Positions 1-64,000 of a DNA stretch of 64,000 nucleotides are shown one piece after another (within the stretch, counting starts at the first letter, position 1; each line of letters starts with the position of its first letter). The stretch comes from a virus. The position numbers were made by a program, and so were the translations under genes. The stretch covers positions 39,688 through 103,687 of the IMG/VR virus record IMGVR_UViG_2974600762_000001; one strand, written 5' to 3'. The notes below the pieces were generated by a model. It did not search any database. It worked only from the letters and a program-made list of their open reading frames with translations, and had not been told where the DNA came from.

Positions 1-2
1 GT

Positions 3-449
3 ATCTATGAATACGCTGATAGAGTGCTAGATGGTTGGTTACAGTTTGGCTATGGCCGTATGGAAGAAAAATTAGCCAGTAAGCTAAATAAGTTCTTTGA
101 TGGAGTAGGGGAAGGCCATTTTGAAGATGTTATGGGGTGTGACTTTGATGAGGGCTATGTACGACCAACTGACATCACTGAGGACCAGCTAGCTCATCTA
201 GCTCAGCGAGTAATTATTAAAGTCAACGATACTAGTGATGTATTTACTGTCCTAACGGATATTATACCAGCTAGGAACATCAAGGTATATGAGAACTTAG
301 CTGGTAATTATGTATCAATTGATGCTGTCAATAAGCCAATGAATTATTATCGAGGCATCTATGGTAGCATCCAAGAATTTTTAGATGCTTACTATGGTAT
401 GACAGAAACAAATTTACTTGGGGGTGACAAAGTTGGACAAAACTTATAG
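3..449 (+). CDS. hypothetical protein, 5' end outside the window
   Basis: Frame is open from base 3 (IYEYADRVLDGW...), so the ORF-track start at 24 is probably internal. Confidence 0.6.
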   Translation: MYEYADRVLDGWLQFGYGRMEEKLASKLNKFFDGVGEGHFEDVMGCDFDEGYVRPTDITEDQLAHLAQRVIIKVNDTSDVFTVLTDIIPARNIKVYENLAGNYVSIDAVNKPMNYYRGIYGSIQEFLDAYYGMTETNLLGGDKVGQNL

Positions 450-1038
450 CAAACAGTTAGATGAATTTAAGCGTCTTCACCATGAATTGTCTGAGGCCGT
501 TAATAAATTCAATGCATCATTCAGTAAGATTGAAGAACTAATTGGTGAAATATCTAAACGAGAGCTTGGACTAGACTTACCTGAGATTAATCTTGGGGGA
601 GATGAACATGACCCAGCACCTTGTGATGATACTGATGTTAGTGGTATTAGCATTCGGTTAACTAATGTTAATACCGGGAAGTCAGCAACCTATAGTTCGT
701 TAGCGAAAGCTGCAAATATGAATCATATTTCTGTTAGTGCAATTAGTATTGCTAGTCGCAAGGGAAGCTTAATCTATGGTGTGCTAAAGGTTGAGCGTTT
801 AAAGGAAAAACCGTTAACGACTAATAATATGCGAAGAGTTTCGGTGTATGATGGAGATACTAATAAGGTATATAGTTCTGTTTTAGAGGCTAGTCAAGAG
901 GTAGGAGTTAACTACTCAGATTTTTCTACCGCATTAAGCTATGGTGAGATTACAAACAAGTATGGTCATCACTACCAGATTAAACGATTAGATGAACGCA
1001 AAGACGAAAATCATAGTATTGAGTTACCTAAGATTTGA
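418..1038 (+). CDS. coiled-coil protein with two NUMOD1/IENR1-like helix-turn-helix repeats
   Basis: Repeats RLTNVNTGKSATYSSLAKAANM and VYDGDTNKVYSSVLEASQEVGV resemble the intron-nuclease DNA-binding motif; no nuclease motif seen. Confidence 0.55.
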   Translation: MGVTKLDKTYSKQLDEFKRLHHELSEAVNKFNASFSKIEELIGEISKRELGLDLPEINLGGDEHDPAPCDDTDVSGISIRLTNVNTGKSATYSSLAKAANMNHISVSAISIASRKGSLIYGVLKVERLKEKPLTTNNMRRVSVYDGDTNKVYSSVLEASQEVGVNYSDFSTALSYGEITNKYGHHYQIKRLDERKDENHSIELPKI

Positions 1039-1053
1039 AGGTGGTGATAACTA

Positions 1054-1545
1054 ATGGCAATTGACATTACTAATATTGGGGAGATTGAAGAAATTTCTTA
1101 TCGTAACCAGAGAGGCGAAATTGTAACTATTGACCCCAAAAAGTTGTTAGGATTCAATCGTAATAACTTACCATTTGAAAGCCAAGCTAACACCTATTTT
1201 CTAGTAGCTAGATTAGCCGAACTAGCAAAATTAAAGGTTGAAAACTTAAAAGTTGACCAACGAAAACTAGAGGGTGAACTATATGCTAAGTATGCTAATG
1301 ATGATGGTTTAAAAGCAACAAATAATGGACGCAAGCCCACAGAAGGAACTATTAGCCATATGATAGATAGTGATGAGAGCATGGTAGAACTTAGCAAGAA
1401 GCTTAACATTAACAACTATAAGGCTCAGCTACTTAATCGTCTAGTAAAGGCGTTTGAACAACGTAAAGACCTAATGCAATCACTCTCTGCACAAATGAGA
1501 CAAGAAAATTCATTTGGTGTACCAAGTAATCCTGATAAACAGTAA
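1054..1545 (+). CDS. uvsY: UvsY-like recombination mediator
   Basis: Helical 163 aa with KPTE..I..D and LVKAFEQRKDLMQSL pattern; position directly before ssb and recA as in Herelleviridae. Confidence 0.7.
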   Translation: MAIDITNIGEIEEISYRNQRGEIVTIDPKKLLGFNRNNLPFESQANTYFLVARLAELAKLKVENLKVDQRKLEGELYAKYANDDGLKATNNGRKPTEGTISHMIDSDESMVELSKKLNINNYKAQLLNRLVKAFEQRKDLMQSLSAQMRQENSFGVPSNPDKQ

Positions 1546-1615
1546 TTCTACGAAAAAGTGGGATTTTTGGCATCTCGTGTTATAATGTATATATTAAGAA
1601 ATGAGGTAATTAATA

Positions 1616-2848
1616 ATGGACTTTAGTAAGAAACTCCAAGCTGAATTGAATAAAGCTAACAATGAAGGTGGCAGTAACAATCGTGATAATGGCCCACAAC
1701 GTAAGAGCAAGCAGGTATTTGTAAATGGTAAGAATGGGTTATTTGCTCGTATTTTACCATTGGGTGATAAGTGGTTCGCAGTTACTACTAAACGAGTACA
1801 AATGACCTTGCCTAAGACTAACGGCGAATATACAATGAGCCCTATCTTAGATATGGATAACAAAGACGATAAGTTAGCACAACTTATTAAGAAGGTACAA
1901 CATTTTAACTATGAATATCGTGACTCACATGATGTTGATAGCACGTATGATGCCATTGGCTTAAACAAGCAACCTTATGGTGGTGGTGAACCAAATACTA
2001 GAGTACAAACACGTGTCGAATTTGTCGGTATCCAGATGGTAACTGATGCTAATGGTAATGTAACTATGGAATCCGGCCCTAACGGACCAATCATTCGTAA
2101 CTTCTCAGCATCAGGGGCTGTATATAATAGTTTGCTTGACATCATGGCTGATAAAACCTATAAAGTTAATGGGCAACCATTTGCAGATTCATTAGGATTT
2201 GTATCTGCCCGTGATACGTTCCCGGTACAAGCAAAGTTGCATGGTAATCAATGGAGCGTTAATCCACGTCCAGACATTATTGTACCAACTATGAATTATA
2301 ACTACTTGGAAAAAGATGTTAGTGGTGAAGACTATAAATACTTCGATGACCCTTACCGGTTTAATCAACCATTGATGGTAGCCAACCCAGACTTCTACGA
2401 ACGTGTTCTCGGCCAAGTTCAGGATATCGTAGCTAAGCGTATGCTTGAATTGAAGAACCAAGATGCGGGCTATGCTGGTAATCCTTATTTACAATCAGGT
2501 GCAGAAGATAGCCAAGCATCAAATTCACCAGAACCAGACACCACTAAAACTGCTAGTGCCTATCCAGAACCATGGGCGGTATCGGGTGGAGTTCCAGAAA
2601 ACCCGGGTAAGGTAGATTTAAATGAAGAAAGTACCTCAGAATCACAGGTAGCTAACCAAGGATATACTTCACAAGGCTCTCAGACAGCGCCACAAGCTCC
2701 AGAATCAGCTAATACCCAACCACAGGTACAAACACCTCAGGCAAGTCAAGAATCAAATGACAAGGCAACTAGCGCTTCTAATGACATGGGTAACGGCATG
2801 GAAGCTGACAATAACGTTGACGACTTACTATCTAGTTTAGGATTATAA
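1616..2848 (+). CDS. ssb: single-stranded DNA-binding protein (Twort/SPO1-like)
   Basis: 410 aa, ARILP motif near N-terminus, long Q/S/E/P low-complexity linker, acidic-hydrophobic tail (DDLLSSLGL); synteny between uvsY and recA. Confidence 0.7.
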   Translation: MDFSKKLQAELNKANNEGGSNNRDNGPQRKSKQVFVNGKNGLFARILPLGDKWFAVTTKRVQMTLPKTNGEYTMSPILDMDNKDDKLAQLIKKVQHFNYEYRDSHDVDSTYDAIGLNKQPYGGGEPNTRVQTRVEFVGIQMVTDANGNVTMESGPNGPIIRNFSASGAVYNSLLDIMADKTYKVNGQPFADSLGFVSARDTFPVQAKLHGNQWSVNPRPDIIVPTMNYNYLEKDVSGEDYKYFDDPYRFNQPLMVANPDFYERVLGQVQDIVAKRMLELKNQDAGYAGNPYLQSGAEDSQASNSPEPDTTKTASAYPEPWAVSGGVPENPGKVDLNEESTSESQVANQGYTSQGSQTAPQAPESANTQPQVQTPQASQESNDKATSASNDMGNGMEADNNVDDLLSSLGL

Positions 2849-2867
2849 TAGGGGGTAATTAATTAAT

Positions 2868-4109
2868 ATGACGAAGGCTACTAAAGAAAGTTATACTGAT
2901 GAATTAGGGTCTTTGTTTGGGGATTTAGCTAAGGATGATGACTCCTTAGCTACTTTTTCAGATAACGACCTAGGAGAAACTAAGGATTGGGTACCCACTT
3001 TAATTCCGGCGCTAGATAAAAACTTAGTAGCCGGTATCCCAGCCAGTGGTGAAATTTCTGAAATATTTGGGGGACCTAGCGCCGGAAAATCAACCTTTGC
3101 TGGTTTAATTATGCACAATGCTCAAAAGATGGGTATTGTACCAATTTATTTTGACGTTGAAACTACTCAGCGTGCTTCTAGGCTAATGGAATTGGGTGTA
3201 GACCCTAGGTTTGTTTTGACTGTTAAGCCTAAGCGGTTAAAGAATAAAAAGATGATGCCTTTGTATATTGAAGATATTGGTGAAAAGATGATTGATATGG
3301 CCGCTAAAATCCATGACCGTGACAAGAATCTAATTACTATGTTCATTTGGGATTCCGTAGCTATGACTCAGCCAAAAATGGCAGCAGAAGCAGATGCAGA
3401 CCAACAACTAGTGGGTCAACAAGCTAAGGCTTTAACGGTCATTGGCCGTAAAATTCAGGTTAATTTAGCTGCAAACAATGGATTTTTGCTTGCATTTAAT
3501 CAAGCTAGGGACGATTTTAATGCCCCTAATGCAAAGTATGCACAAGTTAAAACGGTTGGTGGAAAGGGCTGGTACCACTTATTATCAACCCAAATCCTAT
3601 TTAAAAAGAGCACTAAGATTAAAGCCAAATCTTCTGACAAGGAAGCAATTGGTCAGGAAACTCGTGTATCAGTGCCAAAATCAAAGATTGGGGATAATGC
3701 TACTGATGAGGTAACTGTTGACCTAATTGGGGCGACTGGATTTGATGCTGAACGTAATTTGATTACCTCAGCAAATGACTTGGGATTAGTAGAAGGTTCA
3801 AATTGGATGACCTATGTTACTGATAATGGTGAAAAGATTAAGTTGCAAGGAAAGATTGCATGGACTGAATACTTAAAGACAGATGAAGCCAGTGAGGTTA
3901 GAACAGAATTGTGGCAGAAAGTATTACTAACCTACTTTCCAAAGTGCTACCCGCCATTATTCAACTTGCACGCTCGGTTAACTGTTGACAAATTCCCAGA
4001 GATTAAAGGGTTACGCAAATATTATTCTGACATTCAAGAAAAGCTCCCGGATAATGAGCAGGATTATAATTATCGTACCTATATGAAAGCAGGGCTGCCA
4101 CTTGACTAG
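2868..4109 (+). CDS. recA: RecA/UvsX recombinase
   Basis: Walker A GGPSAGKST, YFDVE, Walker B FIWDSVA, FNQAR, GGKG motifs. Confidence 0.95.
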   Translation: MTKATKESYTDELGSLFGDLAKDDDSLATFSDNDLGETKDWVPTLIPALDKNLVAGIPASGEISEIFGGPSAGKSTFAGLIMHNAQKMGIVPIYFDVETTQRASRLMELGVDPRFVLTVKPKRLKNKKMMPLYIEDIGEKMIDMAAKIHDRDKNLITMFIWDSVAMTQPKMAAEADADQQLVGQQAKALTVIGRKIQVNLAANNGFLLAFNQARDDFNAPNAKYAQVKTVGGKGWYHLLSTQILFKKSTKIKAKSSDKEAIGQETRVSVPKSKIGDNATDEVTVDLIGATGFDAERNLITSANDLGLVEGSNWMTYVTDNGEKIKLQGKIAWTEYLKTDEASEVRTELWQKVLLTYFPKCYPPLFNLHARLTVDKFPEIKGLRKYYSDIQEKLPDNEQDYNYRTYMKAGLPLD

Positions 4110-4425
4110 AAGAAATGAAGCAGACGTCATTTTAGACGTTATGCAGACGGGTCAGGGGGCTGGTTATTCCCCTAATTATAACCAGAAAGCAATTGTTAAA
4201 GAACGTTTGGGGATTCAGTTAAAAAAACACAAGCGAGTGCTATTGGTATATCAGGACATTTATCGTCCTCAACCAGCAGCAGTGGTTACTATCACTAAGT
4301 TATACGATAACTTTGCTTTAGGTTATGTTTATAATAAGCTAAGTGATACAAAGATACCATATACAATTAATTATACTTCTATTATTGCAAAGGATTACAG
4401 AGTAGAATCCGCTTACGAAGAATAA
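4102..4425 (+). CDS. conserved hypothetical protein between recA and sigma
   Basis: TTG start overlapping recA stop; about 110 aa gene at this position is typical of Herelleviridae. Confidence 0.7.
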   Translation: MTRRNEADVILDVMQTGQGAGYSPNYNQKAIVKERLGIQLKKHKRVLLVYQDIYRPQPAAVVTITKLYDNFALGYVYNKLSDTKIPYTINYTSIIAKDYRVESAYEE

Positions 4426-4437
4426 GGAGGAGTAACT

Positions 4438-5175
4438 ATCACTAAGAATATCACCGGTTATAACTCTGACAGTAAAAATGTATTCAATTCTGTGGGTAAT
4501 TATTATGCCCCCAAAGGTGCTTCCAACATAAAGTTTCTTAGAAGTCCTGAAAAATTACTAAAGCAGTATGATAACTTAATAAGGAGCTTAGGTAGAAAGT
4601 ATGGACGGTTCCTATCATCGGAGGCCGACCGTCAAGAGCTATATTCATTCATTCAAGATGCCTTTATCTCGTTAGTAAAAGAATACGATATCAGTAGCGA
4701 AGTAGACTTTCCGGGCTATATTGTTAAGATGCTGGAGTTCAGAGTTAGTCAATCTTATGCAAAACCTGAGCAAGAGCGTAGAGACCATATCAGCCCCCTA
4801 AAGAAAGAGACTACCACTATTGAGGGTATTATTGATAGTAAACAAATATCTGGAGATACAACTTCTATAGGGTTCAAAGGCAATGATGTTAAGAACAAAG
4901 ATGGTGATATCACCCCAAAAGCTATCAGGTCTGTTGTCCATGTTCCTAGAGACAACGAGATTGATAGTACTCTGATGGAATTAATTGATGATTTAAGCAC
5001 CAGAGCACGCCTAAGCCCGATTAAGGTTGCTTTAGTAAAAGAATTTTATGAAAATGACCCCGGTGTAATAAGGGCTAAGGAGAATGTAGCCAAGCAATTA
5101 AACGTTCCTATCAGTGATGTTAAGAAAGAGTATGCAGAGCTAAAGGAATATTTAGAAATAACATACTATGATTAA
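4438..5175 (+). CDS. phage RNA polymerase sigma factor (start probably ATC 4438; ORF track gives GTG 4492)
   Basis: Region-2-like LLKQYDNLIRSLGRKY...DRQELYSFIQDAFISLVKEYD...FPGYI and C-terminal HTH AKQLNVPISDVKK; AAGGAGG at 4424-4430 lies 7 nt before in-frame ATC. Confidence 0.8.
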   Translation: MTKNITGYNSDSKNVFNSVGNYYAPKGASNIKFLRSPEKLLKQYDNLIRSLGRKYGRFLSSEADRQELYSFIQDAFISLVKEYDISSEVDFPGYIVKMLEFRVSQSYAKPEQERRDHISPLKKETTTIEGIIDSKQISGDTTSIGFKGNDVKNKDGDITPKAIRSVVHVPRDNEIDSTLMELIDDLSTRARLSPIKVALVKEFYENDPGVIRAKENVAKQLNVPISDVKKEYAELKEYLEITYYD

Positions 5176-5190
5176 CATATTTGGTAACCC

Positions 5191-5198
5191 TTATATTA
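5191..5198 (+). promoter_or_regulatory. putative late (phage-sigma) promoter core TTATATTA
   Basis: Intergenic, upstream of 5256; same 8-mer intergenic at 25063-25070 and 27950-27957; resembles the TGTTATATTA late consensus of Twort-like phage K. Confidence 0.45.
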
Positions 5199-5255
5199 CT
5201 AGGTGTAAGGATAAGTAATATAATAAATTTAGACACGAAGAGGAGATAATCTACT

Positions 5256-5765
5256 ATGGATTTAAAAGATACGACTATGGCAAACCTAGACGGTAAATTT
5301 ATCGTCAATAACTACCCATCAGCGAGTGCTGATGTATACTTTGATGAGGGTGCAGGTCCAATTGTTTTGGCAGTTAAGTCAAACAAGGTTTATCAGGTAG
5401 GGTTAACTAAGAAAGATTTGCAAGATGTTACCAAGGGTAAGCTGATTGCTACTGTTGATGCCAGTAAGAAGAAAATTTCATGGGTTCAATATCATCATAA
5501 GGACAACCTGTATGATACCTATAATGGTGTTAGGGTAAGCGGATATGATGGTGCTGATGCGGGTGTTCCTTTAATTCAGGCTATTGGCTTATTCTTTAAA
5601 GGAATCAATGTAACTGCTTATGACCCTTATATTCTAAGCTTAGACGAAATTCTAAATGCTGTTTATAATGCTGATGGTTCTAGAGCAACTGCAACTACTG
5701 CAACTACGACTACTAAAAAAGTAGCCCCAACTACAACTACTACAACTACAGTGAGCAAGGGCTAA
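5256..5765 (+). CDS. putative virion accessory protein with poly-Thr C-terminal tail
   Basis: SD AGGAG; beta-rich body; tail RATATTATTTTKKVAPTTTTTTTVSKG; occupies the post-sigma slot that holds Ig-like tail proteins in Twort-like phages. Confidence 0.6.
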   Translation: MDLKDTTMANLDGKFIVNNYPSASADVYFDEGAGPIVLAVKSNKVYQVGLTKKDLQDVTKGKLIATVDASKKKISWVQYHHKDNLYDTYNGVRVSGYDGADAGVPLIQAIGLFFKGINVTAYDPYILSLDEILNAVYNADGSRATATTATTTTKKVAPTTTTTTTVSKG

Positions 5766-5850
5766 ACCTGTAGTGAGCAGTGTAGAAACGACAGAAGAAT
5801 CAGCGACAATTAATGCCACACTAAAATAATTATGAAGGAGAGAATTGTTA

Positions 5851-6162
5851 ATGGCAACTAAATTTGATGTATATAATGGCAACGGTACTTTAGTAGTATC
5901 TGCCCAAGAATCTCCGGTTACAGTAACTGGATTAGCTCCAGATACCACATATACCGGTTGGTATGTAACGGTATCAGGACAAACTGCTAAGACTATTATC
6001 CCTGATTTCACAACTAAGGCATCTGCTACAACAACTACAAGCACTACTTTAAAGGTAACGACAACTACTAGTACGACAACTGTAAAACCAACTACAACGA
6101 CTACTAGTACGACAACGGTAAAACCAACTACAACGACTACTAGTACGACAACGGTAGCGTAA
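5851..6162 (+). CDS. FN3-like tail-tube decoration protein (phi13 major-tail C-terminal type) with mucin-like Thr tail
   Basis: MATKFDVYNGNG..VTVTGLAPDTTYTGWYVT..IPDFTT matches the V.L..L..DTTY....Y.V....VP.F.T pattern; about 45 C-terminal residues mostly T/S. Confidence 0.7.
   Translation: MATKFDVYNGNGTLVVSAQESPVTVTGLAPDTTYTGWYVTVSGQTAKTIIPDFTTKASATTTTSTTLKVTTTTSTTTVKPTTTTTSTTTVKPTTTTTSTTTVA
6085..6156 (+). repeat. perfect 36-nt tandem repeat (2 copies) encoding KPTTTTTSTTTV
   Basis: aaaccaactacaacgactactagtacgacaacggta at 6085-6120 and 6121-6156. Confidence 0.95.
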
Positions 6163-6166
6163 GTAA

Positions 6167-7045
6167 ATGAAGTATCTATCAAGCCAGAACGCAACTGTTA
6201 AGTTTAAATGGCAATTGTCTGTTTATATCACTAGTTTGTTAGAAATTGGGATTAACCCCGATGACATTGTAGTGCTGTTCTCGGACAGTGATAGCCATAT
6301 CCCTAAATATATTAGAGACCATTACCATGTAGATGTACATGTATATGAGGATAATCGAGAAGACAAAAGCTATATTCCTAGTATAAAGCCTTACTTGGTT
6401 TATCGTTATTTAGACGAGAATCCTTCTGCTAGACTAGAGGATTATGTCTATACAGATTCTGATATAATTATCAGGGAACCACTTGATTTTAGTCTGCTAC
6501 CAGCTGACCGTAAAAATTGGTATGGTTCAGATTGTGGTGGATACCTCGATATGGGATATTTAAATTATGTTGATAATTCTGAAAAGATTATTAATGCTAT
6601 GCTAGAAACAGTTGGAATTACAATTGATGATGTTAAGAGTATTGATGCTAATTGTATTGGTGCTCAGTATATCCTGTCAAACCCTAGTCCTGAATACTTT
6701 AAGAAAGTATATCAAGACTCTTACAAACTATACCACGCAACCACAAGGATTGAGTCTAATTTTCAAAATTGGGTAGCAGAGATGTATGCTACTTTATGGA
6801 ATATGCCTCTATTTGGTATTAACCCCTATATTAGTGATGAGTTGGCCTTCACGTGGGGAACTGATAGTGCGGAGACATTCAAAGAGAACAAGATTTATCA
6901 TGATGCTGGCGTAGTTGATGGTAACCAAGGGTTATTCTACAAAGGTAATTATAATATGAGAGAGCCTTTTGATGATGATTTTAGTTTCATCAGCAAAGAT
7001 AAAGCATCTTATTATTATACTAAGTATATTAAAGCAACTAAGTAA
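6167..7045 (+). CDS. GT-A fold glycosyltransferase, possible protein O-glycosyltransferase
   Basis: Y..SIKPY motif, DxD motif in YVYTDSDII, W.AEMY, C-terminal IYHDAG; start codon 4 nt after the Thr-tail gene. Confidence 0.75.
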   Translation: MKYLSSQNATVKFKWQLSVYITSLLEIGINPDDIVVLFSDSDSHIPKYIRDHYHVDVHVYEDNREDKSYIPSIKPYLVYRYLDENPSARLEDYVYTDSDIIIREPLDFSLLPADRKNWYGSDCGGYLDMGYLNYVDNSEKIINAMLETVGITIDDVKSIDANCIGAQYILSNPSPEYFKKVYQDSYKLYHATTRIESNFQNWVAEMYATLWNMPLFGINPYISDELAFTWGTDSAETFKENKIYHDAGVVDGNQGLFYKGNYNMREPFDDDFSFISKDKASYYYTKYIKATK

Positions 7046-7055
7046 TACTCATAAG

Positions 7056-7083
7056 AGGCCGCCTTCAATAGGTGGTCTTTTTG
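7056..7083 (+). terminator. intrinsic terminator after the glycosyltransferase
   Basis: AGGCCGCC-ttcaata-GGTGGTCT followed by T-run. Confidence 0.85.
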
Positions 7084-7128
7084 TTACAAACATGGTATAA
7101 TATAAATAATTAAGAAAGAGGTAATAAT

Positions 7129-7209
7129 ATGGCTTATTATGATAAAGCAACAAGCGATAAATTAAAAGATAAATTTACAGAGGAGACTGACAATGGATAT
7201 TTTAATTAA
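7129..7209 (+). CDS. 26-aa leader ORF (MAYYDKATSDKLKDKFTEETDNGYFN)
   Basis: SD AAGAGG and TG-TATAAT upstream; overlaps SD and start of next gene. Confidence 0.4.
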   Translation: MAYYDKATSDKLKDKFTEETDNGYFN

Positions 7210-7690
7210 TAAATGGTTCTTAATTGTAGAAATAACCTATATCTTAACAGTATTCTTTGAATACTTGTCTACAATTACTGCTGTCAGAAATGCTGATAGC
7301 TATGCTAGGCAAGTGGGTAATGAACTTACTAGTGATGTCATTAAGAAAGGTATTAAGTTTGGCTTTATAATGGAAGGGTTAGTAGGAGCAATTTTATCTG
7401 GTGGGCTAGCTGCTTTTATTATTGCTGAGAAAGGCACTTTTACTTCCTTTGAATACGTGGTATTTTATTTTATGGGATTATTTATATCATTATTTATTCG
7501 TAACTATATTTATTCTTGGGTAACAAATACTTATTCAGATAGACAAGTTAAACGAATGAAGAATGCACAGGCTAAGATTATCAAGGAAGCCCAGAAAGAC
7601 GTTGCTAATGGGTCTTTATCACCTGAACAGTTAGAACATCTTATGGACTTAACTTCTGGGAAGGCACGTGATAATCAATGGCGGAAATAA
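7193..7690 (+). CDS. membrane protein (about 3 TM segments)
   Basis: Hydrophobic stretches; SD GAGGAG. Confidence 0.7.
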   Translation: MDILINKWFLIVEITYILTVFFEYLSTITAVRNADSYARQVGNELTSDVIKKGIKFGFIMEGLVGAILSGGLAAFIIAEKGTFTSFEYVVFYFMGLFISLFIRNYIYSWVTNTYSDRQVKRMKNAQAKIIKEAQKDVANGSLSPEQLEHLMDLTSGKARDNQWRK

Positions 7691-8256
7691 GCACAGTCAA
7701 AGCAGGAGTAGTAATGATAAAGTCTAATCCTTACTATTATGTGGAGGAAATTAGTGTACAAGGTGCTAGTGTTCCTTATTTAGCAGTTTATGAAATTAGT
7801 AAGGAGTCTTTGTCTCAGTATGCCATAAGTAAAGACCTATCAGTGATATATAAGAAAGTTGCCCATCGTCAGGTTGAAAAAACTAGAGTTATTGGTCTAA
7901 CAAAATTATCAAAGTTAGTTACTAAGGGTAAAGATAAGGTTACTGAAAAGCATACACAAACTCTGGTAGCAAAACCTCTTTTCCTAGCAGAGGAAGAACC
8001 CGGAATTGATTCATTTACTAATGAATATGGAATGGGATTTATGGAATACGTGAAGAACCCCGATGAAATTCTAAAAGCAAACATAAGTAATCACAAAGAT
8101 ATGCCACCAGCAACAGTTCCTACTGGAGTATTTATCAGTGTAAAGCATATTGCATGGCAGAAACAGTATATTCCAATTGCAGGACTAGTTGGTTATTTAT
8201 CAGACTTGATTGATAATACTTTTGGGATGCCTTCAATTGATGTATTTGGGGGCTAG
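7678..8256 (+). CDS. hypothetical protein
   Basis: 192-aa ORF coupled to neighbours. Confidence 0.7.
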   Translation: MAEISTVKAGVVMIKSNPYYYVEEISVQGASVPYLAVYEISKESLSQYAISKDLSVIYKKVAHRQVEKTRVIGLTKLSKLVTKGKDKVTEKHTQTLVAKPLFLAEEEPGIDSFTNEYGMGFMEYVKNPDEILKANISNHKDMPPATVPTGVFISVKHIAWQKQYIPIAGLVGYLSDLIDNTFGMPSIDVFGG

Positions 8257-8259
8257 ATT

Positions 8260-9030
8260 ATGGCTCGTGTTATGGAAGATGATGTTAAACAAGCTATCCT
8301 TAGCAACCGTCATCTCTTATCTGGATTAGGAGAATTAGGGAAGACCAAAGTTATATTTGAAAAGGGTATGAACTATGGTAACTTAATAGCCGATGCTATC
8401 GCTTTTACTCAAAGACAAGGAATCATTGGTTATGAGATTAAGACAGAGTATGATACGTTAAAGAGACTACCAAAACAATTGGATAGCTATGTTAGAGTAT
8501 GCAACTATGTTATTGTTTTCTGTCATGATTCTAAGTTAGAAGAAGTAGAAGAATTATTGGCTAGTAAGAACTATCCATTTGTCGGAATCATTAGTTATTC
8601 AGAATTTAATGATGATATTATTACTGGCATGTATCGAGCCCCTCAAATTAACCCTTTATTTAAGATGAAAGCCTGCCTGTCGATGCTTTGGAAAAACGAA
8701 ATATATGCCATTTTGTCTGCCTATGTTAATCATCCGAGCAACGTGGTTAAGAATACCTATAATGAGAAGGCTACTAATGTTCATACAGCTATGCTAAGCA
8801 GAAATTCTCAGTATGGCGTGTTAAGGCGTGATATGACCAAGAGAGCAATGATTGCGCTGTATGACAATCTAATTCCAGAGAATGAAGGTATCCGAATTAT
8901 TTGTGAGATGTTTATCACTGAAAAATTTGACCCCAATAAAAACTTGCAGTTATATAATTATGGTGACCAGTTTACTCATGATGTAACCTTTAAAGATGGC
9001 TACAATAAGCATAACAGAAGAAGACATTAA
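8260..9030 (+). CDS. PD-(D/E)xK nuclease-like protein (sce7726/MmcB-like)
   Basis: IADAIAF...IGYEIKTEYDTLKRLPKQLDSY motif. Confidence 0.7.
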   Translation: MARVMEDDVKQAILSNRHLLSGLGELGKTKVIFEKGMNYGNLIADAIAFTQRQGIIGYEIKTEYDTLKRLPKQLDSYVRVCNYVIVFCHDSKLEEVEELLASKNYPFVGIISYSEFNDDIITGMYRAPQINPLFKMKACLSMLWKNEIYAILSAYVNHPSNVVKNTYNEKATNVHTAMLSRNSQYGVLRRDMTKRAMIALYDNLIPENEGIRIICEMFITEKFDPNKNLQLYNYGDQFTHDVTFKDGYNKHNRRRH

Positions 9031-9047
9031 GTTGTCTTCTTTTTTAT
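9017..9047 (+). terminator. intrinsic terminator
   Basis: AAGAAGAC-attaagtt-GTCTTCTT plus T-run. Confidence 0.7.
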
Positions 9048-9122
9048 TTGATATAAGTGTTGACATTGGTGTTATTTAACTGTATACTAAGCTTATTCAA
9101 TAAAGGAAGAGGTAAACCTAAC

Positions 9123-10745
9123 ATGAAAAAATTTGATACACAAAACAATAAGCGAGCATACATTAATTCATTGATTGAACAGCAAGACTACATTGACCCT
9201 GGGTACAATATTCATCTGTTTTCTAAGGAACGTGGTGTCTACTCTGGAGTTGTCCGTTCAGTAGAGTCACATTCAGGCCGAGCAGACCAATTTAAGTATT
9301 ACGGGTTTATTATTAACTTTCCAGAAACTTACTTTAGCTTAGAAGGTATCTCAGGGAAGAAATTGGCTAATAGTGCTAAGAACTTAGGTGACGTATTCAG
9401 TAACTCCGAAGCTTTATCAGAACAGGGGCTAAACATGTTAGTAGTTGTTGGTAATTGTCTGGCTAATATGGGTGATGAATACAGTGATAACTTAGGACGA
9501 GGCATTTACCGAGCAATTAAGAAATACCCATCTTCTGAACAAGTCTATATCAATTTCAAGGAGCATACTAATTCTTACCTTATTCGTAGTGTACAATCAT
9601 TAGATAATGCTAAGCGCCGGGAATATATTAGTGACAATGGCGATGATAGGGGCTATACTTTTAATCTGCGTAAAGCGTGGGGAGTTAGTAAAGGTAACTT
9701 TAAACTGCTAAAGGATATGGGATATCATGGTGGTGTAGAGAGCTTAGGTGACAATACCAATAATTTTAACCAGCGGTTATCATTACTACGATTAGCACGT
9801 ACTTATGTTCATGAAGTAGACGATGAACGGGGTTACCATGATGCTGATAAGTGGTTTAAACAATTGTATAATGATTTCATGGATAATCCTTATAGCACGC
9901 TAAACCAGCATGACGATAGATTCTACTGGTACAATGTACCATATATCTATCAAGCTTCGCTGCTATCTACTAATGATAAACAAGCGTGGATGCATACGGT
10001 TAAATATTTTTATGGTAGCTTATACCATCAACAGGCAATGGATGGTATTAAATATGCTGGGCGTTTGTATTTAGACTATGCTAACCTAGTTAAAGATTTC
10101 GATAGTTGGGTGCGCTACCCTCGTTACTTAGAAGTAGCTCATGCTATTGCTATCCGTAACACAAAGGCTTTAAAAAACTTCGAAGACAATCATGGTATTA
10201 TCAATAAGTACCGCAAGTATAATCATCTTGAAGGGACTAACGGTGACTATAGCTTTATGCTAGCTTATGATGCGAAAGAGATTGTTGATGAAGGCCAACA
10301 ACAAAGTAACTGTGTGGCAGGTTATGTTGATAGTGTTGCTACCGGTCAATCGTTAATTATGTTTTTGCGTAAGGAACAGGCTAAGTCTTGGGTAACCATT
10401 GAGTTGCGACAAAATATTGATGGTACTCTGACTATGTGCCAAGTGTTTGAACCATTTAATGCAGCGTTGCATGATGAATCAAAACAGGCTTTACATGCAT
10501 GGGCTAAGTTAAACAATATTAATATTGCCAAGAACATTGGTGGCTGCAATGATACTACTGGATGGGATAAGCAATATAAAAAGCAATTCCGTGTAATGCA
10601 ACCTTTAGCTGATAGCCCCCGTATGGATAAGGTTAAAAAAGAGATGGCTGAATACCAGAAGCAAGTAGAAGCTAATAAGGACGAAAAGGCTAAGTTAACC
10701 AGTAAGTTTGAAGAAGCTAATGCGACAATTAAAAAAGCAGTTTAA
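9123..10745 (+). CDS. PcfJ-like domain protein
   Basis: YLDY....YPRYLEVAH and EIVDEGQQQSNCVAGY...SLIMFLRK...WVTIEL motifs; ATG 9123 has SD GAGG. Confidence 0.8.
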   Translation: MKKFDTQNNKRAYINSLIEQQDYIDPGYNIHLFSKERGVYSGVVRSVESHSGRADQFKYYGFIINFPETYFSLEGISGKKLANSAKNLGDVFSNSEALSEQGLNMLVVVGNCLANMGDEYSDNLGRGIYRAIKKYPSSEQVYINFKEHTNSYLIRSVQSLDNAKRREYISDNGDDRGYTFNLRKAWGVSKGNFKLLKDMGYHGGVESLGDNTNNFNQRLSLLRLARTYVHEVDDERGYHDADKWFKQLYNDFMDNPYSTLNQHDDRFYWYNVPYIYQASLLSTNDKQAWMHTVKYFYGSLYHQQAMDGIKYAGRLYLDYANLVKDFDSWVRYPRYLEVAHAIAIRNTKALKNFEDNHGIINKYRKYNHLEGTNGDYSFMLAYDAKEIVDEGQQQSNCVAGYVDSVATGQSLIMFLRKEQAKSWVTIELRQNIDGTLTMCQVFEPFNAALHDESKQALHAWAKLNNINIAKNIGGCNDTTGWDKQYKKQFRVMQPLADSPRMDKVKKEMAEYQKQVEANKDEKAKLTSKFEEANATIKKAV

Positions 10746-10808
10746 GCTTGCATTATCTATAATAGTATGTTATGATTAGTTTATAAAATAAAAAGGAGAT
10801 TTCAAATT

Positions 10809-12125
10809 ATGAAATTTGTTAATCAAAGTAAACCAGTAGCACTAAAGAAGTTGGCTGTAGGGTCATTAGTTATTGAAAATATTGGAAAACGTTTGTCACC
10901 GGATTCAGTAGCCGGGCTAAAGGTAGATGACTACCATGTACTAGCATTGGGCGATGATGAAGCCAAGTTAGTAAAAATTGAAGATGGCGTTGACAATCAC
11001 TTTAAGGTAACCGTAGCCCCTAACCGAGTAGGTATCGGTTTAGAACCATCAGTTATGGATATTATCAATAATCGCATGGCAACGTCTAATTATACAGACC
11101 ATGACTTAGATTTTCCAGACACTGATGATGACTTGTACACACAAGTAAAGGATTCAGTACCAATGCCAATTGATAAGGAACCTTCAACCCTAGACAAATT
11201 AGTAGCTATTGTTAGTGATTTTTCAATTACCAAAAAGGGACGGGTGGAAAAAATTAAAAAGTTACTACAGTCCTCTAAATCACTTGCTGAACAGCTTGTA
11301 GTTAGCGAAGCTATTAAAGACTTAGAAGGTAAACATATGAGTGCCAGTGATATTGCTGATAAGTACAAGGCATGGGCTAATGACTTACAAGCTAGCTACA
11401 GTGATAATGATAGCGATGATGAACCCGTAGCTAAATCTAATTATAAGAGAGCTCTTCACTCAGCAGGGGGCGCAATTGCTAAGGCTGTATCTAGTCTTAA
11501 TACGTCTAAGGTGAGCGAAACCTTATCTAAGCTAGCCGAAGAAGCTAAGACTATCAAATTAGACGCTAAAAACCCAGATAATGATGATTACTTAAAATTC
11601 TTAGATAAGTATTTTTCAGAATTAAAGAATAATAAGTTATCTGATAGCGAAATTGTGGCCTATCTTGATAAGTTGCATTTAGATGATAAATACTTGCAAG
11701 ACGGTATTAGTACACTAAAAGGTAAGATTAAAGAAGGTACCGAAGACGCTGGTAAGGTATTAGACTTGGCTAAAGATGAATTAGAATCTCAATTCCAATT
11801 ACGATTAGGACTAAGCAAGCTAATGTCTTTATTTGGGTATGAAGAAGATGATGAGTCCAAAGATGACGATGACGACTTCACTAATGATGATGCCTTATTA
11901 GAGTTGCTTGATGAAGTTTTTGACTCGTACTACAAAGAAGGCGCTCCTAGTGATGAAGATGCCAAGCTGCTTGTTCAGGTACTAAAGTCCGTTGGGCATA
12001 TCGAAGATGAAGACTTATACAAGTTTGCTAAGAAAGTTATGTATAAGCTTACCGAAGATGATTACAAAGATAATGCTGAAAAGGTAATGGCTGATTTGGC
12101 AGAGGAATACGAACAAAAGTTTTAA
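10809..12125 (+). CDS. large acidic hypothetical protein
   Basis: 438 aa, D/E-rich C-terminal half; SD AAGGAG. Confidence 0.75.
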   Translation: MKFVNQSKPVALKKLAVGSLVIENIGKRLSPDSVAGLKVDDYHVLALGDDEAKLVKIEDGVDNHFKVTVAPNRVGIGLEPSVMDIINNRMATSNYTDHDLDFPDTDDDLYTQVKDSVPMPIDKEPSTLDKLVAIVSDFSITKKGRVEKIKKLLQSSKSLAEQLVVSEAIKDLEGKHMSASDIADKYKAWANDLQASYSDNDSDDEPVAKSNYKRALHSAGGAIAKAVSSLNTSKVSETLSKLAEEAKTIKLDAKNPDNDDYLKFLDKYFSELKNNKLSDSEIVAYLDKLHLDDKYLQDGISTLKGKIKEGTEDAGKVLDLAKDELESQFQLRLGLSKLMSLFGYEEDDESKDDDDDFTNDDALLELLDEVFDSYYKEGAPSDEDAKLLVQVLKSVGHIEDEDLYKFAKKVMYKLTEDDYKDNAEKVMADLAEEYEQKF

Positions 12126-12132
12126 TTAAATT

Positions 12133-12153
12133 GAGCCTGATGAGGGCTCTTTT
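12133..12153 (+). terminator. intrinsic terminator
   Basis: GAGCCT-gatga-GGGCTC followed by TTTT. Confidence 0.6.
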
Positions 12154-12224
12154 TAATACATATAGTATTGACACTAATATCTTAGTATGGTATGATATAC
12201 CTATAAACAATAGGAGGAATTAAT

Positions 12225-12827
12225 GTGAAATTGAATTTGGAAACTGAGGAGCTAAAACCATTATTACCGCATTGCAAAGTAACTGATGATTATGTTGCTT
12301 TCTTCTCAGATAAAAGTGTGTTTAGCAATGGGTATGATTGTGAGTTTAACTATGATGACAAGGGCGTACATAGCGCTCAACAAGCCTTAGTATATGGAAA
12401 AGCTTTATTGTTGGGAGATTACTCTATAGCAGAAAAGGTGTTGGATACCAAGAATGCCCCTATGGCCTATCACAAACTAAACAAGCAGATTAATGGTGAC
12501 GTTAACTTATGGGAAAATTATCGTAGTCGAGTAATGATTTCTATTTTAGACGATAAGTTTAATGATAGTGAACGTCTATACTTGCTAAAAGCTACTGGTA
12601 ATCGTAAGCTGTTACTAGCATCCCCTTATGATAGCATTTGGGGTATTGGTGCCGGTCTTAGCAAGGTAGATACAGTATGGAATAGCTATACTGGTAAAAA
12701 CCTATTGGGTGAATCTTTGATGAAAGTACGAAATATTAACTACAACGCATGGCCGGTATTCACTGCTCAAACACAGGAAGCTGATATTCATATTGGTAAT
12801 ATCAATGCTAGCTTGTTGTTATCCTAA
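12225..12827 (+). CDS. NADAR (YbiA-like) family protein, degenerate motifs
   Basis: FSN.Y..F, KA.L.GD, KF, LL.TG.R.L..ASPYDSIWGIG, G.NLLG..LM.VR. Confidence 0.8.
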   Translation: MKLNLETEELKPLLPHCKVTDDYVAFFSDKSVFSNGYDCEFNYDDKGVHSAQQALVYGKALLLGDYSIAEKVLDTKNAPMAYHKLNKQINGDVNLWENYRSRVMISILDDKFNDSERLYLLKATGNRKLLLASPYDSIWGIGAGLSKVDTVWNSYTGKNLLGESLMKVRNINYNAWPVFTAQTQEADIHIGNINASLLLS

Positions 12828-12837
12828 GGAGGATACT

Positions 12838-13335
12838 ATGAAACCACTCATAATTGCGGTATTGATAACCTTTTACTGTATTGCCTTAGCACTTAGCTGG
12901 TGTACAGCCCTCGAACGTTTTGCTAATCCTAATAACGAGGTAGGACAGTCGCTGTTAGACGCTTCAATAGCAATTCTCATAGCTACAATAGCAACACTGT
13001 ATCTTCTACTTGGTAACAGTGTGATATCGCCAAGAACTGTGCATACTAGTTACCCAATTGATAGGGTTGCTAGAACAGGAGACTATGTAACTGTTGCTGC
13101 TAAGGGCCATAAGGATATTAGGATTGGCCTAAGTAAGACTAAATCAGAGCCCTATAGTGATAAGGATGTTGTTAGAATTACTGATGAACAATATATCACT
13201 AGTGTTAAACTGTTCCAAGCTATGTTTGGCAGCGAGGTACTCGGGCACGATAAACATTATTCAGTATATCTAGATGGCCCAGACACTATTAGAGATTTAT
13301 ACAGCACAAACAAAGGGTTCACACATGTTAATTAG
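12838..13335 (+). CDS. membrane-anchored protein (2 N-terminal TMs)
   Basis: SD AAGGAGG before ATG 12838; paralogous to next gene. Confidence 0.7.
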   Translation: MKPLIIAVLITFYCIALALSWCTALERFANPNNEVGQSLLDASIAILIATIATLYLLLGNSVISPRTVHTSYPIDRVARTGDYVTVAAKGHKDIRIGLSKTKSEPYSDKDVVRITDEQYITSVKLFQAMFGSEVLGHDKHYSVYLDGPDTIRDLYSTNKGFTHVN

Positions 13336-13346
13336 GGGGATAAATT

Positions 13347-13823
13347 TTGGCATTTATAATTGTAGTAGCTATGATTGCATATTGTATAGTTTTATCGTTT
13401 AGTTGGTATAATGCTATTGGATATCTTAAGGACCCTCATAGCGGCGATTTTGAAGATATTCTGATTGGCTTAACAGTAGTTACATCAATAGTTTTAATGT
13501 TTGTTGTAGGTCTTTCAGTGCTTTATGACAGAGATGTTAGTACAAACATCAGAATTACTGAGGTAGCTAAAGTTGGTAATCGGGTGACTGCTATCCATAA
13601 CGGCGCTGAAATAACTAAAGTTAATATTGACAAGGTTAGGATAAGTGAGAATAATCATGACTATGTAAAGGTTGAAAATAGCCAGAAAATCATGCGGAGT
13701 AAAACGATGCAAGCTATAAAAGGTTCTAAAATACTAACACAGGATAAGGAATATACTATTTATCTAGGGAATAAAAGTACCCTAAACGAATTGGGAATAA
13801 AGGTTCATAAAAGTAACAAATAA
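13347..13823 (+). CDS. membrane-anchored protein, paralogue of 12838..13335
   Basis: Shared YCI.LS.SW, RV.R.G..VT and Y.+YL pattern. Confidence 0.7.
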   Translation: MAFIIVVAMIAYCIVLSFSWYNAIGYLKDPHSGDFEDILIGLTVVTSIVLMFVVGLSVLYDRDVSTNIRITEVAKVGNRVTAIHNGAEITKVNIDKVRISENNHDYVKVENSQKIMRSKTMQAIKGSKILTQDKEYTIYLGNKSTLNELGIKVHKSNK

Positions 13824-13826
13824 GTA

Positions 13827-13856
13827 TTGACAAAGGGTACTATAACTGGTATCCTT
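13827..13856 (+). promoter_or_regulatory. hairpin-in-spacer promoter
   Basis: TTGACA AAGGGTACTA taac TGGTATCCTT. Confidence 0.75.
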
Positions 13857-13895
13857 ATATACATAAAAATATTATTAGGAAGAAGGAAAATAATA

Positions 13896-14378
13896 ATGAC
13901 AAATCAAAAGACAGTTTATAACGGTGGAGGATGGTTTAATAGTGTACAGTGTAAACTATTATCTGATGGTAGAGAAGCTTTAATTGCTAACCCTACAATT
14001 GACTTTGACAACTCATATGTACCATTAGAGCATCAATATAAGGACTTAAATGTGGAACTTAACCCTGAATTAATGCAAGACCAAGAATGGCAAGCTGGTA
14101 CCTATTTAGGGGATGTATCAGGAATTTCTGGCACAGACTTAGTGGTAGCTTTTATTGACCCTGATGAAGTAGACCCCGGGACTACATTTGAAATGGGGTA
14201 TGGTATGGCTATTCATAAGCCAGTAGTGGTTGTCATTCCAGATAAAGCAGAAGGAGAAGTTACCGAACTTAATCTAATGGTAGCCAAAGGATGCACCCAA
14301 GTAATCACAATGAGTGAATTAGCTACTTTTAACTTTAACCTTATTCCAGCTAAGCCATATTTAGGTAAAGTATTTTAA
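13896..14378 (+). CDS. ndt: nucleoside 2-deoxyribosyltransferase
   Basis: Y.GGGWF, PLEHQ, D....D.VVA, DPGTTFEMGY..A.HKPVVVV, LNLM motifs. Confidence 0.9.
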   Translation: MTNQKTVYNGGGWFNSVQCKLLSDGREALIANPTIDFDNSYVPLEHQYKDLNVELNPELMQDQEWQAGTYLGDVSGISGTDLVVAFIDPDEVDPGTTFEMGYGMAIHKPVVVVIPDKAEGEVTELNLMVAKGCTQVITMSELATFNFNLIPAKPYLGKVF

Positions 14379-14460
14379 ATAAATATTGACAAAGCATAGC
14401 AGAAATTGTAATTTAAATTTTAGAATTGTTAAATACTATCTGAGAAAGGAACTTTAGATA

Positions 14461-15471
14461 ATGATAATTAGAATTGAAGTACCAAATAAACTATTAATAG
14501 AACATTTTAAGGATACCTTGAATAAAATAGGGCAAGTGTGTTTAAGGGACTACTATGGTAATCCTAAGAGTATTTATGTAAGCAGTGACACCTGTTTACA
14601 GTTGCATACAGGTTTTAGCTACTATAGTCCTTTTGGGGCGTATAGGGTCATCGAGGATAACAGTAAAGAGTCAGAACAACGTTCAATAGTTACTGTGACT
14701 ATAAGTGACCGTTCTTACCGTGACAATCTTTATAACTACTGGGTTAAGGGCAAAACGACTGTAAAGCTTGATGACTTTTTGAATAAAATATCTAGTAATA
14801 GTCAAGATAGCACTGACACTAGGATAGAAGAGGATTATCCAAAATACTTTGTTGAGCTAACTTTTGAGATTCCTTATGGTGGTAAAAAATTATATTCAAA
14901 GTTCTGGAGCTTTCCAAATGGTTTAAAGTTAAGTCTTTCAGATAGAACTAGAATTGCTCTGGAGCATGACATTGGAGAAGAACTAAGCAATTCGGACTAT
15001 CCTGAATTAATCCAGCTAGGTGATGACGAAGACTTTAATGAGGTACTTGATATTCAGCTATATTATGACAAAGACTGTAAAAAGTTCAGCAACGTCATTG
15101 CACATTGGCCAGTGGAGTCTATTAGTGAGTATCTAGTTGAGTCCAAGCTGCATAAAAGCTTACTAGTTATGTTAAAAGGACATGATGGCAGCTGGTTTCC
15201 TAGTCATGGGAAGACAAAACTAGACAGTGAAGACCTAGAATATATCTTAAGAAACTATCCTAAAATTGATAGTACATTTAAACTAACTTTTAATATTATG
15301 TCTAATGAAAAATATGGTGGCCCGAATAGAGTCAATAAGTTTATTAAGAACCGAAAGGAAATTATGATAGCTGATTCACAACACTACGTCGAAGAGATGA
15401 CTGGTTATACTGAGGATGACGGGAAAATATATGCTGAGCCATCCTTAATCAGTGACTTAATGTTTTACTAG
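14461..15471 (+). CDS. hypothetical protein
   Basis: 336-aa ORF with SD AAAGGA. Confidence 0.7.
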   Translation: MIIRIEVPNKLLIEHFKDTLNKIGQVCLRDYYGNPKSIYVSSDTCLQLHTGFSYYSPFGAYRVIEDNSKESEQRSIVTVTISDRSYRDNLYNYWVKGKTTVKLDDFLNKISSNSQDSTDTRIEEDYPKYFVELTFEIPYGGKKLYSKFWSFPNGLKLSLSDRTRIALEHDIGEELSNSDYPELIQLGDDEDFNEVLDIQLYYDKDCKKFSNVIAHWPVESISEYLVESKLHKSLLVMLKGHDGSWFPSHGKTKLDSEDLEYILRNYPKIDSTFKLTFNIMSNEKYGGPNRVNKFIKNRKEIMIADSQHYVEEMTGYTEDDGKIYAEPSLISDLMFY

Positions 15472-15487
15472 AAGGAGACCGAGAAGT

Positions 15488-15685
15488 ATGGATAAGTTTA
15501 ATATTGTTTCAATTAGTAATTTTGATTTAGATACCTATAACGAGCACATAGTTGCAAAGGACGTTCCTATTTATTACGCAAAAGTTATCGTTGAAGCTTT
15601 CAATAAAAAGTTTTCAGGGCCAGACTGTGCAGACTATTTCGTAATTAAACCAACAGACTATGTACCACATGTGTTTGAGCCCTAG
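15488..15685 (+). CDS. hypothetical protein
   Basis: SD AAGGAG. Confidence 0.65.
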   Translation: MDKFNIVSISNFDLDTYNEHIVAKDVPIYYAKVIVEAFNKKFSGPDCADYFVIKPTDYVPHVFEP

Positions 15686-15713
15686 CTGACAGCTGATAAG
15701 GAGGGACTAAATT

Positions 15714-16001
15714 ATGAAGTCTTTTATGACGGCCAAAGAAGCTATTACTACTAGTAATAACAACCGGAATAAAAAGATAGCATACTATTATTTCGAAATT
15801 TCTAAAGACAGAATTGTTAAGAAAATCGAGCGTGCAATAACTAAGACAGTGCTTAATGGAGAGATGAGTTGTCGTGTTGTTTGCTGGAAGACACCTAGTG
15901 ATAAAAGAGATGAAGCTATTAAAACATATTTTAGTAATCTAGGATATAACATTGATTCTTCAAACGGTATATATTACATTAGGTTTCAGCCTAGGAGATA
16001 A
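15714..16001 (+). CDS. hypothetical protein
   Basis: SD AAGGAGG. Confidence 0.65.
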   Translation: MKSFMTAKEAITTSNNNRNKKIAYYYFEISKDRIVKKIERAITKTVLNGEMSCRVVCWKTPSDKRDEAIKTYFSNLGYNIDSSNGIYYIRFQPRR

Positions 16002-16041
16002 TAGTATTGGTATATCTAGGTAAAGTGTTTTAAATAATTAG

Positions 16042-16071
16042 TTGACAAAGCATATCAGAAATGGTATGCTT
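16042..16071 (+). promoter_or_regulatory. hairpin-in-spacer promoter
   Basis: TTGACA AAGCATATCA gaaa TGGTATGCTT. Confidence 0.8.
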
Positions 16072-16096
16072 TTATTATAGAAAGAAGGAATAAAAT

Positions 16097-18490
16097 ATGA
16101 GAGTCATTTATTGCACAGTAGGAATGCCAGCATCCGGCAAGAGTACATTTTTGAAGCATTCACCATTAAAAGATTATGTGGTTGCTACTGATGAGTTACG
16201 TAAACTGGTATCAACACCACAAATTAATTATACACTTGACACTGATGCAATTACTATTGGGCTAAATAATGATATTAATAAGAAAGTTTGGGATATGACT
16301 TATACACTGGTTGAGGATAGAATGAAGAACGGTGAAACTATTGCAGTTGATGCAACTTTTCTGTTTAAGTCTCCCTTCTCAACTATTAAAAAGTTATGTA
16401 AGTTATACAATTATCGGTTAATTACGATTGATTTTATTAATACCGGATTAACTTTTGAACAATTATTAGACCGAAATAATAATATTGACCGAGTGAAAGA
16501 GCACAAGGATGTATCTTATGATACTATGAAGAAGTTCTGGAATCGCCAGCAGAATATCACTGTCCCTAATAACTGGAACATGATTAAACCAGAAGAGCTA
16601 GAACAATCATTAGCTTGGCACTGCTCCAATGTTGACAACTATAAACAAGTTATTGTTATCGGGGATACTCATAGTGGCTATACAGTGTTAACTGCTGCTC
16701 TTAAAGACAATGACCCGATTGATAACCCTGATAAGTTATATGTTTTCTTAGGGGACTACTTAGACCGAGGAACTAAACCAGCAGAAACATTCAAGTGGCT
16801 ATATGAACGCAAGGATTTACCTAATATGGTTCTGCTACGAGGTAACCATGAGTATCATTTAGAACACCACTACCAAGGACTACCCATCACTAATAGTGGT
16901 TCTCGCAAGGAAACAATCCCAGCATTATATAAAGCAGGCATCACTAAGGAAGATATTCGTAAGTTTGTCCGTAAGCTACAAGACGTTTACTATATTGAAT
17001 ATCATGGTCAAAAGTATCTATTCAGCCATGCTGGGGTTCCAACGACACCTGAGTTTTTAAAAACAACCACGGGCATTCCACTATTTGTGGATACTAAAAT
17101 TGGCTTAGAAGAAATTAACCTATTAGATGAATCTGTATTTACTAAAGGTATTGGTGGTTTTAAGATTAATCTAGAACAATATAATCATGATTATAACAAC
17201 GGAGTGGATTACCCAATTCAAATTCACGGCCACCGCAATGTTCAACTTAACAAGGCTAAGTGGGGTAATACCATTAACCTAGAGCAACAAGTAGATGCTG
17301 GGGGTAACCTAGCCATGGTAGTGCTAACAGGCGATACTCATGAGATTAAGCTGGTTAAAAATAACGACTTTGACTATGCCTACGCCACTGACAAGGCCGA
17401 TATTGATTTAAATAGTCTTAGCAATGAACAGGTTAAAGACATCATGGAAAGAACACAGGGCATTCGACAAAAACGTGACGCTAGTGGGTTAACCGCTAAT
17501 AACTTTACCCCGGAAGTGTTTTATGGGGATACCTTTAATAAGTTTAGTGTTACTGCTAGAGGATTATTTACTGATAGCAAGGGAAATGTACAACTACGTG
17601 GGTTTAATAAGTTCTTTGTTCTTGACCAGCGACCTGAGACTGAACTTGGTACAGTGCTAAAGAATGCTAAATATCCTGCGGTTGCTGCTAAAAAGTATGA
17701 CGGTCACTTATCATTGCTAGGGTGGTACGATGGGAAGCCCCGTATGTTCACGAAGAGTGGCTCAACTGAGTTAGCTAAGGTTGACTGGCACAACTTTAGT
17801 CGGTACTTGCACGATATTGATAGGTATACATTCATGGAAGACTGGCTAAAATTGCATCAGAATAAGACTATCTTAATGGAATCTCTTAATGCAGCCGAAG
17901 ACGCTCACTTGGTAGATACTCATGGTAAGGTTGGTTTTAGATTGCTAGAGGTAATTGAAAATAAGTATGAACCCACCGGTGGACATAATTTCGTAGATAC
18001 TAACTTGCTAACCGCATTATTGGGGGAAACTGACAAGTGCTACTTGAAGATGGCTGAACGTTATGAAATTGCTAATGATAAGGAATTAATGGAACTAATT
18101 AATAGTTCTAAACAAACTAACTACAAGTTACCATTGGGTAGCTACTATCAAGGGATTGACCCTACTACTTATGAAGGTTGGGTACTGACGTTTGCTAATG
18201 GGTTTAAGGTTAAGGTTAAAAATGCCTATTTCTTAGCTATTAAAGAATTTCGTAGTAAGCTAGAAGTGGCCCTAGATAACCCAATGTACTATAGTGATGC
18301 AACTAACTGGGATAATTTAATTGAACGTAGTTATAATGTCCAGTCTAAGCGATTACTAAGAGCTGTTGCTGGTAAGGAGTTTGCGCCTTTCTTTGAAAAT
18401 CGAGATAAAATGGGTAATATTGACCTACCACAGGCTTTGAAAGCTGCTGGGCTAGACCATAATAAGATTGTTGAAATTATTAGTGATTAA
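16097..18490 (+). CDS. trifunctional RNA repair enzyme: polynucleotide kinase + metallophosphoesterase + RNA ligase
   Basis: P-loop GMPASGKST with DE.R; GDTH, GDYLDRG, RGNHE, HAG, HGH phosphoesterase motifs; ligase KYDG, EG.V, KVK motifs. Confidence 0.9.
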   Translation: MRVIYCTVGMPASGKSTFLKHSPLKDYVVATDELRKLVSTPQINYTLDTDAITIGLNNDINKKVWDMTYTLVEDRMKNGETIAVDATFLFKSPFSTIKKLCKLYNYRLITIDFINTGLTFEQLLDRNNNIDRVKEHKDVSYDTMKKFWNRQQNITVPNNWNMIKPEELEQSLAWHCSNVDNYKQVIVIGDTHSGYTVLTAALKDNDPIDNPDKLYVFLGDYLDRGTKPAETFKWLYERKDLPNMVLLRGNHEYHLEHHYQGLPITNSGSRKETIPALYKAGITKEDIRKFVRKLQDVYYIEYHGQKYLFSHAGVPTTPEFLKTTTGIPLFVDTKIGLEEINLLDESVFTKGIGGFKINLEQYNHDYNNGVDYPIQIHGHRNVQLNKAKWGNTINLEQQVDAGGNLAMVVLTGDTHEIKLVKNNDFDYAYATDKADIDLNSLSNEQVKDIMERTQGIRQKRDASGLTANNFTPEVFYGDTFNKFSVTARGLFTDSKGNVQLRGFNKFFVLDQRPETELGTVLKNAKYPAVAAKKYDGHLSLLGWYDGKPRMFTKSGSTELAKVDWHNFSRYLHDIDRYTFMEDWLKLHQNKTILMESLNAAEDAHLVDTHGKVGFRLLEVIENKYEPTGGHNFVDTNLLTALLGETDKCYLKMAERYEIANDKELMELINSSKQTNYKLPLGSYYQGIDPTTYEGWVLTFANGFKVKVKNAYFLAIKEFRSKLEVALDNPMYYSDATNWDNLIERSYNVQSKRLLRAVAGKEFAPFFENRDKMGNIDLPQALKAAGLDHNKIVEIISD

Positions 18491-18504
18491 CTTAAAATAA
18501 AGTA

Positions 18505-18534
18505 TTGACAGAGGGTACCAGAGATGGTATCCTT
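18505..18534 (+). promoter_or_regulatory. hairpin-in-spacer promoter
   Basis: TTGACA GAGGGTACCA gaga TGGTATCCTT. Confidence 0.8.
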
Positions 18535-18558
18535 TTAGTATAGAAAGAAGGAAGTAAA

Positions 18559-18834
18559 ATGAAATTTGATAAGAATAGTACTACTAAATATAAAGATAAT
18601 CAAGCTTGGGAAGTTGGGGATTTGATTTATGGTGCTGAGGATGAGCTATATCTAGTGGCTGGAGTAGCTGATGTAGGTAACAGAGTAAGTGGGAATATTT
18701 TCTATACTTTGGTTAACCTAGAAGACGGTTATAGCTCAAATAGCTATAAAACTATTGCGGAGTTACAGCATCATACTGGTGATGCTAACGACAGGATTCT
18801 TACTGGGACTTTTAAATACGAGGCTGACAAGTAA
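18559..18834 (+). CDS. small beta-domain hypothetical protein
   Basis: W.VGDL....LY.V....Y.LVNL..G pattern shared with 35664..35948. Confidence 0.65.
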   Translation: MKFDKNSTTKYKDNQAWEVGDLIYGAEDELYLVAGVADVGNRVSGNIFYTLVNLEDGYSSNSYKTIAELQHHTGDANDRILTGTFKYEADK

Positions 18835-18913
18835 GTTAGTTTAATAGAACTAAAAAGTATCCGTATTACACTCAAACCATATCTTTTATGAGTAAAAAAA
18901 GGAGAAATAGTTT

Positions 18914-19303
18914 ATGGAACAACTAGACCTGTTTGCAACTACAACTACAACAACCAGTACAACTACTAGGAAAGTTACCCGTAAGCGTAAACGTAAGGTT
19001 AAGATAACTACCACCACTACCACTACACAGCCCATCAATCAGCTAATTGTTGATGAAGAGTCAAAGCTAAAAGAACTGTTATCTCAGCCCAAACAATTCG
19101 ATGCTCTGAGAGGGGCTATAAGCTGGTTTAAGTCCAAACAGTATACTTGGTACTGTAACACGGTAGAACGTCCTGAGCGAGCTCTGAGGGGTCTTCAAAG
19201 CCATTTGAACGTGTCTGACGATAAATTTTATAAGATGTTGCTTAATGACAAGGTAATGGTAGGGTTAGCAAAAGGAACCTATTTGATTTATTTTAAAAAA
19301 TAG
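18914..19303 (+). CDS. hypothetical protein with N-terminal poly-Thr/basic tract
   Basis: TTTTTTSTTTRKVTRKRKRKVKITTTTTTTQ; SD GGAG. Confidence 0.7.
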   Translation: MEQLDLFATTTTTTSTTTRKVTRKRKRKVKITTTTTTTQPINQLIVDEESKLKELLSQPKQFDALRGAISWFKSKQYTWYCNTVERPERALRGLQSHLNVSDDKFYKMLLNDKVMVGLAKGTYLIYFKK

Positions 19304-19304
19304 T

Positions 19305-19334
19305 TTGACACAGGATACTATTGATGGTATCTTG
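19305..19334 (+). promoter_or_regulatory. hairpin-in-spacer promoter
   Basis: TTGACA CAGGATACTA ttga TGGTATCTTG. Confidence 0.75.
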
Positions 19335-19362
19335 TATACATACAAAGAGGAGGAAACAAATT

Positions 19363-20046
19363 ATGTATGTTGATGATTTCATCAAGGAAGTAAAAGAGCT
19401 ATCAACTAGATACGATGTAGAGGTAACCGATGGTCAAGTAGATGTATATTACTCACGCCGGAAACATGCTAGATACCCTAAGTATCACCAAGTATTAACT
19501 GTCCCCTTACAAGCACAGTATACTTTTAGTCGTAGAATTGGGCTAGATGATTTTGAAGCACTGCCCTTTAGTCACAAGCTTTACATGCTAGGGGCAGAAC
19601 TAGCTATGACTCCACTGGATGAGCGTACTCCTGAGTCTTATAAGATAGCACGGCAAAATAAAGAAATGAATTGTCTCATGCAACACTCCAAGCACGCTCT
19701 AAGAGAGGCTAGGGTAGCGGAGCACAAGGCTAATAAGCCTAAATTTGTTGAGCTTCAGCCATTACCAAATTACACTGGTATTAATGATGCCACGGGTGAA
19801 CCAATCTATGTCGGGGATGTCGTTGAAAGAGTGCTTGATATGAGGAATGCATACTCAGCATTAGAAAACCGGGATAAAGAAAAGTTTCCGGACTTTGATA
19901 AGATGGGTGAACCATTTAAGGTTAAGCGTGATTGCTACTTGTACGGCCATTGGATTGCTAAAAGTGTAGCTGATGGCGATAAATTTGGTGTAGATGGGTT
20001 ACACTTTGGTAAAGAATTACTAAAAGTAAATGGAGGAAACAAATAA
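19363..20046 (+). CDS. hypothetical protein with partial YopX-like C-terminal motif
   Basis: YTGINDATGEPIYVGDVV; N-terminus resembles 45753..46199 (FIK.V ... A.TP..ER). Confidence 0.65.
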   Translation: MYVDDFIKEVKELSTRYDVEVTDGQVDVYYSRRKHARYPKYHQVLTVPLQAQYTFSRRIGLDDFEALPFSHKLYMLGAELAMTPLDERTPESYKIARQNKEMNCLMQHSKHALREARVAEHKANKPKFVELQPLPNYTGINDATGEPIYVGDVVERVLDMRNAYSALENRDKEKFPDFDKMGEPFKVKRDCYLYGHWIAKSVADGDKFGVDGLHFGKELLKVNGGNK

Positions 20047-21164
20047 TGAAAGTAATTAGTACAGATAAAACGACCTTTCGATTAATGGCGGGAGACGACT
20101 TAGTATTAACGAATAACTTACCAGTAGGGACATACGAAGTACAATTTTCTATGCGACAAGGGTATTGGTTAACTAAACGAGATAACTTTGCTATTGGCAA
20201 CAAGAAAGTGTATGGCAACCAACCAGAACGGATTAAGAAGATTTTCCACAATTTTAATAAGCGTGATTCTAACTTAGGCGTTATGTTATCAGGAACTAAA
20301 GGCATGGGTAAAACTTTGTTTTCTAAGATGGTAGCTCAAGAAGCTATTAAGGAGGGTATCCCAGTTATTAATGTGGGTAACAACTATCCCGGGATTACTG
20401 ATTTCTTGGATTCAATTAAGCAGGAAGCATTGGTTTTGATTGATGAATTTGAAAAGCGTTTCCCAGCTAATAGTGGTGATAGTGATGGTCCTACTCAAAA
20501 TGACTTCTTAACATTGTTAGATGGGACAGCATCTGCTAAGCATCTCTATGTAGCAACTGTGAACAAGTTGCAACAGATTAATGAGTATTTAATTAATCGT
20601 CCGGGTCGTTTTTACTATCATTTCCGATTCAACTACCCTAACTACGAAGAAGTTACCGCTCTATTAAATGATGCCATCTCTGATGAAAATAAATATAGAA
20701 TCCCTGAGATTCAACGATTGACCTCTAGCGTTAGTCTAAACTATGATGCTTTGTTAGCAATTGCTAATGAAATTAATGAAGGCTATGGTGTTAAAGACAC
20801 TATCAGTGACTTAAACATTCAAGCTGATGGTAATTACGAAAGCTACAAAGCTATGGTTACTTTCAAGAATGGCGAAACGGTTACTGTAAAGGCTTCTACT
20901 TCTAATGATGAAAGCACTATGTCAGTTCGTGGGGACAGCAAGCAAACACCTAGGGAATGGTATGTTAAACTTGAATTAGGAAAAGGAACTGTTAAATCAG
21001 ATGGGACTATTGTATTTCTAAACAATGGTAAGGGTATTATAAGCGCTAATTATGATGATGCAGGTAATAGTGATGACTGGAATAATACTTCCGAGAACCC
21101 AATTACTAAGGTTTTATTAAAGCGGGATGTCAGGGATAATTATGCGTTCAATCAGTTTTATTAA
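20046..21164 (+). CDS. AAA+ ATPase
   Basis: Walker A GTKGMGKT, Walker B LIDEFEK, LLDG, NRPGRF. Confidence 0.9.
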   Translation: MKVISTDKTTFRLMAGDDLVLTNNLPVGTYEVQFSMRQGYWLTKRDNFAIGNKKVYGNQPERIKKIFHNFNKRDSNLGVMLSGTKGMGKTLFSKMVAQEAIKEGIPVINVGNNYPGITDFLDSIKQEALVLIDEFEKRFPANSGDSDGPTQNDFLTLLDGTASAKHLYVATVNKLQQINEYLINRPGRFYYHFRFNYPNYEEVTALLNDAISDENKYRIPEIQRLTSSVSLNYDALLAIANEINEGYGVKDTISDLNIQADGNYESYKAMVTFKNGETVTVKASTSNDESTMSVRGDSKQTPREWYVKLELGKGTVKSDGTIVFLNNGKGIISANYDDAGNSDDWNNTSENPITKVLLKRDVRDNYAFNQFY

Positions 21165-21179
21165 AATTTAGGATAAGTG

Positions 21180-21209
21180 TTGACAAGGGATATCAGAGAT
21201 GGTATCCTT
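21180..21209 (+). promoter_or_regulatory. hairpin-in-spacer promoter
   Basis: TTGACA AGGGATATCA gaga TGGTATCCTT. Confidence 0.8.
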
Positions 21210-21235
21210 TTAATATAGAAGGAAGGTATTAGTTA

Positions 21236-21982
21236 ATGTTTAAATGGATTAAGAAAGTAATGAATATTGGTGACACTAGCAGCAATAACGATTTAAATGA
21301 TAAAGGCTTACAGATTGACTTGAATGACTTATATATTGTCTACACTAAAGTGATTAACGACAAGCGCTTTGGTACTTGGGAAGGCTCTTATGACTACCTA
21401 GATTCGTATAATATTAAGAGCATTATCTCTGATACTATGAAGCTCACTAGTAACCACCCAGAACTGTTATTGCATTTGGGTAAGCTTAATGAGTCTGTAT
21501 TTCAACTAAAGATGGCTACTACTGCTTTACTAGACATTTATGATAATAAGGATAGTCTAGCTAAAGAGGTGTATAAGCAACAGAAAAATGATGCAAAAGA
21601 TGTTATTAACAAATTAGTACAGCGGATTGTAGGTATTAATAAGACACTTTCTGATATGTATCGAGATGATAACTCGTCTACCATTAGATTTTTAAAGAAA
21701 CAGATGGGTATAACTGTTGACAACCCCCAAGAAGAATATGATAAATTTAATGACTGGTTAGTTGTTGAGAAGTACCCCCGCCAGAACCCAGTTATTAAGT
21801 ATTTATTGTTAGGAGCTAAGAAGGGTTACTATAGTGCAGATACACTAGAATCTGTCTTGTCAAATAACCCTACAATAGATGACCTAAAGAAAATAGTGGA
21901 CTATCTTATTAATACTGATAATGACAATGAATTGCGTATTAAGCTAAGAGACAAGGATTATGACGAGATTGTAAATTTTTAA
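21236..21982 (+). CDS. helical hypothetical protein, possible N-terminal part of a -1 frameshift fusion
   Basis: SD GGAAGG; ends on A-AAT-TTT-TAA. Confidence 0.7.
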   Translation: MFKWIKKVMNIGDTSSNNDLNDKGLQIDLNDLYIVYTKVINDKRFGTWEGSYDYLDSYNIKSIISDTMKLTSNHPELLLHLGKLNESVFQLKMATTALLDIYDNKDSLAKEVYKQQKNDAKDVINKLVQRIVGINKTLSDMYRDDNSSTIRFLKKQMGITVDNPQEEYDKFNDWLVVEKYPRQNPVIKYLLLGAKKGYYSADTLESVLSNNPTIDDLKKIVDYLINTDNDNELRIKLRDKDYDEIVNF

Positions 21983-22014
21983 CTAAGGGAAGACGAGCTA
22001 TCTTCACTAAGCTT
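21973..22014 (+). other. candidate -1 ribosomal frameshift signal (slippery heptamer + H-type pseudoknot)
   Basis: A AAT TTT at 21973-21979; stems GAAGA 21989-93/TCTTC 22001-05 and GAGCT 21995-99/AGCTT 22010-14. Confidence 0.5.
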
Positions 22015-22053
22015 AATGGTACTGGTGTATTCCCTACAGTAACGCCTACCTTA

Positions 22054-22881
22054 GTGCCTGATAGCTTCTTAGCCTTTGACGAGGCTAACAGTTACTTAGA
22101 TAAACAGCAACGCTCATTAGACTATTTAGACCGTATTCAAAAATTGTCAGTAATTGCTAAAAATAACATTGACATCAAGGATACACATGGCTATAATAGA
22201 GCAGAATATATTGATAAATTAAACCATCTTGAAAAGCTACCAACAACTAGTATTGCGCTTACTAAGTTAGCTCTTAGAGATAATGTGGCTAAGCCTATAA
22301 GTTTAGCTGAGTTTAAGGACTTAGTCGATGAGATGAACAATGATGATGACAATATGCAGGTAGAAAGTCAAGTTGGAGTACTAATAGTAGAAACACAAGC
22401 CCCAGTAGAAGCTATGCGTAAAACTATTCGGAAATTTTTGGACCAAGGTTATCCCCTGAGTGGCGCTTGGAAGGTTCCAATTGTTTCTAGTGAAGATGCA
22501 AAGTTTATTAATATAAGTAGTGCAAACGAGTCGAATGGGGAAACTAATGACCAAGCCGAAGACCTCTATGAGCAAGTAAAGAAAGCAACTAATGACCCGG
22601 AGTATGAAAGAAAACTTGATGCTAGGATTGAAAAAGCATATGTCAATAAAATGCGTTCTGGTAATATTGATGATGAGGATGACCAAGATTCCGATAATCT
22701 TTTTAGAGCGGAAGACTTTATGGTATACCCTGAGCTCATGGATGACACAAATAAGCAGATAGAGCGTGCAGCACAACACAATATTGATGTTATTAATAGT
22801 GTATTCCATACTAATACTGCCAGATTTATGTCAACTACAATTACTACTACTACAACAACTGTACCTGAGAAAGGAAGATAA
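22054..22881 (+). CDS. acidic hypothetical protein with C-terminal poly-Thr tract (frame open from 21964)
   Basis: Ends MSTTITTTTTTVPEKGR; GTG 22054 has no visible SD. Confidence 0.7.
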   Translation: MPDSFLAFDEANSYLDKQQRSLDYLDRIQKLSVIAKNNIDIKDTHGYNRAEYIDKLNHLEKLPTTSIALTKLALRDNVAKPISLAEFKDLVDEMNNDDDNMQVESQVGVLIVETQAPVEAMRKTIRKFLDQGYPLSGAWKVPIVSSEDAKFINISSANESNGETNDQAEDLYEQVKKATNDPEYERKLDARIEKAYVNKMRSGNIDDEDDQDSDNLFRAEDFMVYPELMDDTNKQIERAAQHNIDVINSVFHTNTARFMSTTITTTTTTVPEKGR

Positions 22882-22883
22882 TA

Positions 22884-23984
22884 ATGAATAATACTTTTAT
22901 CCAAGAAAATTTTGATGTAGCCCCTGTTCAAGCAAACACTAATGCTAATAATGGGGTTAGTACCCAAGTAGACAGCTTAGAATTGACTGATGACAGTATT
23001 GCTAAGTTTGGCTTAGATGTCCAACGTGGCGTTGGCGAATTAACTAATGAAATCACTCAAAGTACCAAGAATAAGAATGCAGGGGAAACTGGCGAGGCAA
23101 TCACTGCATTAATGAAAATTATTCGTGAAAATGGCAAAGATGAAGACCAGGGCGGTAACATTATTACCCGTTTGTTCCGCAAGGGTAAGAACTCTGTATA
23201 TAATATCCAAGCTAAGAACCAAGCGGTAGACAAGTCTATTGACACTATTTCTGCCAAACTATCGGATTCCCAGACTGAGCTAAGCCATGACAACGAAACA
23301 CTGGACAAGATGTATGAACAGAATAAGCAACAGTTTCAAGCCTTGAATGAACTAGTTGATATTGCTCAGGATAAATTAAATGAGCTAGAATCGTCTATTA
23401 TTCCAGAGTTAGATAACTACATTAAAACAACTAAGGATGGCGAGGATAAAATTAATGAGGCTACAATTAAGCTTAATGAATACCAGAACATGCAATCAGC
23501 TTTGAGTCGTAAACTTAATAATCTAATTGCTTCTCGCCAACTAGCATTATTACGGGCACCTAAGCTAAAGACTTTAAAACAAACTAACTTAACAGTCATT
23601 GATAACTTACAGAGTTCGATTAACTTTGCTATTCCGCTATGGAAACAGCAAGCAGCCGATGCTATCTTGGCTAGTCGCCAACAACAGGCTATTGAGGTTC
23701 AGAAGTTCATGACTGAGCAGACTAATAAGATGATTGTATCTGGCGCCGATAATGTTCGTAAGGCTACTTTAGAAGCTCAAAAGCAGAGCAATGAATCCTT
23801 TGTATCTGCATCTAAATTAACTCAGGCTACTGATATCTTACGAGATACCCTTGTACAAGTACAAAGCTTACAAAAGCAAGGGGACTCTTTACGCAAGCAG
23901 GAAGCTAAGGACTTACTACAGTCTGGAGAACATATGAAAAGTGTAGCGTTAGACTTGATGAAGAATAACAAAATGATTGAATAA
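22884..23984 (+). CDS. telA: TelA/YaaN toxic anion resistance family protein
   Basis: I.KFG..VQ, L.HDN..L..MYE.N, L..RQ.A...AP.L..L..TN, IPLWKQQ motifs. Confidence 0.9.
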   Translation: MNNTFIQENFDVAPVQANTNANNGVSTQVDSLELTDDSIAKFGLDVQRGVGELTNEITQSTKNKNAGETGEAITALMKIIRENGKDEDQGGNIITRLFRKGKNSVYNIQAKNQAVDKSIDTISAKLSDSQTELSHDNETLDKMYEQNKQQFQALNELVDIAQDKLNELESSIIPELDNYIKTTKDGEDKINEATIKLNEYQNMQSALSRKLNNLIASRQLALLRAPKLKTLKQTNLTVIDNLQSSINFAIPLWKQQAADAILASRQQQAIEVQKFMTEQTNKMIVSGADNVRKATLEAQKQSNESFVSASKLTQATDILRDTLVQVQSLQKQGDSLRKQEAKDLLQSGEHMKSVALDLMKNNKMIE

Positions 23985-23996
23985 ACTATATTAAGC

Positions 23997-24026
23997 TTGA
24001 CAATTAGGGTACCAGTATGGTATCCT
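23997..24026 (+). promoter_or_regulatory. hairpin-in-spacer promoter (18-nt spacer variant)
   Basis: TTGACA att AGGGTACCA gta TGGTATCCT. Confidence 0.7.
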
Positions 24027-24058
24027 TATACCATGGAAAAAGAAAGAAGGAGTTAAGC

Positions 24059-24535
24059 ATGAGTGCTGAAACTTGCGCATATTTAAACACTGATTTAACA
24101 AGTCTATTAGAATATCTTATTAATAAATACAATTTGGTTGCAGAAGATGACTGGGAAATTAGTGCCGAAGATAAAAACCATAATCCAGTTAGTATTGATG
24201 AGGAAGATAACCGACTTACTTATGATAATTCGACTATATATGATATTATGCACTATTCATATCATGGTTTTGTATCCCTGAATAAAGCGGATGGCGGGCG
24301 AGCATTGTTTGTTTTAGAGTGTAGTTTAGACGACGATTGTACTGTTAAAGGCTTCAAACCATTATGGGATGATGATGCGGGGTGTATCTATGTTAGCCTA
24401 GCTCACTATGGTAGCTCTGTTAGCATTATCAAGGACTTAGCTTATGAGTTCGGTGGTCTTATTGATGAGGACGATTGTGATGATGAACCCTACTACTATG
24501 TTAGTCCAGCACTAGACGATGCAAAAGACAACTAG
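24059..24535 (+). CDS. acidic hypothetical protein
   Basis: SD AAGGAG before ATG 24059. Confidence 0.7.
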   Translation: MSAETCAYLNTDLTSLLEYLINKYNLVAEDDWEISAEDKNHNPVSIDEEDNRLTYDNSTIYDIMHYSYHGFVSLNKADGGRALFVLECSLDDDCTVKGFKPLWDDDAGCIYVSLAHYGSSVSIIKDLAYEFGGLIDEDDCDDEPYYYVSPALDDAKDN

Positions 24536-24541
24536 TAAACT

Positions 24542-24568
24542 AAAAGGGTACTAATATGGTATCCTTTT
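24542..24568 (+). terminator. same hairpin family, no TTGACA upstream; likely terminator
   Basis: AAAAGGGTACTA ata TGGTATCCTTTT, 7 nt after a stop codon. Confidence 0.6.
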
Positions 24569-24586
24569 AATATGGGGGCGAGCATC

Positions 24587-25060
24587 ATGAACGATGAACC
24601 ATTAGTTAGAATTGGCGGTAGTCAATCAGACTGGAAGAAGTGGCTAACTAAGTCCAAAGGGTTCTATCTACAGGGTTTTACCACTAAGATTAACCAAGCC
24701 ACTGACTTGGATGTCAAACAGTCTCCCTTGTACCTTACTCAGCTAATAAGTAGATACCATGACCTAGACCAAAAATTAATTGGTCTTTATCGCTCAGGAG
24801 TTGATTCAAGCGTAACTTCGGTTACGTATAATTACTGGGTTGGTATGGGTAAAATTGTTATAGGGAAAGCCACAGTGTTGATTCAATCACTCAATAATGT
24901 TAATACTATTAGTTTCACTTATCAATATCGGGTAACAGCATCCGAGTATCGAGCTAAAAATACTAACATTAAGTCCAGACATGCTGGTGGTAATAGTTTG
25001 AACGGACAACGCAAGACTATTGCTAGGTGGCGGGATTATGACAAAGAGCGCCATAACTAA
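24587..25060 (+). CDS. hypothetical protein
   Basis: ATG 24587 with GGGGG upstream. Confidence 0.65.
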   Translation: MNDEPLVRIGGSQSDWKKWLTKSKGFYLQGFTTKINQATDLDVKQSPLYLTQLISRYHDLDQKLIGLYRSGVDSSVTSVTYNYWVGMGKIVIGKATVLIQSLNNVNTISFTYQYRVTASEYRAKNTNIKSRHAGGNSLNGQRKTIARWRDYDKERHN

Positions 25061-25114
25061 CGTTATATTAATATAAGAAGAAGAAAACATTACAAGAAAG
25101 TAGGAATTTTTATT

Positions 25115-25501
25115 ATGGGATACATTCGTAAAGAAGCAGTTGAAAAGGTTCTTAAGGCACACTCTAACGATAAGGGATTTATGAACTTGTTAGAACTGGT
25201 TAGAAAAGGTAAAAATACTAACACATTGCCTCACCCAAGATTCTCTGTCAGAGACCTAAATAAGGAAATTGTTGACCTAGTAGTAGAATTTGCACAAGAC
25301 GGTAAATCACTTAATGTATACGAAGAAAGTCGAGGGTCACGTAGTTTCATCTATCAATTTCCCATTGAAGACGTTATTTCCAACAAGAAGACAACAGCTA
25401 CAACAACGACTAAAAAAGTGGTATCAACAACTACTACAACCAAGAAAGTAGTACGTAAACGCCGTACGACCACTAAGGCAACCACTAAGTCACCTAAATA
25501 A
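25115..25501 (+). CDS. hypothetical protein with Thr/Lys-rich C-terminal tail
   Basis: KKTTATTTTKKVVSTTTTTKKVVRKRRTTTKATTKSPK; GTTATATTA upstream. Confidence 0.75.
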   Translation: MGYIRKEAVEKVLKAHSNDKGFMNLLELVRKGKNTNTLPHPRFSVRDLNKEIVDLVVEFAQDGKSLNVYEESRGSRSFIYQFPIEDVISNKKTTATTTTKKVVSTTTTTKKVVRKRRTTTKATTKSPK

Positions 25502-25509
25502 TAAACTAT

Positions 25510-25540
25510 AAAGCAATCCTATATAAGGGTTGCTTTTGCT
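25510..25540 (+). terminator. intrinsic terminator
   Basis: AAAGCAATCCT-atata-AGGGTTGCTTT. Confidence 0.8.
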
Positions 25541-25582
25541 TTATATATGTGGTAAAATAATAATAACAAATTAATTAGGAGT

Positions 25583-25981
25583 GTGATAGTATTGAAACAA
25601 GAAGAAGCGGAGAAGTTAGACAAGGAAGGAAAGTCAATTGTATATTCTAAGCATCTTAGTGAAGACCAATTGGCTAGTCTCAGTCAGGAGTTCCAATTAG
25701 CAGAGTTAGAAGAGGTAGCAATTTTCTCTGTGTTATCAGATGATGCCAAGAAGTTCTTATTAAAACTAGAACCAGCAACAGGGGTTATCGCTAACTCAAT
25801 TGTGCTACAGGCTGATGGGAAAGCTCCAAAAGAAATGATTAACATGGAAAATCCTTTACTAGCCGAGTTAGCTAAGGAGTATAATAACCGAGTTAAAAAG
25901 GATAAGTCTAATGCAACCGACTTGCTTAATGAACTTGCAGACCGATATGTAGACGAGTTATATCCAGATAGTGATGAATAA
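25583..25981 (+). CDS. hypothetical protein
   Basis: SD AGGAG. Confidence 0.7.
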   Translation: MIVLKQEEAEKLDKEGKSIVYSKHLSEDQLASLSQEFQLAELEEVAIFSVLSDDAKKFLLKLEPATGVIANSIVLQADGKAPKEMINMENPLLAELAKEYNNRVKKDKSNATDLLNELADRYVDELYPDSDE

Positions 25982-26270
25982 TTAGTCTGTTTTTGATAGG
26001 TAAAACATAACAGTTTTGTGCATATTTTTAGATATAATATTGTAATATTCACTTTAGGAATAACATAACGCCTACAATTGTTCATTATATTAATTGTGTA
26101 GCCCCAAGGAAACAGCTTATAAAATTGATTATACCAAGGGTTACATTAATATTCACAATTGTTAGCCTAATAAGGGATAACTATTCAAAAAAGACATGAA
26201 TATTATGGATATTGAACAAAACTTTTACTGGTTATCTGTTAAAAATTTATATTGATTGGAGTTTTAAAAC

Positions 26271-26996
26271 ATGGCAAAACGCAACAGCTTACTGGATTTG
26301 TATGAGAATCACCTTCTATTTACAAAGGTATATTCTTTATTGCAAGAGCATAAGCCATATGACTATATACTAAAGTTTTTAGATTCAGAAGGGTTCAAGT
26401 TATCTAAAGGCAGTTTATCCAAACTAAAAGCTAAGATTACCGAAGCTGAGGAAACGGGTGTACCTATTGATGACCTGTTAGACAAACGCCGTAAAACGAG
26501 TATTGATGATATTGATTCTGACAAGGTAGAGGGATTTGTTGGCAATCCTAATATGGATAATCCTAGAAGTACCCGTAAGGCCAACAACTTACCTAAGGAA
26601 ACTTATGACATTCCAGAAGAAGCAGTCCCAGTAGAACATGTGCATTCTAGCAGACAAGTTCTAGAAATGATAATGGATAAAGGGTTTGCAACGGCACAGG
26701 CTACACGAGTAATTGACATGCCAACGCTATTAAAAGCAGTTGAGTTGTATAATAAATGGTATTTCCAAGAGTCAAAAGGATTAACAGCAGAATCGTTGAA
26801 ACAGTATCAACTAATCAACTCATCTATAGTATCAGCAATGATTGATGTTATTCCTAAGTATGTTGAGAAAGATAAGCAAGATAAGATGATTGCTGAGATG
26901 AATGACAGAGCTGCCAAGATTATTGATAATGCTGGTGCTACCCGAGAAGGTAAAGAATTACTGAAACAATTAGAAAAGGAAGGTCTATCACTATGA
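26271..26996 (+). CDS. putative DNA-binding protein with N-terminal HTH-like region
   Basis: YDYILKFLDSEGFKLSKGSLSKLK; SD GGAG. Confidence 0.55.
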   Translation: MAKRNSLLDLYENHLLFTKVYSLLQEHKPYDYILKFLDSEGFKLSKGSLSKLKAKITEAEETGVPIDDLLDKRRKTSIDDIDSDKVEGFVGNPNMDNPRSTRKANNLPKETYDIPEEAVPVEHVHSSRQVLEMIMDKGFATAQATRVIDMPTLLKAVELYNKWYFQESKGLTAESLKQYQLINSSIVSAMIDVIPKYVEKDKQDKMIAEMNDRAAKIIDNAGATREGKELLKQLEKEGLSL

Positions 26997-27637
26997 TTGA
27001 TAAAGAAACAGTTATTCCTAGTATTGATGTTGATAACCTAGAACAACCCAAGGTATATAAGAATGCCCAATTTAGTATTGCATATGCTACTAAGTATGGT
27101 GAGATTAAATTTTGGATTAATGACAACTTTATGGTAGCAAACTATCGTGGTAAGGATTATGTTATTAGCCTACCTGTTGCAATGTTTAAACAAGCAAAGT
27201 TGGTTATTGGAGAAGTTAATCCAGAATTAGTAGGATTTATTACACCTGCTGGTTTAGGTGCTAAGCGACTAGAATTTGATAGTAATCGAGCTATTAATCA
27301 GTTAACTGATGCTTTAAATAAAACGGATAATGTCGAACTACAGACTTCTGGAGTTGTCCAACGAGTTAGTCAGTTTATTAATTCTGGCGATTTTACAGTT
27401 GATGACAAATCAGATTTTGATGACATTACCGAAGCTGCCGCAGACCTAGCTTTAGATACTGACGAAGCAAAAGAAGAACTAGCTAAAATTATAGGTGCTA
27501 AAGGCTTTGGGAAGGTCATTTCACGCCCTATTAGTGACTTGGTTATGTTATTACCACGATTACAACAGGACTTAGAGAAAAGTGGCCTATTCGATGTATT
27601 TTTGGATGGTGATAAAGTATTTAAGGAGGCTGAATAA
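26993..27637 (+). CDS. hypothetical protein
   Basis: ATGA overlap with previous gene. Confidence 0.7.
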   Translation: MIDKETVIPSIDVDNLEQPKVYKNAQFSIAYATKYGEIKFWINDNFMVANYRGKDYVISLPVAMFKQAKLVIGEVNPELVGFITPAGLGAKRLEFDSNRAINQLTDALNKTDNVELQTSGVVQRVSQFINSGDFTVDDKSDFDDITEAAADLALDTDEAKEELAKIIGAKGFGKVISRPISDLVMLLPRLQQDLEKSGLFDVFLDGDKVFKEAE

Positions 27638-27945
27638 TGGGGTTATATATTATTTTAGGTGGCTTGTGTTTAGGATTATTTATCTACTTGATTCTATATG
27701 CTCGGATGGCTAATTTGGAAGTACAACTATATGCTGACGTTGATGCTTTCCTAAGTGATTGGGTTAAAGCACAATCAGAAGTTAATCAAGTTATTAGTGT
27801 AGATTTAGATGACATTCGAGAACGAGTTAAAAATGACGATAAATTGTTATCAAAACTTGACGATATTGAGAAAAATATTAACTTTAAAACACAAATTCTT
27901 GAAGATTCAAAGAATAATGATGGAAAGGATTCTCCTACAGAATAG
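27637..27945 (+). CDS. membrane-anchored coiled-coil protein
   Basis: N-terminal TM; SD AAGGAGG. Confidence 0.7.
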   Translation: MGLYIILGGLCLGLFIYLILYARMANLEVQLYADVDAFLSDWVKAQSEVNQVISVDLDDIRERVKNDDKLLSKLDDIEKNINFKTQILEDSKNNDGKDSPTE

Positions 27946-27977
27946 TGACTTATATTAATCTGTAGGAGGTAGGGCTC

Positions 27978-28232
27978 ATGAAATCATTATGGATGGGAGC
28001 ATTGCTAGTTACAGGACTATCGTTTTATAACCCTAAGTTTATTCTAGTGTTTTCAGTTATCCTATTAATTGATTTGGTCATAGGTAGTCATAAGGACTTA
28101 ATAAAACTAGTGAGATGCTTGAAGAACAAGCAACAGTTGTTATCCTTGAAAAGGCTTAATGCTGACATTGAGGAAGAAATTAATACCTGCTACCTAGACA
28201 TTAGTAGAAATAGTAAGGACAAGTCTAAATAG
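27978..28232 (+). CDS. small membrane protein
   Basis: Hydrophobic N-terminus; SD AGGAGG. Confidence 0.65.
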   Translation: MKSLWMGALLVTGLSFYNPKFILVFSVILLIDLVIGSHKDLIKLVRCLKNKQQLLSLKRLNADIEEEINTCYLDISRNSKDKSK

Positions 28233-28245
28233 GACTTGTCTTTTT
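28217..28245 (+). terminator. intrinsic terminator
   Basis: GACAAGTC-taaatag-GACTTGTC-TTTTT. Confidence 0.85.
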
Positions 28246-28287
28246 GTTTACCATATGCTATACTAAAGATAAAGGACGTGAATTTTA

Positions 28288-29016
28288 ATGAAATATACAC
28301 AATACAAGGGCAATAATAGGTGGTTTAAGCACTTACAAGATATCAAGCAGACTAAGCCTATCAGAGCAAGCATTCAGGGGCTAGAGAGCAACCTAGTTGA
28401 TACAATTGTTGTTATTAATAGCTTGCACATGAACAAGGATTCGGCATCATGGGATATAGAGTTAAGCAAAGAGGTGTATAAGAACGTTCCGAACCCACTA
28501 AAGGAAATTGCTGGTCAAATTGAATTTGATGAAAATACAGATAGCAAGTTCTTTATGTGGACTACTAATCATAATCGTTTATATGACCTAAGTGAAGTAG
28601 GTCCTTATACCTTATTTGAATCAAAAACAGACAGCGGAGTAATTCTAAGAGTTCTCTTCACTAAAGAAACTAACATGTTGCTGCCTATCAATACCTTGGC
28701 CTTGAACGAGCATGAGCTTGGCAGAAAAGAAAGAAACACAATTAATCATCTTATCCACCATCGGCTGGCTGGTAAACTATGGCGTGCAACTATCGTCACT
28801 AATACCACCTCACAGACAACTGAGCTATCCTATAATAATCTCAGTTTAAATACTGTATTTGGAGAAGCAATCTCATTAGGAAATATATATGGAATGGTGT
28901 CTTACAATGCTAAAGGGAAATACAAGGTATTTGTAGAAGATGATAGTGCTACTATCCAAATTGTTCAGTCGTATCATACCGTTATTCTAATTAAGTTTCT
29001 ACCACTAAGATTATAG
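28288..29016 (+). CDS. hypothetical protein
   Basis: 242-aa ORF, last gene before the early region. Confidence 0.7.
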   Translation: MKYTQYKGNNRWFKHLQDIKQTKPIRASIQGLESNLVDTIVVINSLHMNKDSASWDIELSKEVYKNVPNPLKEIAGQIEFDENTDSKFFMWTTNHNRLYDLSEVGPYTLFESKTDSGVILRVLFTKETNMLLPINTLALNEHELGRKERNTINHLIHHRLAGKLWRATIVTNTTSQTTELSYNNLSLNTVFGEAISLGNIYGMVSYNAKGKYKVFVEDDSATIQIVQSYHTVILIKFLPLRL

Positions 29017-29026
29017 CAATAGTATC

Positions 29027-29056
29027 AATGACTGTCTAATAGGCGGTCATTTTTAT
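29027..29056 (+). terminator. intrinsic terminator
   Basis: AATGACTGTCT-aat-AGGCGGTCATT-TTT. Confidence 0.8.
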
Positions 29057-29137
29057 TATGCCTAAAAGGAGGTGGGTATAATACTAACCCCCACTAGGTT
29101 ATTTTAAGAACTATAATACTTAGTTGTAAACTGCCCC

Positions 29138-29260
29138 GATTTATTAGTAATTTTTTCAAAAAGTTTCCCCGAAAATTTTACCCCCACCTCAATATCTGAA
29201 ATTTGCAAATAATAAGTATAATCCTGTCCGGATTTATGAGTAATTTTTTCAAAAAGTTTC
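29138..29260 (+). repeat. 30-nt direct repeat GATTTAT(T/G)AGTAATTTTTTCAAAAAGTTTC (29138-29167, 29231-29260); partial third copy 39951-39972
   Basis: Read directly, 1 mismatch between the first two copies. Confidence 0.85.
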
Positions 29261-29455
29261 TTTTAAAAAATTTATGGGCGTGCTGGTGGGTGAGCAATGG
29301 GCGTGCTAGTGTTGTGCTTGATTGTGATACAAATACAGTTTTAACACCTTATATAGTAGGAAAAATAATTGAAACGATTTTAATAAAAAATGTTGACACT
29401 AACAACGCCTAGCTATATACTATAGTCATTCAAGTAAAGGAGAGGGCGCTACATT

Positions 29456-29653
29456 ATGAACGATAGAGAACCAGCACCAAGCAAAAAGCATAAGTTACCT
29501 AAATGGATAAAGTTACTATTATGGATTGCAGCCTTTTACATTCTATGGAATGCAGGCAAGATGATAGTTGTTTACATTCTATGGTACCCGGGACGAATGC
29601 TATTAATGATAGGGTTAGCGTTATTATTAAGTGGGCTATTCAATAGACACTAG
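29456..29653 (+). CDS. early small membrane protein
   Basis: Own promoter, SD GGAG, two hydrophobic helices. Confidence 0.7.
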   Translation: MNDREPAPSKKHKLPKWIKLLLWIAAFYILWNAGKMIVVYILWYPGRMLLMIGLALLLSGLFNRH

Positions 29654-29728
29654 AAAATAATAAAATAGATGTTGACATGATATGTAATTGATGATATTAT
29701 AAAATAAAAAGTAAAGGGGTTTTATACT

Positions 29729-29899
29729 ATGTTATTCTTTATCAAAATGGTTATTATTGGGGCAATTCTTGGGGGTGTCTTGGAAATTATTAAAGGGCTG
29801 ATTAATGCCATTGTAAAAAATGATGATACGGCTAAAACATTAAACGGGTATGTTACTGCAATCGGATGGCTTGTAATAATTTATGTATCTATCTTTTAA
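29729..29899 (+). CDS. early small membrane protein, 56 aa (not in ORF track)
   Basis: MLFFIKMVIIGAILGGVLEIIKG...; SD AAGGGG; promoter at about 29672. Confidence 0.6.
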   Translation: MLFFIKMVIIGAILGGVLEIIKGLINAIVKNDDTAKTLNGYVTAIGWLVIIYVSIF

Positions 29900-29905
29900 G
29901 GGGGT

Positions 29906-30208
29906 ATGATAATGATTATTAATAAAAGTAATACTGGAAATTTCAAGTTTCAATCCTATGACGGCCGAACATATAACCGGCCTAAAATTCTACACCGACA
30001 AGCCACAGAACTATATAATAGGGGCTTGCAGTACGTTTTAAGAGGTTTTAAACCTCTAAAGGATAACGGGGTTATAATTGCTTTCAATCCAACACCGGAA
30101 CAAGTAGTGAACTACGTTGATACTACTAATTATAGTAGCTACTGGCTAGAGATTGCACGGCCATTAGGTGGGAAAATCAAGGTTAAAAAAGTTTCATTAT
30201 ATGGTTGA
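29906..30208 (+). CDS. early hypothetical protein
   Basis: SD AAGGGG. Confidence 0.65.
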   Translation: MIMIINKSNTGNFKFQSYDGRTYNRPKILHRQATELYNRGLQYVLRGFKPLKDNGVIIAFNPTPEQVVNYVDTTNYSSYWLEIARPLGGKIKVKKVSLYG

Positions 30209-30266
30209 CTATAAAATAGTATAATGCTATGATACACATGTAACGTAATCAAGGAACAAAATAAAT

Positions 30267-30282
30267 TGTTTCACGTGAAACA
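30267..30282. promoter_or_regulatory. parS: parS site (ParB/Spo0J binding)
   Basis: TGTTTCACGTGAAACA, perfect match to TGTTNCACGTGAAACA, inside a 22-bp palindrome. Confidence 0.85.
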
Positions 30283-30303
30283 ATTGAAAGAAAGTGATAT
30301 ATT

Positions 30304-30711
30304 GTGAAATTTAAAGAATTTATGAACCATGGTAAAACTGAGAATGATATTAAGCAAGACATTTATAAGTATGGTAAACAATTGGATACGATTGGAAAGC
30401 CGGCAAACAGCTATATGCAATTATACAAGGTACAACAGTATGATAGCGGACGGCGGGCGGTGAACCTTGGTACTTATAACATGTATTTTAGAAACATTGC
30501 AGAACTAAACTTATATCGCAAACCCTTGGTCAAGTTAGTGAGTGATGGAATTGACTATGTGTTATATTTTCAGATTATTCAGCAGGCTATTTTAATGGAT
30601 AACAAGCGAAATGTAAAACTAGTAACAAAACCATCATTCTCGGACTTTTTGGGGGTTGATGATGATTTAACAAATTTATTTCAAAATACGCTTGACAAGT
30701 TGCGAGAATAA
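30304..30711 (+). CDS. early hypothetical protein
   Basis: GTG start, own promoter. Confidence 0.65.
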   Translation: MKFKEFMNHGKTENDIKQDIYKYGKQLDTIGKPANSYMQLYKVQQYDSGRRAVNLGTYNMYFRNIAELNLYRKPLVKLVSDGIDYVLYFQIIQQAILMDNKRNVKLVTKPSFSDFLGVDDDLTNLFQNTLDKLRE

Positions 30712-30750
30712 CCGTATGCTATAGTTATTCAAGTAAAGGAGGTTATAGAA

Positions 30751-30828
30751 GTGGCTACATTAAAATTAGTATTTATTATTGTAATTGCTATCTATGCTTA
30801 TAAAAAGTATAAAGACAATCAGAAATAA
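30751..30828 (+). CDS. 25-aa membrane peptide (MATLKLVFIIVIAIYAYKKYKDNQK)
   Basis: SD GGAGG, GTG start. Confidence 0.5.
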   Translation: MATLKLVFIIVIAIYAYKKYKDNQK

Positions 30829-30905
30829 AGTTTAAAAAGTTCTTGACAGGCTAGTAACTAAGGTATATAATTAAGTCATTAAACAAGAAAAGGAAGTTAT
30901 ACATT

Positions 30906-31175
30906 ATGAAAACTTTAGATACATTTGAATTACAACCACAGCTTGACAACGCACAATCATTCTACAAAAAGGCTTACACCTTGCATAATAATGACGGTAG
31001 TATTGATTTAAAGTCGTATGACACAATCGTAGCAACCTTTAAAGCTGGTATCATTACCGTTAACGACACGTATTCAGCTACCACGTTACGCCACATTAAG
31101 GAATTTATTTATCAGACTACTGGTGTTAGTGGATTATCTAAAAAGGATATTGAAAAGGATTACCAAGCAAACTAA
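30906..31175 (+). CDS. early conserved phage protein
   Basis: SFYKKA...LKSYDTIVA...YSATTLRHIKEF pattern; own promoter. Confidence 0.75.
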   Translation: MKTLDTFELQPQLDNAQSFYKKAYTLHNNDGSIDLKSYDTIVATFKAGIITVNDTYSATTLRHIKEFIYQTTGVSGLSKKDIEKDYQAN

Positions 31176-31257
31176 TAACTAATTCAAAATACTGGTTGAC
31201 AATCTGCAATAGATATGTTAAACTAATTATAACAAATAAAGAAAGAGGTTTTACATT

Positions 31258-31500
31258 ATGACAACAATTGATAACTTAGAGGATAACGCAATTACCTTAG
31301 TAGGTCGTTTGGTACAGGTTGACCAGTCTCTCGATGAGTACGCTGGCATGATTGGCCGTGTGCTAAAGCCGGATAATCTTGAAAATGAGGTTATCGTTGA
31401 CTTTACTGATAGTCCTTTTGTTAATGCACAAGTTAAGGGTGAGTACCTTGGTGAGGTTAGTGAACAGGTTATGGACTTGTTTCCCCTTGATGAGCTTTAA
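31258..31500 (+). CDS. early acidic small beta-barrel-like protein
   Basis: Own promoter, SD GAGG. Confidence 0.7.
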   Translation: MTTIDNLEDNAITLVGRLVQVDQSLDEYAGMIGRVLKPDNLENEVIVDFTDSPFVNAQVKGEYLGEVSEQVMDLFPLDEL

Positions 31501-31596
31501 AAATATGTATTGACAGTAATAACTAGACATGATACTATTAAAGAGTACCAAGATGGTAACAGAACAGAAAAACATTTAACCTTAGGGGGTTATATT

Positions 31597-31899
31597 ATGG
31601 CCGCACATTTCAGCGAATTAAATTCTTTAATTGACCTTTTGTATCATAACAACGATGTTATTGGGGACACTAAGGTAACAAGTATTCATAAAGGTAGTTT
31701 CAATGAGTATGAGGGTTACCAGTATTGTATTGGTATCAAGATTGTTACACTACCTAAGTTTAAAAACAAGCAATTTATGTGGGACACCAATTCAACATAC
31801 ATTTGTGATTTTCTACCGGATAAGGACTTAACGGAAAAGGGAGAAAAAGAGTTTATCATTGACGGGTTACAAGATGTGTTTGCAAGTGCCTTAGACTAG
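31597..31899 (+). CDS. early hypothetical protein
   Basis: SD GGGGG before ATG 31597. Confidence 0.65.
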   Translation: MAAHFSELNSLIDLLYHNNDVIGDTKVTSIHKGSFNEYEGYQYCIGIKIVTLPKFKNKQFMWDTNSTYICDFLPDKDLTEKGEKEFIIDGLQDVFASALD

Positions 31900-31926
31900 C
31901 AAGACCCGTGGGATAACTAGTATAAA

Positions 31927-31942
31927 TGTTTCACGTGAAACA
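31927..31942. promoter_or_regulatory. parS: parS site
   Basis: TGTTTCACGTGAAACA. Confidence 0.85.
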
Positions 31943-31976
31943 TTACTTGATAAAATAAATTAAGGAGATTTTAAAA

Positions 31977-32225
31977 ATGAAATTAGAAAAAGCAATTGAA
32001 CTATTACAAGGTGATACTTTTGACATGGAAGAAGCATTCTACTCTGAATTGGGTGGTGACGTAACTGCTGAATATATGCTTACAGTAACTGACGCTGAAA
32101 CCCTTATTAATGAACTTGAAATTGACTTATCAAGTATTGATGATTATAATGCCCTACATGATGAGGTTGAAGAGAGTTTGTATGATAACATGGACGGCGG
32201 TGTTGACGGTGTAAGCCGGGATTAA
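31977..32225 (+). CDS. early highly acidic protein
   Basis: 24 D/E versus 3 K/R in 82 aa by hand count; SD AAGGAG. Confidence 0.75.
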   Translation: MKLEKAIELLQGDTFDMEEAFYSELGGDVTAEYMLTVTDAETLINELEIDLSSIDDYNALHDEVEESLYDNMDGGVDGVSRD

Positions 32226-32234
32226 AGTGTAAGG

Positions 32235-32262
32235 GGCTAGCTTAATAGGCTAGTCTTTTTTA
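32235..32262 (+). terminator. intrinsic terminator; near-identical copies at 36966-36993 and 37761-37786
   Basis: G(G/A)CTAGC-ttaatag-GCTAGTC plus T-run. Confidence 0.85.
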
Positions 32263-32472
32263 TTATCTGTTTAACGTCAATACACGCCTATACTTTCAAT
32301 TCTAACTGTGATTATAGCTAGTTATACTGGATTAGCTTAAAACGTCTTAAAACGGCTTATATGGCCTTGTAGCTGTATAGCAAAATAAACTAAATTATTT
32401 TGATTTAGCTGTTGACAGCTATGGATAATATTGTTATACTTGGTTTATTCAATAAGGAGAGGTCGTTATACA

Positions 32473-32607
32473 ATGATTATTATCAGCATGGAAACATTGC
32501 CTAAAATTATCGAACTAGCACTTGCAGTCTACGGGGGTATCAAACTAGTTGACAAGTTGTTCCCTAGTATTAAGCAATCAAAATTCTTTCAAAGTTTTTT
32601 CAATTAA
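32473..32607 (+). CDS. early 44-aa peptide (not in ORF track)
   Basis: Promoter 32412, SD GGAGAGG. Confidence 0.55.
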   Translation: MIIISMETLPKIIELALAVYGGIKLVDKLFPSIKQSKFFQSFFN

Positions 32608-32670
32608 ACTATTGACATTTAAATTCACTGAGCCTATAATTAGGTTATTAAGTAAAGAGAGGTTATTATC

Positions 32671-33099
32671 ATGAAAATGGATATTACATTAAACATTGAA
32701 TTATACAAGGACGGCACGGTTATGCTAGATAATTGCAGTAGCGAACGGACTTATGAGAGTGGTACAGTTAAGTTCACGGGGACAATTGATGGGCGGCGCA
32801 AGACCTTTAACCCTATGGAAACAATGGAAAAAGCAGGACTAGTTACCACCAAGCACGATGAGAGTATGTTCCCTGATTATAAGGCTACTAGCAAGCTATA
32901 TAAGGCGTTTAATAGCACCGGCTTAGTTTTAGGCTTTACAGATAATATCAGCACTAGAGAACGCTTAAATAGCATTATAAAGGAAACTGGTGTAAGCCAA
33001 CAGCAAGCATTCACGAATTTAAAGAATGCAGGCGTTATAGCTGTAGCGGACGCATACCAGTTAAGTGATAAAGAATTAAAAACAATTATTTTAAAATAG
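32671..33099 (+). CDS. early hypothetical protein
   Basis: Own promoter, SD GAGG. Confidence 0.7.
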   Translation: MKMDITLNIELYKDGTVMLDNCSSERTYESGTVKFTGTIDGRRKTFNPMETMEKAGLVTTKHDESMFPDYKATSKLYKAFNSTGLVLGFTDNISTRERLNSIIKETGVSQQQAFTNLKNAGVIAVADAYQLSDKELKTIILK

Positions 33100-33165
33100 T
33101 TGTTGACAGACTAGCAACTAAGGTATACAATTAAGACATTAAATAAGAAAAGGAAGTTATACATT

Positions 33166-33555
33166 ATGGCAACTAAAATTAGTGAATTAGAAAGCCTTAC
33201 ACAGAAGCACTTTGATACAATCATTGACCTAGCTAACAGTTTTAAGGATAACAACCCTTACAAGCAAGAGTTTGTCAGTCATTTATTATATGATTACTTG
33301 TATGACGTTAACGCTATTTGCCGTGAAACAACAGTACAAGAGACTGCTGAGCGGTTAGGCGGATTGCGGGCGTATAGACAAGCCCTAGCGTTTGACCTAG
33401 AACATTTAGATTTAATCATTAAAATTGCTAGTCGGGTATTTGATGATAACCTTGATAGTATCATGAGCTACTCTAATAACCCTACGGAAACCATAGACAT
33501 TACACAAGACTATTTAAACGACTTTTATGAAATTTATAACGAATATTTAAAATAG
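33166..33555 (+). CDS. early hypothetical protein
   Basis: Own promoter and leader. Confidence 0.7.
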   Translation: MATKISELESLTQKHFDTIIDLANSFKDNNPYKQEFVSHLLYDYLYDVNAICRETTVQETAERLGGLRAYRQALAFDLEHLDLIIKIASRVFDDNLDSIMSYSNNPTETIDITQDYLNDFYEIYNEYLK

Positions 33556-33620
33556 TTGTTGACAAGTTAGAACATTATTGCTATAATTAAGACATTAAAT
33601 AAGAAAGAGGTATTTACATT

Positions 33621-34130
33621 ATGGGATATACAGATGGAGTAGCAAAATCAATGAGTGAAGCAAGTGCACAAGGTAAGCTGTTTTTAATTGACAGCTTTAC
33701 TTACAAGGATAGCAATTACAACCCTGATGACTTGGACGGTGAAGCATTATCAGACTTTTTAGACCAAAAAGTGGACTTAGATTATACCGATTATGTTGAG
33801 TTGCTTAGAGATGGTTACGCTTATGACGGTGAAAGTAATGAGATTAACTTAACCGAAAATAAAGATGGCTTTACAGTCAATGTATATCAATCTGCATTAG
33901 CTTTTATTGATGATAATAGTCAAGGCGGCCTGTATTATATCTTTGATGAAACTAAAGAATTGTTAGGGGCTAGAATGGGTGTTTGTGGTGAGCATATTGG
34001 AAGTGTTTCAGTATGGCTAGACACTACGACCCCACAAGCTACCTTAACACAAGGCAATGAGGTTTATCACTTAACTAGTGAAGATACTGATGATATTAAC
34101 GAGGGACTAAGCGAATTGTTTTATGATTAA
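33621..34130 (+). CDS. early acidic protein
   Basis: Own promoter, D/E-rich. Confidence 0.7.
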   Translation: MGYTDGVAKSMSEASAQGKLFLIDSFTYKDSNYNPDDLDGEALSDFLDQKVDLDYTDYVELLRDGYAYDGESNEINLTENKDGFTVNVYQSALAFIDDNSQGGLYYIFDETKELLGARMGVCGEHIGSVSVWLDTTTPQATLTQGNEVYHLTSEDTDDINEGLSELFYD

Positions 34131-34227
34131 TTTAAAATAAGTTATAAAAAGTCTTGACATAGAATAGCAGTAATGTTATTCTATATACATAAGTTAAAAC
34201 AATAAATAAGAAAAGAGATAATACATT

Positions 34228-34500
34228 ATGAAAACTGTTAATAAAGCATTGTTTACTGATGAGACGGGCCGCACGTATAGCCAGACCTTTTATGACTTAC
34301 AAGACGAAGCTGAGGGCTTAGCTATGTTACAGCACTATACAGGTACTGAAGACGAAATAGATGAGCAAGAGAATGAGTATGCTTTATCTTATTTATCTGA
34401 TTGTTATCGTGCTTGTGAAAACGTGCCAGAAATCAATGAAGATGAGTGCATTGATTTTCATCAATGGCTTGATTGGTTGCAATATGGTTATTTTAAATAA
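34228..34500 (+). CDS. early acidic protein
   Basis: Own promoter, D/E-rich. Confidence 0.7.
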   Translation: MKTVNKALFTDETGRTYSQTFYDLQDEAEGLAMLQHYTGTEDEIDEQENEYALSYLSDCYRACENVPEINEDECIDFHQWLDWLQYGYFK

Positions 34501-34571
34501 AATAACCATTGACAAGTTAAGACATTACTGCTATAATTAAGACATTAAATAAGAAGAGGAGTTAATACATT

Positions 34572-34889
34572 ATGAAAACAGTAAAAGTAGCAAACAACAT
34601 GCAGTTATTTGATGATGACGGTTACCACTATAACAGGTGCTTAACTCTTGATATTAAGTCATTTAATAAATTCTTGACCAATATTAACCAACTTTTACAA
34701 CACGAAAAGGGCTATTCTAGTGATAGAACTTGGCTAGAATGCTTGCCTACCGAGCAACTAGAAAAGGGTATCTTAACACTCACCTTAACGCAAGCACGGT
34801 ATCTAATTCAGTGGTTAAAAAGCAATGGTTATGTTTTTAAAGGACACAAAATTAAAAGTGAAGTAAACACGGTTGTAAAATTATTTTAA
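34572..34889 (+). CDS. early hypothetical protein
   Basis: Own promoter, SD GAGGAG. Confidence 0.7.
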   Translation: MKTVKVANNMQLFDDDGYHYNRCLTLDIKSFNKFLTNINQLLQHEKGYSSDRTWLECLPTEQLEKGILTLTLTQARYLIQWLKSNGYVFKGHKIKSEVNTVVKLF

Positions 34890-34960
34890 GATAATTGTTG
34901 ACAAGTTAGAGATTAAGATATATAATTAAGACATTAAATAAGAAAAGGAAGTAATACATT

Positions 34961-35254
34961 ATGACAGCAAGTGAAAAATTAGTAGAATTACTTGAAAACG
35001 ATAAATTGACTGACGACCAATTAGACAACTTGAACAGCTGGGGTATTCTAACCGTGTCAGAGTTGAGAGAGTATCTAATTGACTTAATTAGTGAATTGAA
35101 AAATGAAGCTATTAGTGTTTCATATGAAGAAGCTGTTTGTGCATTATCTGATTTACTTGATTATAGTGATGATGGTGAGTATATCATTTATGATGAAACT
35201 GGTGTAACTAAATTAGATTTTGATACCTTAGATGACGTTTTAGATGTTGATTAG
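34961..35254 (+). CDS. early highly acidic protein
   Basis: About 27 D/E versus 5 K/R in 97 aa. Confidence 0.75.
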   Translation: MTASEKLVELLENDKLTDDQLDNLNSWGILTVSELREYLIDLISELKNEAISVSYEEAVCALSDLLDYSDDGEYIIYDETGVTKLDFDTLDDVLDVD

Positions 35255-35270
35255 AGAAGAGAGAACTAAA

Positions 35271-35639
35271 ATGAAATTATATAAATTATTGATTACTATT
35301 GTTGCCGGGGTTACATTGTCCCTAGTTACTGCATATAAGGCTGATGCTAGCCGGCCTAATTATGCGTATACCTTAACACGGACTAAGCACGCTGTTAAGC
35401 TTACCAATACCGGACGAACTGAAAACATGTACCGCGTAACGGTTAAAACTGGAAAAGCTGTAAAGTGGTATTATATGGCGCTAAACGCTAAACAGTCATG
35501 GACGGTGAAACAGCCTAACAAGTATAGCGTTACTGTTCGGCGGGTTTCTAAGAATGATGAGAAGCGCAATGCAGACCCGCGCAATCACTTTACACCAGTA
35601 GGAATCCGTAGCACTCAACGAACACTATGGAATCGTTAG
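35271..35639 (+). CDS. early basic secreted protein
   Basis: Signal peptide MKLYKLLITIVAGVTLSLVTAYKADA; K/R/T-rich mature part. Confidence 0.65.
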   Translation: MKLYKLLITIVAGVTLSLVTAYKADASRPNYAYTLTRTKHAVKLTNTGRTENMYRVTVKTGKAVKWYYMALNAKQSWTVKQPNKYSVTVRRVSKNDEKRNADPRNHFTPVGIRSTQRTLWNR

Positions 35640-35663
35640 AATAGAATAATTGGGGGAATTTAA

Positions 35664-35948
35664 ATGAAAATTAATGACAACCATAATGATGACTGGAAAC
35701 TCGGGGCTGTTTTATATGATAATATTTCTAAAAATTACTATTTAATTGCAAGCTACAAGCACGAAATAGGATTAGTTAATTTAAAAAGCGGGATTTCTAT
35801 GCTATCTCATACTCATGATGAATATCGTGCTATCATTAGCTCGGATAGTTCCAATAAAAACGTGGTAAAGCAAATTTTGAAACATCACAATGGAAAAGAA
35901 GATTTAGTTAAAATTGACAGTGCTTGCTTGCATATTTATTGTATGTAA
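35664..35948 (+). CDS. early small beta-domain protein
   Basis: WKLGAVL...YYLI...IGLVNLKSG pattern; SD GGGGG. Confidence 0.65.
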   Translation: MKINDNHNDDWKLGAVLYDNISKNYYLIASYKHEIGLVNLKSGISMLSHTHDEYRAIISSDSSNKNVVKQILKHHNGKEDLVKIDSACLHIYCM

Positions 35949-35991
35949 GCTATTAGGTATTACATTAAATAATAAAAGGAAGTTATATATT

Positions 35992-36246
35992 ATGAAAAAG
36001 CAAGACGCATTAGACGCACTAGACGGCATGACTTATTTATTAGGGGACGTTGCATTCTCTGACGCACTTGGGCGTGATGTCAACTTTGAGTACACTGGAT
36101 ACGTAGACGAACCACAAGCGTTATTAGATTGTTTAGGAATTGACTATAATAACTATGAAAGTGAATCCGAGTTGTTAAACGCTGTGGAAAGTGCTGTTGA
36201 TGATTGGGATATTTCAGAACGGTTAGACGGTATGGAACTAGCATAA
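35992..36246 (+). CDS. early acidic protein
   Basis: SD AAAGGA before ATG 35992. Confidence 0.7.
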   Translation: MKKQDALDALDGMTYLLGDVAFSDALGRDVNFEYTGYVDEPQALLDCLGIDYNNYESESELLNAVESAVDDWDISERLDGMELA

Positions 36247-36263
36247 TTGGAGGAATTTAAAAA

Positions 36264-36434
36264 ATGGGATTTACTGAAGCTTTAACAATTGTATTTGTAG
36301 TATGTAAGTTATTAGGTATTATTACTTGGTCATGGTGGCTAGTATTATTACCTGAAATTATTGCCGGTGTATTTTATCTACTGTTTTTAATTGGTTTTGT
36401 TGGACTATCTATATGGGCAATTTTTAGAGATTAA
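36264..36434 (+). CDS. 56-aa phage membrane protein (not in ORF track)
   Basis: LTIVFVVCKLLGIITWSWWLVLLP motif; SD GGAGG. Confidence 0.7.
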   Translation: MGFTEALTIVFVVCKLLGIITWSWWLVLLPEIIAGVFYLLFLIGFVGLSIWAIFRD

Positions 36435-36509
36435 TTAGGTAAAAGGGGTTGACAGCTATAACCTAGTTTGCTATAATTAGGTTATTCAATCGAAAAGGGG
36501 ATTTTAAAC

Positions 36510-36947
36510 ATGGAAAATATTGAACTGAAAGACAATTTTGAGGATTATGTAGTTAACGAATTGGTGAATAAGCTACATGAAGTGAAACCAGAAGACTATG
36601 AAAGCCTTAATGGTGAACCTATTGATGTTGATGAGTTACTTGATATGTTACTTGAAGACGAATACGAAAATGGCTGTTACTACATTTATACCAAAGACAG
36701 CGAAAAGGTATTCAAAAAGTATTTCAAGGATATTTTATACATCTGTAATACTTTTGGGTATACTGATGGTTTACCAATTGAACTGGAAGCAAGCAATCTA
36801 TTATTAACAGCTATTCACTATGTTTTTGAAACCTTGCTGGAAACAACCGTAACATCTTACACCAAGTTTACCCGTGCTGGTCTTGATATGATTGCCGACC
36901 GCATTGCTGGTATTATTCATGATAACCTTACTCAATTGATTTACTAA
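36510..36947 (+). CDS. early acidic helical protein
   Basis: Own promoter, SD GGGG; D/E-rich. Confidence 0.7.
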   Translation: MENIELKDNFEDYVVNELVNKLHEVKPEDYESLNGEPIDVDELLDMLLEDEYENGCYYIYTKDSEKVFKKYFKDILYICNTFGYTDGLPIELEASNLLLTAIHYVFETLLETTVTSYTKFTRAGLDMIADRIAGIIHDNLTQLIY

Positions 36948-37061
36948 TTATGATAAGTAACTATGGACTAGTCTATCATGGCTAGTCTTTTTTGTCTATT
37001 GACAATCCATATAAAGGCTGGTATACTTTAATTATTGAGAAACAAGTAAATATCTCAAAAA

Positions 37062-37077
37062 TGTTTCACGTGAAACA
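37062..37077. promoter_or_regulatory. parS: parS site
   Basis: TGTTTCACGTGAAACA, 15 nt upstream of the -35 box at 37092. Confidence 0.85.
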
Positions 37078-37153
37078 ATTTAAAATAATGGTTGACAAGT
37101 TAGGATATAGGGTATATACTTAGGTCATTAAATAAGGAAAGAGGAATTACATT

Positions 37154-37735
37154 ATGAAATTAGAATTAAACCTTAAAAATCAGGACGCTTACACCGTTGA
37201 GGATATCCAAGCTAGTATGTTAGTTTTAGCCGGTGAACTTGGTAAGCTTGGCTACTGCTTAGATGGTCTATCATATAATACAGATACCCCGATTAACGGA
37301 TTACCACTTAAAAACGCCCGTGCTGATAAGCGTTTAAGCATTGAATCCAACCTAGATAAAAGCTTTGTTTACTCTGATAATAGGGAAATAGAGACGATAA
37401 CCATTGATGCAACGGCGGCCGGTGTTAATACACGTTTAGTTACTCTTGCCTACGTAAGATATAACCGCATGTTAACGACCAACTTTAGTTATGCTGTATC
37501 TATGGTTGAAAAGATTGCAAAGCGCCGACACAATCGCTTTAGCTATAGTAACCGCCGGCGTATTCCAGTTACCAAAAGCAATGTAAAATTAGTTCGTGGT
37601 ATTAAAGGATTTAAAACAGCTAAATTAGATGATATTGCTTTATATGTTTCTGATTTATGGGACATGGATAGCAAGCGTTATACACTGGAAAACATCAAGA
37701 CAGGAACTGAAAAGACCTTTACTTTAAACCGATAA
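37154..37735 (+). CDS. early basic hypothetical protein
   Basis: Own promoter, SD GAGG. Confidence 0.7.
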   Translation: MKLELNLKNQDAYTVEDIQASMLVLAGELGKLGYCLDGLSYNTDTPINGLPLKNARADKRLSIESNLDKSFVYSDNREIETITIDATAAGVNTRLVTLAYVRYNRMLTTNFSYAVSMVEKIAKRRHNRFSYSNRRRIPVTKSNVKLVRGIKGFKTAKLDDIALYVSDLWDMDSKRYTLENIKTGTEKTFTLNR

Positions 37736-38658
37736 AACAGGATTAATCAAGATATTTATGGACTAGCTTAATAGGCTAGTCTTTTTGTATGGTCATTAAA
37801 TAGCATGTATATAAGCCATGTATAGACAGTTACGTATATAGGGGTAGTATAGGTGCATATATAGGTAGTAGGCAATACAGGGGCAATATACATTAGTAGA
37901 CACTGTATGGATATACGTTAACGGGTAATATGCTTAGTAGCCTAAGGTTCACCTATCTTACTAATAATATTACAGTATACAGACAGCCTAGTTACTTGAC
38001 CGACTAACCAATCACGTATAATGGTAGCTGATTACTTAATCACTGTACTAACTAACCAATATGCAATTGTATCGTGCTGGTTTATATCAACTTATTATGG
38101 TTACACATATAGGCTACCTATATACGGCTTATATATGGGCGTGTAGTAATAGTTAGTCATATATAGGTGTAATTATACTGGTATCCATATAAACGGCTTA
38201 GAATGGCTGCTAGGGGCTTATATGGGAATCCTGTATTGGTAGCCTATTACTGCATACAAAAATAACCCTATATACTTTCATATAGGGGTTGACCAGTGGC
38301 TATATACATGTTATAATTAGTTATACAATAAAAGAGGGGGTAAAGATAAAACTACATAGTACGGTCAACATGGCTACATAGTCCAAAAGCCTTACTAGTT
38401 CTGTACGGGGAGTGTATACTTTTTTAAAAATTAAGACTAGACTTCCCTAATCATATCCGGTATAGCTTAGACCGTGTAGCTGTGGTGCTGTCACTATTAA
38501 GTTGTTATTAACCTCCTTTACTTTATATATTAAGTATACAGCTATATAGGGTAAATGTCAACCCTTTTAGCAAATTAAATAAACTTAATTTAGGGGTTGC
38601 ATTCTATGTCCTATCTTGGTATAATTGGGTTATTCAATAAGGAAAGAGGAATTACATT

Positions 38659-38913
38659 ATGAAATTAGATAGCAACGTATTAAGCATATTAATTGATAGA
38701 AAGGTCATTCGCTTTATTGCTCAACCTGATAAGGACGGTTTCAGTAAAGCGGTGGTCGTTAGCCCGTTTAGTCATTTATACTCAGTAGAAAGAGTAAGCA
38801 GTTTTGAACCTTGTAGCAGTATTACTAATAATAACGTTATTTTAGACGGGGTTACTAAGGAGTATAAAACCCTTATGGCTTATCTTAAAGCTAATCAATA
38901 TGAGGCTTTTTAG
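38659..38913 (+). CDS. early hypothetical protein
   Basis: Promoter TTGCAT..TATAAT, SD GAGG. Confidence 0.7.
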   Translation: MKLDSNVLSILIDRKVIRFIAQPDKDGFSKAVVVSPFSHLYSVERVSSFEPCSSITNNNVILDGVTKEYKTLMAYLKANQYEAF

Positions 38914-39104
38914 CCTAATTACAGCTATACCAATTCTAAAATAGGTCAATACTCACCATAGGCTACATCGACTATAAACGCCGGTATAATAGCATTCTTT
39001 AAAATAAAGGTAAAACTATACCAATTTATTTTAAATAGTGGTTGACAAGCTAGGGTGTAGGGTATATAATTAAGACATTAAATACGAAAAGGAAGTAATA
39101 CATT

Positions 39105-39428
39105 ATGATTTTAACAAGTGAATTAGATACAGTAAGTAGCATTAACGAAGCATGGTTACGGGAATCACTAGAACGGGAAGCACGTTCTATCAATGAACAC
39201 ACTGATACCCATATGGAAGTTTATAATAACAAACCTAACCACTTTACAGTAGTAGTTGATGACATGTTTGAATACATGTTAGACACCACCGACTACACCG
39301 CCGAGCTAACGCAACACGTACCAACCTTTCAAGATGAGACTTTACTGGTGGCCGTTGTTGATGATAGTGATACCTTTGAAGATGAACTGGCAATCATGGT
39401 TATCAGCGCTGTTTACAAAACACTATAA
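39105..39428 (+). CDS. early acidic protein
   Basis: Own promoter and leader. Confidence 0.7.
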   Translation: MILTSELDTVSSINEAWLRESLEREARSINEHTDTHMEVYNNKPNHFTVVVDDMFEYMLDTTDYTAELTQHVPTFQDETLLVAVVDDSDTFEDELAIMVISAVYKTL

Positions 39429-39649
39429 AGCAATTAGGGTTATCCATTGGGGTAGCCCTTTTATATACATCCGTCTATACACCATTATAAGCTTGTTACA
39501 GGCGTTTTATATTAGGGGCAGTATAATTACACTAGGTATAGTATAAAACGCCTTACAGGGCTTGTATGGACGTTACAGGGGTATTGACACCACCATTATA
39601 CTATGTTATGCTATATTAGAGTTGAAAGCAGTTGAAAGGCGGTACAATA

Positions 39650-39910
39650 ATGACTAATCATAACAAGCAACAACAAGCATATGCAACACCAGTTAAGGAC
39701 AAGTTACGGCTATTAACGGGTAAAGTTATCACGCTTAATACTGATGACACTAACTACCCAGTTGAATTTGTTGAACCATTGCTATTTTATATTGCTTATG
39801 GCTTACCTGATAAACTAGACACTAACACATTGACTAGCTATTTCAATCAACACTATACCAAGGGTACACCACTCAATAAAGTAGGATTGCACTTGGTTAA
39901 CCCCCACTAA
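39650..39910 (+). CDS. early hypothetical protein
   Basis: TTGACA promoter at about 39584, SD AGGCGG. Confidence 0.55.
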   Translation: MTNHNKQQQAYATPVKDKLRLLTGKVITLNTDDTNYPVEFVEPLLFYIAYGLPDKLDTNTLTSYFNQHYTKGTPLNKVGLHLVNPH

Positions 39911-40187
39911 GCTATTTAAAAAAGATTACTAACTAACTGGATTCTATCCGGATTTATTAGTAATCTTTTTGAATTATTGACCCGGCGAAACATATAAGAT
40001 TAACGCTGCGTACTATCACGGTGGTACACGGGTAGCCGTATCCTATCACGGGAACACGGGGTGCAATCGCAAGCCACCAACGAACTACTGAATAGGTAGG
40101 ATACACCGCCGCCACGTTTCAATGCTGACTATACCACAAATATAAAATAGGCGCAACCGGCAAAATTATTTAAAGTGTTGTCATTGG

Positions 40188-40318
40188 TTCAATGGTAGAC
40201 TGATTCAGTATCGAACTAGTTTAGGCTGTGTATTATATTGCCGTACTGGTTCACTGATGTATTAATTCAATGGTAGACTGATTCAGTGGTGAACTAGTTT
40301 AGCTAGTGTACCATATTG
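40188..40318 (+). repeat. two imperfect 53-nt direct repeats, period 78 nt
   Basis: TTCAATGGTAGACTGATTCAGT(ATC/GGT)GAACTAGTTTAG at 40188 and 40266. Confidence 0.85.
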
Positions 40319-40590
40319 AATCCCGCTAAATTTATTCAAAATACTTTAATAAACTGATTGACACGGCTTATTTTTTATGCTTTTCATTTTAGGCTCGATT
40401 GTGGGTAAATACACCGGGTATCCTTAAAACGGCTTAGAGGGGCTTATATGGCCATATACGGGGTATTGACAATTTGAACCAGTTGTGCATCCGTTTATAC
40501 AAAATATTTTGAGTTTATCCCCTTATATAGTAGTATTTAGTTTCCTTATATGGTATATTTAAAGAGTAGAAAAACAAGGGGGTTACTTAC

Positions 40591-40905
40591 ATGACAAAAG
40601 ATGAAATGGAAAGCTTATTTATTGATGACGGTATCGAACTAACTGACAACCTCGGTCAAGCTATTTATCTATTCAATAACGGTATAATGATATCCGGCGA
40701 ATACTGTGACGGGTTTCGTGGTACTGACCACCGTACGTTATTAGATGAGTTAGATAACTCGGCAACGTATGAGGAACTACACCAAAATTATAGGGTGGCT
40801 CGGCTAGTTCCTGAAAGTATGACGGCGCTGGTTAATGGCTTACAACTTGACGCCGATAAAATAGACATGTTAAAAGAGTACGGGTATACCATTGAAAATT
40901 ATTAA
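40591..40905 (+). CDS. early hypothetical protein
   Basis: SD AAGGGGG. Confidence 0.7.
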   Translation: MTKDEMESLFIDDGIELTDNLGQAIYLFNNGIMISGEYCDGFRGTDHRTLLDELDNSATYEELHQNYRVARLVPESMTALVNGLQLDADKIDMLKEYGYTIENY

Positions 40906-40986
40906 ATTAATTTCAATTAGGTGCTTGACAAGGATATTCTAATTCGTTATACTTAAGTCATTCAATAAGGAAAGGGCGTTATATAC

Positions 40987-41286
40987 ATGACAAAATACAC
41001 GAAAACAGAAGGCACACAAGAAATTTGGGACGCTTTAGATGATTTCTATGACTATGATTCGCTTGCAATTCGACCCGAGGTTTACAACGAGGACGGCGAA
41101 ACATTTATATACTTGAACTTGGTAATTCTAACAAGTGAGAATATTTATTCCTTTATAGAGGGTTTAAGTGTAAGTGTAGAATTAGGCCGGTACGACAACG
41201 ACGACGACGAAACCGAGGCACGGGCTTATAAGAAAGCAATGAAAGCCGCCAGAGAGTTCGATATTCATGTAACCGAGCCGGCTTAA
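40987..41286 (+). CDS. early acidic protein
   Basis: Own promoter, D/E-rich. Confidence 0.7.
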   Translation: MTKYTKTEGTQEIWDALDDFYDYDSLAIRPEVYNEDGETFIYLNLVILTSENIYSFIEGLSVSVELGRYDNDDDETEARAYKKAMKAAREFDIHVTEPA

Positions 41287-41354
41287 AATTAGTGCTTGAC
41301 ATGTTTCACCGTGTTCGTTATAATTAAGTCATTCAATTGAGAGGGGTTTTATAC

Positions 41355-41696
41355 ATGATTAAATTAAGCAATAGCATTAAAGTTTTAGTACCAGAAACGA
41401 ACAATGACGGGGTAAAGGTTGACCTATCTTCTGAGATTTCAGCAGCGGTCAAGGTTATCGGGGGTGCCACCACCTATGCGGCTCGGGGTAATTGGGTCGA
41501 AAAGGATAAGCTATACACTGATAACATTAACGTGGTACACTTCAATTGTGATGAGTTCGATAAGGATACCACTCGGGTCATTAGTGACCTAATTCGTGCA
41601 ATTTTCATCAAGGCCGAACAACTAGCCGTGAGCGTGGAAATTAACGGGACGCTTTACATTTTAGATTCATTTGACGATATTGAAGAATTATTCTAA
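41355..41696 (+). CDS. early protein with GGAT...G.W motif (possible ferredoxin-like/DUF3574-type fold)
   Basis: IGGATTYAARGNW; SD GAGGGG. Confidence 0.6.
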   Translation: MIKLSNSIKVLVPETNNDGVKVDLSSEISAAVKVIGGATTYAARGNWVEKDKLYTDNINVVHFNCDEFDKDTTRVISDLIRAIFIKAEQLAVSVEINGTLYILDSFDDIEELF

Positions 41697-41791
41697 TTAG
41701 TTATTGACGGATACTAACTCAATATAGTAGTATTAAAGAGTACCAAGTTGGTAACAGAACAGCATTCAATTAAAAAAGGGGTATATACATT

Positions 41792-42127
41792 ATGAACAAG
41801 ACAGTTTTAACTTTAATCGAACGGGCAAGTCGTAAAGGCGTGGCAAAAGCATATTCATACCGGGGATTTTACGGTGAACGTCAGCACGTTGAAAAGTACC
41901 GAGTAACTACCGAGGGCGGCAAGTGGTATCTATATCATTATGAGACATTGACGGCAACCGTGACGAACGGCGTTGGTAAAGTGGTATACGGTGAAAGCCG
42001 TTCAGACGTTGATTCAATTGAAACATTTTTGATTGAACTAACGGGACACACACCGGAATTACATTTTTACCCGTCACGGGGCGTCTTTCAAGTGGTAGAC
42101 GGTGACAAGGTAATGCAAGAATTTTAG
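41792..42127 (+). CDS. early hypothetical protein
   Basis: SD AAGGGG. Confidence 0.7.
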   Translation: MNKTVLTLIERASRKGVAKAYSYRGFYGERQHVEKYRVTTEGGKWYLYHYETLTATVTNGVGKVVYGESRSDVDSIETFLIELTGHTPELHFYPSRGVFQVVDGDKVMQEF

Positions 42128-42142
42128 AAAAGGGGTTACATT

Positions 42143-42373
42143 ATGAAAGTGAATAAAATACGATTCAATGAGGATTTTTCAAGTGAGGCCAGCAACGGCA
42201 AGGCCGTGTTCTCGGCTAGTGTTAACGGCCACATGGTCGGGACGTTTCAATTTTTAGCGGGTATGATTGTCTTTACCTCATTAGATGATAGCGTCCGAGG
42301 TAACGCCGTAACGGTTGAGTATGATGACACTAGACAATTAGTTGATGACCTTAAAGCAATGAAAATAGACTAG
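42143..42373 (+). CDS. early hypothetical protein, last + strand gene
   Basis: SD AAGGGG; terminator follows. Confidence 0.7.
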   Translation: MKVNKIRFNEDFSSEASNGKAVFSASVNGHMVGTFQFLAGMIVFTSLDDSVRGNAVTVEYDDTRQLVDDLKAMKID

Positions 42374-42394
42374 TAAACAGTATTATAATTATTA

Positions 42395-42424
42395 ACGGCT
42401 ATCCATTAGGACGGCCGTTTTTTG
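42395..42424 (+). terminator. intrinsic terminator closing the early region
   Basis: AACGGC...GCCGTT plus T-run. Confidence 0.7.
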
Positions 42425-43011
42425 TTGTCTATAATCATGCGGCCTATATAACGCACTGTAAGCCGTTCTCAGACGTTTTAAGCTAGTCCGGTATAATTAC
42501 ACTATTCTATCAATTAACACTATTACAGGCGATATATGAAGCTTACAGCTATACTCACGATATTGTTAACACGATACAACGGCCTACAATAAAATTGTAT
42601 TATCAATCATGTATAAATTAACACGATATAGGCAACCCGCTATAATGTTACATTTATATTATTTTTATAAAATTCCCTTGACATTGCCGGCGTATAGTGT
42701 TATGTATCACACCCCCTCCCCCCTGTCAAGTACCATAAATAGGGGTACCTTGTCTACCTGCCTCGCTCAACCTTAGGCACAAATATTTTAGCCCAAAAAT
42801 TTAGCATATTATACGATATACTGAACACTATAATGAACTCTCATATGTATCGCCATATACCCTCCCCCTATTAAATAAATGAACGAATATTTCCAAATTC
42901 CATTATATAAATAATTCCCAAAAACGCCCCCATAAAATTTTTGGCCTAATCAAGGCTATCGTAAACAAAAGGACTCCCATAATAGGAATCCAATATAATG
43001 ACACACCATAT

Positions 43012-43383
43012 TTAATTAATTTTATGAGTTTTAACAATATCAAAATCATAACACCAAAGGTCATGCACGAGGTTTTCCTCGGTAATGCCTTTAGCCTTTT
43101 CAATATAAGTTTCTTCATCTAGGACTGCATAGGTTCCATCAGCTTCTTTAATCAACCGATAAGATTTGCCATAGCGTGTTAGTAATGTACCTGCTGCTGG
43201 AACACTAGCAATTTCCCAATCTGCAACAAAGTCTCTCTTACTTAGAATGACTTGATTACCATTGCTATCTACAGTATCACCATCAGCATCTAGCACAATA
43301 TAGCCATAGCAAACACCTGTTGTGTTCACCCGCTTTACCTTTTTACCGTCTAGCATAGCTTGTACTGCCTCATTGAACGTCAT
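43012..43383 (-). CDS. DUF2829/Tad2-like N-domain + small beta C-domain, paralogue 4
   Basis: MTFNEAVQAMLDGKKVKR ... DFVADWEI. Confidence 0.7.
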   Translation of the reverse strand: MTFNEAVQAMLDGKKVKRVNTTGVCYGYIVLDADGDTVDSNGNQVILSKRDFVADWEIASVPAAGTLLTRYGKSYRLIKEADGTYAVLDEETYIEKAKGITEENLVHDLWCYDFDIVKTHKIN

Positions 43384-43398
43384 AAATATTTCTCCTTT

Positions 43399-43773
43399 CT
43401 AATCTAGCTTTTTAAACCCTTTGTCCCTAATTATATCTATTAGGTCGTCACTAGTGAGTTCTCCATAAACAGCATACCAGTCATCAACGTTAATCAGGCT
43501 CCACCTTGAGGGGGAGGCTGAAACTCTTGAAGGGGTTACTGATACTACTCGGTAAATTTGACCATCTTTTACAAACCTGCTACCGGACTTTAAAGAATGA
43601 TATTCTTCCCACTCACCTGTAATATCGTCTGTATTGGGGGTGAAACATTTAGAATCATTCCACACAATATAACCTGACGTAGCTAGCGTAATATAGTCTT
43701 TTTTAATAGCCCACTTAACCCTACGAACCTTTTTACCTTTAAGTAACTCTTGCAGTGCTTCACTAAAGTTCAT
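43399..43773 (-). CDS. DUF2829/Tad2-like N-domain + small beta C-domain, paralogue 3
   Basis: MNFSEALQELLKGKKVRRVKW ... TPNTDDITGEWEE. Confidence 0.75.
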   Translation of the reverse strand: MNFSEALQELLKGKKVRRVKWAIKKDYITLATSGYIVWNDSKCFTPNTDDITGEWEEYHSLKSGSRFVKDGQIYRVVSVTPSRVSASPSRWSLINVDDWYAVYGELTSDDLIDIIRDKGFKKLD

Positions 43774-43784
43774 AACTAATTCTC

Positions 43785-44150
43785 CTATTCAGATACAATT
43801 TCTAGATGATACTTATGTGCTAGGGTCTCTAGTTTATCCTCAGTTTCAACAACTCCTAGCGACACCCATGAATTAAGACTTATAACATCACTGTCACCAT
43901 GACTATTCAATACCACTCTAAAGCTATCGCCGTCCTCGTTCTTTAGCAAGGTCCCTTCTTTAATACCGTAGTATTCCCAGCTACAAGTCATAGAGTATTT
44001 ATTGAGTACATAGTGCTGAAAGCTCCCATCAGTCATTCTAATCAATACATCACCATTTTCTTTGTTAAAAAGGTAAACGCCCTTAGGCCAAGTAGTATTG
44101 CGAACTCTTTTACCCGCTAGTAACTCTTTCATTGCTTCATTGAACGTCAT
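43785..44150 (-). CDS. DUF2829/Tad2-like N-domain + small beta C-domain, paralogue 2
   Basis: MTFNEAMKELLAGKRVRNTTWPKGVYL ... SWEY. Confidence 0.7.
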   Translation of the reverse strand: MTFNEAMKELLAGKRVRNTTWPKGVYLFNKENGDVLIRMTDGSFQHYVLNKYSMTCSWEYYGIKEGTLLKNEDGDSFRVVLNSHGDSDVISLNSWVSLGVVETEDKLETLAHKYHLEIVSE

Positions 44151-44227
44151 TTTAACTTATCTCCTTTTAAGGCAGTCTTTTTACTTAGCATACTTGCTTA
44201 ATGGCCATAATATATTTTAAACATTGA

Positions 44228-44587
44228 CTACAGTTTTGCTAGGTCATAGTCTGAAATTACTTCACCTAAGTCTTTTTCATCAATACTATCTACTAAAACT
44301 ATCCACGTCTTAGTATTAACAAGACCGTATTTACCATCATGCTTAATAATGCGATATACCTTGTCTTCATAAGCTAGTAGGTCACCAACCTTATAGCTAT
44401 CCTCGAATACTTTCCAATTGTAATGATAATCAGACTCATACATTTCATAGGTATTACCGTCTTCCGTAACAATTCCTACACCAGCATCTGCACTATCTGC
44501 TAGCCGGATATAAGAGTCTTTATCCCAGCCGGGCACACACAGACGCTTTCCTTTTAGCAGTAGTCGCATCGCTTTTTCAAATGTCAT
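44228..44587 (-). CDS. DUF2829/Tad2-like N-domain + small beta C-domain, paralogue 1
   Basis: MTFEKAMRLLLKGKRLCVPGW ... DYHYNWKV. Confidence 0.7.
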   Translation of the reverse strand: MTFEKAMRLLLKGKRLCVPGWDKDSYIRLADSADAGVGIVTEDGNTYEMYESDYHYNWKVFEDSYKVGDLLAYEDKVYRIIKHDGKYGLVNTKTWIVLVDSIDEKDLGEVISDYDLAKL

Positions 44588-44640
44588 AATACTCTCTCCT
44601 TTGACTTATTATTTTTTTTTTTAATCATATATTTTTACTC

Positions 44641-45225
44641 CTACCAAAGCCCTAAGTATTCTGCATATGGATAAGGATTATTATACTTATCCTTTGAAAC
44701 ATCAACGGATTCTCCGAACTTCTCACAGCTTCTCATAATACTATCTTTTAAAAATTTCTCAAAATCACTATCATGTAAAGTAAAGTCTCTAGCTGGAAAT
44801 TCTCGGGGAATATCATACTTATTTAGCTTCTTCAAGTAATTAATAACTTGTCTAAAGTTTTCACATTTATCTACATCATCTTTAAGCTTGTTTAAATATG
44901 CTACTTGGGATTCGTGAGCCTGAAACGCTATATGCTTTAATTCTGGGATAGTCCATACATTCATAATTAAACCGTATTCATCTCTAATGTATAAGTAGGT
45001 GACCTTGCTATTATGCCTATTCATAAAATCTAAATATTTATCATTCTTGTCACCTTGAAACCAGTCTTTAGCTAGTTCTTCGTTATATCCCTGGTCAAAG
45101 TTATATATAACCCCTTGCACAGCATTCGACCAAAGACACTCTTCCCCAAATTTAGAGCGCCCTAGTACCTTTTCACCCCAATAATTTAAGCCATTAATAA
45201 GTGCTTCTTCATCTAGTTGCTTCAT
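44641..45225 (-). CDS. hypothetical protein
   Basis: SD GGAGG before ATG 45225. Confidence 0.7.
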   Translation of the reverse strand: MKQLDEEALINGLNYWGEKVLGRSKFGEECLWSNAVQGVIYNFDQGYNEELAKDWFQGDKNDKYLDFMNRHNSKVTYLYIRDEYGLIMNVWTIPELKHIAFQAHESQVAYLNKLKDDVDKCENFRQVINYLKKLNKYDIPREFPARDFTLHDSDFEKFLKDSIMRSCEKFGESVDVSKDKYNNPYPYAEYLGLW

Positions 45226-45247
45226 TTTTAGTCCTCCTAGATTAGTT

Positions 45248-45484
45248 TTATTCTTTACAAGTCCGACCATGAAACCACATGAGCGTATCTAGCTCCTCGT
45301 GGGGGCTGTCTAGCTTGGTTTCAACTATACGGATTCCAAAATATTTAGCATCTTCAAAGCAAGCAATATAACGGCTTGCCTTTTCCTTCGTAGAAAACAC
45401 ACCTAGAATGCCACACATTAGATTTGTATGCTCTTCGTTGTAACTTTCATACTCACATTTTTGATAAACAATATACACTGTCAT
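45248..45484 (-). CDS. small phage protein
   Basis: VYIVY...ILGVFSTKEKA pattern. Confidence 0.65.
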   Translation of the reverse strand: MTVYIVYQKCEYESYNEEHTNLMCGILGVFSTKEKASRYIACFEDAKYFGIRIVETKLDSPHEELDTLMWFHGRTCKE

Positions 45485-45502
45485 AATAATCCTCTTAACT
45501 TT

Positions 45503-45712
45503 CTAGTCAAACGGTCTAGCGCAAGCATCTATAAATCCGGGCAAGGTATAAATCGTAGAATTTACACCTGCTAGTCTTGCTAATCCCGCCATAATACTAA
45601 AAACTATCCATGGAATAACAGCTACTAGCCAAACTAATGAAATTCCAACTATCAAGGGTAACGACCATATTAGTAAAACCAGCCCAACAAAGAGCCTTTT
45701 TATTAACCTCAT
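45503..45712 (-). CDS. small membrane protein
   Basis: Hydrophobic; SD AGGAG. Confidence 0.6.
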   Translation of the reverse strand: MRLIKRLFVGLVLLIWSLPLIVGISLVWLVAVIPWIVFSIMAGLARLAGVNSTIYTLPGFIDACARPFD

Positions 45713-45752
45713 ATCCTGTTCTCCTAACTCTTTAACTCCATATTAAACCCTC

Positions 45753-46199
45753 CTAGTCAACATCCTCTAAAACTACTTTGCCCCAGTCAATCGCGACATC
45801 ATCACGACTTTTTAGTTGTTCAATTTGTTCGGGCGAAAAATCATCTATAACAGAAGTTAAATCCTCATCTACTAAGCGCCCTAAATATGCCCGTTGACCC
45901 CAACTAAAAACATCAACATGCAGGTAACTGTTTTCATCCGTTGAAACTACCTTTACTCGCTTTCTAATAACACCCTTACGCTCTGAAATAGGTGTTTTAG
46001 CATAGGATACAATAGTATCAAACAAGTCGTCACTTACACCAGACATATAGTGTAAGTCAACCATATTCTGATATTCTTCACTAATTACTGCCACTGTAGC
46101 ACCGCCGATTTCAAAAGATATCCTAGTTTCACGTTCTCCTACTTTTACAATATGGCCATGCATATTAGATACTCTTTTAATAAATTCTTCTGTCTTCAT
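45753..46199 (-). CDS. phage hypothetical protein
   Basis: MKTEEFIKRV ... AKTPISER; SD AGGAGG. Confidence 0.7.
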   Translation of the reverse strand: MKTEEFIKRVSNMHGHIVKVGERETRISFEIGGATVAVISEEYQNMVDLHYMSGVSDDLFDTIVSYAKTPISERKGVIRKRVKVVSTDENSYLHVDVFSWGQRAYLGRLVDEDLTSVIDDFSPEQIEQLKSRDDVAIDWGKVVLEDVD

Positions 46200-46283
46200 A
46201 CTATCCTCCTATTGCTTTAGTTACTCCACTATATTTCATAATTTACTTCTCCTTTTTCCATATAAAATAGAAATTTTAATTCA

Positions 46284-46490
46284 TTACTTACCAGTAATGA
46301 ATACAGTACCTGATGGTAACTCATACTCTTCTGCAAATTCATCATCTGGTGAAATAGTAGTATCTGGGTCATAATTTGGAATCCATAGTGCACTGCCTGT
46401 TGAACGATTATAGATAGCAACTTCTGTTTCTCCATCATACTTTTGTAGTTCATGAATTAAATCTTTGATTTTCATTTTTATCTCCCTCAT
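46284..46490 (-). CDS. small acidic protein
   Basis: KIKDLIHELQKYDGETEV pattern. Confidence 0.6.
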   Translation of the reverse strand: MREIKMKIKDLIHELQKYDGETEVAIYNRSTGSALWIPNYDPDTTISPDDEFAEEYELPSGTVFITGK

Positions 46491-46517
46491 AAAGAATGGC
46501 TGATGTATGTGTCAAGT

Positions 46518-46802
46518 CTAAAATAGCTTTCTACCACACTTAGGGCAATAGTTAGCTGGAGTACTAGCGAACCCCTTGCTAGTAGACATTACTAAGTCAA
46601 AGTATTTAATACCACAACTTGTATCTGAGTCTATCCCGAGGTCCCAACCTGCTTCATCAATCATATTCTTGTAAGGATTATGACAAAACTCACATGTTTC
46701 TTGTTCTAGAACATTCAATTGCTTTATCAAAAGAGACTTATATGGATTATCATCATTGGCGGCTTCAATCTTAGCTTTTAAATCAGCAATACTACTTGTC
46801 AT
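46518..46802 (-). CDS. zinc-finger protein
   Basis: CEFCH and YCPKCGRKL. Confidence 0.7.
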   Translation of the reverse strand: MTSSIADLKAKIEAANDDNPYKSLLIKQLNVLEQETCEFCHNPYKNMIDEAGWDLGIDSDTSCGIKYFDLVMSTSKGFASTPANYCPKCGRKLF

Positions 46803-47166
46803 TTTCTTCACCAGTATTATCAATCTTAACATCATAGCCATGCTTCTTAACTAGTTCAATATCACTAGCATCATACAGCTCATAACCTTTAGCTAGCAAG
46901 CGTGAAACGTAGATATAGTTATAGAATACTGCCACAGCGATTTGAATAATCAATACTGTAATTGGACTAACAGCATAACCGGCTACACTTAATACACAGA
47001 ATACGCCAAATGCCCCTAGCCAATCTCCCCGAAATAATGGTGCAAATACACCAAAGAAGAATGTCGTCCATGACACACCTAGTGGGGATGATTTAATCTT
47101 ACCATTCTTCTTGTCAATAAATTTAACCTTGTGTCCTGTGTCTTCAAATAATGTTGTAAAGTTCAT
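46792..47166 (-). CDS. DUF2628-like membrane protein
   Basis: GVSWTTFFFGVFAPLFRGDW ... YNYIY..LL.KGY; own promoter at about 47195-47228. Confidence 0.7.
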   Translation of the reverse strand: MNFTTLFEDTGHKVKFIDKKNGKIKSSPLGVSWTTFFFGVFAPLFRGDWLGAFGVFCVLSVAGYAVSPITVLIIQIAVAVFYNYIYVSRLLAKGYELYDASDIELVKKHGYDVKIDNTGEENDK

Positions 47167-47273
47167 AATGTTTTGCCTCTTTCTTTATTTAATAACCTAA
47201 TTTTACATCTATTGTTGCTGCTTGTCAACCCTAAACTAGGGTTCAAATACAAATGGTACATAGTTGCCTTCTA

Positions 47274-47603
47274 TTATTTAACAGAAATCCATACTCCAGT
47301 ATTATCCATCTTAACATTATATCCTAATGCATGGAATATCCTAATAATCCATCCTACATTAGTTTTATGGTTCAACTTATCAATATTTACTAACGTCACA
47401 GGGTTACCCTGAAAAACAGAATTATCAATAACCTTCTTCATGATGTCGCTAAAATCGGACTTAGTTTCATCGCAAGGACTTTTTTCAATTAGGCTCTTGG
47501 CGTATTTGTTCAGATACTCACGAGCCTCAGCATTAGACATGATTGAACTAATTCCCTTATAAAGCACACTGTCGTCAAACTCGACTTCTTTATATTCTCG
47601 CAT
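47274..47603 (-). CDS. hypothetical protein
   Basis: SD GGAGGA upstream. Confidence 0.65.
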   Translation of the reverse strand: MREYKEVEFDDSVLYKGISSIMSNAEAREYLNKYAKSLIEKSPCDETKSDFSDIMKKVIDNSVFQGNPVTLVNIDKLNHKTNVGWIIRIFHALGYNVKMDNTGVWISVK

Positions 47604-47608
47604 ATATC

Positions 47609-48046
47609 TTAGTCCTCCTCCACAACGTACCCATCTAACCAAGCACGGACAAAATTATCTTGAATCGTAATCCATTGGTCACGTGTATAGTAAGTTCTAA
47701 AATAGTCTGCTACCTTTTCTGGAAATTTATCCTTGTCCATCGCGCTTGCAATTGCAATTCCGTCATGCTTACACTTCTTAATCCAATCAGCTACTGCTTT
47801 CGGGATAACTGGCAGTTCGGAATAAGTTTTATTGAACACATCCTCCACAATCGCCCAGTGTTCGCCGTTAACACCGGTTGCAATCCAGTCGCCAACTCCT
47901 AGCACCATATCCCCCTCCAACGTATTAATAGTGTAATCTGGGTCTAGTGGCATGGGCGGCGTGATATTGTATTTTTCAATCATCTCGTCGCTTCCGTCAA
48001 ACTGCTCAGCCTTGATAGTAGTGGTTTTACGATAAATTTTAATCAT
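47609..48046 (-). CDS. phage protein with DUF1642-like C-terminus
   Basis: YRKTTTIKAEQFDGS, TLEG.M....GDWI.TGV.GE.W, PVIPKAVADWI ... AWLDGY.VE. Confidence 0.75.
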   Translation of the reverse strand: MIKIYRKTTTIKAEQFDGSDEMIEKYNITPPMPLDPDYTINTLEGDMVLGVGDWIATGVNGEHWAIVEDVFNKTYSELPVIPKAVADWIKKCKHDGIAIASAMDKDKFPEKVADYFRTYYTRDQWITIQDNFVRAWLDGYVVEED

Positions 48047-48065
48047 TTGCTTTCCTCCATTTTAA

Positions 48066-48344
48066 TTAACTTATTGACCAACTTGGCTTTACTCCATATA
48101 GGGTAAAACAGTACACATTAGTGATTGCTGTTCTTTGCTTTAGAGTAGGATGCCACCCATTGTGCTTAATTCTTTTGGCAATTGTCCATGCCTTAAACCC
48201 TTTGACAGCATAGTCACAATCAATACCATTTTCAATGATATAGTCTAAGAAATCTTCGTCTGACAGTAGCCATAATTCTTCTGCCTTACCATTTGAGTCT
48301 ACTTGGGCAATCACGGCGTCAGCATATTCAAAATCATCGTCCAT
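48066..48344 (-). CDS. hypothetical protein
   Basis: SD GGAGGA. Confidence 0.65.
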   Translation of the reverse strand: MDDDFEYADAVIAQVDSNGKAEELWLLSDEDFLDYIIENGIDCDYAVKGFKAWTIAKRIKHNGWHPTLKQRTAITNVYCFTLYGVKPSWSIS

Positions 48345-48346
48345 TT

Positions 48347-48775
48347 TCAGTCCTCCAGTAATTCCGGGTTCTCATACACGTTTCCAATAACTTCAAATTG
48401 ATTACTCCAATAGTCATGCAGACATGGTTCAATAAAATGTGCCTTTAATGATTTCAAAAACATACCGGGTGTCCCGAACAAGTCTTCTGAAACGATTTCA
48501 TTAACTTTTGGCTCCATTTTTAATTCACTCATATTAGACCACACATTTACAATATCACCTACATAGATATTCTTACCGTTTACGTCTTTTAGACCGGTAA
48601 ACTGTAACAGTTCAACATTATCATTCTTAATGTCCCAAGTTTCGTTTTTTCTATTCACAATAACGTTAACAGAGCTTGGTGTCCCTTGGGTATCGCCATT
48701 CTGGATTGCTGATACATAGTCAGCCATTATCTTCCTGTACCCGTTCCAAGCTTTGAACCTAATTACTCTCGTCAT
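48347..48775 (-). CDS. YopX family protein
   Basis: IRFKAW, LQFTGLKDVNGKNIYVGDIV, EVIGNVYENPELL. Confidence 0.9.
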   Translation of the reverse strand: MTRVIRFKAWNGYRKIMADYVSAIQNGDTQGTPSSVNVIVNRKNETWDIKNDNVELLQFTGLKDVNGKNIYVGDIVNVWSNMSELKMEPKVNEIVSEDLFGTPGMFLKSLKAHFIEPCLHDYWSNQFEVIGNVYENPELLED

Positions 48776-48834
48776 ATTAAACGCCTCTTTCTTTTCTATA
48801 ATAAAATTATATCATATATGACATGCTTTGTCAA

Positions 48835-49254
48835 CTAGCTAACATATCTTTTACCATCTAGCGTGCTGTGACGGTCAGAAATGTTATTCTCGTAGACAGT
48901 CACTATGCATTGGCCTGTTATAGAAACTACTAGACATAAGTTAACATTACATTCTCTTTTAACGCTGTAATAATGTCTATCACTTCTAATTAATGCTCTT
49001 AACTCTTTACCACGTACAATATTAGCTTCAATTACGCTATATTCCCCTCTCTCTATACTCTTAACAACGTCATATGTAGGCTTTATTTGCTTCGCTATAG
49101 CCGTATGAGCAGCATGGTATACCAAAGGAAAATTATCATCAAGCATTGAAGTAATACAATTTATCAGTCTTTCCTGTAGGTTACTGGGTAAATCATTGAA
49201 AAGTTTCTTTGTTTGTCCCACAGTTCTCCTAACATTACCCTCTACAATAATCAT
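48835..49254 (-). CDS. hypothetical protein
   Basis: SD AAGGAGG before ATG 49254; CIVTVYEN..D.H.TLD motif. Confidence 0.65.
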   Translation of the reverse strand: MIIVEGNVRRTVGQTKKLFNDLPSNLQERLINCITSMLDDNFPLVYHAAHTAIAKQIKPTYDVVKSIERGEYSVIEANIVRGKELRALIRSDRHYYSVKRECNVNLCLVVSITGQCIVTVYENNISDRHSTLDGKRYVS

Positions 49255-49287
49255 TTTAGTTAACCTCCTTAGTTGATTTAATAATAA

Positions 49288-49317
49288 AAGCATACCACTA
49301 AAGGTATGCTCTGTCAA
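49288..49317 (-). promoter_or_regulatory. hairpin-in-spacer promoter
   Basis: Minus strand TTGACA GAGCATACCT ttag TGGTATGCTT. Confidence 0.75.
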
Positions 49318-49325
49318 ATACTATT

Positions 49326-50426
49326 TTAAATATTAAACCCAAAATTATCTGAACGTGTTGGCTTAATAATGATTTTAACAACCTCTTTCGGCCGTAACCC
49401 AGATTGGACTTTATCCTTTAAAGAGCCCTCAACCTTAACTCGATTAATATTTTCCCCGTGAACAGTTAGATATAAGTCTTCAACTTTTAAATCATCAGAA
49501 CGAAAATCAAAGCTAATTTCGTCATCGGATAGCCTAATAGTATCCTTAAACAAGTCAATATTAGATTGTTGAACTGAGTAGATATAGCCACCTTCAAATT
49601 CAATATCAACATTATAATCAATGTCACCAAAGTTCATTAGATTAAGCGAAGGTAATACTCCCTTGAATTGCTTTCCTGCATTCAATTGGAATACTAAGGT
49701 ATCCAGAATATCGTAGCTTAATGGAAATTTGAAGCTAAACCGGATAATATCGTTAATCTGATTGTCACGATTATCTAAGCCTTTTTCTAGTTTGTCATCC
49801 AAGTAATCTTTAATATTACTGGGGCTAGGCTCATTCATACGAATAGAATACATGAAGCGACCGGGACGATTTAACAAATAAGGAGACAAATCCACAATAT
49901 CATTGACTGTCAACACATAAAGGTTCTTACCGCCCATAACACCATCAAACAAGCTAAGCATATCACTCTGGGAATCTTCACCCCTACTGCCCTGTAAAGA
50001 ATCTTGAAATTTCTTTTCAAATTCGTCAAACATAATTAAAGTTGGTTCATCAATCCGGGCTAAGAAATTTGATACACCACTAACGTTGTTATTAACTAAA
50101 ATTGTAGGCAATCCCTTTTCATTAGCTTTAGCAGATAGCATCTTGGAGAAAACAGTTTTACCTGTCCCCTTAGCCCCAGATAGGATAACACCAATGCTTT
50201 TATCAGACCGTTCAAAAGCGTCTAATACATCATCAACCAAGTTTAACTGATTCCCATACAGCTTAAAAGTAGGTTTCTTAAATTTTTTCTTTTGTGATAA
50301 ATAAAATCCGACTCCCGGAGCGGGTTCATATTCAACTGAGTAGTTACTATTAATTGGTAGTTTTTTATAAGCCTTAATTCCATTTGAATAAATTAGTAAG
50401 TGAGTACCATCATCCATAATTTGCAT
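49326..50426 (-). CDS. AAA+ ATPase, paralogue of 20046..21164
   Basis: GAKGTGKT, FDEFEK, LFDG, YLLNRPGRF. Confidence 0.9.
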   Translation of the reverse strand: MQIMDDGTHLLIYSNGIKAYKKLPINSNYSVEYEPAPGVGFYLSQKKKFKKPTFKLYGNQLNLVDDVLDAFERSDKSIGVILSGAKGTGKTVFSKMLSAKANEKGLPTILVNNNVSGVSNFLARIDEPTLIMFDEFEKKFQDSLQGSRGEDSQSDMLSLFDGVMGGKNLYVLTVNDIVDLSPYLLNRPGRFMYSIRMNEPSPSNIKDYLDDKLEKGLDNRDNQINDIIRFSFKFPLSYDILDTLVFQLNAGKQFKGVLPSLNLMNFGDIDYNVDIEFEGGYIYSVQQSNIDLFKDTIRLSDDEISFDFRSDDLKVEDLYLTVHGENINRVKVEGSLKDKVQSGLRPKEVVKIIIKPTRSDNFGFNI

Positions 50427-50492
50427 TTATAATTACCTCTTTCTTTATTTAATGATTTTATTTTAGCATTTAAGCTTTAGAATGTCAACACG

Positions 50493-50960
50493 TTACTTAT
50501 AAATATTGGTGTTATGAGAATGTTTTAAAAGCCTTTTGTACTCAATACTTCCCCTTTTGTATTGTTTTGGCTCTTTATAATGCCAATGGCTAGCTACGGA
50601 CATAGCTTTGAGTATACTTAGTGCTTTGTTCCTTGAAATAATAGTAAATTTAACCTTATGGGAGTTTCTATATTTCTCTCTTATTTTTCTTAAATCATTC
50701 TTTTGAAAATCACTAGCTGCCTTAAGTGAATCCACAGCAGATTTATAAGTAAGGCCCCTGTTGAGTAACTCTCTTTTTATTCTGTTAAACCCTTTAATTG
50801 TTGGACTAAAATCACTATTAGCATATGGGTATACTAATTCATTTTCTAAAATAGATATACTTCCGCTAAATCTAGAATAAAGGTTCCAGTGCCAGAAATC
50901 CTCTGTAAATATTGCCCAATTTCCATGAGAGTCTTCTCCTAAAATGTAGTATTTAGTCAT
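50493..50960 (-). CDS. basic hypothetical protein
   Basis: MTKYYILGE...G.WAI, paralogue of next gene. Confidence 0.7.
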   Translation of the reverse strand: MTKYYILGEDSHGNWAIFTEDFWHWNLYSRFSGSISILENELVYPYANSDFSPTIKGFNRIKRELLNRGLTYKSAVDSLKAASDFQKNDLRKIREKYRNSHKVKFTIISRNKALSILKAMSVASHWHYKEPKQYKRGSIEYKRLLKHSHNTNIYK

Positions 50961-50964
50961 GTTT

Positions 50965-51444
50965 TCAGTCCTTCCAGATACTCTTTATCTTTCTAAAATT
51001 CTTTCTCCAGCGTCTTTCTTCAAGACTATTAGGATTTACTTTAACCGGGCTTCTCTCAGACTTATGGTGGTCTAAAGGTAAACTTTTAATTAGTTTTAGC
51101 GCTTTATTTTCAGATATAACAGAAAACGTTACAGTGTGCTCATTAGTATACTGAGTCTTGACATGCTTTAGTTCGGCTTTCTGGTAATTGCTTGCTTTTT
51201 TAATAGACTCTATTGCAACCCTATAGGACATCCCCCTTTTAATAACAACTGCTTTTACCTTGGCAAGTTCATTATCAGAATATGATAAACCCACATTTGA
51301 AATAGAGGCATACAAAAGATTTTTTTCCATGCATGTATGGTCAATACGACGTGCAGTAAACAAGTAGTACCAGTTCTCATAACTATTTACATATATTGCC
51401 CATTGGCCCCTATTAGTTTCTGCCAAAATATAATATTTACTCAT
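50965..51444 (-). CDS. basic hypothetical protein, paralogue of 50493..50960
   Basis: MSKYYILAE...GQWAI; SD AGGAG. Confidence 0.7.
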   Translation of the reverse strand: MSKYYILAETNRGQWAIYVNSYENWYYLFTARRIDHTCMEKNLLYASISNVGLSYSDNELAKVKAVVIKRGMSYRVAIESIKKASNYQKAELKHVKTQYTNEHTVTFSVISENKALKLIKSLPLDHHKSERSPVKVNPNSLEERRWRKNFRKIKSIWKD

Positions 51445-51445
51445 A

Positions 51446-51622
51446 TTAGCGGTCTCCTTTAATAAAGTCGTAAACAGCGTCACTAATAGTATCTAGAATG
51501 TCATCAATCAAATCATATTCAACGTTGCTAGGCGCTAAGTCTTCTTCCTCATCATAGTTCTTATAGGTTAATCCGTATTTATCAATAACGATTTGTAATT
51601 GTTCTTTTAAAGTATCATTCAT
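51446..51622 (-). CDS. small acidic protein
   Basis: SD GGGGAG/AAGGG. Confidence 0.6.
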   Translation of the reverse strand: MNDTLKEQLQIVIDKYGLTYKNYDEEEDLAPSNVEYDLIDDILDTISDAVYDFIKGDR

Positions 51623-51653
51623 GCAACTACCCTTCTCCCCTTTTCTATAATAA

Positions 51654-51683
51654 AAGCATACCATAGTTGATATGCTTTGTCAA
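51654..51683 (-). promoter_or_regulatory. hairpin-in-spacer promoter
   Basis: Minus strand TTGACA AAGCATATCA acta TGGTATGCTT. Confidence 0.75.
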
Positions 51684-51687
51684 TACT

Positions 51688-51957
51688 TTATTTATAAACT
51701 GTTAATACTTGGTAGGCGCCTTTTGAGATAACTAATGGTGAGCTTAAATGAAGATAATTTGTACCATCCTTTAGTTCATCCTTAGTAAACTCTCTAGATA
51801 CCCAAATAAGGTGCTGTTCGTTTTCTAGCGTGCTGAACACAACCAGCTTAATGCCAGTTAATAAATTGTTATTGTTAAAGTCAACCTTAAAAGGGATAGC
51901 AATTACCCCAGTGTTTCCATCACTACGCCTTGAAGCTAACTCCGTTTTATCATTCAT
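51688..51957 (-). CDS. hypothetical protein
   Basis: SD GAGG. Confidence 0.6.
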   Translation of the reverse strand: MNDKTELASRRSDGNTGVIAIPFKVDFNNNNLLTGIKLVVFSTLENEQHLIWVSREFTKDELKDGTNYLHLSSPLVISKGAYQVLTVYK

Positions 51958-51970
51958 TACGATAACCTCG

Positions 51971-52930
51971 CTAAATCATATTCTTAACTTTTAGTGCTAC
52001 ATACTTACGAGCTTGTGCCCGTGATACCCGAATTAATTGTTTAATCTCTGCTGGTAACTCCGGCGATTCTTCAATAGCATCCAGCAGCACCTCATTCGCT
52101 ACCTTATCAGTATTGCCATTACGCATCCAGTCAAATGACAACTCACTAGGAAGTTCGCCCTCATCCTGACCTTCTAATACCTTCTTAGATACTCGGGCTA
52201 AGGTTACATTATTATTAATCCACTCAGTTAAGCTAATAGACTCTGAGTGTTCCTTAACGTGCTTAGATTCTTTAAAGGTAGCATTGACTAGCTTAATCCG
52301 CAAGGGGCCTGTAGTAGTCTGTGAAGTAGGTACTGTCTTGCTTAAATCAGTAACTACAATACCTTCCATATTACCACTGGCTGAGTAATTAGACTTATCA
52401 GAATATTTAGCTTGAATCTTAGGTAAGTCGTTTAACCCGATTCCAGTAACGTTATCCTCTAATAAGGGTGCCATTTCAATCCCATCTACACCGTATAATA
52501 CATCCTTATATAGCTTTTCAGCCTCATGGTATCCTAGATACTTATGAGACGATTTATCATACACGTCAAACAGATACCACTTGTGATAGTATTCATCCTT
52601 ATACTGTACTCGGTGCTTAGTTAGCCATTCACCAAACACAATGTAGTTATTTCCAATGTGTTTTAAATACTCTGCATTATCTTTAACAAATCCATAGAAG
52701 CCGTTCAGTTTCTTGTCAGCGTCTAGTTCTCCTTTATGAGAGTAGGCTTTAACCTCACCATCAAGTACCTCTACAGACGCATTAGAGCCATCCAACTTTT
52801 CAGTAATGACTAAAGTGTCTTCTGGCTCAATAGTAATAACTTCTTTATTTTCATTTGCTAATTTATTTTCAAACAATTGTTCGTTTTCATAAGCGTTAAT
52901 TTTTTGGAATTTACGCATGGCATCCTTCAC
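51971..52930 (-). CDS. RNA ligase, Rnl2 family
   Basis: TEKLDGSN, FGEW, YLFDV, EGIVV, KLVN..FKE motifs. Confidence 0.85.
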   Translation of the reverse strand: MKDAMRKFQKINAYENEQLFENKLANENKEVITIEPEDTLVITEKLDGSNASVEVLDGEVKAYSHKGELDADKKLNGFYGFVKDNAEYLKHIGNNYIVFGEWLTKHRVQYKDEYYHKWYLFDVYDKSSHKYLGYHEAEKLYKDVLYGVDGIEMAPLLEDNVTGIGLNDLPKIQAKYSDKSNYSASGNMEGIVVTDLSKTVPTSQTTTGPLRIKLVNATFKESKHVKEHSESISLTEWINNNVTLARVSKKVLEGQDEGELPSELSFDWMRNGNTDKVANEVLLDAIEESPELPAEIKQLIRVSRAQARKYVALKVKNMI

Positions 52931-52938
52931 CTACTTTT

Positions 52939-53223
52939 CTAGCACAAGTCTACTGAAATCAACATTAATCCAGATTCATCGAACTCTTTTACAAGCTCCC
53001 CCATAGTGGCACCTTCTGGCAACTCAGCCTCAATTAACTTGTGCCAAGCTAAACTAGAAGGAATTTCTTTACAATCAACTTCATAGTCACAGTCATCAAT
53101 AACATCTTCGTAGTACTTAGCAATAGCGTACTCTTTATTATCAGCAGCTATTAAAGCATAATATTCGTTCTCTGGTACCTTAAATTCATAATATTTATGT
53201 TTAATGTCTGTTGTCATCTTCAT
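52939..53223 (-). CDS. acidic hypothetical protein
   Basis: YYALIAA....AI..Y pattern. Confidence 0.65.
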   Translation of the reverse strand: MKMTTDIKHKYYEFKVPENEYYALIAADNKEYAIAKYYEDVIDDCDYEVDCKEIPSSLAWHKLIEAELPEGATMGELVKEFDESGLMLISVDLC

Positions 53224-53341
53224 TAGTAGTATTCCCTTCCTTATTATCTATATAGTGATATTTAGCATCAAGCCAATTCTCCCAAGCAAGCTCAGACATA
53301 ACCAGTGCTACAATGATAACAATCATTGTTGTATAGCTCAT
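53201..53341 (-). CDS. 46-aa membrane peptide (not in ORF track)
   Basis: MSYTTMIVIIVALVMSELAW...; SD GGAGG. Confidence 0.5.
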   Translation of the reverse strand: MSYTTMIVIIVALVMSELAWENWLDAKYHYIDNKEGNTTNEDDNRH

Positions 53342-53352
53342 AGTGTGCCTCC

Positions 53353-53655
53353 TTATTTATCAAGCAAACCATTAACATAATTTATATTTACCTTTAGCTG
53401 GTCAATATATTTTTGTATGCGGATTACTTTGTCCTTGTTCTTATAAATAACCTCTTCTTTAGTATATGAATTTAGGGCATCTTTTAAACTCGGATAGTAC
53501 CCAACAGTAATTGGGCTAGGTTTTTCAATCTTAGTCTTAGAGTCTAGCGTTGTCATTACCTTACCATCATTATCTAGTCTGCGCTGTAGCATCCAATTAC
53601 TGTGGTTGGCAACAACAACTTGGTAGTTTCCGTCAATATCAATAGTGGTAGCCAT
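53353..53655 (-). CDS. hypothetical protein
   Basis: SD GGGAG; GYYPSLKDAL motif. Confidence 0.65.
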   Translation of the reverse strand: MATTIDIDGNYQVVVANHSNWMLQRRLDNDGKVMTTLDSKTKIEKPSPITVGYYPSLKDALNSYTKEEVIYKNKDKVIRIQKYIDQLKVNINYVNGLLDK

Positions 53656-53956
53656 TATTAAGCATCTCCCTTTCAATTTGTTTACGGTTAACAGTATCAA
53701 CAGTATAACTTCCGTTAATGACAACTAGCATCCCACCAAACATACTCATTAACTTATTGGCAACTTCAATTTCACTGTCAGTCAGTGACTTTAATCTAAT
53801 TGCATCCAGCGGGTTACTAGATAGATATTCAGGAGCCAGCGAAGATGTATAAATCGCTTGCATCTCAGATAAGTATCCTCCCGGGAACTTGATAGCATGT
53901 CTCATAATCGCACTCTTATCATAGTGAGAATCGTTAAATTCATTCATTGTCATCAC
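53639..53956 (-). CDS. hypothetical protein
   Basis: Coupled ORF. Confidence 0.6.
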   Translation of the reverse strand: MMTMNEFNDSHYDKSAIMRHAIKFPGGYLSEMQAIYTSSLAPEYLSSNPLDAIRLKSLTDSEIEVANKLMSMFGGMLVVINGSYTVDTVNRKQIEREMLNNGYHY

Positions 53957-54179
53957 TCTTTTCCAATAGCTTAATCCATCGTTCTAAATACCATTTAGCC
54001 TTGTTCAAATCTTCTATCTTGTTTTTCTTATAAGGTGCTCGCAAGATATACTTAACAACGTTGAAGAATAGGCCGCCTTCAAACGGCTTAATGGGTGCTC
54101 CTTCTAGTTGGTCTTTAATAATATCAATTACTTCTAACTTTCCGTGATTATAATGCTCTGGGTGGTTTACCATGCTCAT
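53940..54179 (-). CDS. DUF3310 (gp1.7-like nucleotide kinase) family protein
   Basis: VNHPEHY..G.LEVID.I, NVVKY..RA..K...EDL.KA.WYL. Confidence 0.85.
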   Translation of the reverse strand: MSMVNHPEHYNHGKLEVIDIIKDQLEGAPIKPFEGGLFFNVVKYILRAPYKKNKIEDLNKAKWYLERWIKLLEKSDDNE

Positions 54180-54182
54180 GAC

Positions 54183-54431
54183 TTATTCTCCTTCTCCAGA
54201 TTCAATAATACTTGTCATTGCTTCAATTTTGTTTTTTAGTGAATTGATACTTAGCGCTTGCTCTCGCTTAGAATCACTACTTCGTGGTCGATGACGTTGT
54301 ACATCTACTAATTGCCACTCAGTCAATTTTAGTAGTACCTTAGCTTGACCAATATTGTCAAAAACTACTTGACCATTTTTAATCAAACTGTTTTCATATT
54401 TAGCCATATAGTCCATATAGTTAATTACCAT
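54183..54431 (-). CDS. hypothetical protein
   Basis: Coupled ORF. Confidence 0.6.
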   Translation of the reverse strand: MVINYMDYMAKYENSLIKNGQVVFDNIGQAKVLLKLTEWQLVDVQRHRPRSSDSKREQALSINSLKNKIEAMTSIIESGEGE

Positions 54432-54652
54432 TTGTTTGTGTCCCTCTTTCGGTTGTGAGTTACAACTAGTGTAATACTGTTTGGAATGGTTACTAGCTCA
54501 GTTATTACTATTAACTCCCAGACGAAGTCAGTTTTCATAAATAGTAGAAATAGGACTAACATAATAATTAAATTAATACCAACAACCTCTCCTAATAATG
54601 ATAAAGGCCCCTGATACCTTTTGCGCTTATACTTCTTAATATATTTATCCAT
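54425..54652 (-). CDS. small membrane protein
   Basis: Two hydrophobic segments. Confidence 0.6.
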   Translation of the reverse strand: MDKYIKKYKRKRYQGPLSLLGEVVGINLIIMLVLFLLFMKTDFVWELIVITELVTIPNSITLVVTHNRKRDTNKW

Positions 54653-54654
54653 AA

Positions 54655-55002
54655 TTAGTACCCGTATACATTACTGATAAACAGCTTATTTGACAGATTT
54701 ACTCGGCTTTCATTAATATTCTTTAAGTAGTAGTCCTTGATAGTAGATAATAATGATTCTAAATTTTCAAGTTTGTCAAAACGAGTTACAGCCGAACCCA
54801 GCATACGGTGGTTGTAAACACTGACTTGCACTTTATCTTTTGATTTGTAGACTTTTAACCCTTCATAATTAGGGTCAATACTCAAAGCATCTGATAGGAA
54901 AGCACATTGTGTAGTCTCATCAATTGTTAACCCGGTTGTTTCCAGATACCGCTTGCTTTCCTTACCGTTAACCGATTTTGCTAATTTACTTAATTTAATC
55001 AT
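54655..55002 (-). CDS. hypothetical protein
   Basis: SD AGGAG. Confidence 0.65.
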   Translation of the reverse strand: MIKLSKLAKSVNGKESKRYLETTGLTIDETTQCAFLSDALSIDPNYEGLKVYKSKDKVQVSVYNHRMLGSAVTRFDKLENLESLLSTIKDYYLKNINESRVNLSNKLFISNVYGY

Positions 55003-55068
55003 ATTAATATATCTCCTTTTATCTTTAATAAGTTAATATTATCACTGTTATTTATTGGTGTCAACCTT

Positions 55069-55236
55069 TTATCTTAATGTTTCAATCAAAAACATTATTA
55101 ATACAAACAGTAGAATAGCCACTAATACGAAGGCTAATCCACATATCATAGCAAACATTAGGGAACCCCATCCTAGCTGTGCAAACAAAATAATTAAGGC
55201 AAGCCATAATATTGCGATAATCGTTACAGTCTCCAT
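55069..55236 (-). CDS. 55-aa membrane peptide (not in ORF track)
   Basis: METVTIIAILWLALIILFAQLGWGSL...; SD AAGGA; behind hairpin promoter. Confidence 0.55.
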   Translation of the reverse strand: METVTIIAILWLALIILFAQLGWGSLMFAMICGLAFVLVAILLFVLIMFLIETLR

Positions 55237-55268
55237 GTGTATTTCCTTCTTTCCTTTTGTATATTAAA

Positions 55269-55298
55269 AAGGATACCATTTCTGGTATCCTATGTCAA
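55269..55298 (-). promoter_or_regulatory. hairpin-in-spacer promoter
   Basis: Minus strand TTGACA TAGGATACCA gaaa TGGTATCCTT. Confidence 0.8.
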
Positions 55299-55302
55299 CA
55301 TA

Positions 55303-55617
55303 TTATCTAAATGTTTTTAAAAGTATTTTATCAATCATCTGTGGAGAAGGTTTATCATCTAGTATTCTGACAATTACATATGGTAGCTGTCTACGCTTTT
55401 CAATGTTTGGAATATTAAGGTTAGCTCTAAAGGGGTCTAAGCATAAATCATAATAAGTTTCTGTACAATAGAACACCTTCTCTAATTCATCTTTATCATC
55501 ACTATAGTTAGTTGGTAAATCATTTACATAGGTATCAAATGGTTCAATCTTGTCAAAATAAGCTCTTAATGCTGGCAATTCCACATCGCCAGTAGTTAAT
55601 ATTAAAATAGGTTTCAT
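55303..55617 (-). CDS. hypothetical protein
   Basis: SD GGAGG. Confidence 0.65.
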   Translation of the reverse strand: MKPILILTTGDVELPALRAYFDKIEPFDTYVNDLPTNYSDDKDELEKVFYCTETYYDLCLDPFRANLNIPNIEKRRQLPYVIVRILDDKPSPQMIDKILLKTFR

Positions 55618-55630
55618 CACTGGACCTCCT

Positions 55631-57427
55631 TTACTTAACTTCAAATTTTTGGTCTTTATAATATTTAACACGTTGTTTAGCCTGATTAAATAAATATTCA
55701 GCGTTCCTATCAATGATATCAAATATATATACTTCATGCTTATCTGCTGATATACGGAGTAAACGGCCAATTCTTTGAAGAGTCTGAACAAATGATTTTC
55801 CGGCACTAGCATAAATCATATAACGAATATTTGGGATGTCGATACCTTCGTCCATCACTTTAGTACCAATAAGAACTTTTAATTCTCCAGAGCGAACCCG
55901 GTTTAATATGTCGGTGCGCTCCTCTGTAGTATTTTTCCCTTGAATGAAAGCATACTCGGTATCAGTTTTTCCTAAATATTCAGCGATGTTCTCTCCGTGT
56001 TCAATAGAGTTAACTACAATAAGTACAGCTCCATTATCAAGGCTAGACAACTTACTTCCTAGTTCAGCTATCAGCTTATTCCTGTCTTCATTATTAGTTA
56101 TACCTATTTGGTAAGTCAGCTGGTATTTAACTAGACTCTCTTGGTTGCTTGGGGTCCCTTTTGGAATGCTACGATTGACTTGTTTTTCTAAATCGACTGG
56201 TTTATTAAAGTCAACTAGCTTGATATGAGGTCTTGCAGATACCCCTTGCTCAATCATTTGGTGATTATCAATATCATATATAATATCCCCAAGAACGCTT
56301 TTAATCTTAGCCATCTCTACCTTTTTACCTTTATCTAAGGTACCGGTCAACCCAATTCTCAAACGAGCATTAGGTAAGAATTTAAAGGTTTCCTGATATG
56401 AGTCAGATGAAGCGTGTTGGCATTCGTCAACCATAACAATCTTTACATGTGATAAGTATTCTACTGCCACATTATATTTGTCAAATCCTTTGGCGTTCTT
56501 CTTAGAAATTAATTTATTGTATCGCTTTTTAAAGTTTTCAAAATATTTGATGACAGCTTTATCAGAATCCAAAGAAACTGCAAGTGAAGCTAGCTCTTGT
56601 TTGTCATCTATTTCATACTTATACTTAGGTTTAAAATTCTTAGCGTATCCCTTTAATGACTGCCTAGGATTAACCGAATCAAGAATATCTTTAGCATACA
56701 CAGTTGCCATTCGCTTTAGTAACTTGTCTTTGGCAGAAGTTAGCTTAACAGCATCCTCGGGGTTCTTAAGGGCTTTATTAAGCGTCTGAATAGTAGCACA
56801 GGTAACTTGCTTAAGGTCACGATTACCGTCTCCCCATAGACCCACAGGCACTCCTAAATACCCTTCCATATTCTTGTGAACTTGATTCATAATAGAAGTA
56901 TTAGGTGCAATAAACAAAACATTGTCAGTGCTATCTAATTCTGGTAAAACTTTAGCAATAGATGTAATAGAAATTAATGTCTTACCGGCGTTAGTTGCAG
57001 CTAGTACAATCCCTGTTTGATTAGCATAAACAGACTTAATTGCTTCTAGCTGATAATCACGAATAGTTACTTTTCTAACCCCTTCACCCTGCATCACAAC
57101 TTCTTCTGGTAGAGATTTGCTAGGTGCAATCTTTATTCCTCTAACATCCTCTAATGAATACTTGATATAGGCATTCTTATTCTGCTCCCGCTGTAATAAC
57201 AATAGTAAGTCACTTACTAGCCCCGTAGGTACTAAGTTATTATCTAAATCACATAAGTTAACCCGACCATCCCATGTATGATACTTTCTAAAAGAAGCCT
57301 TCCTAAACCGGTTAGGGTCTAATGGGTCTAACTCTTCATGGATTCTATCTTTTATATATTTTATAAATCTATCAGTTTCGGTATCAAAATAAATTTTGGC
57401 ATAGCTATTACCTATGGTTATCTTCAA
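55631..57427 (-). CDS. superfamily 2 DEAD/DEAH-box DNA helicase (UvsW-like)
   Basis: RDYQ, ATNAGKT, DECQH, GLTGT, EGIDIP, QRIGR motifs. Confidence 0.95.
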   Translation of the reverse strand: MKITIGNSYAKIYFDTETDRFIKYIKDRIHEELDPLDPNRFRKASFRKYHTWDGRVNLCDLDNNLVPTGLVSDLLLLLQREQNKNAYIKYSLEDVRGIKIAPSKSLPEEVVMQGEGVRKVTIRDYQLEAIKSVYANQTGIVLAATNAGKTLISITSIAKVLPELDSTDNVLFIAPNTSIMNQVHKNMEGYLGVPVGLWGDGNRDLKQVTCATIQTLNKALKNPEDAVKLTSAKDKLLKRMATVYAKDILDSVNPRQSLKGYAKNFKPKYKYEIDDKQELASLAVSLDSDKAVIKYFENFKKRYNKLISKKNAKGFDKYNVAVEYLSHVKIVMVDECQHASSDSYQETFKFLPNARLRIGLTGTLDKGKKVEMAKIKSVLGDIIYDIDNHQMIEQGVSARPHIKLVDFNKPVDLEKQVNRSIPKGTPSNQESLVKYQLTYQIGITNNEDRNKLIAELGSKLSSLDNGAVLIVVNSIEHGENIAEYLGKTDTEYAFIQGKNTTEERTDILNRVRSGELKVLIGTKVMDEGIDIPNIRYMIYASAGKSFVQTLQRIGRLLRISADKHEVYIFDIIDRNAEYLFNQAKQRVKYYKDQKFEVK

Positions 57428-57812
57428 CAGATGATGCCTCCAATTCTAATCCTAAATCATTAATGATAGCTGTAGCTTGACTATCTGATAAGTATAAAAC
57501 TTTATCCATCAGCTTCCTCTTAAGATTGATGCGTTTAGCTACCATTAAATTTAGCCCAATATACGTTCGTGCCGAGCTGTACTTATCTTGCTCAAACTTA
57601 TAACTCTCAAAAGGCCAATTATTATAAATTTCCTGTTTGTTAACACTTTGGCTTACTATTAATGGAACTATTATATTAACTATCAAATCCTCAGGGTCCG
57701 AGGAAGCTCCTATAAATTTATCTGATAGTCCATCTCGATTACAGTATAGTAATTTATTAGGAGTATCTGTAAAATAATACTCACCTGCATGGTCTTTATA
57801 TAAATAAAACAA
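57408..57812 (-). CDS. hypothetical protein
   Basis: TTG 57812 with GGGGTG SD (ATG 57830 is an alternative). Confidence 0.6.
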   Translation of the reverse strand: MFYLYKDHAGEYYFTDTPNKLLYCNRDGLSDKFIGASSDPEDLIVNIIVPLIVSQSVNKQEIYNNWPFESYKFEQDKYSSARTYIGLNLMVAKRINLKRKLMDKVLYLSDSQATAIINDLGLELEASSVEDNHR

Positions 57813-57901
57813 CTTGGCTACACCCCACATTTTAATCAATACTATATTATAACACAGTATTAGCAGGTTTGCAACCAAATTGTTTAATTTTAACTAAATT
57901 T

Positions 57902-58240
57902 TTATAAAGCTAAGCATACTTTTAAAGCATGTTCCATCTTACTTTCTTCCTCTTTGCTAATATGACCAATATATTCAACTAAATCAGCTTTATTAACGGT
58001 AACAATAGCTTCAGTTAGCCCCAAACTTTTCTTAGGTGTTTCTGTGACAATAAAGTGTGTTGGCAACGGAACTTTGTGTTGGGTCGTTAGTGGTACTACA
58101 ATTGTGTTGGGGCTATGCAGGTTTCCTAAATTATTTTGCACAACTACACAAGGCCGTCTCCCAGATTGGATATGGCTCCATGATGGTTGTTCTGGTAAAT
58201 TAATGTAGTAAATATCCCCACGTTCTAAATCGTTATTCAT
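57902..58240 (-). CDS. mazF: MazF/PemK-family endoribonuclease, no adjacent antitoxin
   Basis: RGDIYY.NL, QSGRRPCVVVQN..GN.HSPNTIVVPLTT, E.I.TV.K..L..YIG motifs. Confidence 0.9.
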   Translation of the reverse strand: MNNDLERGDIYYINLPEQPSWSHIQSGRRPCVVVQNNLGNLHSPNTIVVPLTTQHKVPLPTHFIVTETPKKSLGLTEAIVTVNKADLVEYIGHISKEEESKMEHALKVCLAL

Positions 58241-58271
58241 TATGATAACTTCCTTTCTTTTTCTATAATAA

Positions 58272-58301
58272 AAGGATACCATTTCTGGTATCCTTTGTCA
58301 A
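58272..58301 (-). promoter_or_regulatory. hairpin-in-spacer promoter of mazF
   Basis: Minus strand TTGACA AAGGATACCA gaaa TGGTATCCTT, perfect 10-bp stem. Confidence 0.8.
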
Positions 58302-58304
58302 CAC

Positions 58305-58484
58305 TTAATCGTGAGTTTTTTCATCGTCAAGCTCGTGTTCCATATTATCTATGTCTTCATAAGCATCTTCAAGTTCACTATTTAGAGAATCATTTTCTTC
58401 CTCTAGTTCCTCCACTCTTTGTTCCAAATAATTGATGCGGTCATACATCTCCTGATTACTTGAGAATGGTTCCTTATTGTTCAT
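58305..58484 (-). CDS. small acidic coiled-coil protein
   Basis: RINYLEQRVEELEEENDSL; SD AGGAG. Confidence 0.6.
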   Translation of the reverse strand: MNNKEPFSSNQEMYDRINYLEQRVEELEEENDSLNSELEDAYEDIDNMEHELDDEKTHD

Positions 58485-58528
58485 CAATATCATCTCCTAA
58501 GATATAATTAATTAGTTTTTGCTGTGGT

Positions 58529-59044
58529 TTATTCTTTGGAACATTCACAAAACCGATACCCGCCGTGTGTTTTTCTTCCTCCTCTTAAACAAGCACTTAT
58601 TTTTGAAGCATTAAGACCAAGTTTTCTTGCACAATCATGAACTCCAGAGTATTTAGTCTTTTTATTATCTTTAATTGCATATATCTCTCTCTGTGGGAAT
58701 CTTTTATTTCTTTCTTGTTCTAACTTGTTAGCCCATCTTAGATTAGATACTCTGTTATTGTCCTTGTTTCTATCAATATGGTCAACAGTTTCCTTGCTAT
58801 CTGGATTATCAATAAAAGCTATAGCAACTTGCCTATGAACGGTAACGTTTTTTGCTACGCCATTTTTATACAGTGTTACCATATGATACCTTCCAGTTGT
58901 GTCTTGTAATAGTATTTTAGACTTAATAGTTCTAATACCGTTTCCTCTTGTCTTTACATTTCTAGTAATTGACCTAACACGTCCAAAACTTGACACTTCA
59001 TAATTTGAATAGCCTGCTATTGGTTTCCAAACTTCTTCTTCCAA
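58529..59044 (-). CDS. NUMOD4-HNH homing endonuclease
   Basis: EEVWKPI.GYSNYEVSSFGRVRS, VHR.VA.AF, VDHIDRNK.NN..SNLRW, C-terminal NUMOD1-like HTH; TTG start with GGAGG. Confidence 0.9.
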   Translation of the reverse strand: MEEEVWKPIAGYSNYEVSSFGRVRSITRNVKTRGNGIRTIKSKILLQDTTGRYHMVTLYKNGVAKNVTVHRQVAIAFIDNPDSKETVDHIDRNKDNNRVSNLRWANKLEQERNKRFPQREIYAIKDNKKTKYSGVHDCARKLGLNASKISACLRGGRKTHGGYRFCECSKE

Positions 59045-59117
59045 AAAACAACCTCCCTTAATGTTAATATACATTATACATAGTATATTACAAAATTGGG
59101 AGATTGTCAATATTTTT

Positions 59118-59882
59118 TTATTTATTATTTGTTTTTACAAACCATTTGCTATCAAAGAAAGCGACTAAGTCATTCATAATATATAACATATAAGTGAAGA
59201 ATAAAACCCAAACAGCTTCTCCTTGCATTGCAGTTACTAACCACAATACGATGGAACTAAGACCTTGTGCAAACCAGAAGTAGTAAGAAGCACGGAAACG
59301 GCGAACGGTTAAGATTGCCCCCGTAAGACCGATAGTAGCGGCAAATGCGTCAATAAACGGACGAGGACTAGTTAAGATAACCGTATCAAGACCGTATGTC
59401 ACGATAAAGAAACCAACGAAAGTTAATGCCGTCTGCAAAGCGAACTTGGAGTTCATCTTACGAGGTTCTAAATCTTTACCATTATTCCAAGTCTTATTAA
59501 ATAGCACCGGCAAGTCCAACAGGAAGATATAGAAGCCTTGCATAACAATATCAGAGAAGTTCCCTGTCTTTAATGCCACGTAAATCAGCATAGCCGCAGA
59601 AACGAAGCCCAGAACACCGTTGATAGGACGTCCGTTCGTGATACTTAAAGTACAAGTAAAACCAATCAACCCGGCAACCGTTGAAGTTACTCCCAAACCA
59701 GTAATTCCATGACCAAGACCAACGTATAACAGGAACAGCCAACCAATTACCAGCAAGACATAGCTGGACTTTGTCCAGCCGGTCATCTGGTCTTTGTACC
59801 AACGCCAATTAAATACCCGACTAACTGATTCCGGGTTATATCCTAAATCCACCACTGTATTACCTTGTGTTTCTTGCTGCAA
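59118..59882 (-). CDS. pnuC: PnuC nicotinamide riboside transporter
   Basis: Multiple TMs; GF.CTL....G..IN...G.VS, Q.FY, DAF...IG..G..L....F...Y.FW..Q motifs. Confidence 0.85.
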   Translation of the reverse strand: MQQETQGNTVVDLGYNPESVSRVFNWRWYKDQMTGWTKSSYVLLVIGWLFLLYVGLGHGITGLGVTSTVAGLIGFTCTLSITNGRPINGVLGFVSAAMLIYVALKTGNFSDIVMQGFYIFLLDLPVLFNKTWNNGKDLEPRKMNSKFALQTALTFVGFFIVTYGLDTVILTSPRPFIDAFAATIGLTGAILTVRRFRASYYFWFAQGLSSIVLWLVTAMQGEAVWVLFFTYMLYIMNDLVAFFDSKWFVKTNNK

Positions 59883-59963
59883 AATAAAAACTTCCTTCTA
59901 TATTTATTTAGGTCAATCTATGCTTAGACTGCCTTGTCCGCCTATAATGGCATCTTTCCTATA

Positions 59964-60179
59964 TTAATCTAACCTCTTAATCAAATCACTATATGAATAA
60001 CTACCACGCAATTCTTTGTATGCATCCATGTTAGCCTTAATCCAATTACTAGCATCACCAATAGCTATATCTGATTGGTGGTCTAATAGCTCTACTTGGC
60101 TGTTATACGTTTTTAGCCATAGTTCCATATCAATAATCAACTTCAACTGCTTATCTGTAGCTAGTTTCAATAGGTTCAC
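59964..60179 (-). CDS. hypothetical protein
   Basis: ATDKQLKLI..ME motif. Confidence 0.6.
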   Translation of the reverse strand: MNLLKLATDKQLKLIIDMELWLKTYNSQVELLDHQSDIAIGDASNWIKANMDAYKELRGSYSYSDLIKRLD

Positions 60180-60185
60180 CCCAAT

Positions 60186-60695
60186 CTATTCTGAATATTG
60201 GTTCTCATCATTAGTTCTAATAATAGACTTGATTACTGGTGAATCCATACAATCTTCTAACACATGTACTGCATTTTGGTCAACGTAATACAACTCTTTA
60301 ACTTTGTTAATATATTTGCTCCAGAACACATTCATCATAGCTAACGATTTTTCTAGTTCTGGATGACCAGTTCCTAATGCAATTCCATAATCATCAGATA
60401 ATCCAGTATCAATTAAGTCAACTGCCTGTTCCATCATTGTTTCATATAAATGGTTTAGCACACTTGATGAGCTAGCCTCACAAAATCCAATTAAAGCGAA
60501 CCCACCAGAATTAGTTTTACCTAATTTTCGTTTTCCTTCGCTACTTTGGCTCATGACATAATCTTTAATCTGATTATACTGAGTAGCAGTGACATACTTA
60601 TTACGAACTACCATATGAGCAGGAAACTCTGGGTTTAAAAGCAGCGTCATCTCAATGTATGGATAGACGTCTTTACTACGCTTGATAAGGCTCAC
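60186..60695 (-). CDS. hypothetical protein
   Basis: GTG start, SD AGAGG. Confidence 0.65.
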   Translation of the reverse strand: MSLIKRSKDVYPYIEMTLLLNPEFPAHMVVRNKYVTATQYNQIKDYVMSQSSEGKRKLGKTNSGGFALIGFCEASSSSVLNHLYETMMEQAVDLIDTGLSDDYGIALGTGHPELEKSLAMMNVFWSKYINKVKELYYVDQNAVHVLEDCMDSPVIKSIIRTNDENQYSE

Positions 60696-60697
60696 CT

Positions 60698-61396
60698 CTA
60701 GTCTTCTTTTACATCAACTTTAGCAGTAGTGTCAGTAGTTTCTTCTACCTTAGCATCTACTTCCTTATCTTCGAGATTCTTAACTCTATCTGACAAAGTT
60801 GCTAATACCGCTTCTACATCAACCTTAGGCTTTGGTTCTCCTACTGTGTAATAGATATCCAAATATCCTTGTTGAGGTGTGTCAGGTTCAATCAATCGTG
60901 GGTCAATGAAAGTAGATGGATTGCTAGTATCATCTGACAAGTGTACCGTTACATAATCCGTATTGAAACGCTTGGCTACTGATTCAATAACCTTTTCTAC
61001 TAATGCATCAGACTTAATAGCATCTTCTCCATAGTTATTGTCATACAAGTTACGTTTTAAGTCTGTTACCAGTTGCTTATCAAAGATAACACGCAAGTTA
61101 CCAGTATTGCCATATCGGTGTTCTACTCGATTATCAAAGGCATTTGAGGTTAAGATAGTAGTTACTAAACCCTTTGCAATATCATCAAGCGGGTTAATGT
61201 CTACTTGCTTACCTAATTCCTTTTTAGTAAATAAGCCTACTCCTAATTCTGTAATCTTTGAGTATCCTTTATCAGATATCGTAGCCGTTAACCCTGAATC
61301 CGTAATTGTCAGCCCTTTGAAATGGATTAAATTAGCCCCATCAATAATTCCTTCTTTGTCGTCATACATTATAATATTACTTCCTTTCCTTAACAT
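60698..61396 (-). CDS. hypothetical protein with acidic tail
   Basis: 232-aa ORF, promoter at about 61412-61442. Confidence 0.65.
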   Translation of the reverse strand: MLRKGSNIIMYDDKEGIIDGANLIHFKGLTITDSGLTATISDKGYSKITELGVGLFTKKELGKQVDINPLDDIAKGLVTTILTSNAFDNRVEHRYGNTGNLRVIFDKQLVTDLKRNLYDNNYGEDAIKSDALVEKVIESVAKRFNTDYVTVHLSDDTSNPSTFIDPRLIEPDTPQQGYLDIYYTVGEPKPKVDVEAVLATLSDRVKNLEDKEVDAKVEETTDTTAKVDVKED

Positions 61397-61450
61397 GTAT
61401 TAAGAATAACATGTATAGTATTCATTGTCAACACTTACTTAAAATTAATT

Positions 61451-61945
61451 TTAGGAGTTGTCATGTGTTACTTTAGCAGCTGCCGCACTAGCAATGGCGC
61501 CAACTAAATCATCGACAAAAGTATTAATTCTGGTGTCATCTGTATCCAAATCTTTGATGACGCCCGTTTTTACTTTATCTACCATTCCAAAGGAACTCAC
61601 ACCAATTAATCCGTATAGTTGACTAATTGATACGCCCAATACTTCATCTACAGCAAAGACGCCTAAATCATTGCGAATGATAGATAATAGGGGCTCTTTA
61701 ATCAAGTTATCCTGTGCTAATCGGTCTAATTCTAAGCCAGTCATAGCTAAATTTAGTATATCACGCTTGTGCATTACTGTAGTAACTGCTGTTAAACACT
61801 CATCTACAGTCAAAGTAGGGATATACTTGTATTCTAATTGGTAGGCTATATCAGCCATGTCATTTAGAGAAACACCTAGTTCACTTAGTCTGTTGACTAC
61901 AAACTTATAAGCTTCTGTATCTTGATATTTCATTCCTTTATCCAT
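61451..61945 (-). CDS. pgpA: phosphatidylglycerophosphatase A (YpjQ/PgpA-like)
   Basis: L.E.GV...D+A.I, KRD+.N..+TG+ELD.LA, VDE.LG..I..LYG.IG...FG..DK.K.G, F.DD+VGAIA.AAA. Confidence 0.85.
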   Translation of the reverse strand: MDKGMKYQDTEAYKFVVNRLSELGVSLNDMADIAYQLEYKYIPTLTVDECLTAVTTVMHKRDILNLAMTGLELDRLAQDNLIKEPLLSIIRNDLGVFAVDEVLGVSISQLYGLIGVSSFGMVDKVKTGVIKDLDTDDTRINTFVDDLVGAIASAAAAKVTHDNS

Positions 61946-62417
61946 TAGAACCACCAGCTGCTGGCTTATTGAGTTCTGCGTTAAGCATCCAAATTGTCTT
62001 TTCAACATAACCGAGATATTGTTCTACCTGACTAGTAGTAACCACATCGCCGGCATCGCTTGCTCCGCTATGCAAGTTATTATAAGTGTCATCCAACGCT
62101 TCAAAGATATCTACTAATTGCTTTACTGAATCATTTGTGTCATCATTATATACTGATGGCACATCATTAATAGTTGTATTCTGAATAACTTGGTTTAAGC
62201 TAGTAAGAGGCATTCCCCCAACTTGGATAATTCGTTCTGCAATCCAGTCCGTTTCTTCAAATAACTCTTCCAACATCCCATCAATTAATGGGTGGTCAGT
62301 CAAGAAACGAGAGCCACGCATCAGCCAATGAATAGCCCAAGCCGTTTCATGTGCCTGTTGAAGGTTGGCTTGGGTTACTTGTAGCATATTAATATATTCA
62401 TCACTATAACTTTTCAT
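61938..62417 (-). CDS. dps: Dps ferritin-like DNA protection protein
   Basis: HW.MRG..F...H...D......D.IAERI..+GG.P; KT.WML. Confidence 0.9.
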   Translation of the reverse strand: MKSYSDEYINMLQVTQANLQQAHETAWAIHWLMRGSRFLTDHPLIDGMLEELFEETDWIAERIIQVGGMPLTSLNQVIQNTTINDVPSVYNDDTNDSVKQLVDIFEALDDTYNNLHSGASDAGDVVTTSQVEQYLGYVEKTIWMLNAELNKPAAGGSNG

Positions 62418-62658
62418 TGATTATTTTCTCCAATCTTTTAACTCTGTTCATTAAATCATTATTCTCTTGCTGTAACTTGTCTATTAAATTTAGTTTGTCT
62501 ACAACTTCTTTTGATAGGACTTTTTCTCCGATAATCCCATCTTCAAAAATGGTACTTTTGTCTATTACAGTTCGTTCTGGAATATCAGCAGTTCTTGTCG
62601 CTGCAATAATCCGTTCTGGAATACCAGCAGTTCTTGATAATATTAGTTTATTGTCCAT
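62404..62658 (-). CDS. small protein with internal RTA(G/D)IPER duplication and C-terminal coiled coil
   Basis: SD AGGGGG; repeat also visible in DNA at about 62572-62637. Confidence 0.6.
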   Translation of the reverse strand: MDNKLILSRTAGIPERIIAATRTADIPERTVIDKSTIFEDGIIGEKVLSKEVVDKLNLIDKLQQENNDLMNRVKRLEKIINEKL

Positions 62659-62758
62659 AATAACACCCCTTTTTATATCTATATGTATATAAATAGCACT
62701 TAATATGTGTATGCTATTTATATGACCAAGGTTTAGATGAGAGCTGGCTAATAGTTAA

Positions 62759-63283
62759 TTAGTTGTTGTGAATTTGATTATATGGATTATATCCAGAAAG
62801 TAAGTCTGAAATCATTTCCTTCATACCTTCTATATTACTGATAACATAGTCCATATTCATGTTATACTTAGGTTTTAAGCTATTAACTCCTACTGATGAG
62901 AGCACAGTATATATACTAATTTTAACCATATCTGCATACTTCTTAATCGGCTCCAGTAGCTCTGATTCACCAGCATCTAGCTTGTATTCCTTTGAATAGC
63001 TAAACATATTGTAAATAATATCCGACAGCCGATTCTTCTCACTGTCAGTAAAAGTAATATCATATTGACTATCAGATGTTTTCGTGTTATATGCTACTAG
63101 TGTTCTTTGCACTAGCCACCCAAAGTTATAGTATATAGCCTTCAATATGTTACAAGCACTATTTGCTTGGTCGTCGGACCTAGAGGCAACTTTGATTGCG
63201 TCTAGCTGAATATCTCTTTTTCTCGCCATTTTGAATTGAAGGCTATCTAAAATTACTGCTTTTTGCTTGGCTATTTTACTCAT
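62759..63283 (-). CDS. hypothetical protein
   Basis: 174-aa ORF, AGGTAGG upstream. Confidence 0.6.
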   Translation of the reverse strand: MSKIAKQKAVILDSLQFKMARKRDIQLDAIKVASRSDDQANSACNILKAIYYNFGWLVQRTLVAYNTKTSDSQYDITFTDSEKNRLSDIIYNMFSYSKEYKLDAGESELLEPIKKYADMVKISIYTVLSSVGVNSLKPKYNMNMDYVISNIEGMKEMISDLLSGYNPYNQIHNN

Positions 63284-63404
63284 ACTTACATGACCTACCT
63301 TTTATTTTTTTACATGCGGTACGACTCCGCTATGTATCCTCGGCATAAAAGAACATGGGAAGAAAACGCCGAGGAACGTTTTACTTTATTGAAATTAAGC
63401 TACA

Positions 63405-63477
63405 AGCTCCCAGCCGGACTTGAACCGGCATTACTAGATTGGAAATCTAGCGTGTTAGCCAATTACACTAGGGGAGC
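63405..63477 (-). tRNA. tRNA-Gly(TCC), CCA not encoded
   Basis: Cloverleaf GCTCCCC/TGGGAGC, anticodon arm CTAGA-TTTCCAA-TCTAG, T-arm GCCGG-TTCAAGT-CCGGC, U73. Confidence 0.9.
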
Positions 63478-63494
63478 ACTAAAATTATTACTTA

Positions 63495-63537
63495 TGCCTC
63501 GTTCCAGAGTTGGACTGAAATCACCTGTTTACAAGAC
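63495..63537 (-). pseudogene. 3' half remnant of a tRNA-Thr(TGT)
   Basis: CTTGTAA-ACAGG anticodon half, degenerate T-arm TTCAG-TCCAACT-CTGGA, acceptor strand ACGAGGCA; no 5' half. Confidence 0.45.
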
Positions 63538-63674
63538 GTTCCATAGATATGTCATTTAATGCGCATCTTTCAAGGGAAGTACAAGACTTGTATTTAAGGT
63601 TCTAAATATAGCGGTCTCAGTATATTTACCCCGCTTTTTAACAACTTCCGCAATGGACTTACGTAATGTCAAAA

Positions 63675-63747
63675 CATCAAAGCTAGGATTCGAACCTAGA
63701 AATCCGGATTTGGAGTCCAGCAGTTTGCCAGTTAAGCTTACTTTGAT
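63675..63747 (-). tRNA. tRNA-Trp(CCA), CCA end not encoded
   Basis: ATCAAAG/CTTTGAT acceptor, CTGGA-CTCCAAA-TCCGG anticodon arm, CTAGG-TTCGAAT-CCTAG T-arm, G73. Confidence 0.9.
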
Positions 63748-63914
63748 AAAGTCCTAGCTTGGGCCACACTGTTAGGAGGTGTGCTAGGTGCTGTTGATAG
63801 GAGTACCATAAACCACCAACTGTACCCTGTAAATCATTAGACAGCATTACCCATCTAATGTTCAAGTGTTTTTGTATGCCATAAGCTATCATCTTACGGC
63901 TATACCGGAATTTA

Positions 63915-64000
63915 TGTGCTTGGTAGGGATTTGCACCCTACATGACTTGTTATAGATGGCTTAGACACGGATATGGTCTTGCCAGACTAACTCCACGGCA
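63915..64000 (-). ncRNA. tRNA-like element cut by window edge, identity unresolved
   Basis: T-arm-like GTAGGG-TGCAAAT-CCCTAC followed by CAAGCACA; matching 5' strand not in window. Confidence 0.35.

Follow-up and report, generated by a model that had tools for sequence, protein, structure and literature searches.

Organization of the three-gene unit

The window, by which we refer to the whole stretch of 64,000 nucleotides analyzed, contains three genes on the same strand, termed here g1, g2, and g3, that share one terminator hairpin (Table 1). The g1 gene is located 86 nt before g2, and the ATG of g3 follows the stop codon of g2 (6160-6162) after a spacer of only 4 nt. An in-frame TTG is present at 5845, upstream of the g2 ATG. 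The product of g1 ends in a Thr-rich tail, and that of g2 consists of an Ig/FN3-like domain of about 55 aa and a T/S-rich tail of about 50 aa. Analysis with Tandem Repeats Finder revealed a repeat in the g2 tail (98% matches), the two full copies of which are identical. The number of repeat copies is variable among relatives, and there are fewer units in the window than in Iacchus, Semele, and Bacchae. The g2 protein matches phrog_14018 (1.6e-37) and phrog_341, and its homologues elsewhere in phages carry the annotation FN3, Ig-like, or tail protein. The unit is located after recA and a sigma factor gene, outside the head/tail module of this myovirus; the slot after the sigma factor in Kayvirus S25-3 is occupied by genes for an Ig-domain protein and a 'major tail protein'.

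An earlier reading of this DNA, made from the sequence only, had described the three-gene layout with its 4-nt spacer, the poly-Thr tails of g1 and g2 with a perfect 36-nt tandem repeat, an FN3-like domain in g2, and the presence of Ig-like tail accessories in this slot of Twort-like phages, and our data agree on each of these points. The same reading had placed a terminator at 7056-7083. Upon folding of the region 7046-7095, a 12-bp hairpin was obtained at 7053-7081 (-16.7 kcal/mol, z = -3.6), with a U run after it; the terminator thus exists, and the coordinates proposed for it were off by about 3 nt. A simple terminator scanner missed this hairpin, which was recovered by folding.

Table 1. 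Positions of the genes and features discussed in the text (window coordinates)
Feature	Position	Strand	Description
g1	5256..5765	+	169 aa; phrog_21586; C-terminal poly-Thr tail; candidate acceptor; homologue of LP65 orf51
g1 tail	5685..5762	+	Thr-rich C-terminal tail
Short open stretch between g1 and g2	5764..5829	+	In the g2 frame; cut from g2 by TAA and TGA, then an RBS
g2	5851..6162	+	103 aa; ATG start; small Ig/FN3-like domain, then T/S-rich tail; phrog_14018/341; candidate acceptor
g2 domain	5851..6015	+	Ig/FN3-like
g2 tail	6010..6159	+	T/S-rich
Tandem repeat in g2 tail	6064..6156	+	36-nt unit, 2.6 copies; encodes KPTTTTTSTTTV units
First full repeat copy	6083..6118	+	
Second full repeat copy	6119..6154	+	
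g3	6167..7045	+	292 aa; soluble GT-A fold glycosyltransferase (predicted); phrog_4417
Intrinsic terminator	7053..7088	+	12-bp hairpin and U tract; closes the three-gene unit
129-aa protein	18914..19303	+	phrog_38737; two N-terminal poly-Thr tracts with a basic stretch between them; possible acceptor
275-aa protein	22054..22881	+	phrog_35564; Thr-rich end (22825-22866); possible acceptor
128-aa protein	25115..25501	+	phrog_34928; basic Thr-rich C-terminal tail; possible acceptor

The g3 product is a predicted GT-A glycosyltransferase

The AF2 model of g3 (pLDDT 96.7, pTM 0.93) consists of a single GT-A domain, and is thus not of the GT-B fold. The primary transferase of the host-type systems that attach O-GlcNAc to Ser/Thr-rich proteins in Firmicutes (GtfA/GtfB) is of the GT-B fold. 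VIA-align of the model resulted in Z scores of 15.3 with glycogenin, 14.7 with LgtC, 14.5 with the Skp1 alpha-galactosyltransferase, and 13.9 with GlyE, all of which are retaining GT8-type GT-A enzymes, and the matches span 209-232 residues. The Z scores across glycogenin, LgtC, GlyE, and a GT8 protein ranged from 13.4 to 15.3, and the Foldseek probability was 1.0 with GT8 and GT24 enzymes. On the basis of this model, the fold of g3 can be assigned with very high confidence to the retaining-type GT-A glycosyltransferases (GTs).

The fold search of reviewed proteins (Swiss-Prot) gave as best matches SGT1, a peptidyl-Ser alpha-galactosyltransferase (E 7e-11, TM 0.64), and the HPAT/RDN Hyp O-arabinosyltransferases (TM 0.66-0.71). 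Overall, the SGT1 and HPAT matches had E-values from 7e-11 to 4e-8 and TM scores of 0.59-0.71, with the GT8 enzymes behind at a TM of about 0.5. In the AFDB clusters, HPAT-like domains were the first and most frequent named matches outside the family of g3 itself. The fold ranking is in line with the GT95/GT96-like enzyme that the sequence-only reading had suggested. The GT-A hallmarks that it had pointed out (YxxxxKP, DSD, and HDAG) are likewise present, as Y69 to K74-P75, D97-S-D99, and H245-D-A-G248. In 39 homologues, with identities down to 29%, residues Y69, P75, D97, D99, H245, A247, and G248 as well as G165-A-Q167 are invariant. In the model, the DxD motif (D97-S-D99) immediately follows the strand 92-96, and judging from the sequence spacing, H245/A247/G248 lie at a GT8-like distance from it, with H245 as the putative metal-site His.

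The g3 protein matches phrog_4417 over its full length (E 3.6e-132). It shares 39-49% identity with homologues in phages of Enterococcus, Lactococcus, Staphylococcus, Lacticaseibacillus, and Clostridium, and a lower identity of 26-33% with those of the Lb. brevis phages and LP65. The Pfam profiles, including the Glyco_transf_8 and HPAT-like families, matched neither g3 nor any of the 39 homologues (none at E <= 1), NCBIfam gave no match for g3, and a profile search of PDB sequences with g3 retrieved nothing at E-values up to 10. The assignment of g3 as a GT therefore rests on its fold and motifs.

The nearest predicted folds outside the family of g3 are those of the plant and algal enzymes SGT1 (CAZy GT96) and HPAT/RDN (GT95), which add single sugars directly to the hydroxyl side chains of repetitive extended peptides, the extensins. 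They differ from g3 in being Golgi membrane proteins, whereas g3 is a bare soluble catalytic domain, and their acceptor is Ser-Hyp4, whereas the acceptor proposed for g3 consists of Thr runs. The identity to g3 in the structural alignments is only about 13-18%, with no match at the level of Pfam profiles. The best matches among solved structures are the GT8-type enzymes glycogenin, LgtC, the Skp1 enzyme, and GlyE. They have the DxD in common with g3, and H245 may correspond to their downstream His, an arrangement typical of Mn-dependent retaining transferases. The substrates of three of them (glycogenin, the Skp1 enzyme, and GlyE) are proteins or glycans linked to proteins. However, these enzymes share 9-12% identity with g3, for which Pfam gives no Glyco_transf_8 match, and GlyE, which belongs to the pathway of a pneumococcal serine-rich-repeat adhesin, extends an existing O-GlcNAc and does not prime the peptide.

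The GT-A/nucleotidyltransferase fold is common to other chemistries, which are found among the lower-ranked VIA-align matches. It is thus conceivable, but in our opinion quite improbable, that g3 acts on the Thr tails without transferring a simple sugar, for example by adding a phospho-sugar or a polyol phosphate, or that it is a non-catalytic factor for tail binding or assembly. Even in highly divergent homologues, the DxD, the downstream His, and the GAQ motif do not vary, and the best structural matches (Z 14-15) are without exception established retaining hexosyltransferases. Furthermore, some long g3 homologues contain a fused GT2 or methyltransferase domain. Such fusions are expected for glycan-building enzymes, and those with GT2 domains suit a function of this kind.

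Glycosyltransferase and Thr tails co-occur in phages

At least 595 viral (phage) contigs encode a g3-type GT. A poly-Thr C-terminal tail on an ORF of the same strand was observed in all 62 fully flanked GT loci (62/62), and in 73 of the 78 loci with room upstream, the tailed ORF ends within 250 nt before the GT. Homologous phages with the GT but without a Thr-rich partner, which the sequence-only reading had named as a finding that would speak against its proposal, were thus not encountered among the flanked loci. The tagged partners are capsid, tail-tube, Ig-like, or adaptor proteins from at least seven families that are unrelated to one another. They include the major head proteins of phrogs 544, 840, 29, and 10, the major tail proteins of phrogs 238 and 117, the Ig-like phrog_14018, and the adaptor phrog_40, in which the tract is N-terminal. 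In siphophages, the GT gene forms part of the head/tail module and usually lies 1-150 nt downstream of the tagged gene.

The link between GT and Thr tail, which had been proposed from the window, was also evident in three sets of close relatives, in which a tail is present in 45/45 loci with the GT vs. 0/125 loci without it. This holds even when the cores of the tagged proteins are 90-98% identical. In a first MCP family (cores 93-95% identical), the tail was found in 2/2 loci with the GT and in 0/49 without it; the corresponding values were 11/11 and 0/40 for an MTP family and 32/32 and 0/36 for a second MCP family. The pooled Fisher test for the three families gave 3e-42. Neither these counts nor those of the flanked loci are phylogenetically independent. 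Two loci without GT, L272 and L275, retain a Thr-tailed tail protein.

Phage GTs often act on DNA or on host surface polymers. We therefore considered that the acceptor of g3 may not be a protein but, for example, wall or lipoteichoic acid, a cell-wall polysaccharide, or phage DNA, and that the Thr tails are unrelated flexible linkers. In this phage, g3 adjoins genes related to replication and recombination (recA, sigma factor), and a glycerophosphodiester phosphodiesterase gene is located just downstream in Iacchus-type relatives, both of which would suit such a role. However, the joint gain and loss of enzyme and tail among close relatives, the position of the siphophage GT next to the tagged gene within the head/tail module, and the fact that the closest folds are those of peptidyl O-glycosyltransferases all argue against it. 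As for DNA, no gene of the thymidylate-synthase/hydroxymethylase family, needed for a hydroxymethyl base, was found in the genome. Taken together, we regard a non-protein acceptor as very improbable. The phages of Gram-positive bacteria that have a g3-type GT very probably glycosylate their own particle proteins.

Thr-tagged proteins of this phage and their location

Three further small proteins of this genome carry Thr-rich tracts and are possible acceptors, as judged from their sequences (Table 1). The TTTTKKV unit is common to g1 and the tail of the phrog_34928 protein. Some of the other Thr tracts are embedded in basic stretches and may be simple linkers. In addition, the tail sheath carries an internal Thr8 loop that is conserved in Semele and probably represents a further tag. 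The genome-wide scan revealed no strong poly-Thr tail beyond those of g1, g2, the three other small proteins, and the internal sheath loop, from which it follows that there is none on the capsid or tail-tube protein, the two genes of which were not themselves located.

The trio of genes is conserved in the herellevirus LP65 as orf51, orf50, and orf49, homologues of g1, g2, and the GT, respectively, and both partner proteins have T-rich tails. LP65 orf51 shares 33% identity with g1 (E 9e-18) and is annotated in GenBank as 'structural protein 2-D,MS'. In the same slot, phage 521B has tails composed of TTV(K/A)P repeats. The Ig-like domain of g2 has homologues in the Ig domains found at the C-terminus of siphophage tail-tube proteins, and also in stand-alone proteins whose genes are located between those of the capsid and the GT. 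These data are consistent with the notion, already put forward for this locus, that the tailed partners are virion proteins, and we infer that g1 and g2 form part of the virion, in the case of g1 by analogy via the GenBank note on its LP65 homologue only.

A different scenario is that the Thr tags are glycosylated, but that g1 and g2 are intracellular, scaffolding, or host-directed proteins and not exposed parts of the virion, so that any decoration of the particle would be confined to the Thr8 loop of the sheath, if present at all. The location of the gene unit outside the structural module would be compatible with this, as would the fact that several of the other Thr-tract proteins are basic and encoded in the early/middle region. 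In addition, g1 belongs to a narrow family, and the fold predicted for it is not usable (AF2 pLDDT 38.6, shallow alignment). Considering, on the other hand, that LP65 orf51 was annotated as structural on the basis of 2-D gels and MS, and that the relatives of the g2 domain are tail-tube domains and proteins encoded between capsid gene and GT, we judge this scenario to be unlikely.

Proposed mechanism and comparison with known systems

The interpretation that we favor is that g3 O-glycosylates Thr-run tags on phage proteins, giving rise to a mucin-like, sugar-decorated particle in this Lactobacillus plantarum herellevirus. It is supported by computation, and we consider it likely. According to this proposal, g3 would be a soluble, cytoplasmic, metal-dependent enzyme of the retaining GT-A type that uses a nucleotide sugar, and the Thr runs would serve as O-glycosylation acceptors, that is, as portable tags on phage proteins. 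The tags would be present here on g1 and the small Ig/FN3-like g2, the genes of which directly precede g3 in its transcription unit, and probably also on the sheath in the form of its Thr8 loop. By analogy with the retaining-type relatives of g3, the linkage would be alpha. The resulting coat may play a role in adhesion, stability, protease resistance, or shielding.

On balance, we also lean toward a more general form of this proposal, in which poly-Thr is a portable encoded tag served by one small soluble enzyme, and the pair moves between phages as a unit that has been gained and lost many times, forming a widespread type of cytoplasmic mucin-type O-glycosylation. The gain of a Thr run would then be sufficient to make any phage protein mucin-like, be it a capsid, tail-tube, Ig-like decoration, or adaptor protein or a sheath loop, and the tag-reading enzyme would be a distant relative of the plant extensin glycosyltransferases.

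To our knowledge, the glycosylation of a phage's own particle proteins has been shown by experiment for mycobacterial phages only. The mycobacteriophages Che8, Corndog, and Myrna use their own GTs to modify the capsid and tail tube, which results in a glycan coat, as reported via PMC12363180 and PMC12894461 (Freeman et al. 2023, Cell Host Microbe 31:1216). A phage-encoded GT is common to both systems, and in the present case its targets would likewise be surface proteins of the phage. However, the hosts of the mycobacteriophages are Actinobacteria, and it is the capsid and tail tube that are modified there, whereas here one small HPAT/SGT1-like GT-A enzyme is combined with a plain poly-Thr tag, which is carried by small accessory proteins and by a loop of the sheath. 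The search of the viral fold library gave at least 500 matches. Among the best 50 of these, TM scores of at least 0.6 were obtained only for the family of g3 itself (0.91 and 0.79); the remaining ones were mostly GT-A proteins of giant viruses, cyanophages, and uncultured phages, several of them GT8-like, at a TM of about 0.5. No mycobacteriophage GT, such as Che8 gp110 or Corndog gp38, is named among these 50. Another virus-encoded GT-A domain that acts on the virus's own major capsid protein is A64R of the chlorovirus PBCV-1 (Z 11.1 with g3), but this is a eukaryotic giant virus with atypical N-linked glycans and without a poly-Thr tag, and the fold is more distant.

The siphophage modules with phrog_4417 enzymes share the enzyme family and the tag logic with the unit described here, with the GT in the head/tail module and the tags on the capsid or tail-tube protein. 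The herellevirus differs in that it is a 142-kb lytic phage in which the unit follows recA and the sigma factor gene, and in which the tag extends beyond the C-termini of capsid and tail-tube proteins to separate small carriers (g1 and g2) and an internal sheath loop. A literature search retrieved no description of poly-Thr tags or of glycosylated virions for phages of Firmicutes; what is new in the present case is a myovirus variant of the system, in which the tagged carriers stand alone and the tail sheath has a Thr8 loop.

If the proposal is correct, sugar-coated particles would be produced by many of the phages that infect lactic acid bacteria, enterococci, staphylococci, listeriae, and clostridia, with an enzyme of their own. 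This would have a bearing on phage adsorption, on stability in food fermentations and the gut, and on mucus binding, as well as on antibody recognition in phage therapy. The carriers include several phages of Enterococcus and Staphylococcus. A further consequence would be a connection of phage enzymes with the glycosyltransferases of plant cell-wall proteins. The 292-aa enzyme and a short poly-Thr tag would furthermore represent a minimal glycoengineering pair with which chosen proteins could be sugar-modified in bacteria.

Short open stretch between g1 and g2

We considered whether an FN3 domain is split here, with its first strands encoded by the short open stretch between g1 and g2 and joined to g1 or g2 by recoding. 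We rejected this idea as unsupported. Distant homologues of g2 share its start Met as well as its short Ig-like domain, the g1 and g2 genes of LpeD are 20 nt apart without such a stretch between them, and its substitution rate corresponds to the background. The stretch is probably a remnant outside the system.

Poly-Thr tails accompany the glycosyltransferase in phages

An IMG/VR scan retrieved at least 595 contigs encoding homologues of g3, the candidate glycosyltransferase (GT) gene that follows the two genes for Thr-tailed proteins, g1 and g2. The best 80 were analyzed; these were mostly siphophage-type genomes of 20-50 kb with the GT inside the head/tail module. We defined a poly-Thr tail as a tract with at least 6 T in 8 that ends a same-strand open reading frame (ORF) of at least 90 amino acids (aa). 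The sequence-only reading, in which g3 O-glycosylates the Thr tails, had named a GT without Thr-rich partner in homologous phages as evidence against it. Among these best 80 of at least 595 contigs, a poly-Thr-tailed ORF was present in every one of the 62 loci flanked by 3 kb or more on each side, and in 80/80 overall. It ended at most 250 nt 5' of the GT start in 73 of the 78 loci with upstream room, and three further loci have a looser T/S-rich tail. The tagged proteins belong to several families rather than one. Four phrogs (544, 840, 29, and 10) are major head proteins and two (238 and 117) major tail proteins; phrog_14018, the family of the small Ig-like g2 product, is another, and in a head-tail adaptor the tract is N-terminal. 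In Enterococcus phage VPE25, the GT is flanked by a capsid gene without a tag and a tail-tube gene ending in a run of ten Thr.

Enzyme and tail vary together among close relatives

As controls, the untagged core of three tagged proteins was searched, and each relative was scored for a GT in its flanks and for a tail. Tails were found in 2/2 relatives with and 0/49 without the GT for the phrog_10-type major capsid protein, in 11/11 and 0/40 for the phrog_238-type major tail protein, and in 32/32 and 0/36 for the phrog_29-type major capsid protein (pooled, 45/45 and 0/125; Fisher 3e-42, with loci that are not independent samples). In fifteen phages, a 93-95% identical phrog_10-type core ends in '...FLTVSK', the point from which the phages with the GT extend it by ~20 T/S residues. 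In the phrog_238-type set, both the major tail and the major capsid protein are tailed in loci with the GT, whereas relatives without it (89-90% identity) end in '...DDIKTTPTP'. The phrog_29-type proteins (93-98% identity) end in '...VPGKTTTTTTSHG' with the GT and in '...LIPKP' without it. Loci with and without the GT are interleaved at identities this high in each of the three protein families, which are unrelated, and this means that enzyme and tail were repeatedly gained or lost jointly. Exceptions are loci L272 and L275, which have no GT, no GT remnant that we could find, and no capsid tail, yet keep a Thr-tailed (major) tail protein; they look like module mosaics, and module exchange is the probable origin of their orphan tags.

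A DNA or cell wall acceptor for g3 is unlikely because of this joint gain and loss, the location of the GT within the head/tail module of siphophages and, for DNA, the absence of a hydroxymethylase-type gene from the genome.

Some phrog_10-type capsid relatives without the GT (L103-L108, L105, L113) have mixed A/S/T-rich ends below the poly-Thr threshold, e.g., '...VAASTASTTSTGN'; these ends could be tags in decay or could serve another enzyme as substrates.

Fold and predicted activity of g3

Sequence profiles of g3 gave no match in Pfam, NCBIfam, or PDB sequences; the sole profile match was phrog_4417, labelled 'unknown function', and the family comprises 706 representatives (50% clustering). 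Non-sugar chemistry or a non-catalytic role is possible. Across 39 homologues, down to 29% identity, Y69, P75, D97, D99, G165-A-Q167, H245, A247, G248, K259, and G260 are invariant. The AlphaFold2 model built from this alignment (pLDDT 96.7, pTM 0.93) consists of one alpha/beta domain, with D97-S-D99 placed after strand 92-96. Its best matches among solved structures are GT8-type retaining GT-A enzymes, including glycogenin (Z 15.3), LgtC (14.7), Skp1 alpha-galactosyltransferase (14.5), pneumococcal GlyE from the serine-rich-repeat pathway (13.9), WbbM, and the UGGT catalytic domain. Among reviewed predicted structures, the nearest were SGT1, a peptidyl-serine alpha-galactosyltransferase of plants (E 7e-11, TM 0.64), and the hydroxyproline O-arabinosyltransferases HPAT1-3, RDN1/2, PLENTY, and NOD3 (TM 0.66-0.71), all of which outranked GT8 enzymes (TM ~0.5). 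The first matches outside the family in AFDB clusters were mostly algal and protist proteins labelled 'HPAT-like domain'. The initial GT95/GT96 suggestion, made from motif layout, therefore holds for the fold and not for the sequence family.

We propose that g3, in which no membrane segment was found in sequence or model, is a soluble, Mn-dependent retaining transferase that would move a monosaccharide from a UDP-sugar onto the hydroxyls of consecutive Thr in disordered tails. SGT1 and HPAT transfer sugar onto extensin motifs; g3 would act similarly, with poly-Thr as its own predicted acceptor. Some long homologues (P0127, P0154, P0203, P0134) are fused to GT2, methyltransferase, or radical-SAM/SPASM domains, which points to more complex modification in lineages other than this one; the glycan might be extended or modified where GT2 or methyltransferase domains are present.

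Among the 50 viral structure matches listed, high scores were confined to g3's own family (TM 0.91; LP65 Orf49, 0.79), and no mycobacteriophage enzyme was named. In mycobacteriophages, glycosylation of the virion by phage-encoded enzymes is established (Freeman et al. 2023, cited here through PMC12363180 and PMC12894461). Full-text literature searches returned no description of poly-Thr tags or a phrog_4417-type enzyme in Firmicute phages. New here is the myovirus layout, with the unit after recA and a sigma factor, tags on stand-alone carriers, and a Thr8 loop in the sheath.

The three-gene unit and its counterparts

In the window region, the source genome (142.6 kb, with terminal repeats) shares 92-95% identity with herelleviruses of Lactobacillus plantarum that belong to the genus Harbinvirus, namely, Iacchus, Dionysus, Bromius, Semele, and Bacchae. 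The gene layout, Thr tails, repeat, and terminator read initially from the sequence were all recovered, with slightly corrected coordinates.

Features of the three-gene unit and other Thr-tract genes (window positions unless stated)
Feature	Position	Context	Remarks
recA/UvsX-like gene	2868-4109	5' of sigma-factor gene	
Sigma-factor gene	4492-5175	5' of g1	
g1	5256-5765	same orientation as g2, g3	169 aa, Thr-rich tail at end
Open 21-codon stretch	5764-5829	between g1 and g2, in g2 frame	KPVVSSVETTEESATINATLK
g2	5851-6162	same orientation as g1, g3	103 aa
36-nt tandem repeat	6064-6156	inside g2 T/S tail	
g3	6167-7045	same orientation as g1, g2	292 aa
Terminator	7053-7088	closes g1-g2-g3 unit	12-bp hairpin + U tract; -16.7 kcal/mol, z = -3.6
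Small Thr-tract protein	18914-19303		
Small Thr-tract protein	22054-22881		tract at end
Small Thr-tract protein	25115-25501		
Tail sheath gene	G000:C1:125234-127072	outside window, locus L306	phrog_279, E 8e-112

The g2 product consists of a short Ig/FN3-like domain followed by ~50 T/S residues, and the copy number of its repeat varies among close relatives. Since only 4 nt separate the g2 stop from the g3 start and no strong ribosome-binding site is visible before g3, the arrangement suggests that the enzyme and its substrate are expressed in a coupled manner.

The open stretch between g1 and g2 resembles beta strands of an Ig/FN3 domain and is probably what remains of a domain since lost. 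It is kept in Iacchus, Semele, and Bacchae (about 3664-3811 in the Iacchus and Semele loci) and missing in LpeD. TAA and TGA separate it from g2, whose ribosome-binding site comes after; recoding to join it was not supported. Iacchus and Semele carry a 60-nt insertion directly 3' of the g1 stop. The region directly 3' of the GT is also variable, with just ~150 nt of intergenic DNA in the window (7046-7192), a 568-aa glycerophosphodiester phosphodiesterase gene in Iacchus, Dionysus, and Bromius (5165-6871 in the Iacchus locus, L001), a 512-aa hypothetical gene in Semele (L002 5126-6664), and a 64-aa ORF in Bacchae (L003 5067-5261).

Other herelleviruses of Lactobacillus have kept the trio. The two partners in LpeD both carry long repeats of T/S, and automatic annotation calls its g2 a 'glycoprotein'. 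In LP65, orf51 (g1 homologue; 33% identity, E 9e-18) and orf50 (g2 homologue) both end in TETQTQTQ repeats, and orf49 is the GT homologue. The annotation of orf51 reads 'structural protein 2-D,MS'. For g1 and g2 of the present phage, exposure on the virion is predicted, with absence from its surface as a possible alternative. Upstream of its GT homologue, Lb. brevis phage 521B encodes a membrane protein and a protein of 180 aa that contains TTV(K/A)P repeats. In Kayvirus S25-3, Ig-domain genes and those for 'major tail protein' occupy the corresponding slot, and a GT is absent. About 3 kb 3' of the LP65 GT homologue, orf42 (L319 8049-8828), whose annotation notes similarity to an EPS sugar transferase of Streptococcus thermophilus, is possibly a second sugar enzyme.

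Other Thr tracts in the genome

Besides g1 and g2, strong Thr tracts are limited to three small window proteins, two short open frames (18 and 45 aa), and the tail sheath. The sheath has an internal loop, '...VEVG-T8-VTAG...', with eight Thr, which is kept in Semele and possibly represents a glycosylation site on the tail surface. The loop lies within a lineage-specific insertion; the EFDG1, List-36, and KKP_4050 sheaths are without this insertion, and that of LpeD has only 'TTTDNS' at this position. In the first and third small proteins of the table, the runs of Thr take turns with segments of strongly basic residues (RKRKRK, KKVVRKRR), and these products may be nucleic-acid-binding proteins.

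What the first reader, a model, noticed from the sequence alone, without database searches (positions are those of the whole stretch)
13827..58301. A promoter class with a covarying RNA-type hairpin built into the -35/-10 spacer
Seen: TTGACA + 10-nt arm + 4-nt loop + TGGTAT(C/G)CTT at 13827, 16042, 18505, 19305, 21180 (+) and 49317, 51683, 55298, 58301 (-), with variants at 23997 and 24542 and degenerate copies at 14386 and 48834 (the latter has a plain TG-TATAAT). The right arm is the extended -10 (TG-N-TATCCT/TATGCT, 17-nt spacer). Arms covary (GGATAC/GTATCC versus GCATAC/GTATGC). Internal mismatches are G-T type on the sense strand, loops are often GNRA (gaaa x3, gaga x2), and a T-run usually follows. 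Inference: the selection is on a single-stranded structure, probably a combined terminator-promoter cassette that stops upstream readthrough and restarts transcription. Alternatives are a DNA hairpin switch or a palindromic operator defining a middle regulon (NDT, Pnkp-Rnl, TelA locus, MazF).
Basis: partly seen in the sequence, partly recalled or inferred. Interest (0 to 1): 0.72.

Follow-up and report, generated by a model that had tools for sequence, protein, structure and literature searches.

The report
Promoter-terminator hairpin cassettes, Lactobacillus phage
A large Lactobacillus plantarum phage places, after many genes, a compact signal in which a host-type promoter and an RNA stop hairpin share the same bases; this is the design of the 'PeSL' cassettes known from T4-like phages, found here in a phage of a Gram-positive host.

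Summary
The window has 9 exact copies of TTGACA-N14-TGGTATSCT (0 in shuffles). Variants occur at 23997, 24542 and 34154, and decayed copies at 14386 and 48834. The 142.6-kb genome (Herelleviridae, about 90% identical to Harbinvirus phages) has 15 copies.

In each copy a 10-bp stem with a 4-nt loop pairs the upstream spacer with the extended -10. Across 59 distinct copies from six phages, 95.8% of stem cells pair (86.2% when shuffled). Four stem positions show compensated changes, and mismatches are almost all G:U on the sense strand. Stability holds as RNA but halves as DNA. A T-run follows 35/46 hairpin promoters but only 4/68 plain ones. Every cassette sits 2-41 nt after the stop codon of a co-directional gene.

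Best reading (about 0.6): a composite sigma-A promoter and intrinsic terminator/attenuator. It stops read-through transcripts and restarts transcription at nearly the same base. No expression data could be obtained.

This is a new member of a known kind: the PeSL cassettes of T4-like phages (Arbiol 2010; Comeau 2014). This scan has reported PeSL-like cassettes on other DNA before. Specific here are the fixed register (right arm = TGnTATnCT), covariation reaching into the -10 hexamer, and spread across unrelated L. plantarum phage families.

The parts
13827..13863 (+). Hairpin promoter upstream of the nucleoside deoxyribosyltransferase gene. Sequence: TTGACA, AAGGGTACTA-TAAC-TGGTATCCTT. The tail is TATATACATA, so the U-tract is poor.
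   Evidence: (dG -11.9, z -2.45)
14386..14425 (+). Decayed half-cassette. TTGACA, the left arm AAGCATAGCA and the GAAA loop remain; the right arm and -10 are lost.
16042..16080 (+). Hairpin promoter (TATGCT type, T-run follows) upstream of the Pnkp/RNA ligase gene. The same cassette occurs as a single copy in the siphophages Satyr and P1.
18505..18543 (+). Hairpin promoter (TATCCT, GAGA loop, T-run follows).
   Evidence: dG -17.8, z -4.47
19305..19343 (+). Hairpin promoter with -10 TATCTT and two sense-strand G:U pairs. The tail is GTATACATA.
21180..21218 (+). Hairpin promoter (TATCCT, GAGA loop, T-run follows) at the head of the locus that ends in telA.
23997..24036 (+). Variant with an 18-nt spacer, a 9-bp stem and a 3-nt loop. 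Homology with Semele and Iacchus ends just upstream of it, at 23992.
24542..24575 (+). Hairpin AAAAGGGTACTA-ATA-TGGTATCCTTTT with an extended -10 but no TTGACA. Homology with Semele resumes inside it, at 24550.
   Evidence: (z -3.47)
34154..34192 (+).
   Evidence: z -3.60
48796..48834 (-). Former hairpin cassette. The left arm is partly kept and the -10 has changed to the consensus TGATATAAT. The T-run tail is retained.
49279..49317 (-). Hairpin promoter (TATGCT, 6-nt loop, T-run follows).
51645..51683 (-). Hairpin promoter (TATGCT, T-run follows).
55260..55298 (-). Hairpin promoter (TATCCT, GAAA loop, T-run follows).
   Evidence: z -5.17
58263..58301 (-). Hairpin promoter with perfect 10-bp arms, a GAAA loop and a T-run, upstream of the MazF-like gene.
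   Evidence: (z -3.92)

Best explanation
Each cassette is a compact intergenic unit with these parts in order: the stop codon of the upstream gene inside an A-rich stretch, a perfect sigma-A -35 (TTGACA), a 17-nt spacer, an extended -10 (TGnTATnCT), a T-rich tract, a short leader, and the SD and ATG. The first 10 spacer bases are complementary to the extended -10.

RNA polymerase arriving from the upstream gene transcribes a 10-bp, 4-nt-loop hairpin followed by UUUUAUUAU. That is an intrinsic terminator or attenuator. Polymerase that starts at the cassette's own promoter begins about 7 nt after the -10, beyond the hairpin, so it is not terminated. Upstream messages therefore end about where the next message begins.

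Shown here: the anatomy; base-pair selection on the sense strand; the link between hairpin and T-run; and the position after co-directional genes.

Inferred: that the promoters fire, that the hairpin terminates, and how efficiently.

In the third of copies with a poor U-tract, the hairpin more likely attenuates weakly or caps the 3' end of the upstream RNA. The cassettes also behave as portable modules at which genes are swapped, as described for PeSLs.
For: Anatomy and copy number:
- 9 exact copies in the window and 0 in shuffles.
- 15 copies in the genome. Each of five relatives has 8-15.

Base-pair selection:
- Alignment A1 holds 59 distinct copies. 95.8% of stem cells pair versus 86.2% when shuffled (0/500). 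The covariation score is 0.366 versus 0.179 (0/500). Slid registers pair at 34-50%.
- Pair s4:h4, which is the -9 base of the hexamer, is G:C 25, C:G 20 and A:U 12. It is also T:A in LpeD.
- One orthologous site shows the series A:T, then G:T, then G:C, with the -10 becoming TACCCT.
- Within orthologous sites, at least 25 changes keep a standard pair and 6 break one. Four of the 6 are at terminal pairs. The 4 loop columns carry 13 changes.

RNA rather than DNA:
- 55 G:U cells versus about 5 A:C cells.
- Mean RNA dG is -12.6, -11.6 and -11.7 kcal/mol with 0, 1 and 2 wobble pairs. The DNA values are -8.8, -6.2 and -4.4.
- Hairpins dominate the fold of 61-81-nt contexts, with z from -2.4 to -5.2 for 10 of 12.

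Terminator signature and context:
- A T-run follows 35/46 hairpin promoters and 4/68 plain promoters (Fisher 2e-15, copies not independent).
- All 15 cassettes lie 2-41 nt after a co-directional ORF.
- The hairpin plus -10 arm is coupled to TTGACA in 15 of 16 cases.
- Where the hairpin is lost, the -10 moves towards TATAAT or TATACT. This suggests the stem holds the -10 away from consensus.

Precedent:
- PeSLs have the same architecture, with promoter and terminator activities shown by lacZ fusions (PMC2839356).
Against: - There is no transcript evidence.
- The simple terminator scan did not call these sites. The stems are only moderately G+C-rich, at -9 to -14 kcal/mol.
- Six of 15 genome copies have tails such as TATATACATA with few U, yet they keep and even compensate the hairpin. 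Termination therefore cannot be the whole story.
- Most plain promoters of the same phage have no terminator at all (2 of 17). Insulation is not a general rule in this genome.
- Part of the strand asymmetry of wobble pairs is expected simply because the right arm is frozen by -10 function. Under neutral left-arm transitions I expect about 70:30; 22:2 was observed, p about 0.01 by my own calculation.
Confidence: 0.6

Rival explanations
1. The RNA hairpin is selected mainly as a 3'-end cap or processing mark on upstream messages, giving protection from 3' exonucleases, possibly after endonuclease cleavage just downstream. On this reading it is not a terminator, and the promoter overlap only saves space.
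For: - The sense-strand RNA signature is the same as for the main reading.
- Six of 15 copies keep the hairpin without a good U-tract.
- Those copies carry UACAU 4-5 nt after the -10, and the phage encodes a MazF-like RNase. UACAU is the MazF/EndoA site in Bacillus and Staphylococcus (from memory).
Against: - The hairpin is strongly associated with a T-run (35/46 versus 4/68). A pure 3' cap would not need this.
- The specificity of the phage MazF is unknown.
Confidence: 0.13
2. The 22-bp palindrome over the -10 is an operator for a dimeric phage or host regulator that switches this promoter set on or off as a temporal class.
For: - Near-perfect two-fold symmetry overlaps the -10.
- The copies form a set of promoters distinct from the plain TATAAT promoters of the small-ORF early region.
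Against: - Symmetric double changes at four stem positions, including all four Watson-Crick types at one of them, are not expected for half-site recognition.
- Mismatches are G:T on one strand only.
- Single copies sit in unrelated siphophages.
- No copy was found in any Lactobacillaceae genome among 185,579 species representatives.
Confidence: 0.07
3. The hairpin forms in single-stranded DNA. Candidates are the lagging-strand template, or a recombination or replication signal. The GC skew changes sign where gene orientation flips.
For: - The sense strand is probably the lagging-strand template on both arms: GC skew flips with gene orientation near 42 kb.
- Homology breakpoints fall in or next to cassettes, and once inside the hairpin.
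Against: - DNA stability drops to about -4 kcal/mol in conserved variants with two wobble pairs, while RNA stability is unchanged.
- The association with a T-run has no DNA-level rationale.
- Breakpoints are just as frequent at plain promoters: 9/17 versus 9/15.
Confidence: 0.08
4. Supercoil-driven cruciform extrusion in the spacer and -10 tunes promoter strength. This has been done with an engineered promoter (Horwitz and Loeb 1988, from memory).
For: [quoted passage not shown]
Against: - The arms are only 10 bp.
- Wobble pairs on the sense strand are A:C mismatches on the other strand, so a cruciform would be destabilised in most copies.
Confidence: 0.03

Closest known systems
PeSL (promoter-early stem-loop) cassettes of T4-like phages RB49/phi1, PST/T4 and nt-1/KVP40 (Arbiol et al. 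2010, PMC2839356; Comeau et al. 2014, PMC4122927)
   Same: - The order of parts is the same: stop codon of the upstream gene in an AT-rich stretch, a sigma-70-type -35/-10, a stem-loop, then SD and ATG.
- In PeSLs the stem-loop is most often between the boxes or overlapping the -10, and it contains G-T pairs.
- Both are proposed to stop upstream transcription and restart it.
- Both sit at gene gain, loss and replacement junctions. One junction here lies inside the stem-loop.
   Different: - The phage family (Herelleviridae) and the host (Gram-positive) are different, and there is no sequence homology.
- There is one fixed register, with the right arm equal to TGnTATnCT, instead of five positional subclasses.
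- The stems are A/T-rich with a T-run rather than polyG/polyC.
- Covariation reaches into the -10 hexamer.
- The cassettes are not confined to ORFan arrays; they serve NDT, Pnkp/RNA ligase, MazF and tRNA genes.
- Breakpoints are no more frequent than at plain promoters.
- Function has not been tested.
Intrinsic (Rho-independent) terminators of Firmicutes
   Same: A stem-loop of about -10 to -14 kcal/mol is followed directly by a U-rich tract and lies just after a stop codon.
   Different: - It is superposed on a promoter.
- The stem is lower in G+C than the phage's stand-alone terminators, for example 12133-12149 and 25510-25536.
- A third of the copies have poor U-tracts.
Hairpin promoters of phage N4 virion RNA polymerase, and single-strand promoters such as F plasmid Frpo (from memory)
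   Same: A hairpin is built into a promoter.
   Different: In those systems the hairpin is the DNA form recognised by the polymerase. Here the boxes are ordinary duplex sigma-A elements, and the pairing signature points to RNA.

Membership tests
PeSL-type composite promoter/terminator cassette | Intergenic unit running from the upstream stop codon in an A/T-rich stretch to the SD and ATG of the next gene | tested here: met
   The stop codon lies 2-41 nt before the -35, often inside the conserved aaaTAAgtg. The SD and ATG lie 25-45 nt after the -10.
PeSL-type composite promoter/terminator cassette | Strong host sigma-70/sigma-A type promoter (-35, -10) | tested here: met
   By sequence only: perfect TTGACA, a 17-nt spacer, a TG extension and TATnCT. 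Activity was not tested.
PeSL-type composite promoter/terminator cassette | Stable stem-loop within or next to the promoter, commonly between the boxes or over the -10 | tested here: met
   A 10-bp stem pairs the spacer with the extended -10. Folding z-scores reach -5.2, and covariation is well above controls.
PeSL-type composite promoter/terminator cassette | The stem-loop terminates or attenuates upstream transcription, and the promoter fires early | not testable with these tools
   Only indirect support: association with a T-run.
PeSL-type composite promoter/terminator cassette | Cassettes mark gene insertion, deletion and replacement junctions between close relatives | tested here: inconclusive
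   - 9/15 cassettes have a homology break within 40 nt, which is 31 of 336 HSP ends against 5 expected by chance.
- Plain promoters show the same rate, 9/17.
- One clear module swap has junctions at two cassettes.
PeSL-type composite promoter/terminator cassette | Occurs in T4-like myoviruses (the lineage in which the family was defined) | tested here: not met
   The host phage is Herelleviridae, Harbinvirus-like. It is an analogue by design, not a homologue.
Intrinsic terminator | G+C-rich stem directly followed by a U-tract | tested here: inconclusive
   - Nine of 15 copies have at least 5 T in the 8 nt after the -10.
- The mean tail score is 3.8 versus 2.4 for plain promoters.
- The generic scan did not call these sites, and 6 copies have weak tails.
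Palindromic operator of a dimeric regulator | Half-site bases conserved for protein contact, with no requirement for complementarity | tested here: not met
   Compensated changes, strand-specific wobble pairs and free loops.

The most novel reading that the evidence does not exclude
Because the terminator and the promoter share the same nucleotides, upstream RNAs would end within a few bases of where the next RNA starts. The cassette might then work as a relay: polymerase that has just released its RNA is re-used at the overlapping promoter, so each gene's output is reset to a fixed level. The cassette may also be a host-tuned, portable expression unit exchanged between unrelated L. plantarum phage families. 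Near-identical 50-60-nt copies occur in Herelleviridae and in Tybeckvirinae siphophages whose flanking genes are unrelated or only 36% identical.
Probability: 0.15. Interest if true: 0.6.

Novelty: new member of a known kind. Interest (0 to 1): 0.35.

Why it matters
The finding extends the composite promoter/terminator ('PeSL') design from T4-like phages of Gram-negative hosts to Herelleviridae and siphophages of Lactiplantibacillus.

It is an unusually clean case of two signals written in the same bases. The middle of the -10 hexamer is free to vary only together with a spacer base 12-16 nt upstream. That explains why these promoters carry TATCCT, TATGCT or TATTCT instead of TATAAT.

Practically, it gives a transcription-unit map for poorly annotated L. 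plantarum phages. It also offers short, insulated expression cassettes that could be tested in lactic acid bacteria.

It is not a new principle.

Tried and rejected
- The LP65 genome paper (PMC523202) is not held. The Harbinvirus paper does not describe these motifs. A Kayvirus transcriptome paper describes only plain early promoters and separate GC-rich terminators.
- The generic promoter/terminator scan calls the promoters but not the hairpins as terminators.
- A scan of viral contigs on the -35 plus TGGTATSCT alone gave 124 mostly unrelated hits, and about 105 have no hairpin. The hairpin is therefore not a by-product of that -10. A few unrelated contigs (L115, L161, L056, L055 family, L166) have sporadic single look-alikes.
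- My first genome contigs pattern had the loop one base too short and was wasted. The corrected scan found 8 hits, none in Lactobacillaceae, against about 2 expected by chance (my own estimate).
- The Enterococcus herellevirus VRE9_3, hit at 76% identity, has only plain promoters.
- Breakpoint enrichment is not specific to hairpin cassettes.
- Plain promoters rarely have their own upstream terminator, only 2 of 17. The idea that every promoter here comes with a terminator was dropped.
- An outer helix pairing the -35 region with the T-rich tail appears in some folds, but it is not conserved in the commonest class and was dropped.
- Co-transfer of the cassette with the MazF-like gene into siphophage P1 was rejected, because the proteins are only 36% identical.

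Full report
**Origin of the window.** The window is bases 39688-103687 of a 142,567-bp phage genome with direct terminal repeats. It is about 90% identical over long stretches to the Lactobacillus plantarum myophages Bromius, Bacchae, Semele, Iacchus and Dionysus (Herelleviridae, Harbinvirus). It is more patchily related to LP65. Genes run on the + strand up to about 42.5 kb of the window and on the - strand beyond it. The GC skew flips at the same point.

**Observation.** TTGACA-N14-TGGTATSCT occurs 9 times in the window and never in 100 shuffles.
- A looser search adds 19305 (TGGTATCTT) and 34154 (TGTTATTCT with a matching left arm).
- The whole genome has 15 such promoters. Four lie outside the window.
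- The listed variants are as described. 23997 has an 18-nt spacer. 24542 is a hairpin plus extended -10 without TTGACA. 14386 keeps only the -35, the left arm and the loop. 48834 has changed its -10 to TGATATAAT and lost the stem.
- The same phage also has plain TTGACA-N17-TATAAT promoters without a hairpin, mostly in the small-ORF region at 29.6-39.6 kb.
- These cassettes are not annotated as regulatory features in the Bromius or LP65 records.

**Anatomy.** Counting spacer bases s1-s17 and hexamer bases h1-h6, s1-s10 pair with the first base after the hexamer, then h6-h1, then s17-s15. The loop is s11-s14. The right arm is therefore exactly the extended -10, TGnTATnCT.
- The A-rich stretch before the -35 often contains the stop codon of the upstream gene (aaaTAAgtg).
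- All 15 cassettes lie 2-41 nt behind a co-directional ORF.
- Two tail types follow the -10. TTTTATTATAGAAA-like tails occur in 9 of 15 copies. (T/A)ATATACATA or TAATACATA tails occur in 6 of 15.
- Downstream genes include nucleoside deoxyribosyltransferase, a Pnkp/RNA ligase, a MazF-like protein and several proteins of unknown function. Outside the window, one cassette precedes a tRNA cluster.

**Is the pairing selected?** I fetched the whole genomes of five relatives. Each Harbinvirus has 11-15 hairpin promoters and LP65 has 8.
- On an alignment of 59 distinct copies, 95.8% of stem cells form a standard pair against 86.2% after shuffling (0/500). The covariation score is 0.366 against 0.179 (0/500). 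Registers slid by 1-3 columns pair at only 34-50%.
- Pair s4:h4, which is base -9 of the hexamer, is G:C 25, C:G 20 and A:U 12. In phage LpeD it is also T:A, with hexamer TATACT.
- LpeD adds C:G at s5:h3 (TAGTCT) and G:C at s8:s17.
- At one orthologous site the same pair runs A:T (Bacchae), G:T (this phage), G:C (Semele, Iacchus). The last step turns the -10 into TACCCT.
- Counting states inside 13 orthologous groups, at least 25 changes keep a standard pair. Of these, 22 go through G:U and 3 are fully compensated.
- Only 6 changes break a pair, and 4 of those are at the outermost or loop-closing pair. The four loop columns collect 13 changes.
- Whole-cassette copying between sites could explain the paralogue-level G:C versus C:G split. 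It cannot explain these within-site steps.

**Which molecule pairs?**
- Wobble cells are 55 G:U against about 5 A:C.
- Part of that bias is expected because the right arm is frozen by promoter function. Neutral left-arm transitions would give about 70:30. The observed 22:2 within orthologues gives p of about 0.01 (my own calculation).
- Independently, stability computed as RNA stays constant: -12.6, -11.6 and -11.7 kcal/mol with 0, 1 and 2 wobble pairs. As DNA it falls from -8.8 to -6.2 to -4.4.
- In 61-81-nt RNA contexts the hairpin is the dominant structure. z ranges from -2.4 to -5.2 in 10 of 12 copies.
- These results favour an RNA made by read-through from the upstream gene. Transcripts from the cassette's own promoter would start after the hairpin.

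**What does the hairpin do?**
- A T-run follows the -10 in 35 of 46 distinct hairpin promoters but in only 4 of 68 distinct plain promoters of the six phages (Fisher 2e-15, copies not independent).
- The hairpin plus -10 arm is coupled to TTGACA in 15 of 16 cases.
- Where the stem is lost, the -10 moves to TATAAT or TATACT.
- Together this fits an intrinsic terminator or attenuator superposed on a sigma-A promoter. The stem holds the middle of the -10 away from consensus, and the perfect -35 and TG extension compensate.
- Several points count against a pure terminator. The generic scan does not call these sites. Six copies have weak U-tracts yet keep the stem. Most plain promoters of this phage have no terminator at all.
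- For the weak-tail copies, a 3'-end cap or processing role is a live alternative. They carry UACAU at the predicted start site, and the phage encodes a MazF-like RNase.

**Other rivals.**
- An operator for a dimeric regulator does not fit the compensated changes, the one-strand wobble pairs or the free loops.
- It also does not fit the single copies in unrelated siphophages: Satyr, Maenad, P1, P2, Gut-P1 and ATCC 8014-B2.
- A scan of one genome for each of 185,579 prokaryote species found no copy in Lactobacillaceae.
- A cruciform is disfavoured by the strand asymmetry.
- A single-stranded DNA role is not excluded, because the sense strand is probably the lagging-strand template on both arms. 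It does not explain the T-run, and it fits the energies poorly.

**Distribution.**
- The specific pattern occurs in IMG/VR only in these L. plantarum-group phages and a few metagenome fragments.
- An Enterococcus herellevirus has only plain promoters.
- Hits selected only on the -35 plus TGGTATSCT in unrelated viral contigs almost never have the hairpin.
- The cassette shared with the siphophages is 86-93% identical over 50-60 nt. The flanks do not match, and the nearby MazF-like proteins are only 36% identical.

**Shuffling.**
- Homology with relatives breaks within 40 nt of 9 of the 15 cassettes. That is 31 of 336 HSP ends against 5 expected by chance. The rate is the same at plain promoters, 9 of 17.
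- One clean module swap was seen. In Semele and Iacchus the unit formed by the 23997 cassette and ORF 24017-24535 is replaced by a unit of cassette plus TnpB-type transposase.
- In that swap, homology ends at 23992 and resumes at 24550, inside the 24542 hairpin.
- The half-cassette at 14386 also looks like a recombination scar.

**Comparison with what is known.**
- The design matches the PeSL cassettes of T4-like phages. Those have an upstream stop codon in an AT-rich stretch, a sigma-70 promoter, a stem-loop, then SD and ATG.
- In PeSLs the stem-loop is most often between the boxes or over the -10, with G-T pairs. Promoter and terminator activity were shown by lacZ fusions, and recombination occurs at the cassettes (PMC2839356, PMC4122927).
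- I found no description of such cassettes for Herelleviridae or Lactobacillus phages in the held literature.
- This scan has already reported PeSL-like cassettes on other DNA, including a promoter-in-hairpin type in a Felix O1-like phage.

**Verdict.** This is a new member of a known kind, of moderate interest.

Noticed in passing
L043:17543-19000 (Semele 97543-99000), compared with window 23992-24550: A TnpB-type transposase gene (N-terminus MYKAYKIRIYPN...) with its own hairpin promoter replaces the ORF at window 24017-24535. The junctions lie just before one cassette and inside the next hairpin. Iacchus has two such copies that are 85% identical.
   Followed up: partly
window 13860-13864, 19337-19341, 34186-34190, 61399-61403 (-); genome 106902 and 108492: Promoters with weak U-tract tails carry TACAT (UACAU) 4-5 nt after the -10, which is at the predicted start site. 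Read-through RNA would contain the full motif but the promoter's own RNA would not. There may be a link to the phage MazF-like gene.
   Followed up: partly
L173:2860-2905 (-) and L173:4450-4495 (-) (genome 106902 and 108492, outside the window): Two TATTCT-type hairpin promoters are followed by a conserved leader of about 45 nt (taatacataagcaaatgacattacgtaaatcc...). The first lies about 650 nt upstream of a cluster of 8 tRNA genes. Bromius has a third copy of this unit on the other arm.
   Followed up: partly
window 12133-12196: A conventional terminator (GAGCCTGATGAGGGCTC followed by TTTTT) lies 19 nt before a plain TTGACA-N17-TATGAT promoter. A similar pair sits at 36970-37027. These are the non-overlapping version of the same idea.
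   Followed up: yes
window 30240-30262 and 37055-37077: The palindrome tgtttcacgtgaaaca sits in the leaders just after two plain early promoters. It is also noted by another first-stage finding as parS-like.
   Followed up: no
genome 34718 (window -4969, outside the window): A plain TATAAT promoter whose 16-nt spacer is itself a small hairpin, AGCATA-AAAAG-TATGC(T). This is a hairpin between the boxes rather than over the -10.
   Followed up: no
window 63405-63477 and 63675-63747 (-): Two tRNA genes (Rfam RF00005).
   Followed up: no
window 18502-18541, 21177-21216, 55262-55302 (-): In some copies the -35 region (GUAUUGA) can pair with the tail (UUAGUAU or UUAAUAU), extending the hairpin to about 17 bp. 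This is not conserved in the commonest class.
   Followed up: partly

Follow-up and report, generated by a model that had tools for sequence, protein, structure and literature searches.

The analyzed stretch of DNA (64,000 nucleotides, hereafter the window) is part of the genome of a Lactiplantibacillus plantarum herellevirus near Semele and Bromius, a lytic Lactobacillus phage with a complete genome of 142,567 bp (142.6 kb) that does not contain a single copy of GATC. Within the window, a block of early genes carries the word UACAU (TACAT in the DNA) at the start codons, and a gene for a MazF/PemK homologue lies on the opposite strand (Table 1).

Table 1. Start-codon motifs of the early block and features of the mazF region (positions in the window).
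Position	Strand	Feature	Remarks
29450..29458	+	TACATT-ATG, 65-aa early gene start	sigma-A-type promoter upstream
30900..30908	+	TACATT-ATG, 89-aa early gene	consensus promoter 30843-30871
31252..31260	+	TACATT-ATG, 80-aa early gene	
33160..33168	+	TACATT-ATG, 129-aa early gene	
33615..33623	+	TACATT-ATG, 169-aa early gene	orthologue: TACATT in LpeD, TACATC in LP65
34222..34230	+	TACATT-ATG, 90-aa early gene	
34566..34574	+	TACATT-ATG, 105-aa early gene	
34955..34963	+	TACATT-ATG, 97-aa early gene	
37148..37156	+	TACATT-ATG, 193-aa early gene	
38653..38661	+	TACATT-ATG, 84-aa early gene	
39099..39107	+	TACATT-ATG, 107-aa early gene	
40588..40593	+	TAC-ATG (UACAUG), 104-aa gene	second cassette type; LP65 orthologous cassette: GATCTTAAC
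40984..40989	+	TAC-ATG (UACAUG), 99-aa early gene	
41352..41357	+	TAC-ATG (UACAUG), 113-aa early gene	
41786..41794	+	TACATT-ATG, 111-aa gene	leader type common to L. brevis phage 3-521
42137..42145	+	TACATT-ATG, 76-aa gene	promoter-less, previous stop 10 nt upstream
57902..58240	-	mazF/pemK homologue, 112 aa	R29 and T52 kept (PF02452 match, alignment)
58264..58301	-	mazF promoter	TTGACAAAG, hairpin, then TTTTATTATA
16042-16079	+	other copy of the mazF promoter class	
48797-48834	-	other copy of the mazF promoter class	
51646-51683	-	other copy of the mazF promoter class	
58305..58484	-	very acidic 59-aa coiled-coil protein (22 D/E, 4 K/R)	ends at the mazF promoter

The string TACATTATG occurs 13 times in the window, always on the plus strand and each time at a start codon (span 29450-42145), as compared with 1.2 ± 1.1 copies expected from dinucleotide shuffles of the window (n=100), none of which reached 13; these copies are the only ones in the entire 142,567 bp. 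TACATG is found at 40588, 40984 and 41352, its ATG being the ORF start in each of the three. All 16 sites are followed by an ORF of 65-193 aa equipped with an SD, and all 16 coordinates listed in an earlier note on this DNA proved correct, including the exact positions of the 13 copies of TACATTATG. By our own gene calls (29 early-block genes and 151 others genome-wide), 16 early-block genes have TACAT between -9 and +2 relative to the start, as opposed to a single one of the others (Fisher p 3.7e-14), which extends to the whole genome, with one exception, the absence of the motif outside this region claimed in that note. TACATT fills positions -6..-1 at 12 of the 28 early genes called and at 0 of 119 others, and a variant one letter off, TATATT-ATG, is present at two more early genes (31591 and 35986).

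Repeated sigma-A cassettes (TTGACA-17-TATAAT followed by a ~30-nt leader) hold 13 of the 16 sites, so that the repetition of the motif is partly a matter of cassette homology. On the other hand, the letters from the SD to TACATT differ between sites, the sites at 40588 and 41786 belong to another cassette type, and the one at 42137 has no promoter, which argues that the motif is anchored to the AUG rather than to the SD or the promoter. The same promoter-leader cassettes occur in LP65 with another spacer (GATCTTAAAC at the orthologous cassettes), and TTAAAC-type spacers are found in them at early genes of both LP65 and LfeInf.

The product of the gene at 57902-58240 matches PF02452 with an E value of 4e-21 (75.6 bits versus a cut-off of 23.1) over profile positions 1-107 of 109, and its best PDB relatives are B. 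subtilis EndoA, S. aureus MazF and related chains. R29 and T52 align with Arg25 and Thr48 of EndoA and are invariant in eight phage and metagenome homologues; Simanshu et al. are said to have reported in 2013 that these two residues of the B. subtilis enzyme are catalytic. The identity to characterized UACAU(A) enzymes is just 35-37%. A helicase gene adjoins mazF in three genera. The profile search of the complete genome failed to identify any antitoxin domain of the MazE/AbrB (PF04014) or RHH (PF01402) type; with this result, and with the mazF promoter being located between mazF and the upstream ORF, a mazEF type II module was rejected. With four exact copies, the promoter of mazF represents a class of its own, unlike that of the early genes. 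Thus the description in the earlier note of an antitoxin-less MazF homologue behind a different promoter class was borne out, as far as recognizable antitoxins are concerned. The acidic ORF upstream of mazF showed no match to an antitoxin family (coiled-coil noise matches only); its product is a possible candidate for an unconventional MazF inhibitor.

Among the relatives, mazF is accompanied by 11 clustered copies of TACATTATG in Semele, by 8 clustered copies in LpeD, and by UACAU leaders in 3-521. The comparison with mazF-negative relatives, which had been proposed in the earlier note, agreed with a link between the two features: LP65, LfeInf and P100 have neither mazF nor UACAU leaders, LP65 despite its shared cassettes. 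The leader of 3-521 is unrelated (~55 nt, ending GGAGGT-TACATA-TT-ATG, six copies), showing that the word is kept though its distance to the AUG differs between leaders (-3, -6, -8). Maenad has mazF and lacks the leader motif. On the tree, the association of mazF with the motif amounts to one or two evolutionary events.

The same word is purged from coding sequences, as assessed against synonymous-codon shuffles. In the sense strand of non-early genes TACAT was seen 48 times versus 115 expected (z -8.3), being the most depleted 5-mer (GATC words and T runs aside); none of its 15 one-letter neighbors is depleted, nor is its reverse complement. For this phage, Semele and LpeD taken together, UACAU[C/G/U] is depleted in non-early genes (138 seen versus 270 expected) but not in early coding sequences (31 versus 25.8). 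The leader hexamers UACAUU and UACAUG are lowest in the three phages using them (0.53-0.61 versus 0.76-1.08 in five others). One UACAUU is located in the coding sequence of mazF itself, at nt 34, and 3-521 has mazF and no purge of UACAU[C/G/U].

All eight phages tested are almost devoid of the hexamer UACAUA, whose avoidance is equally strong in the mazF-less ones (seen/expected 1/28.6 in LP65, 2/18 in LfeInf and 4/40.9 in P100); in early coding sequences of this phage, Semele and LpeD it was seen 0 times versus 9.4 expected. In addition, the long genes of LP65 avoid the other UACAU hexamers (0.53 versus 0.44 in this phage). These observations indicate that a host MazF is clearly acting and that much of the purge is host-driven, and they leave the contributions of the host and phage enzymes not separable. 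As an observation in its own right, the messages of lytic Bacillota phages are purged of UACAUA, the hexamer of the host MazF.

A RegB-like early shut-off by a MazF-family nuclease is the best reading of these data, and we would give it about an even chance of being correct; the phage probably turns its early genes off by message cleavage. Early genes would be immediately transcribed from the consensus sigma-A promoters and translated, and MazF activity would then accumulate, its most likely source being the phage's own antitoxin-less MazF, expressed from the different promoter class inside the replication module and acting alone or alongside the host chromosomal MazF. The cleavage site of this MazF-family, single-strand-specific endoribonuclease would be the UACAU that precedes the AUG of the 16 early genes by 2-5 nt. 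A cut at U^ACAU would sever the SD from the coding part and leave a 5'-OH end, upon which translation of the early messages would end and their decay would follow. Purged of the word, middle and especially late messages would escape the cut. We infer from sequence that UACAU(U/G) is the target of the phage MazF, that this enzyme appears later than the early gene products, and that early genes are shut off by cleavage in vivo. An interpretation of this kind had been put forward in the earlier note and is partly supported: the motif, its anchoring to the AUG, the MazF homologue, the promoter class, the relatives and the purge speak for it, and the avoidance of UACAUA in every phage tested and the case of LP65 speak against it. 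Also counted against it are the 5 of 18 promoter-proximal early genes without the motif and the location of the UACAU site in a stretch that the initiating ribosome covers, together with the low identity of the phage protein to UACAU(A) enzymes, the sixth leader base, the mazF-bearing phages 3-521 (no purge) and Maenad (no leader motif), and the small number of evolutionary events behind the mazF-motif association. The word does stand at early initiation regions and is missing from later ones, as expected for a RegB-type system, likewise in Semele and LpeD. Our survey of the literature found no earlier description of a MazF-based early shut-off.

The identification of UACAU as the known MazF site held only in part: the pentad core matches, but the canonical site of Bacillota MazF is now reported to be the hexamer UACAUA, which the B. 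subtilis and Listeria enzymes reportedly need (bioRxiv 10.64898/2026.08.06.743204). The leaders of this phage have UACAUU or UACAUG and never UACAUA, the same being true for Semele and LpeD. We tentatively consider a two-nuclease code, in which UACAUA is avoided as a target of the host MazF and the UACAUU/UACAUG leaders are cut solely by the phage MazF. All messages, including the early ones, would escape the strict host enzyme by avoiding UACAUA, and a phage MazF tolerant at the sixth base would cut the leaders. The toxin homologue would then be a built-in timer of development, bringing the early programme to a close and shutting off the host as well, with the late genes immunized by the purging of sites and the delay possibly set by the acidic 59-aa neighbor.

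The match to the MazF pentad may also be coincidental, with UACAUU-AUG being a RegA-like repressor operator or a favored initiation context, which we regard as rather doubtful. Initiation is favored by A/U-rich unstructured spacers, and the T7 gene 10 leader likewise ends UAUACAU-AUG. Moreover, the motif keeps a fixed distance to the AUG in this phage, as RegA operators do (PMC3014915). On the other hand, no late or highly expressed gene has the motif (the 0 of 119 above), early genes of LP65 and LfeInf manage with TTAAAC-type spacers in the same cassettes, 3-521 keeps the word at a different AUG distance, and later genes are, independently, purged of this pentad. A search for the RegA family (PF01818) gave no match in this genome, nor in the control genomes of that search. 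It is quite improbable that the motif is functionless, either spread by duplicated cassettes or substituted for an ancestral GATC spacer during the GATC purge. The homologous cassettes holding most sites would fit such an origin, as would GGATCTTAAAC at the same place in LP65 given a genome here free of GATC; but TACATT has stayed intact in two genera in which the spacer letters around it have diverged, both cassette types as well as a gene without a promoter carry the motif, a single point change suffices to remove GATC, and the unrelated leader of 3-521 has kept the pentad.

Cleavage itself may have another agent or another outcome. The alr-linked chromosomal MazF of the host could make the cut, activated once host transcription has been halted by the phage and MazE is lost through decay, leaving the phage MazF with a different role (e.g. 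host shut-off with another specificity or MazE-MazF interference). A strong PemK/MazF match is present in 380 of 401 Lactobacillaceae genomes searched, and a 3.24-Mb genome from this family has the order acpS-alr-gap-mazF with a MazF matching B. subtilis EndoA at E 4e-51. The near absence of UACAUA from phages with and without mazF, the avoidance of other UACAU hexamers by LP65, and the early leaders of 3-521, which have exactly UACAUA, point in the same direction. We nevertheless consider this explanation unlikely, as UACAUU and UACAUG, the leader words here and in Semele and LpeD, are reportedly not cut by strict UACAUA enzymes (bioRxiv 10.64898/2026.08.06.743204), the early coding sequences lack UACAUA as though to keep early messages safe from the host enzyme, and the hosts of LP65 and LfeInf bear MazF, yet these phages have no such leader. 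Finally, it is barely credible that a cut at U^ACAU(G/U) does not stop translation but shifts it to another mode, by producing nearly leaderless messages (2-nt leader in three genes, 5-nt in 13) that are still translated. A comparable model for E. coli MazF, which also invoked leaderless messages, has been disputed (cited in PMC7781912), and 5 nt with a 5'-OH, as at most sites, make a poor leaderless substrate.

The closest parallel to the early shut-off proposed here is T4 RegB, an enzyme with a toxin-like fold that cuts early translation initiation regions (PMC3014915). Common to both would be a phage sequence-specific endoribonuclease of toxin-like ancestry and a short word in many early initiation regions; in T4, later messages escape and early mRNA is functionally inactivated and decays faster (PMC3014915, PMC1702504). 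Membership in the RegB family was rejected, since the candidate enzyme is a MazF/PemK homologue, which may work like RegB. RegB has a RelE/YoeB-like fold, cuts GG^AG inside the SD, requires ribosomal protein S1 and is the product of an early gene, whereas the candidate, known from sequence, belongs to a non-early promoter class, its presumed target word falls in the spacer from the SD to the AUG, and later genes would be protected by genome-wide purging of that word. With chromosomal MazEF of Bacillota (EndoA/NdoA) the phage protein shares PF02452 and the catalytic Arg and Thr, and the leader word is the pentad core of the B. subtilis/S. aureus MazF site (PMC7781912; bioRxiv 10.64898/2026.08.06.743204). 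It differs in its limited identity, in having no MazE partner and in residing in the replication module of a lytic phage, and the sixth leader base is U or G, not the A of U^ACAU(A). In phi3T and SPbeta (AimX, YosL), MazF decides the fate of phage transcripts in B. subtilis (PMC10769878; bioRxiv 10.1101/2023.04.27.537455), but these phages are temperate, reportedly enriched in UACAU, and neutralize MazF by inhibitor proteins, whereas the lytic herelleviruses examined purge UACAU and some encode MazF. In T4, the RegA target at many prereplicative genes is likewise a short, A/U-rich element, located on the AUG or immediately upstream of it (PMC3014915); RegA operators are degenerate, unlike the exact word of this phage, and a repressor would not account for later coding sequences having been purged of that word.

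Overall, the purge of UACAUA speaks for MazF exerting a real and widespread selection pressure on phages. If the proposed shut-off is true, this would be the first lytic phage with an antitoxin-stripped MazF-family toxin serving as a programmed switch from early to later expression, with a nuclease of another family filling the role of T4 RegB in a Gram-positive setting. The genes that many Lactobacillus phages have under the annotation 'MazF-like growth inhibitor' would thereby gain a function, and similar circuits could be located by a simple sequence rule, the site being present in early leaders and purged elsewhere.

The pentad UACAU, the word cut by MazF-type RNases, is concentrated at the starts of the early block (window ~29450-42145), where 16 of 29 genes have it between -9 and +2 relative to the start, vs 1 of 151 others (p 3.7e-14, with our own gene calls). 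The earlier note's description of this motif held up: 13 plus-strand copies of TACATTATG occur in the window, where shuffles give 1.2, and the three TACATG sites are genuine as well. Elsewhere in the genome of this phage, a lytic Lactiplantibacillus plantarum herellevirus, TACATTATG has no copies. An ORF of 65-193 aa with a Shine-Dalgarno sequence (SD) in front begins at each of the 16 sites, and 13 of the sites lie within a repeated cassette consisting of TTGACA, 17 nt, TATAAT and a ~30-nt leader. The genome (142,567 bp, direct terminal repeats, judged complete; the window is its positions 39688-103687) is 88-92% identical at the nucleotide level over the early region to the L. plantarum myoviruses Semele, Bromius, Bacchae, Iacchus and Dionysus (Herelleviridae, Harbinvirus), LP65 being a more distant match, and the public runs containing this region come from metagenomes and metatranscriptomes, in the form of contigs of relatives. 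GATC is missing from all 142,567 bp, as it is from LpeD, 3-521 and Maenad (1 site each in Semele and Listeria P100, 218 in LP65, 320 in LfeInf); further strongly depleted hexamers (CTGAAG, GAATTC, AGTACT, ATCGAT) resemble restriction sites.

Comparison with relatives revealed clustered copies of TACATTATG in Semele (11) and LpeD (8), every one at an early start. The earlier note had proposed a check on relatives devoid of mazF, and in these (LP65, LfeInf and P100) the UACAU leader type is lacking. LP65, a MazF-less phage of the same host species, keeps matching promoter-leader cassettes, down to orthologous genes, with another spacer, GGATC(T/C)TAAAC-ATG; TACATC is found in the leader of only one of its genes. 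The spacers that close the sigma-A leaders of LfeInf and P100, also without MazF, are of the TTAAAC or AATATTA type; the ending TTAAAC-ATG is common to LfeInf and window gene 36510. Helicase phylogeny places LP65 and LfeInf, both without mazF, between 3-521 and the clade formed by LpeD and Harbinvirus, so the joint absence of mazF and leader represents one or two events, which is in the right direction and carries little statistical weight. The early leader of the L. brevis phage 3-521 is different and longer, ending six times in GGAGGT-TACATA-T(T/C)-ATG, that is, with the canonical hexamer UACAUA placed three letters further from AUG than in this phage. The motif does not accompany every phage MazF, since Maenad (an L. 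plantarum siphovirus, MazF 39% identical) lacks early leaders of this kind, and TACATNATG is not in excess of the reversed control in the mazF-bearing Enterocloster CB473P1 and Thomasclavelia TR-TP1.

A second signature was found in the remaining genes by comparing word counts with within-gene synonymous-codon shuffles, which preserve protein and codon usage. Sense-strand TACAT occurs 48 times in the non-early genes of this phage vs 115 expected (z -8.3; 36 vs 93 in a first run with a different grouping), which makes it the most depleted of 1024 pentamers once T runs and words with GATC are set aside. Its reverse complement occurs at a normal level and none of the 15 one-letter neighbours is comparably depleted, indicating a pressure on RNA that is specific for UACAU. 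Early coding sequences of this phage show no depletion (13 vs 12 expected).

The purge was also split by the sixth base. MazF of B. subtilis and Listeria is reported to need U^ACAUA, that of S. aureus being slightly more relaxed (2026 preprint, bioRxiv 10.64898/2026.08.06.743204). This hexamer is nearly eliminated from the sense strand in all eight phages, with 0-5 seen vs 9-41 expected and a normal reverse complement.

Sense-strand UACAUA in the phages compared
Phage	Seen	Expected
This phage	3	28.8
Semele	3	31.9
LpeD	0	25.6
3-521	5	34.3
Maenad	2	9.2
LP65 (no mazF)	1	28.6
LfeInf (no mazF)	2	18
Listeria P100 (no mazF)	4	40.9

When non-GATC hexamers were ranked by depletion in seven phages, UACAUA came 2nd-13th in five of them, 32nd in LfeInf and 146th in Maenad, which is smaller, the other top-ranked words being obvious restriction sites and homopolymers. 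On the host side, a family-wide Pfam search detected MazF in 380 of 401 Lactobacillaceae genomes, and a 3.24-Mb genome of this family carries acpS-alr-gap-mazF, its MazF matching EndoA with E 4e-51. Since UACAUA is nearly absent in mazF-less phages too and MazF is near-universal in the host family, the most plausible reading of the UACAUA purge is that phages evade the host enzyme, whether or not they carry mazF. The leader pair UACAUU+UACAUG behaves differently between the two groups of phages, with observed/expected ratios of 0.61, 0.61 and 0.53 in the leader-bearing phages (this phage, Semele and LpeD) vs 0.85 in LP65, 0.76 in LfeInf, 0.82 in P100, 0.80 in Maenad and 1.08 in 3-521 (z about -2.4 by a rough conditional test). 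In early coding sequences of the three leader-bearing phages UACAUA is absent (0 vs 9.4) and the other UACAU hexamers stand at a normal level (31 vs 25.8); the latter drop to 138 vs 270 expected in non-early genes. This pattern would be expected if a UACAUA nuclease is always a threat and a second, broader activity sets in once the early phase is over.

The gene proposed for the shut-off nuclease indeed encodes a PemK/MazF protein, which has 37% identity with B. subtilis EndoA (4MDX), and the residues aligned to EndoA Arg25 and Thr48 are kept and invariant among eight homologues. It is antitoxin-less as claimed: MazE/AbrB and RHH domains were not found anywhere in the genome, and the gene is thus not a type II toxin-antitoxin module. 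A word-index protein search with this MazF returned six close relatives and zero host proteins, and matches in a genome-contig scan were mostly gut Bacillota MAGs, with L. plantarum not among them. The proteins of Semele and Bacchae are 96-97% identical to it, and homologues occur in LpeD (Elpedvirus, 66% identity) and 3-521 (Watanabevirus, 42-44%); in both genera and in Harbinvirus, the helicase gene follows mazF, possibly with a small gene between. The separate promoter class postulated for mazF was also recovered, as a promoter-like element consisting of TTGACAAAG, a hairpin and TTTTATTATA, with four exact copies in the window vs 0.05 expected, none at an early-block gene. The distance from TTGACA to the A/T box exceeds that of a normal sigma-A promoter. 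The acidic neighbour of mazF is conserved (87% in Semele, 65% over 40 aa in LpeD) and might be an unconventional inhibitor of phage or host MazF. The nuclease may limit itself, as suggested by UACAU words in the mazF gene (this phage, Semele) or leader (3-521). An HNH/NUMOD gene is found two genes upstream of mazF; Semele has a PnuC-like transporter gene in its place.

Coordinates of features in this phage (window positions) and in relatives
Feature	Position	Strand	Remarks
mazF	57902-58240	-	PF02452, E 4e-21
mazF promoter-like class	16042-16079	+	6-7 bp hairpin
mazF promoter-like class	48797-48834	-	6-7 bp hairpin
mazF promoter-like class	51646-51683	-	6-7 bp hairpin
mazF promoter-like class	58264-58301	-	6-7 bp hairpin; serves mazF
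mazF-class element, LP65	119536, 8749		precedes genes at these positions
Extremely acidic coiled coil, 59 aa	58305-58484	-	22 D/E, 4 K/R; ends right at mazF promoter
HNH/NUMOD homing endonuclease	58529-59044	-	I-HmuI-like
UACAUU in mazF	58203-58208	-	one copy; nt 34, Tyr-Tyr-Ile; also in Semele
UACAUA in 3-521 mazF leader	3-521 23932-23945		directly before AUG
Second early cassette type	40520-40590, 41715-41790		TACTATTAAAGAGTACCAAG.TGGTAACAGAACAG, then SD
Second early cassette type, 3-521	133200-137560		remaining early regions unrelated
GGATC(T/C)TAAAC-ATG early leaders	LP65 128531-131387, 692-1305		in cassettes with TACATT in this phage

Several other explanations of the leader motif were considered. 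Neutral spread of a cassette, or a side effect of purging GATC, appears improbable. Although most sites are in cassettes, repetition alone is insufficient, because the 2-5 letters between SD and TACATT vary among copies while TACATT is constant, gene 42143 has the motif and no promoter, and genes 40591 and 41792 carry it inside a second, unrelated cassette type common to 3-521. An extended SD pairing with the 16S 3' end was rejected, as the position of the word is fixed relative to AUG and variable relative to the SD, and so was a DNA operator as the main reading, as the promoter is ~30 to ~55 nt away or absent. A site for a RegA-like repressor, or an initiation context, is a real though less probable competitor; the pentad is conserved in three genera although the leaders are not homologous and its distance from AUG differs, which argues for a recognised word over spacer geometry.

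That the host MazF makes the cut seems rather unlikely, albeit UACAUA is near-absent in mazF-less phages and long genes of LP65 avoid other UACAU hexamers too (0.53 vs 0.44 in this phage). This depletion in LP65 weakens the two-nuclease pattern, because the purge of these hexamers is then partly due to the host enzyme or to expression level. If cleavage occurs, we put the odds at roughly three to one for the phage enzyme over that of the host. Cleavage that creates near-leaderless messages is very improbable.

We give roughly even chances to MazF-family cleavage ending the early programme, a shut-off proposed in the earlier note and now strengthened by two independent sequence signatures, its cleavage steps being inferred. 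Consensus sigma-A promoters would fire the early genes first, MazF activity (probably that of the antitoxin-free phage enzyme, made from its own promoter class) would then build up, and a cut at U^ACAU, 2-5 nt ahead of AUG, would part the SD from the coding portion and bare a 5'-OH to decay. Later messages would be largely immune because UACAU has been removed from them, and UACAUU/UACAUG rather than UACAUA in the leaders would shield early messages from a strict host enzyme. Literature searches found neither the motif nor a role of phage MazF, and both are unmentioned in the genome paper on Semele and relatives (PMC6669764). In phi3T and SPbeta, temperate phages of Bacillus, the strategy towards MazF is the reverse: they are reported to be enriched in UACAU and they have MazF inhibitor proteins (bioRxiv 10.1101/2023.04.27.537455; PMC10769878). 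The loss of UACAUA in the phages studied here looks like evasion of host MazF by lytic Bacillota phages in general. Functionally closest is T4 RegB, which has a RelE/YoeB-like fold and cuts GGAG in early initiation regions (PMC3014915, PMC1702504). The candidate system is not a member of the RegB family; it would share the logic of RegB, but would use the MazF family and a site between SD and AUG, with later genes protected by the purge.
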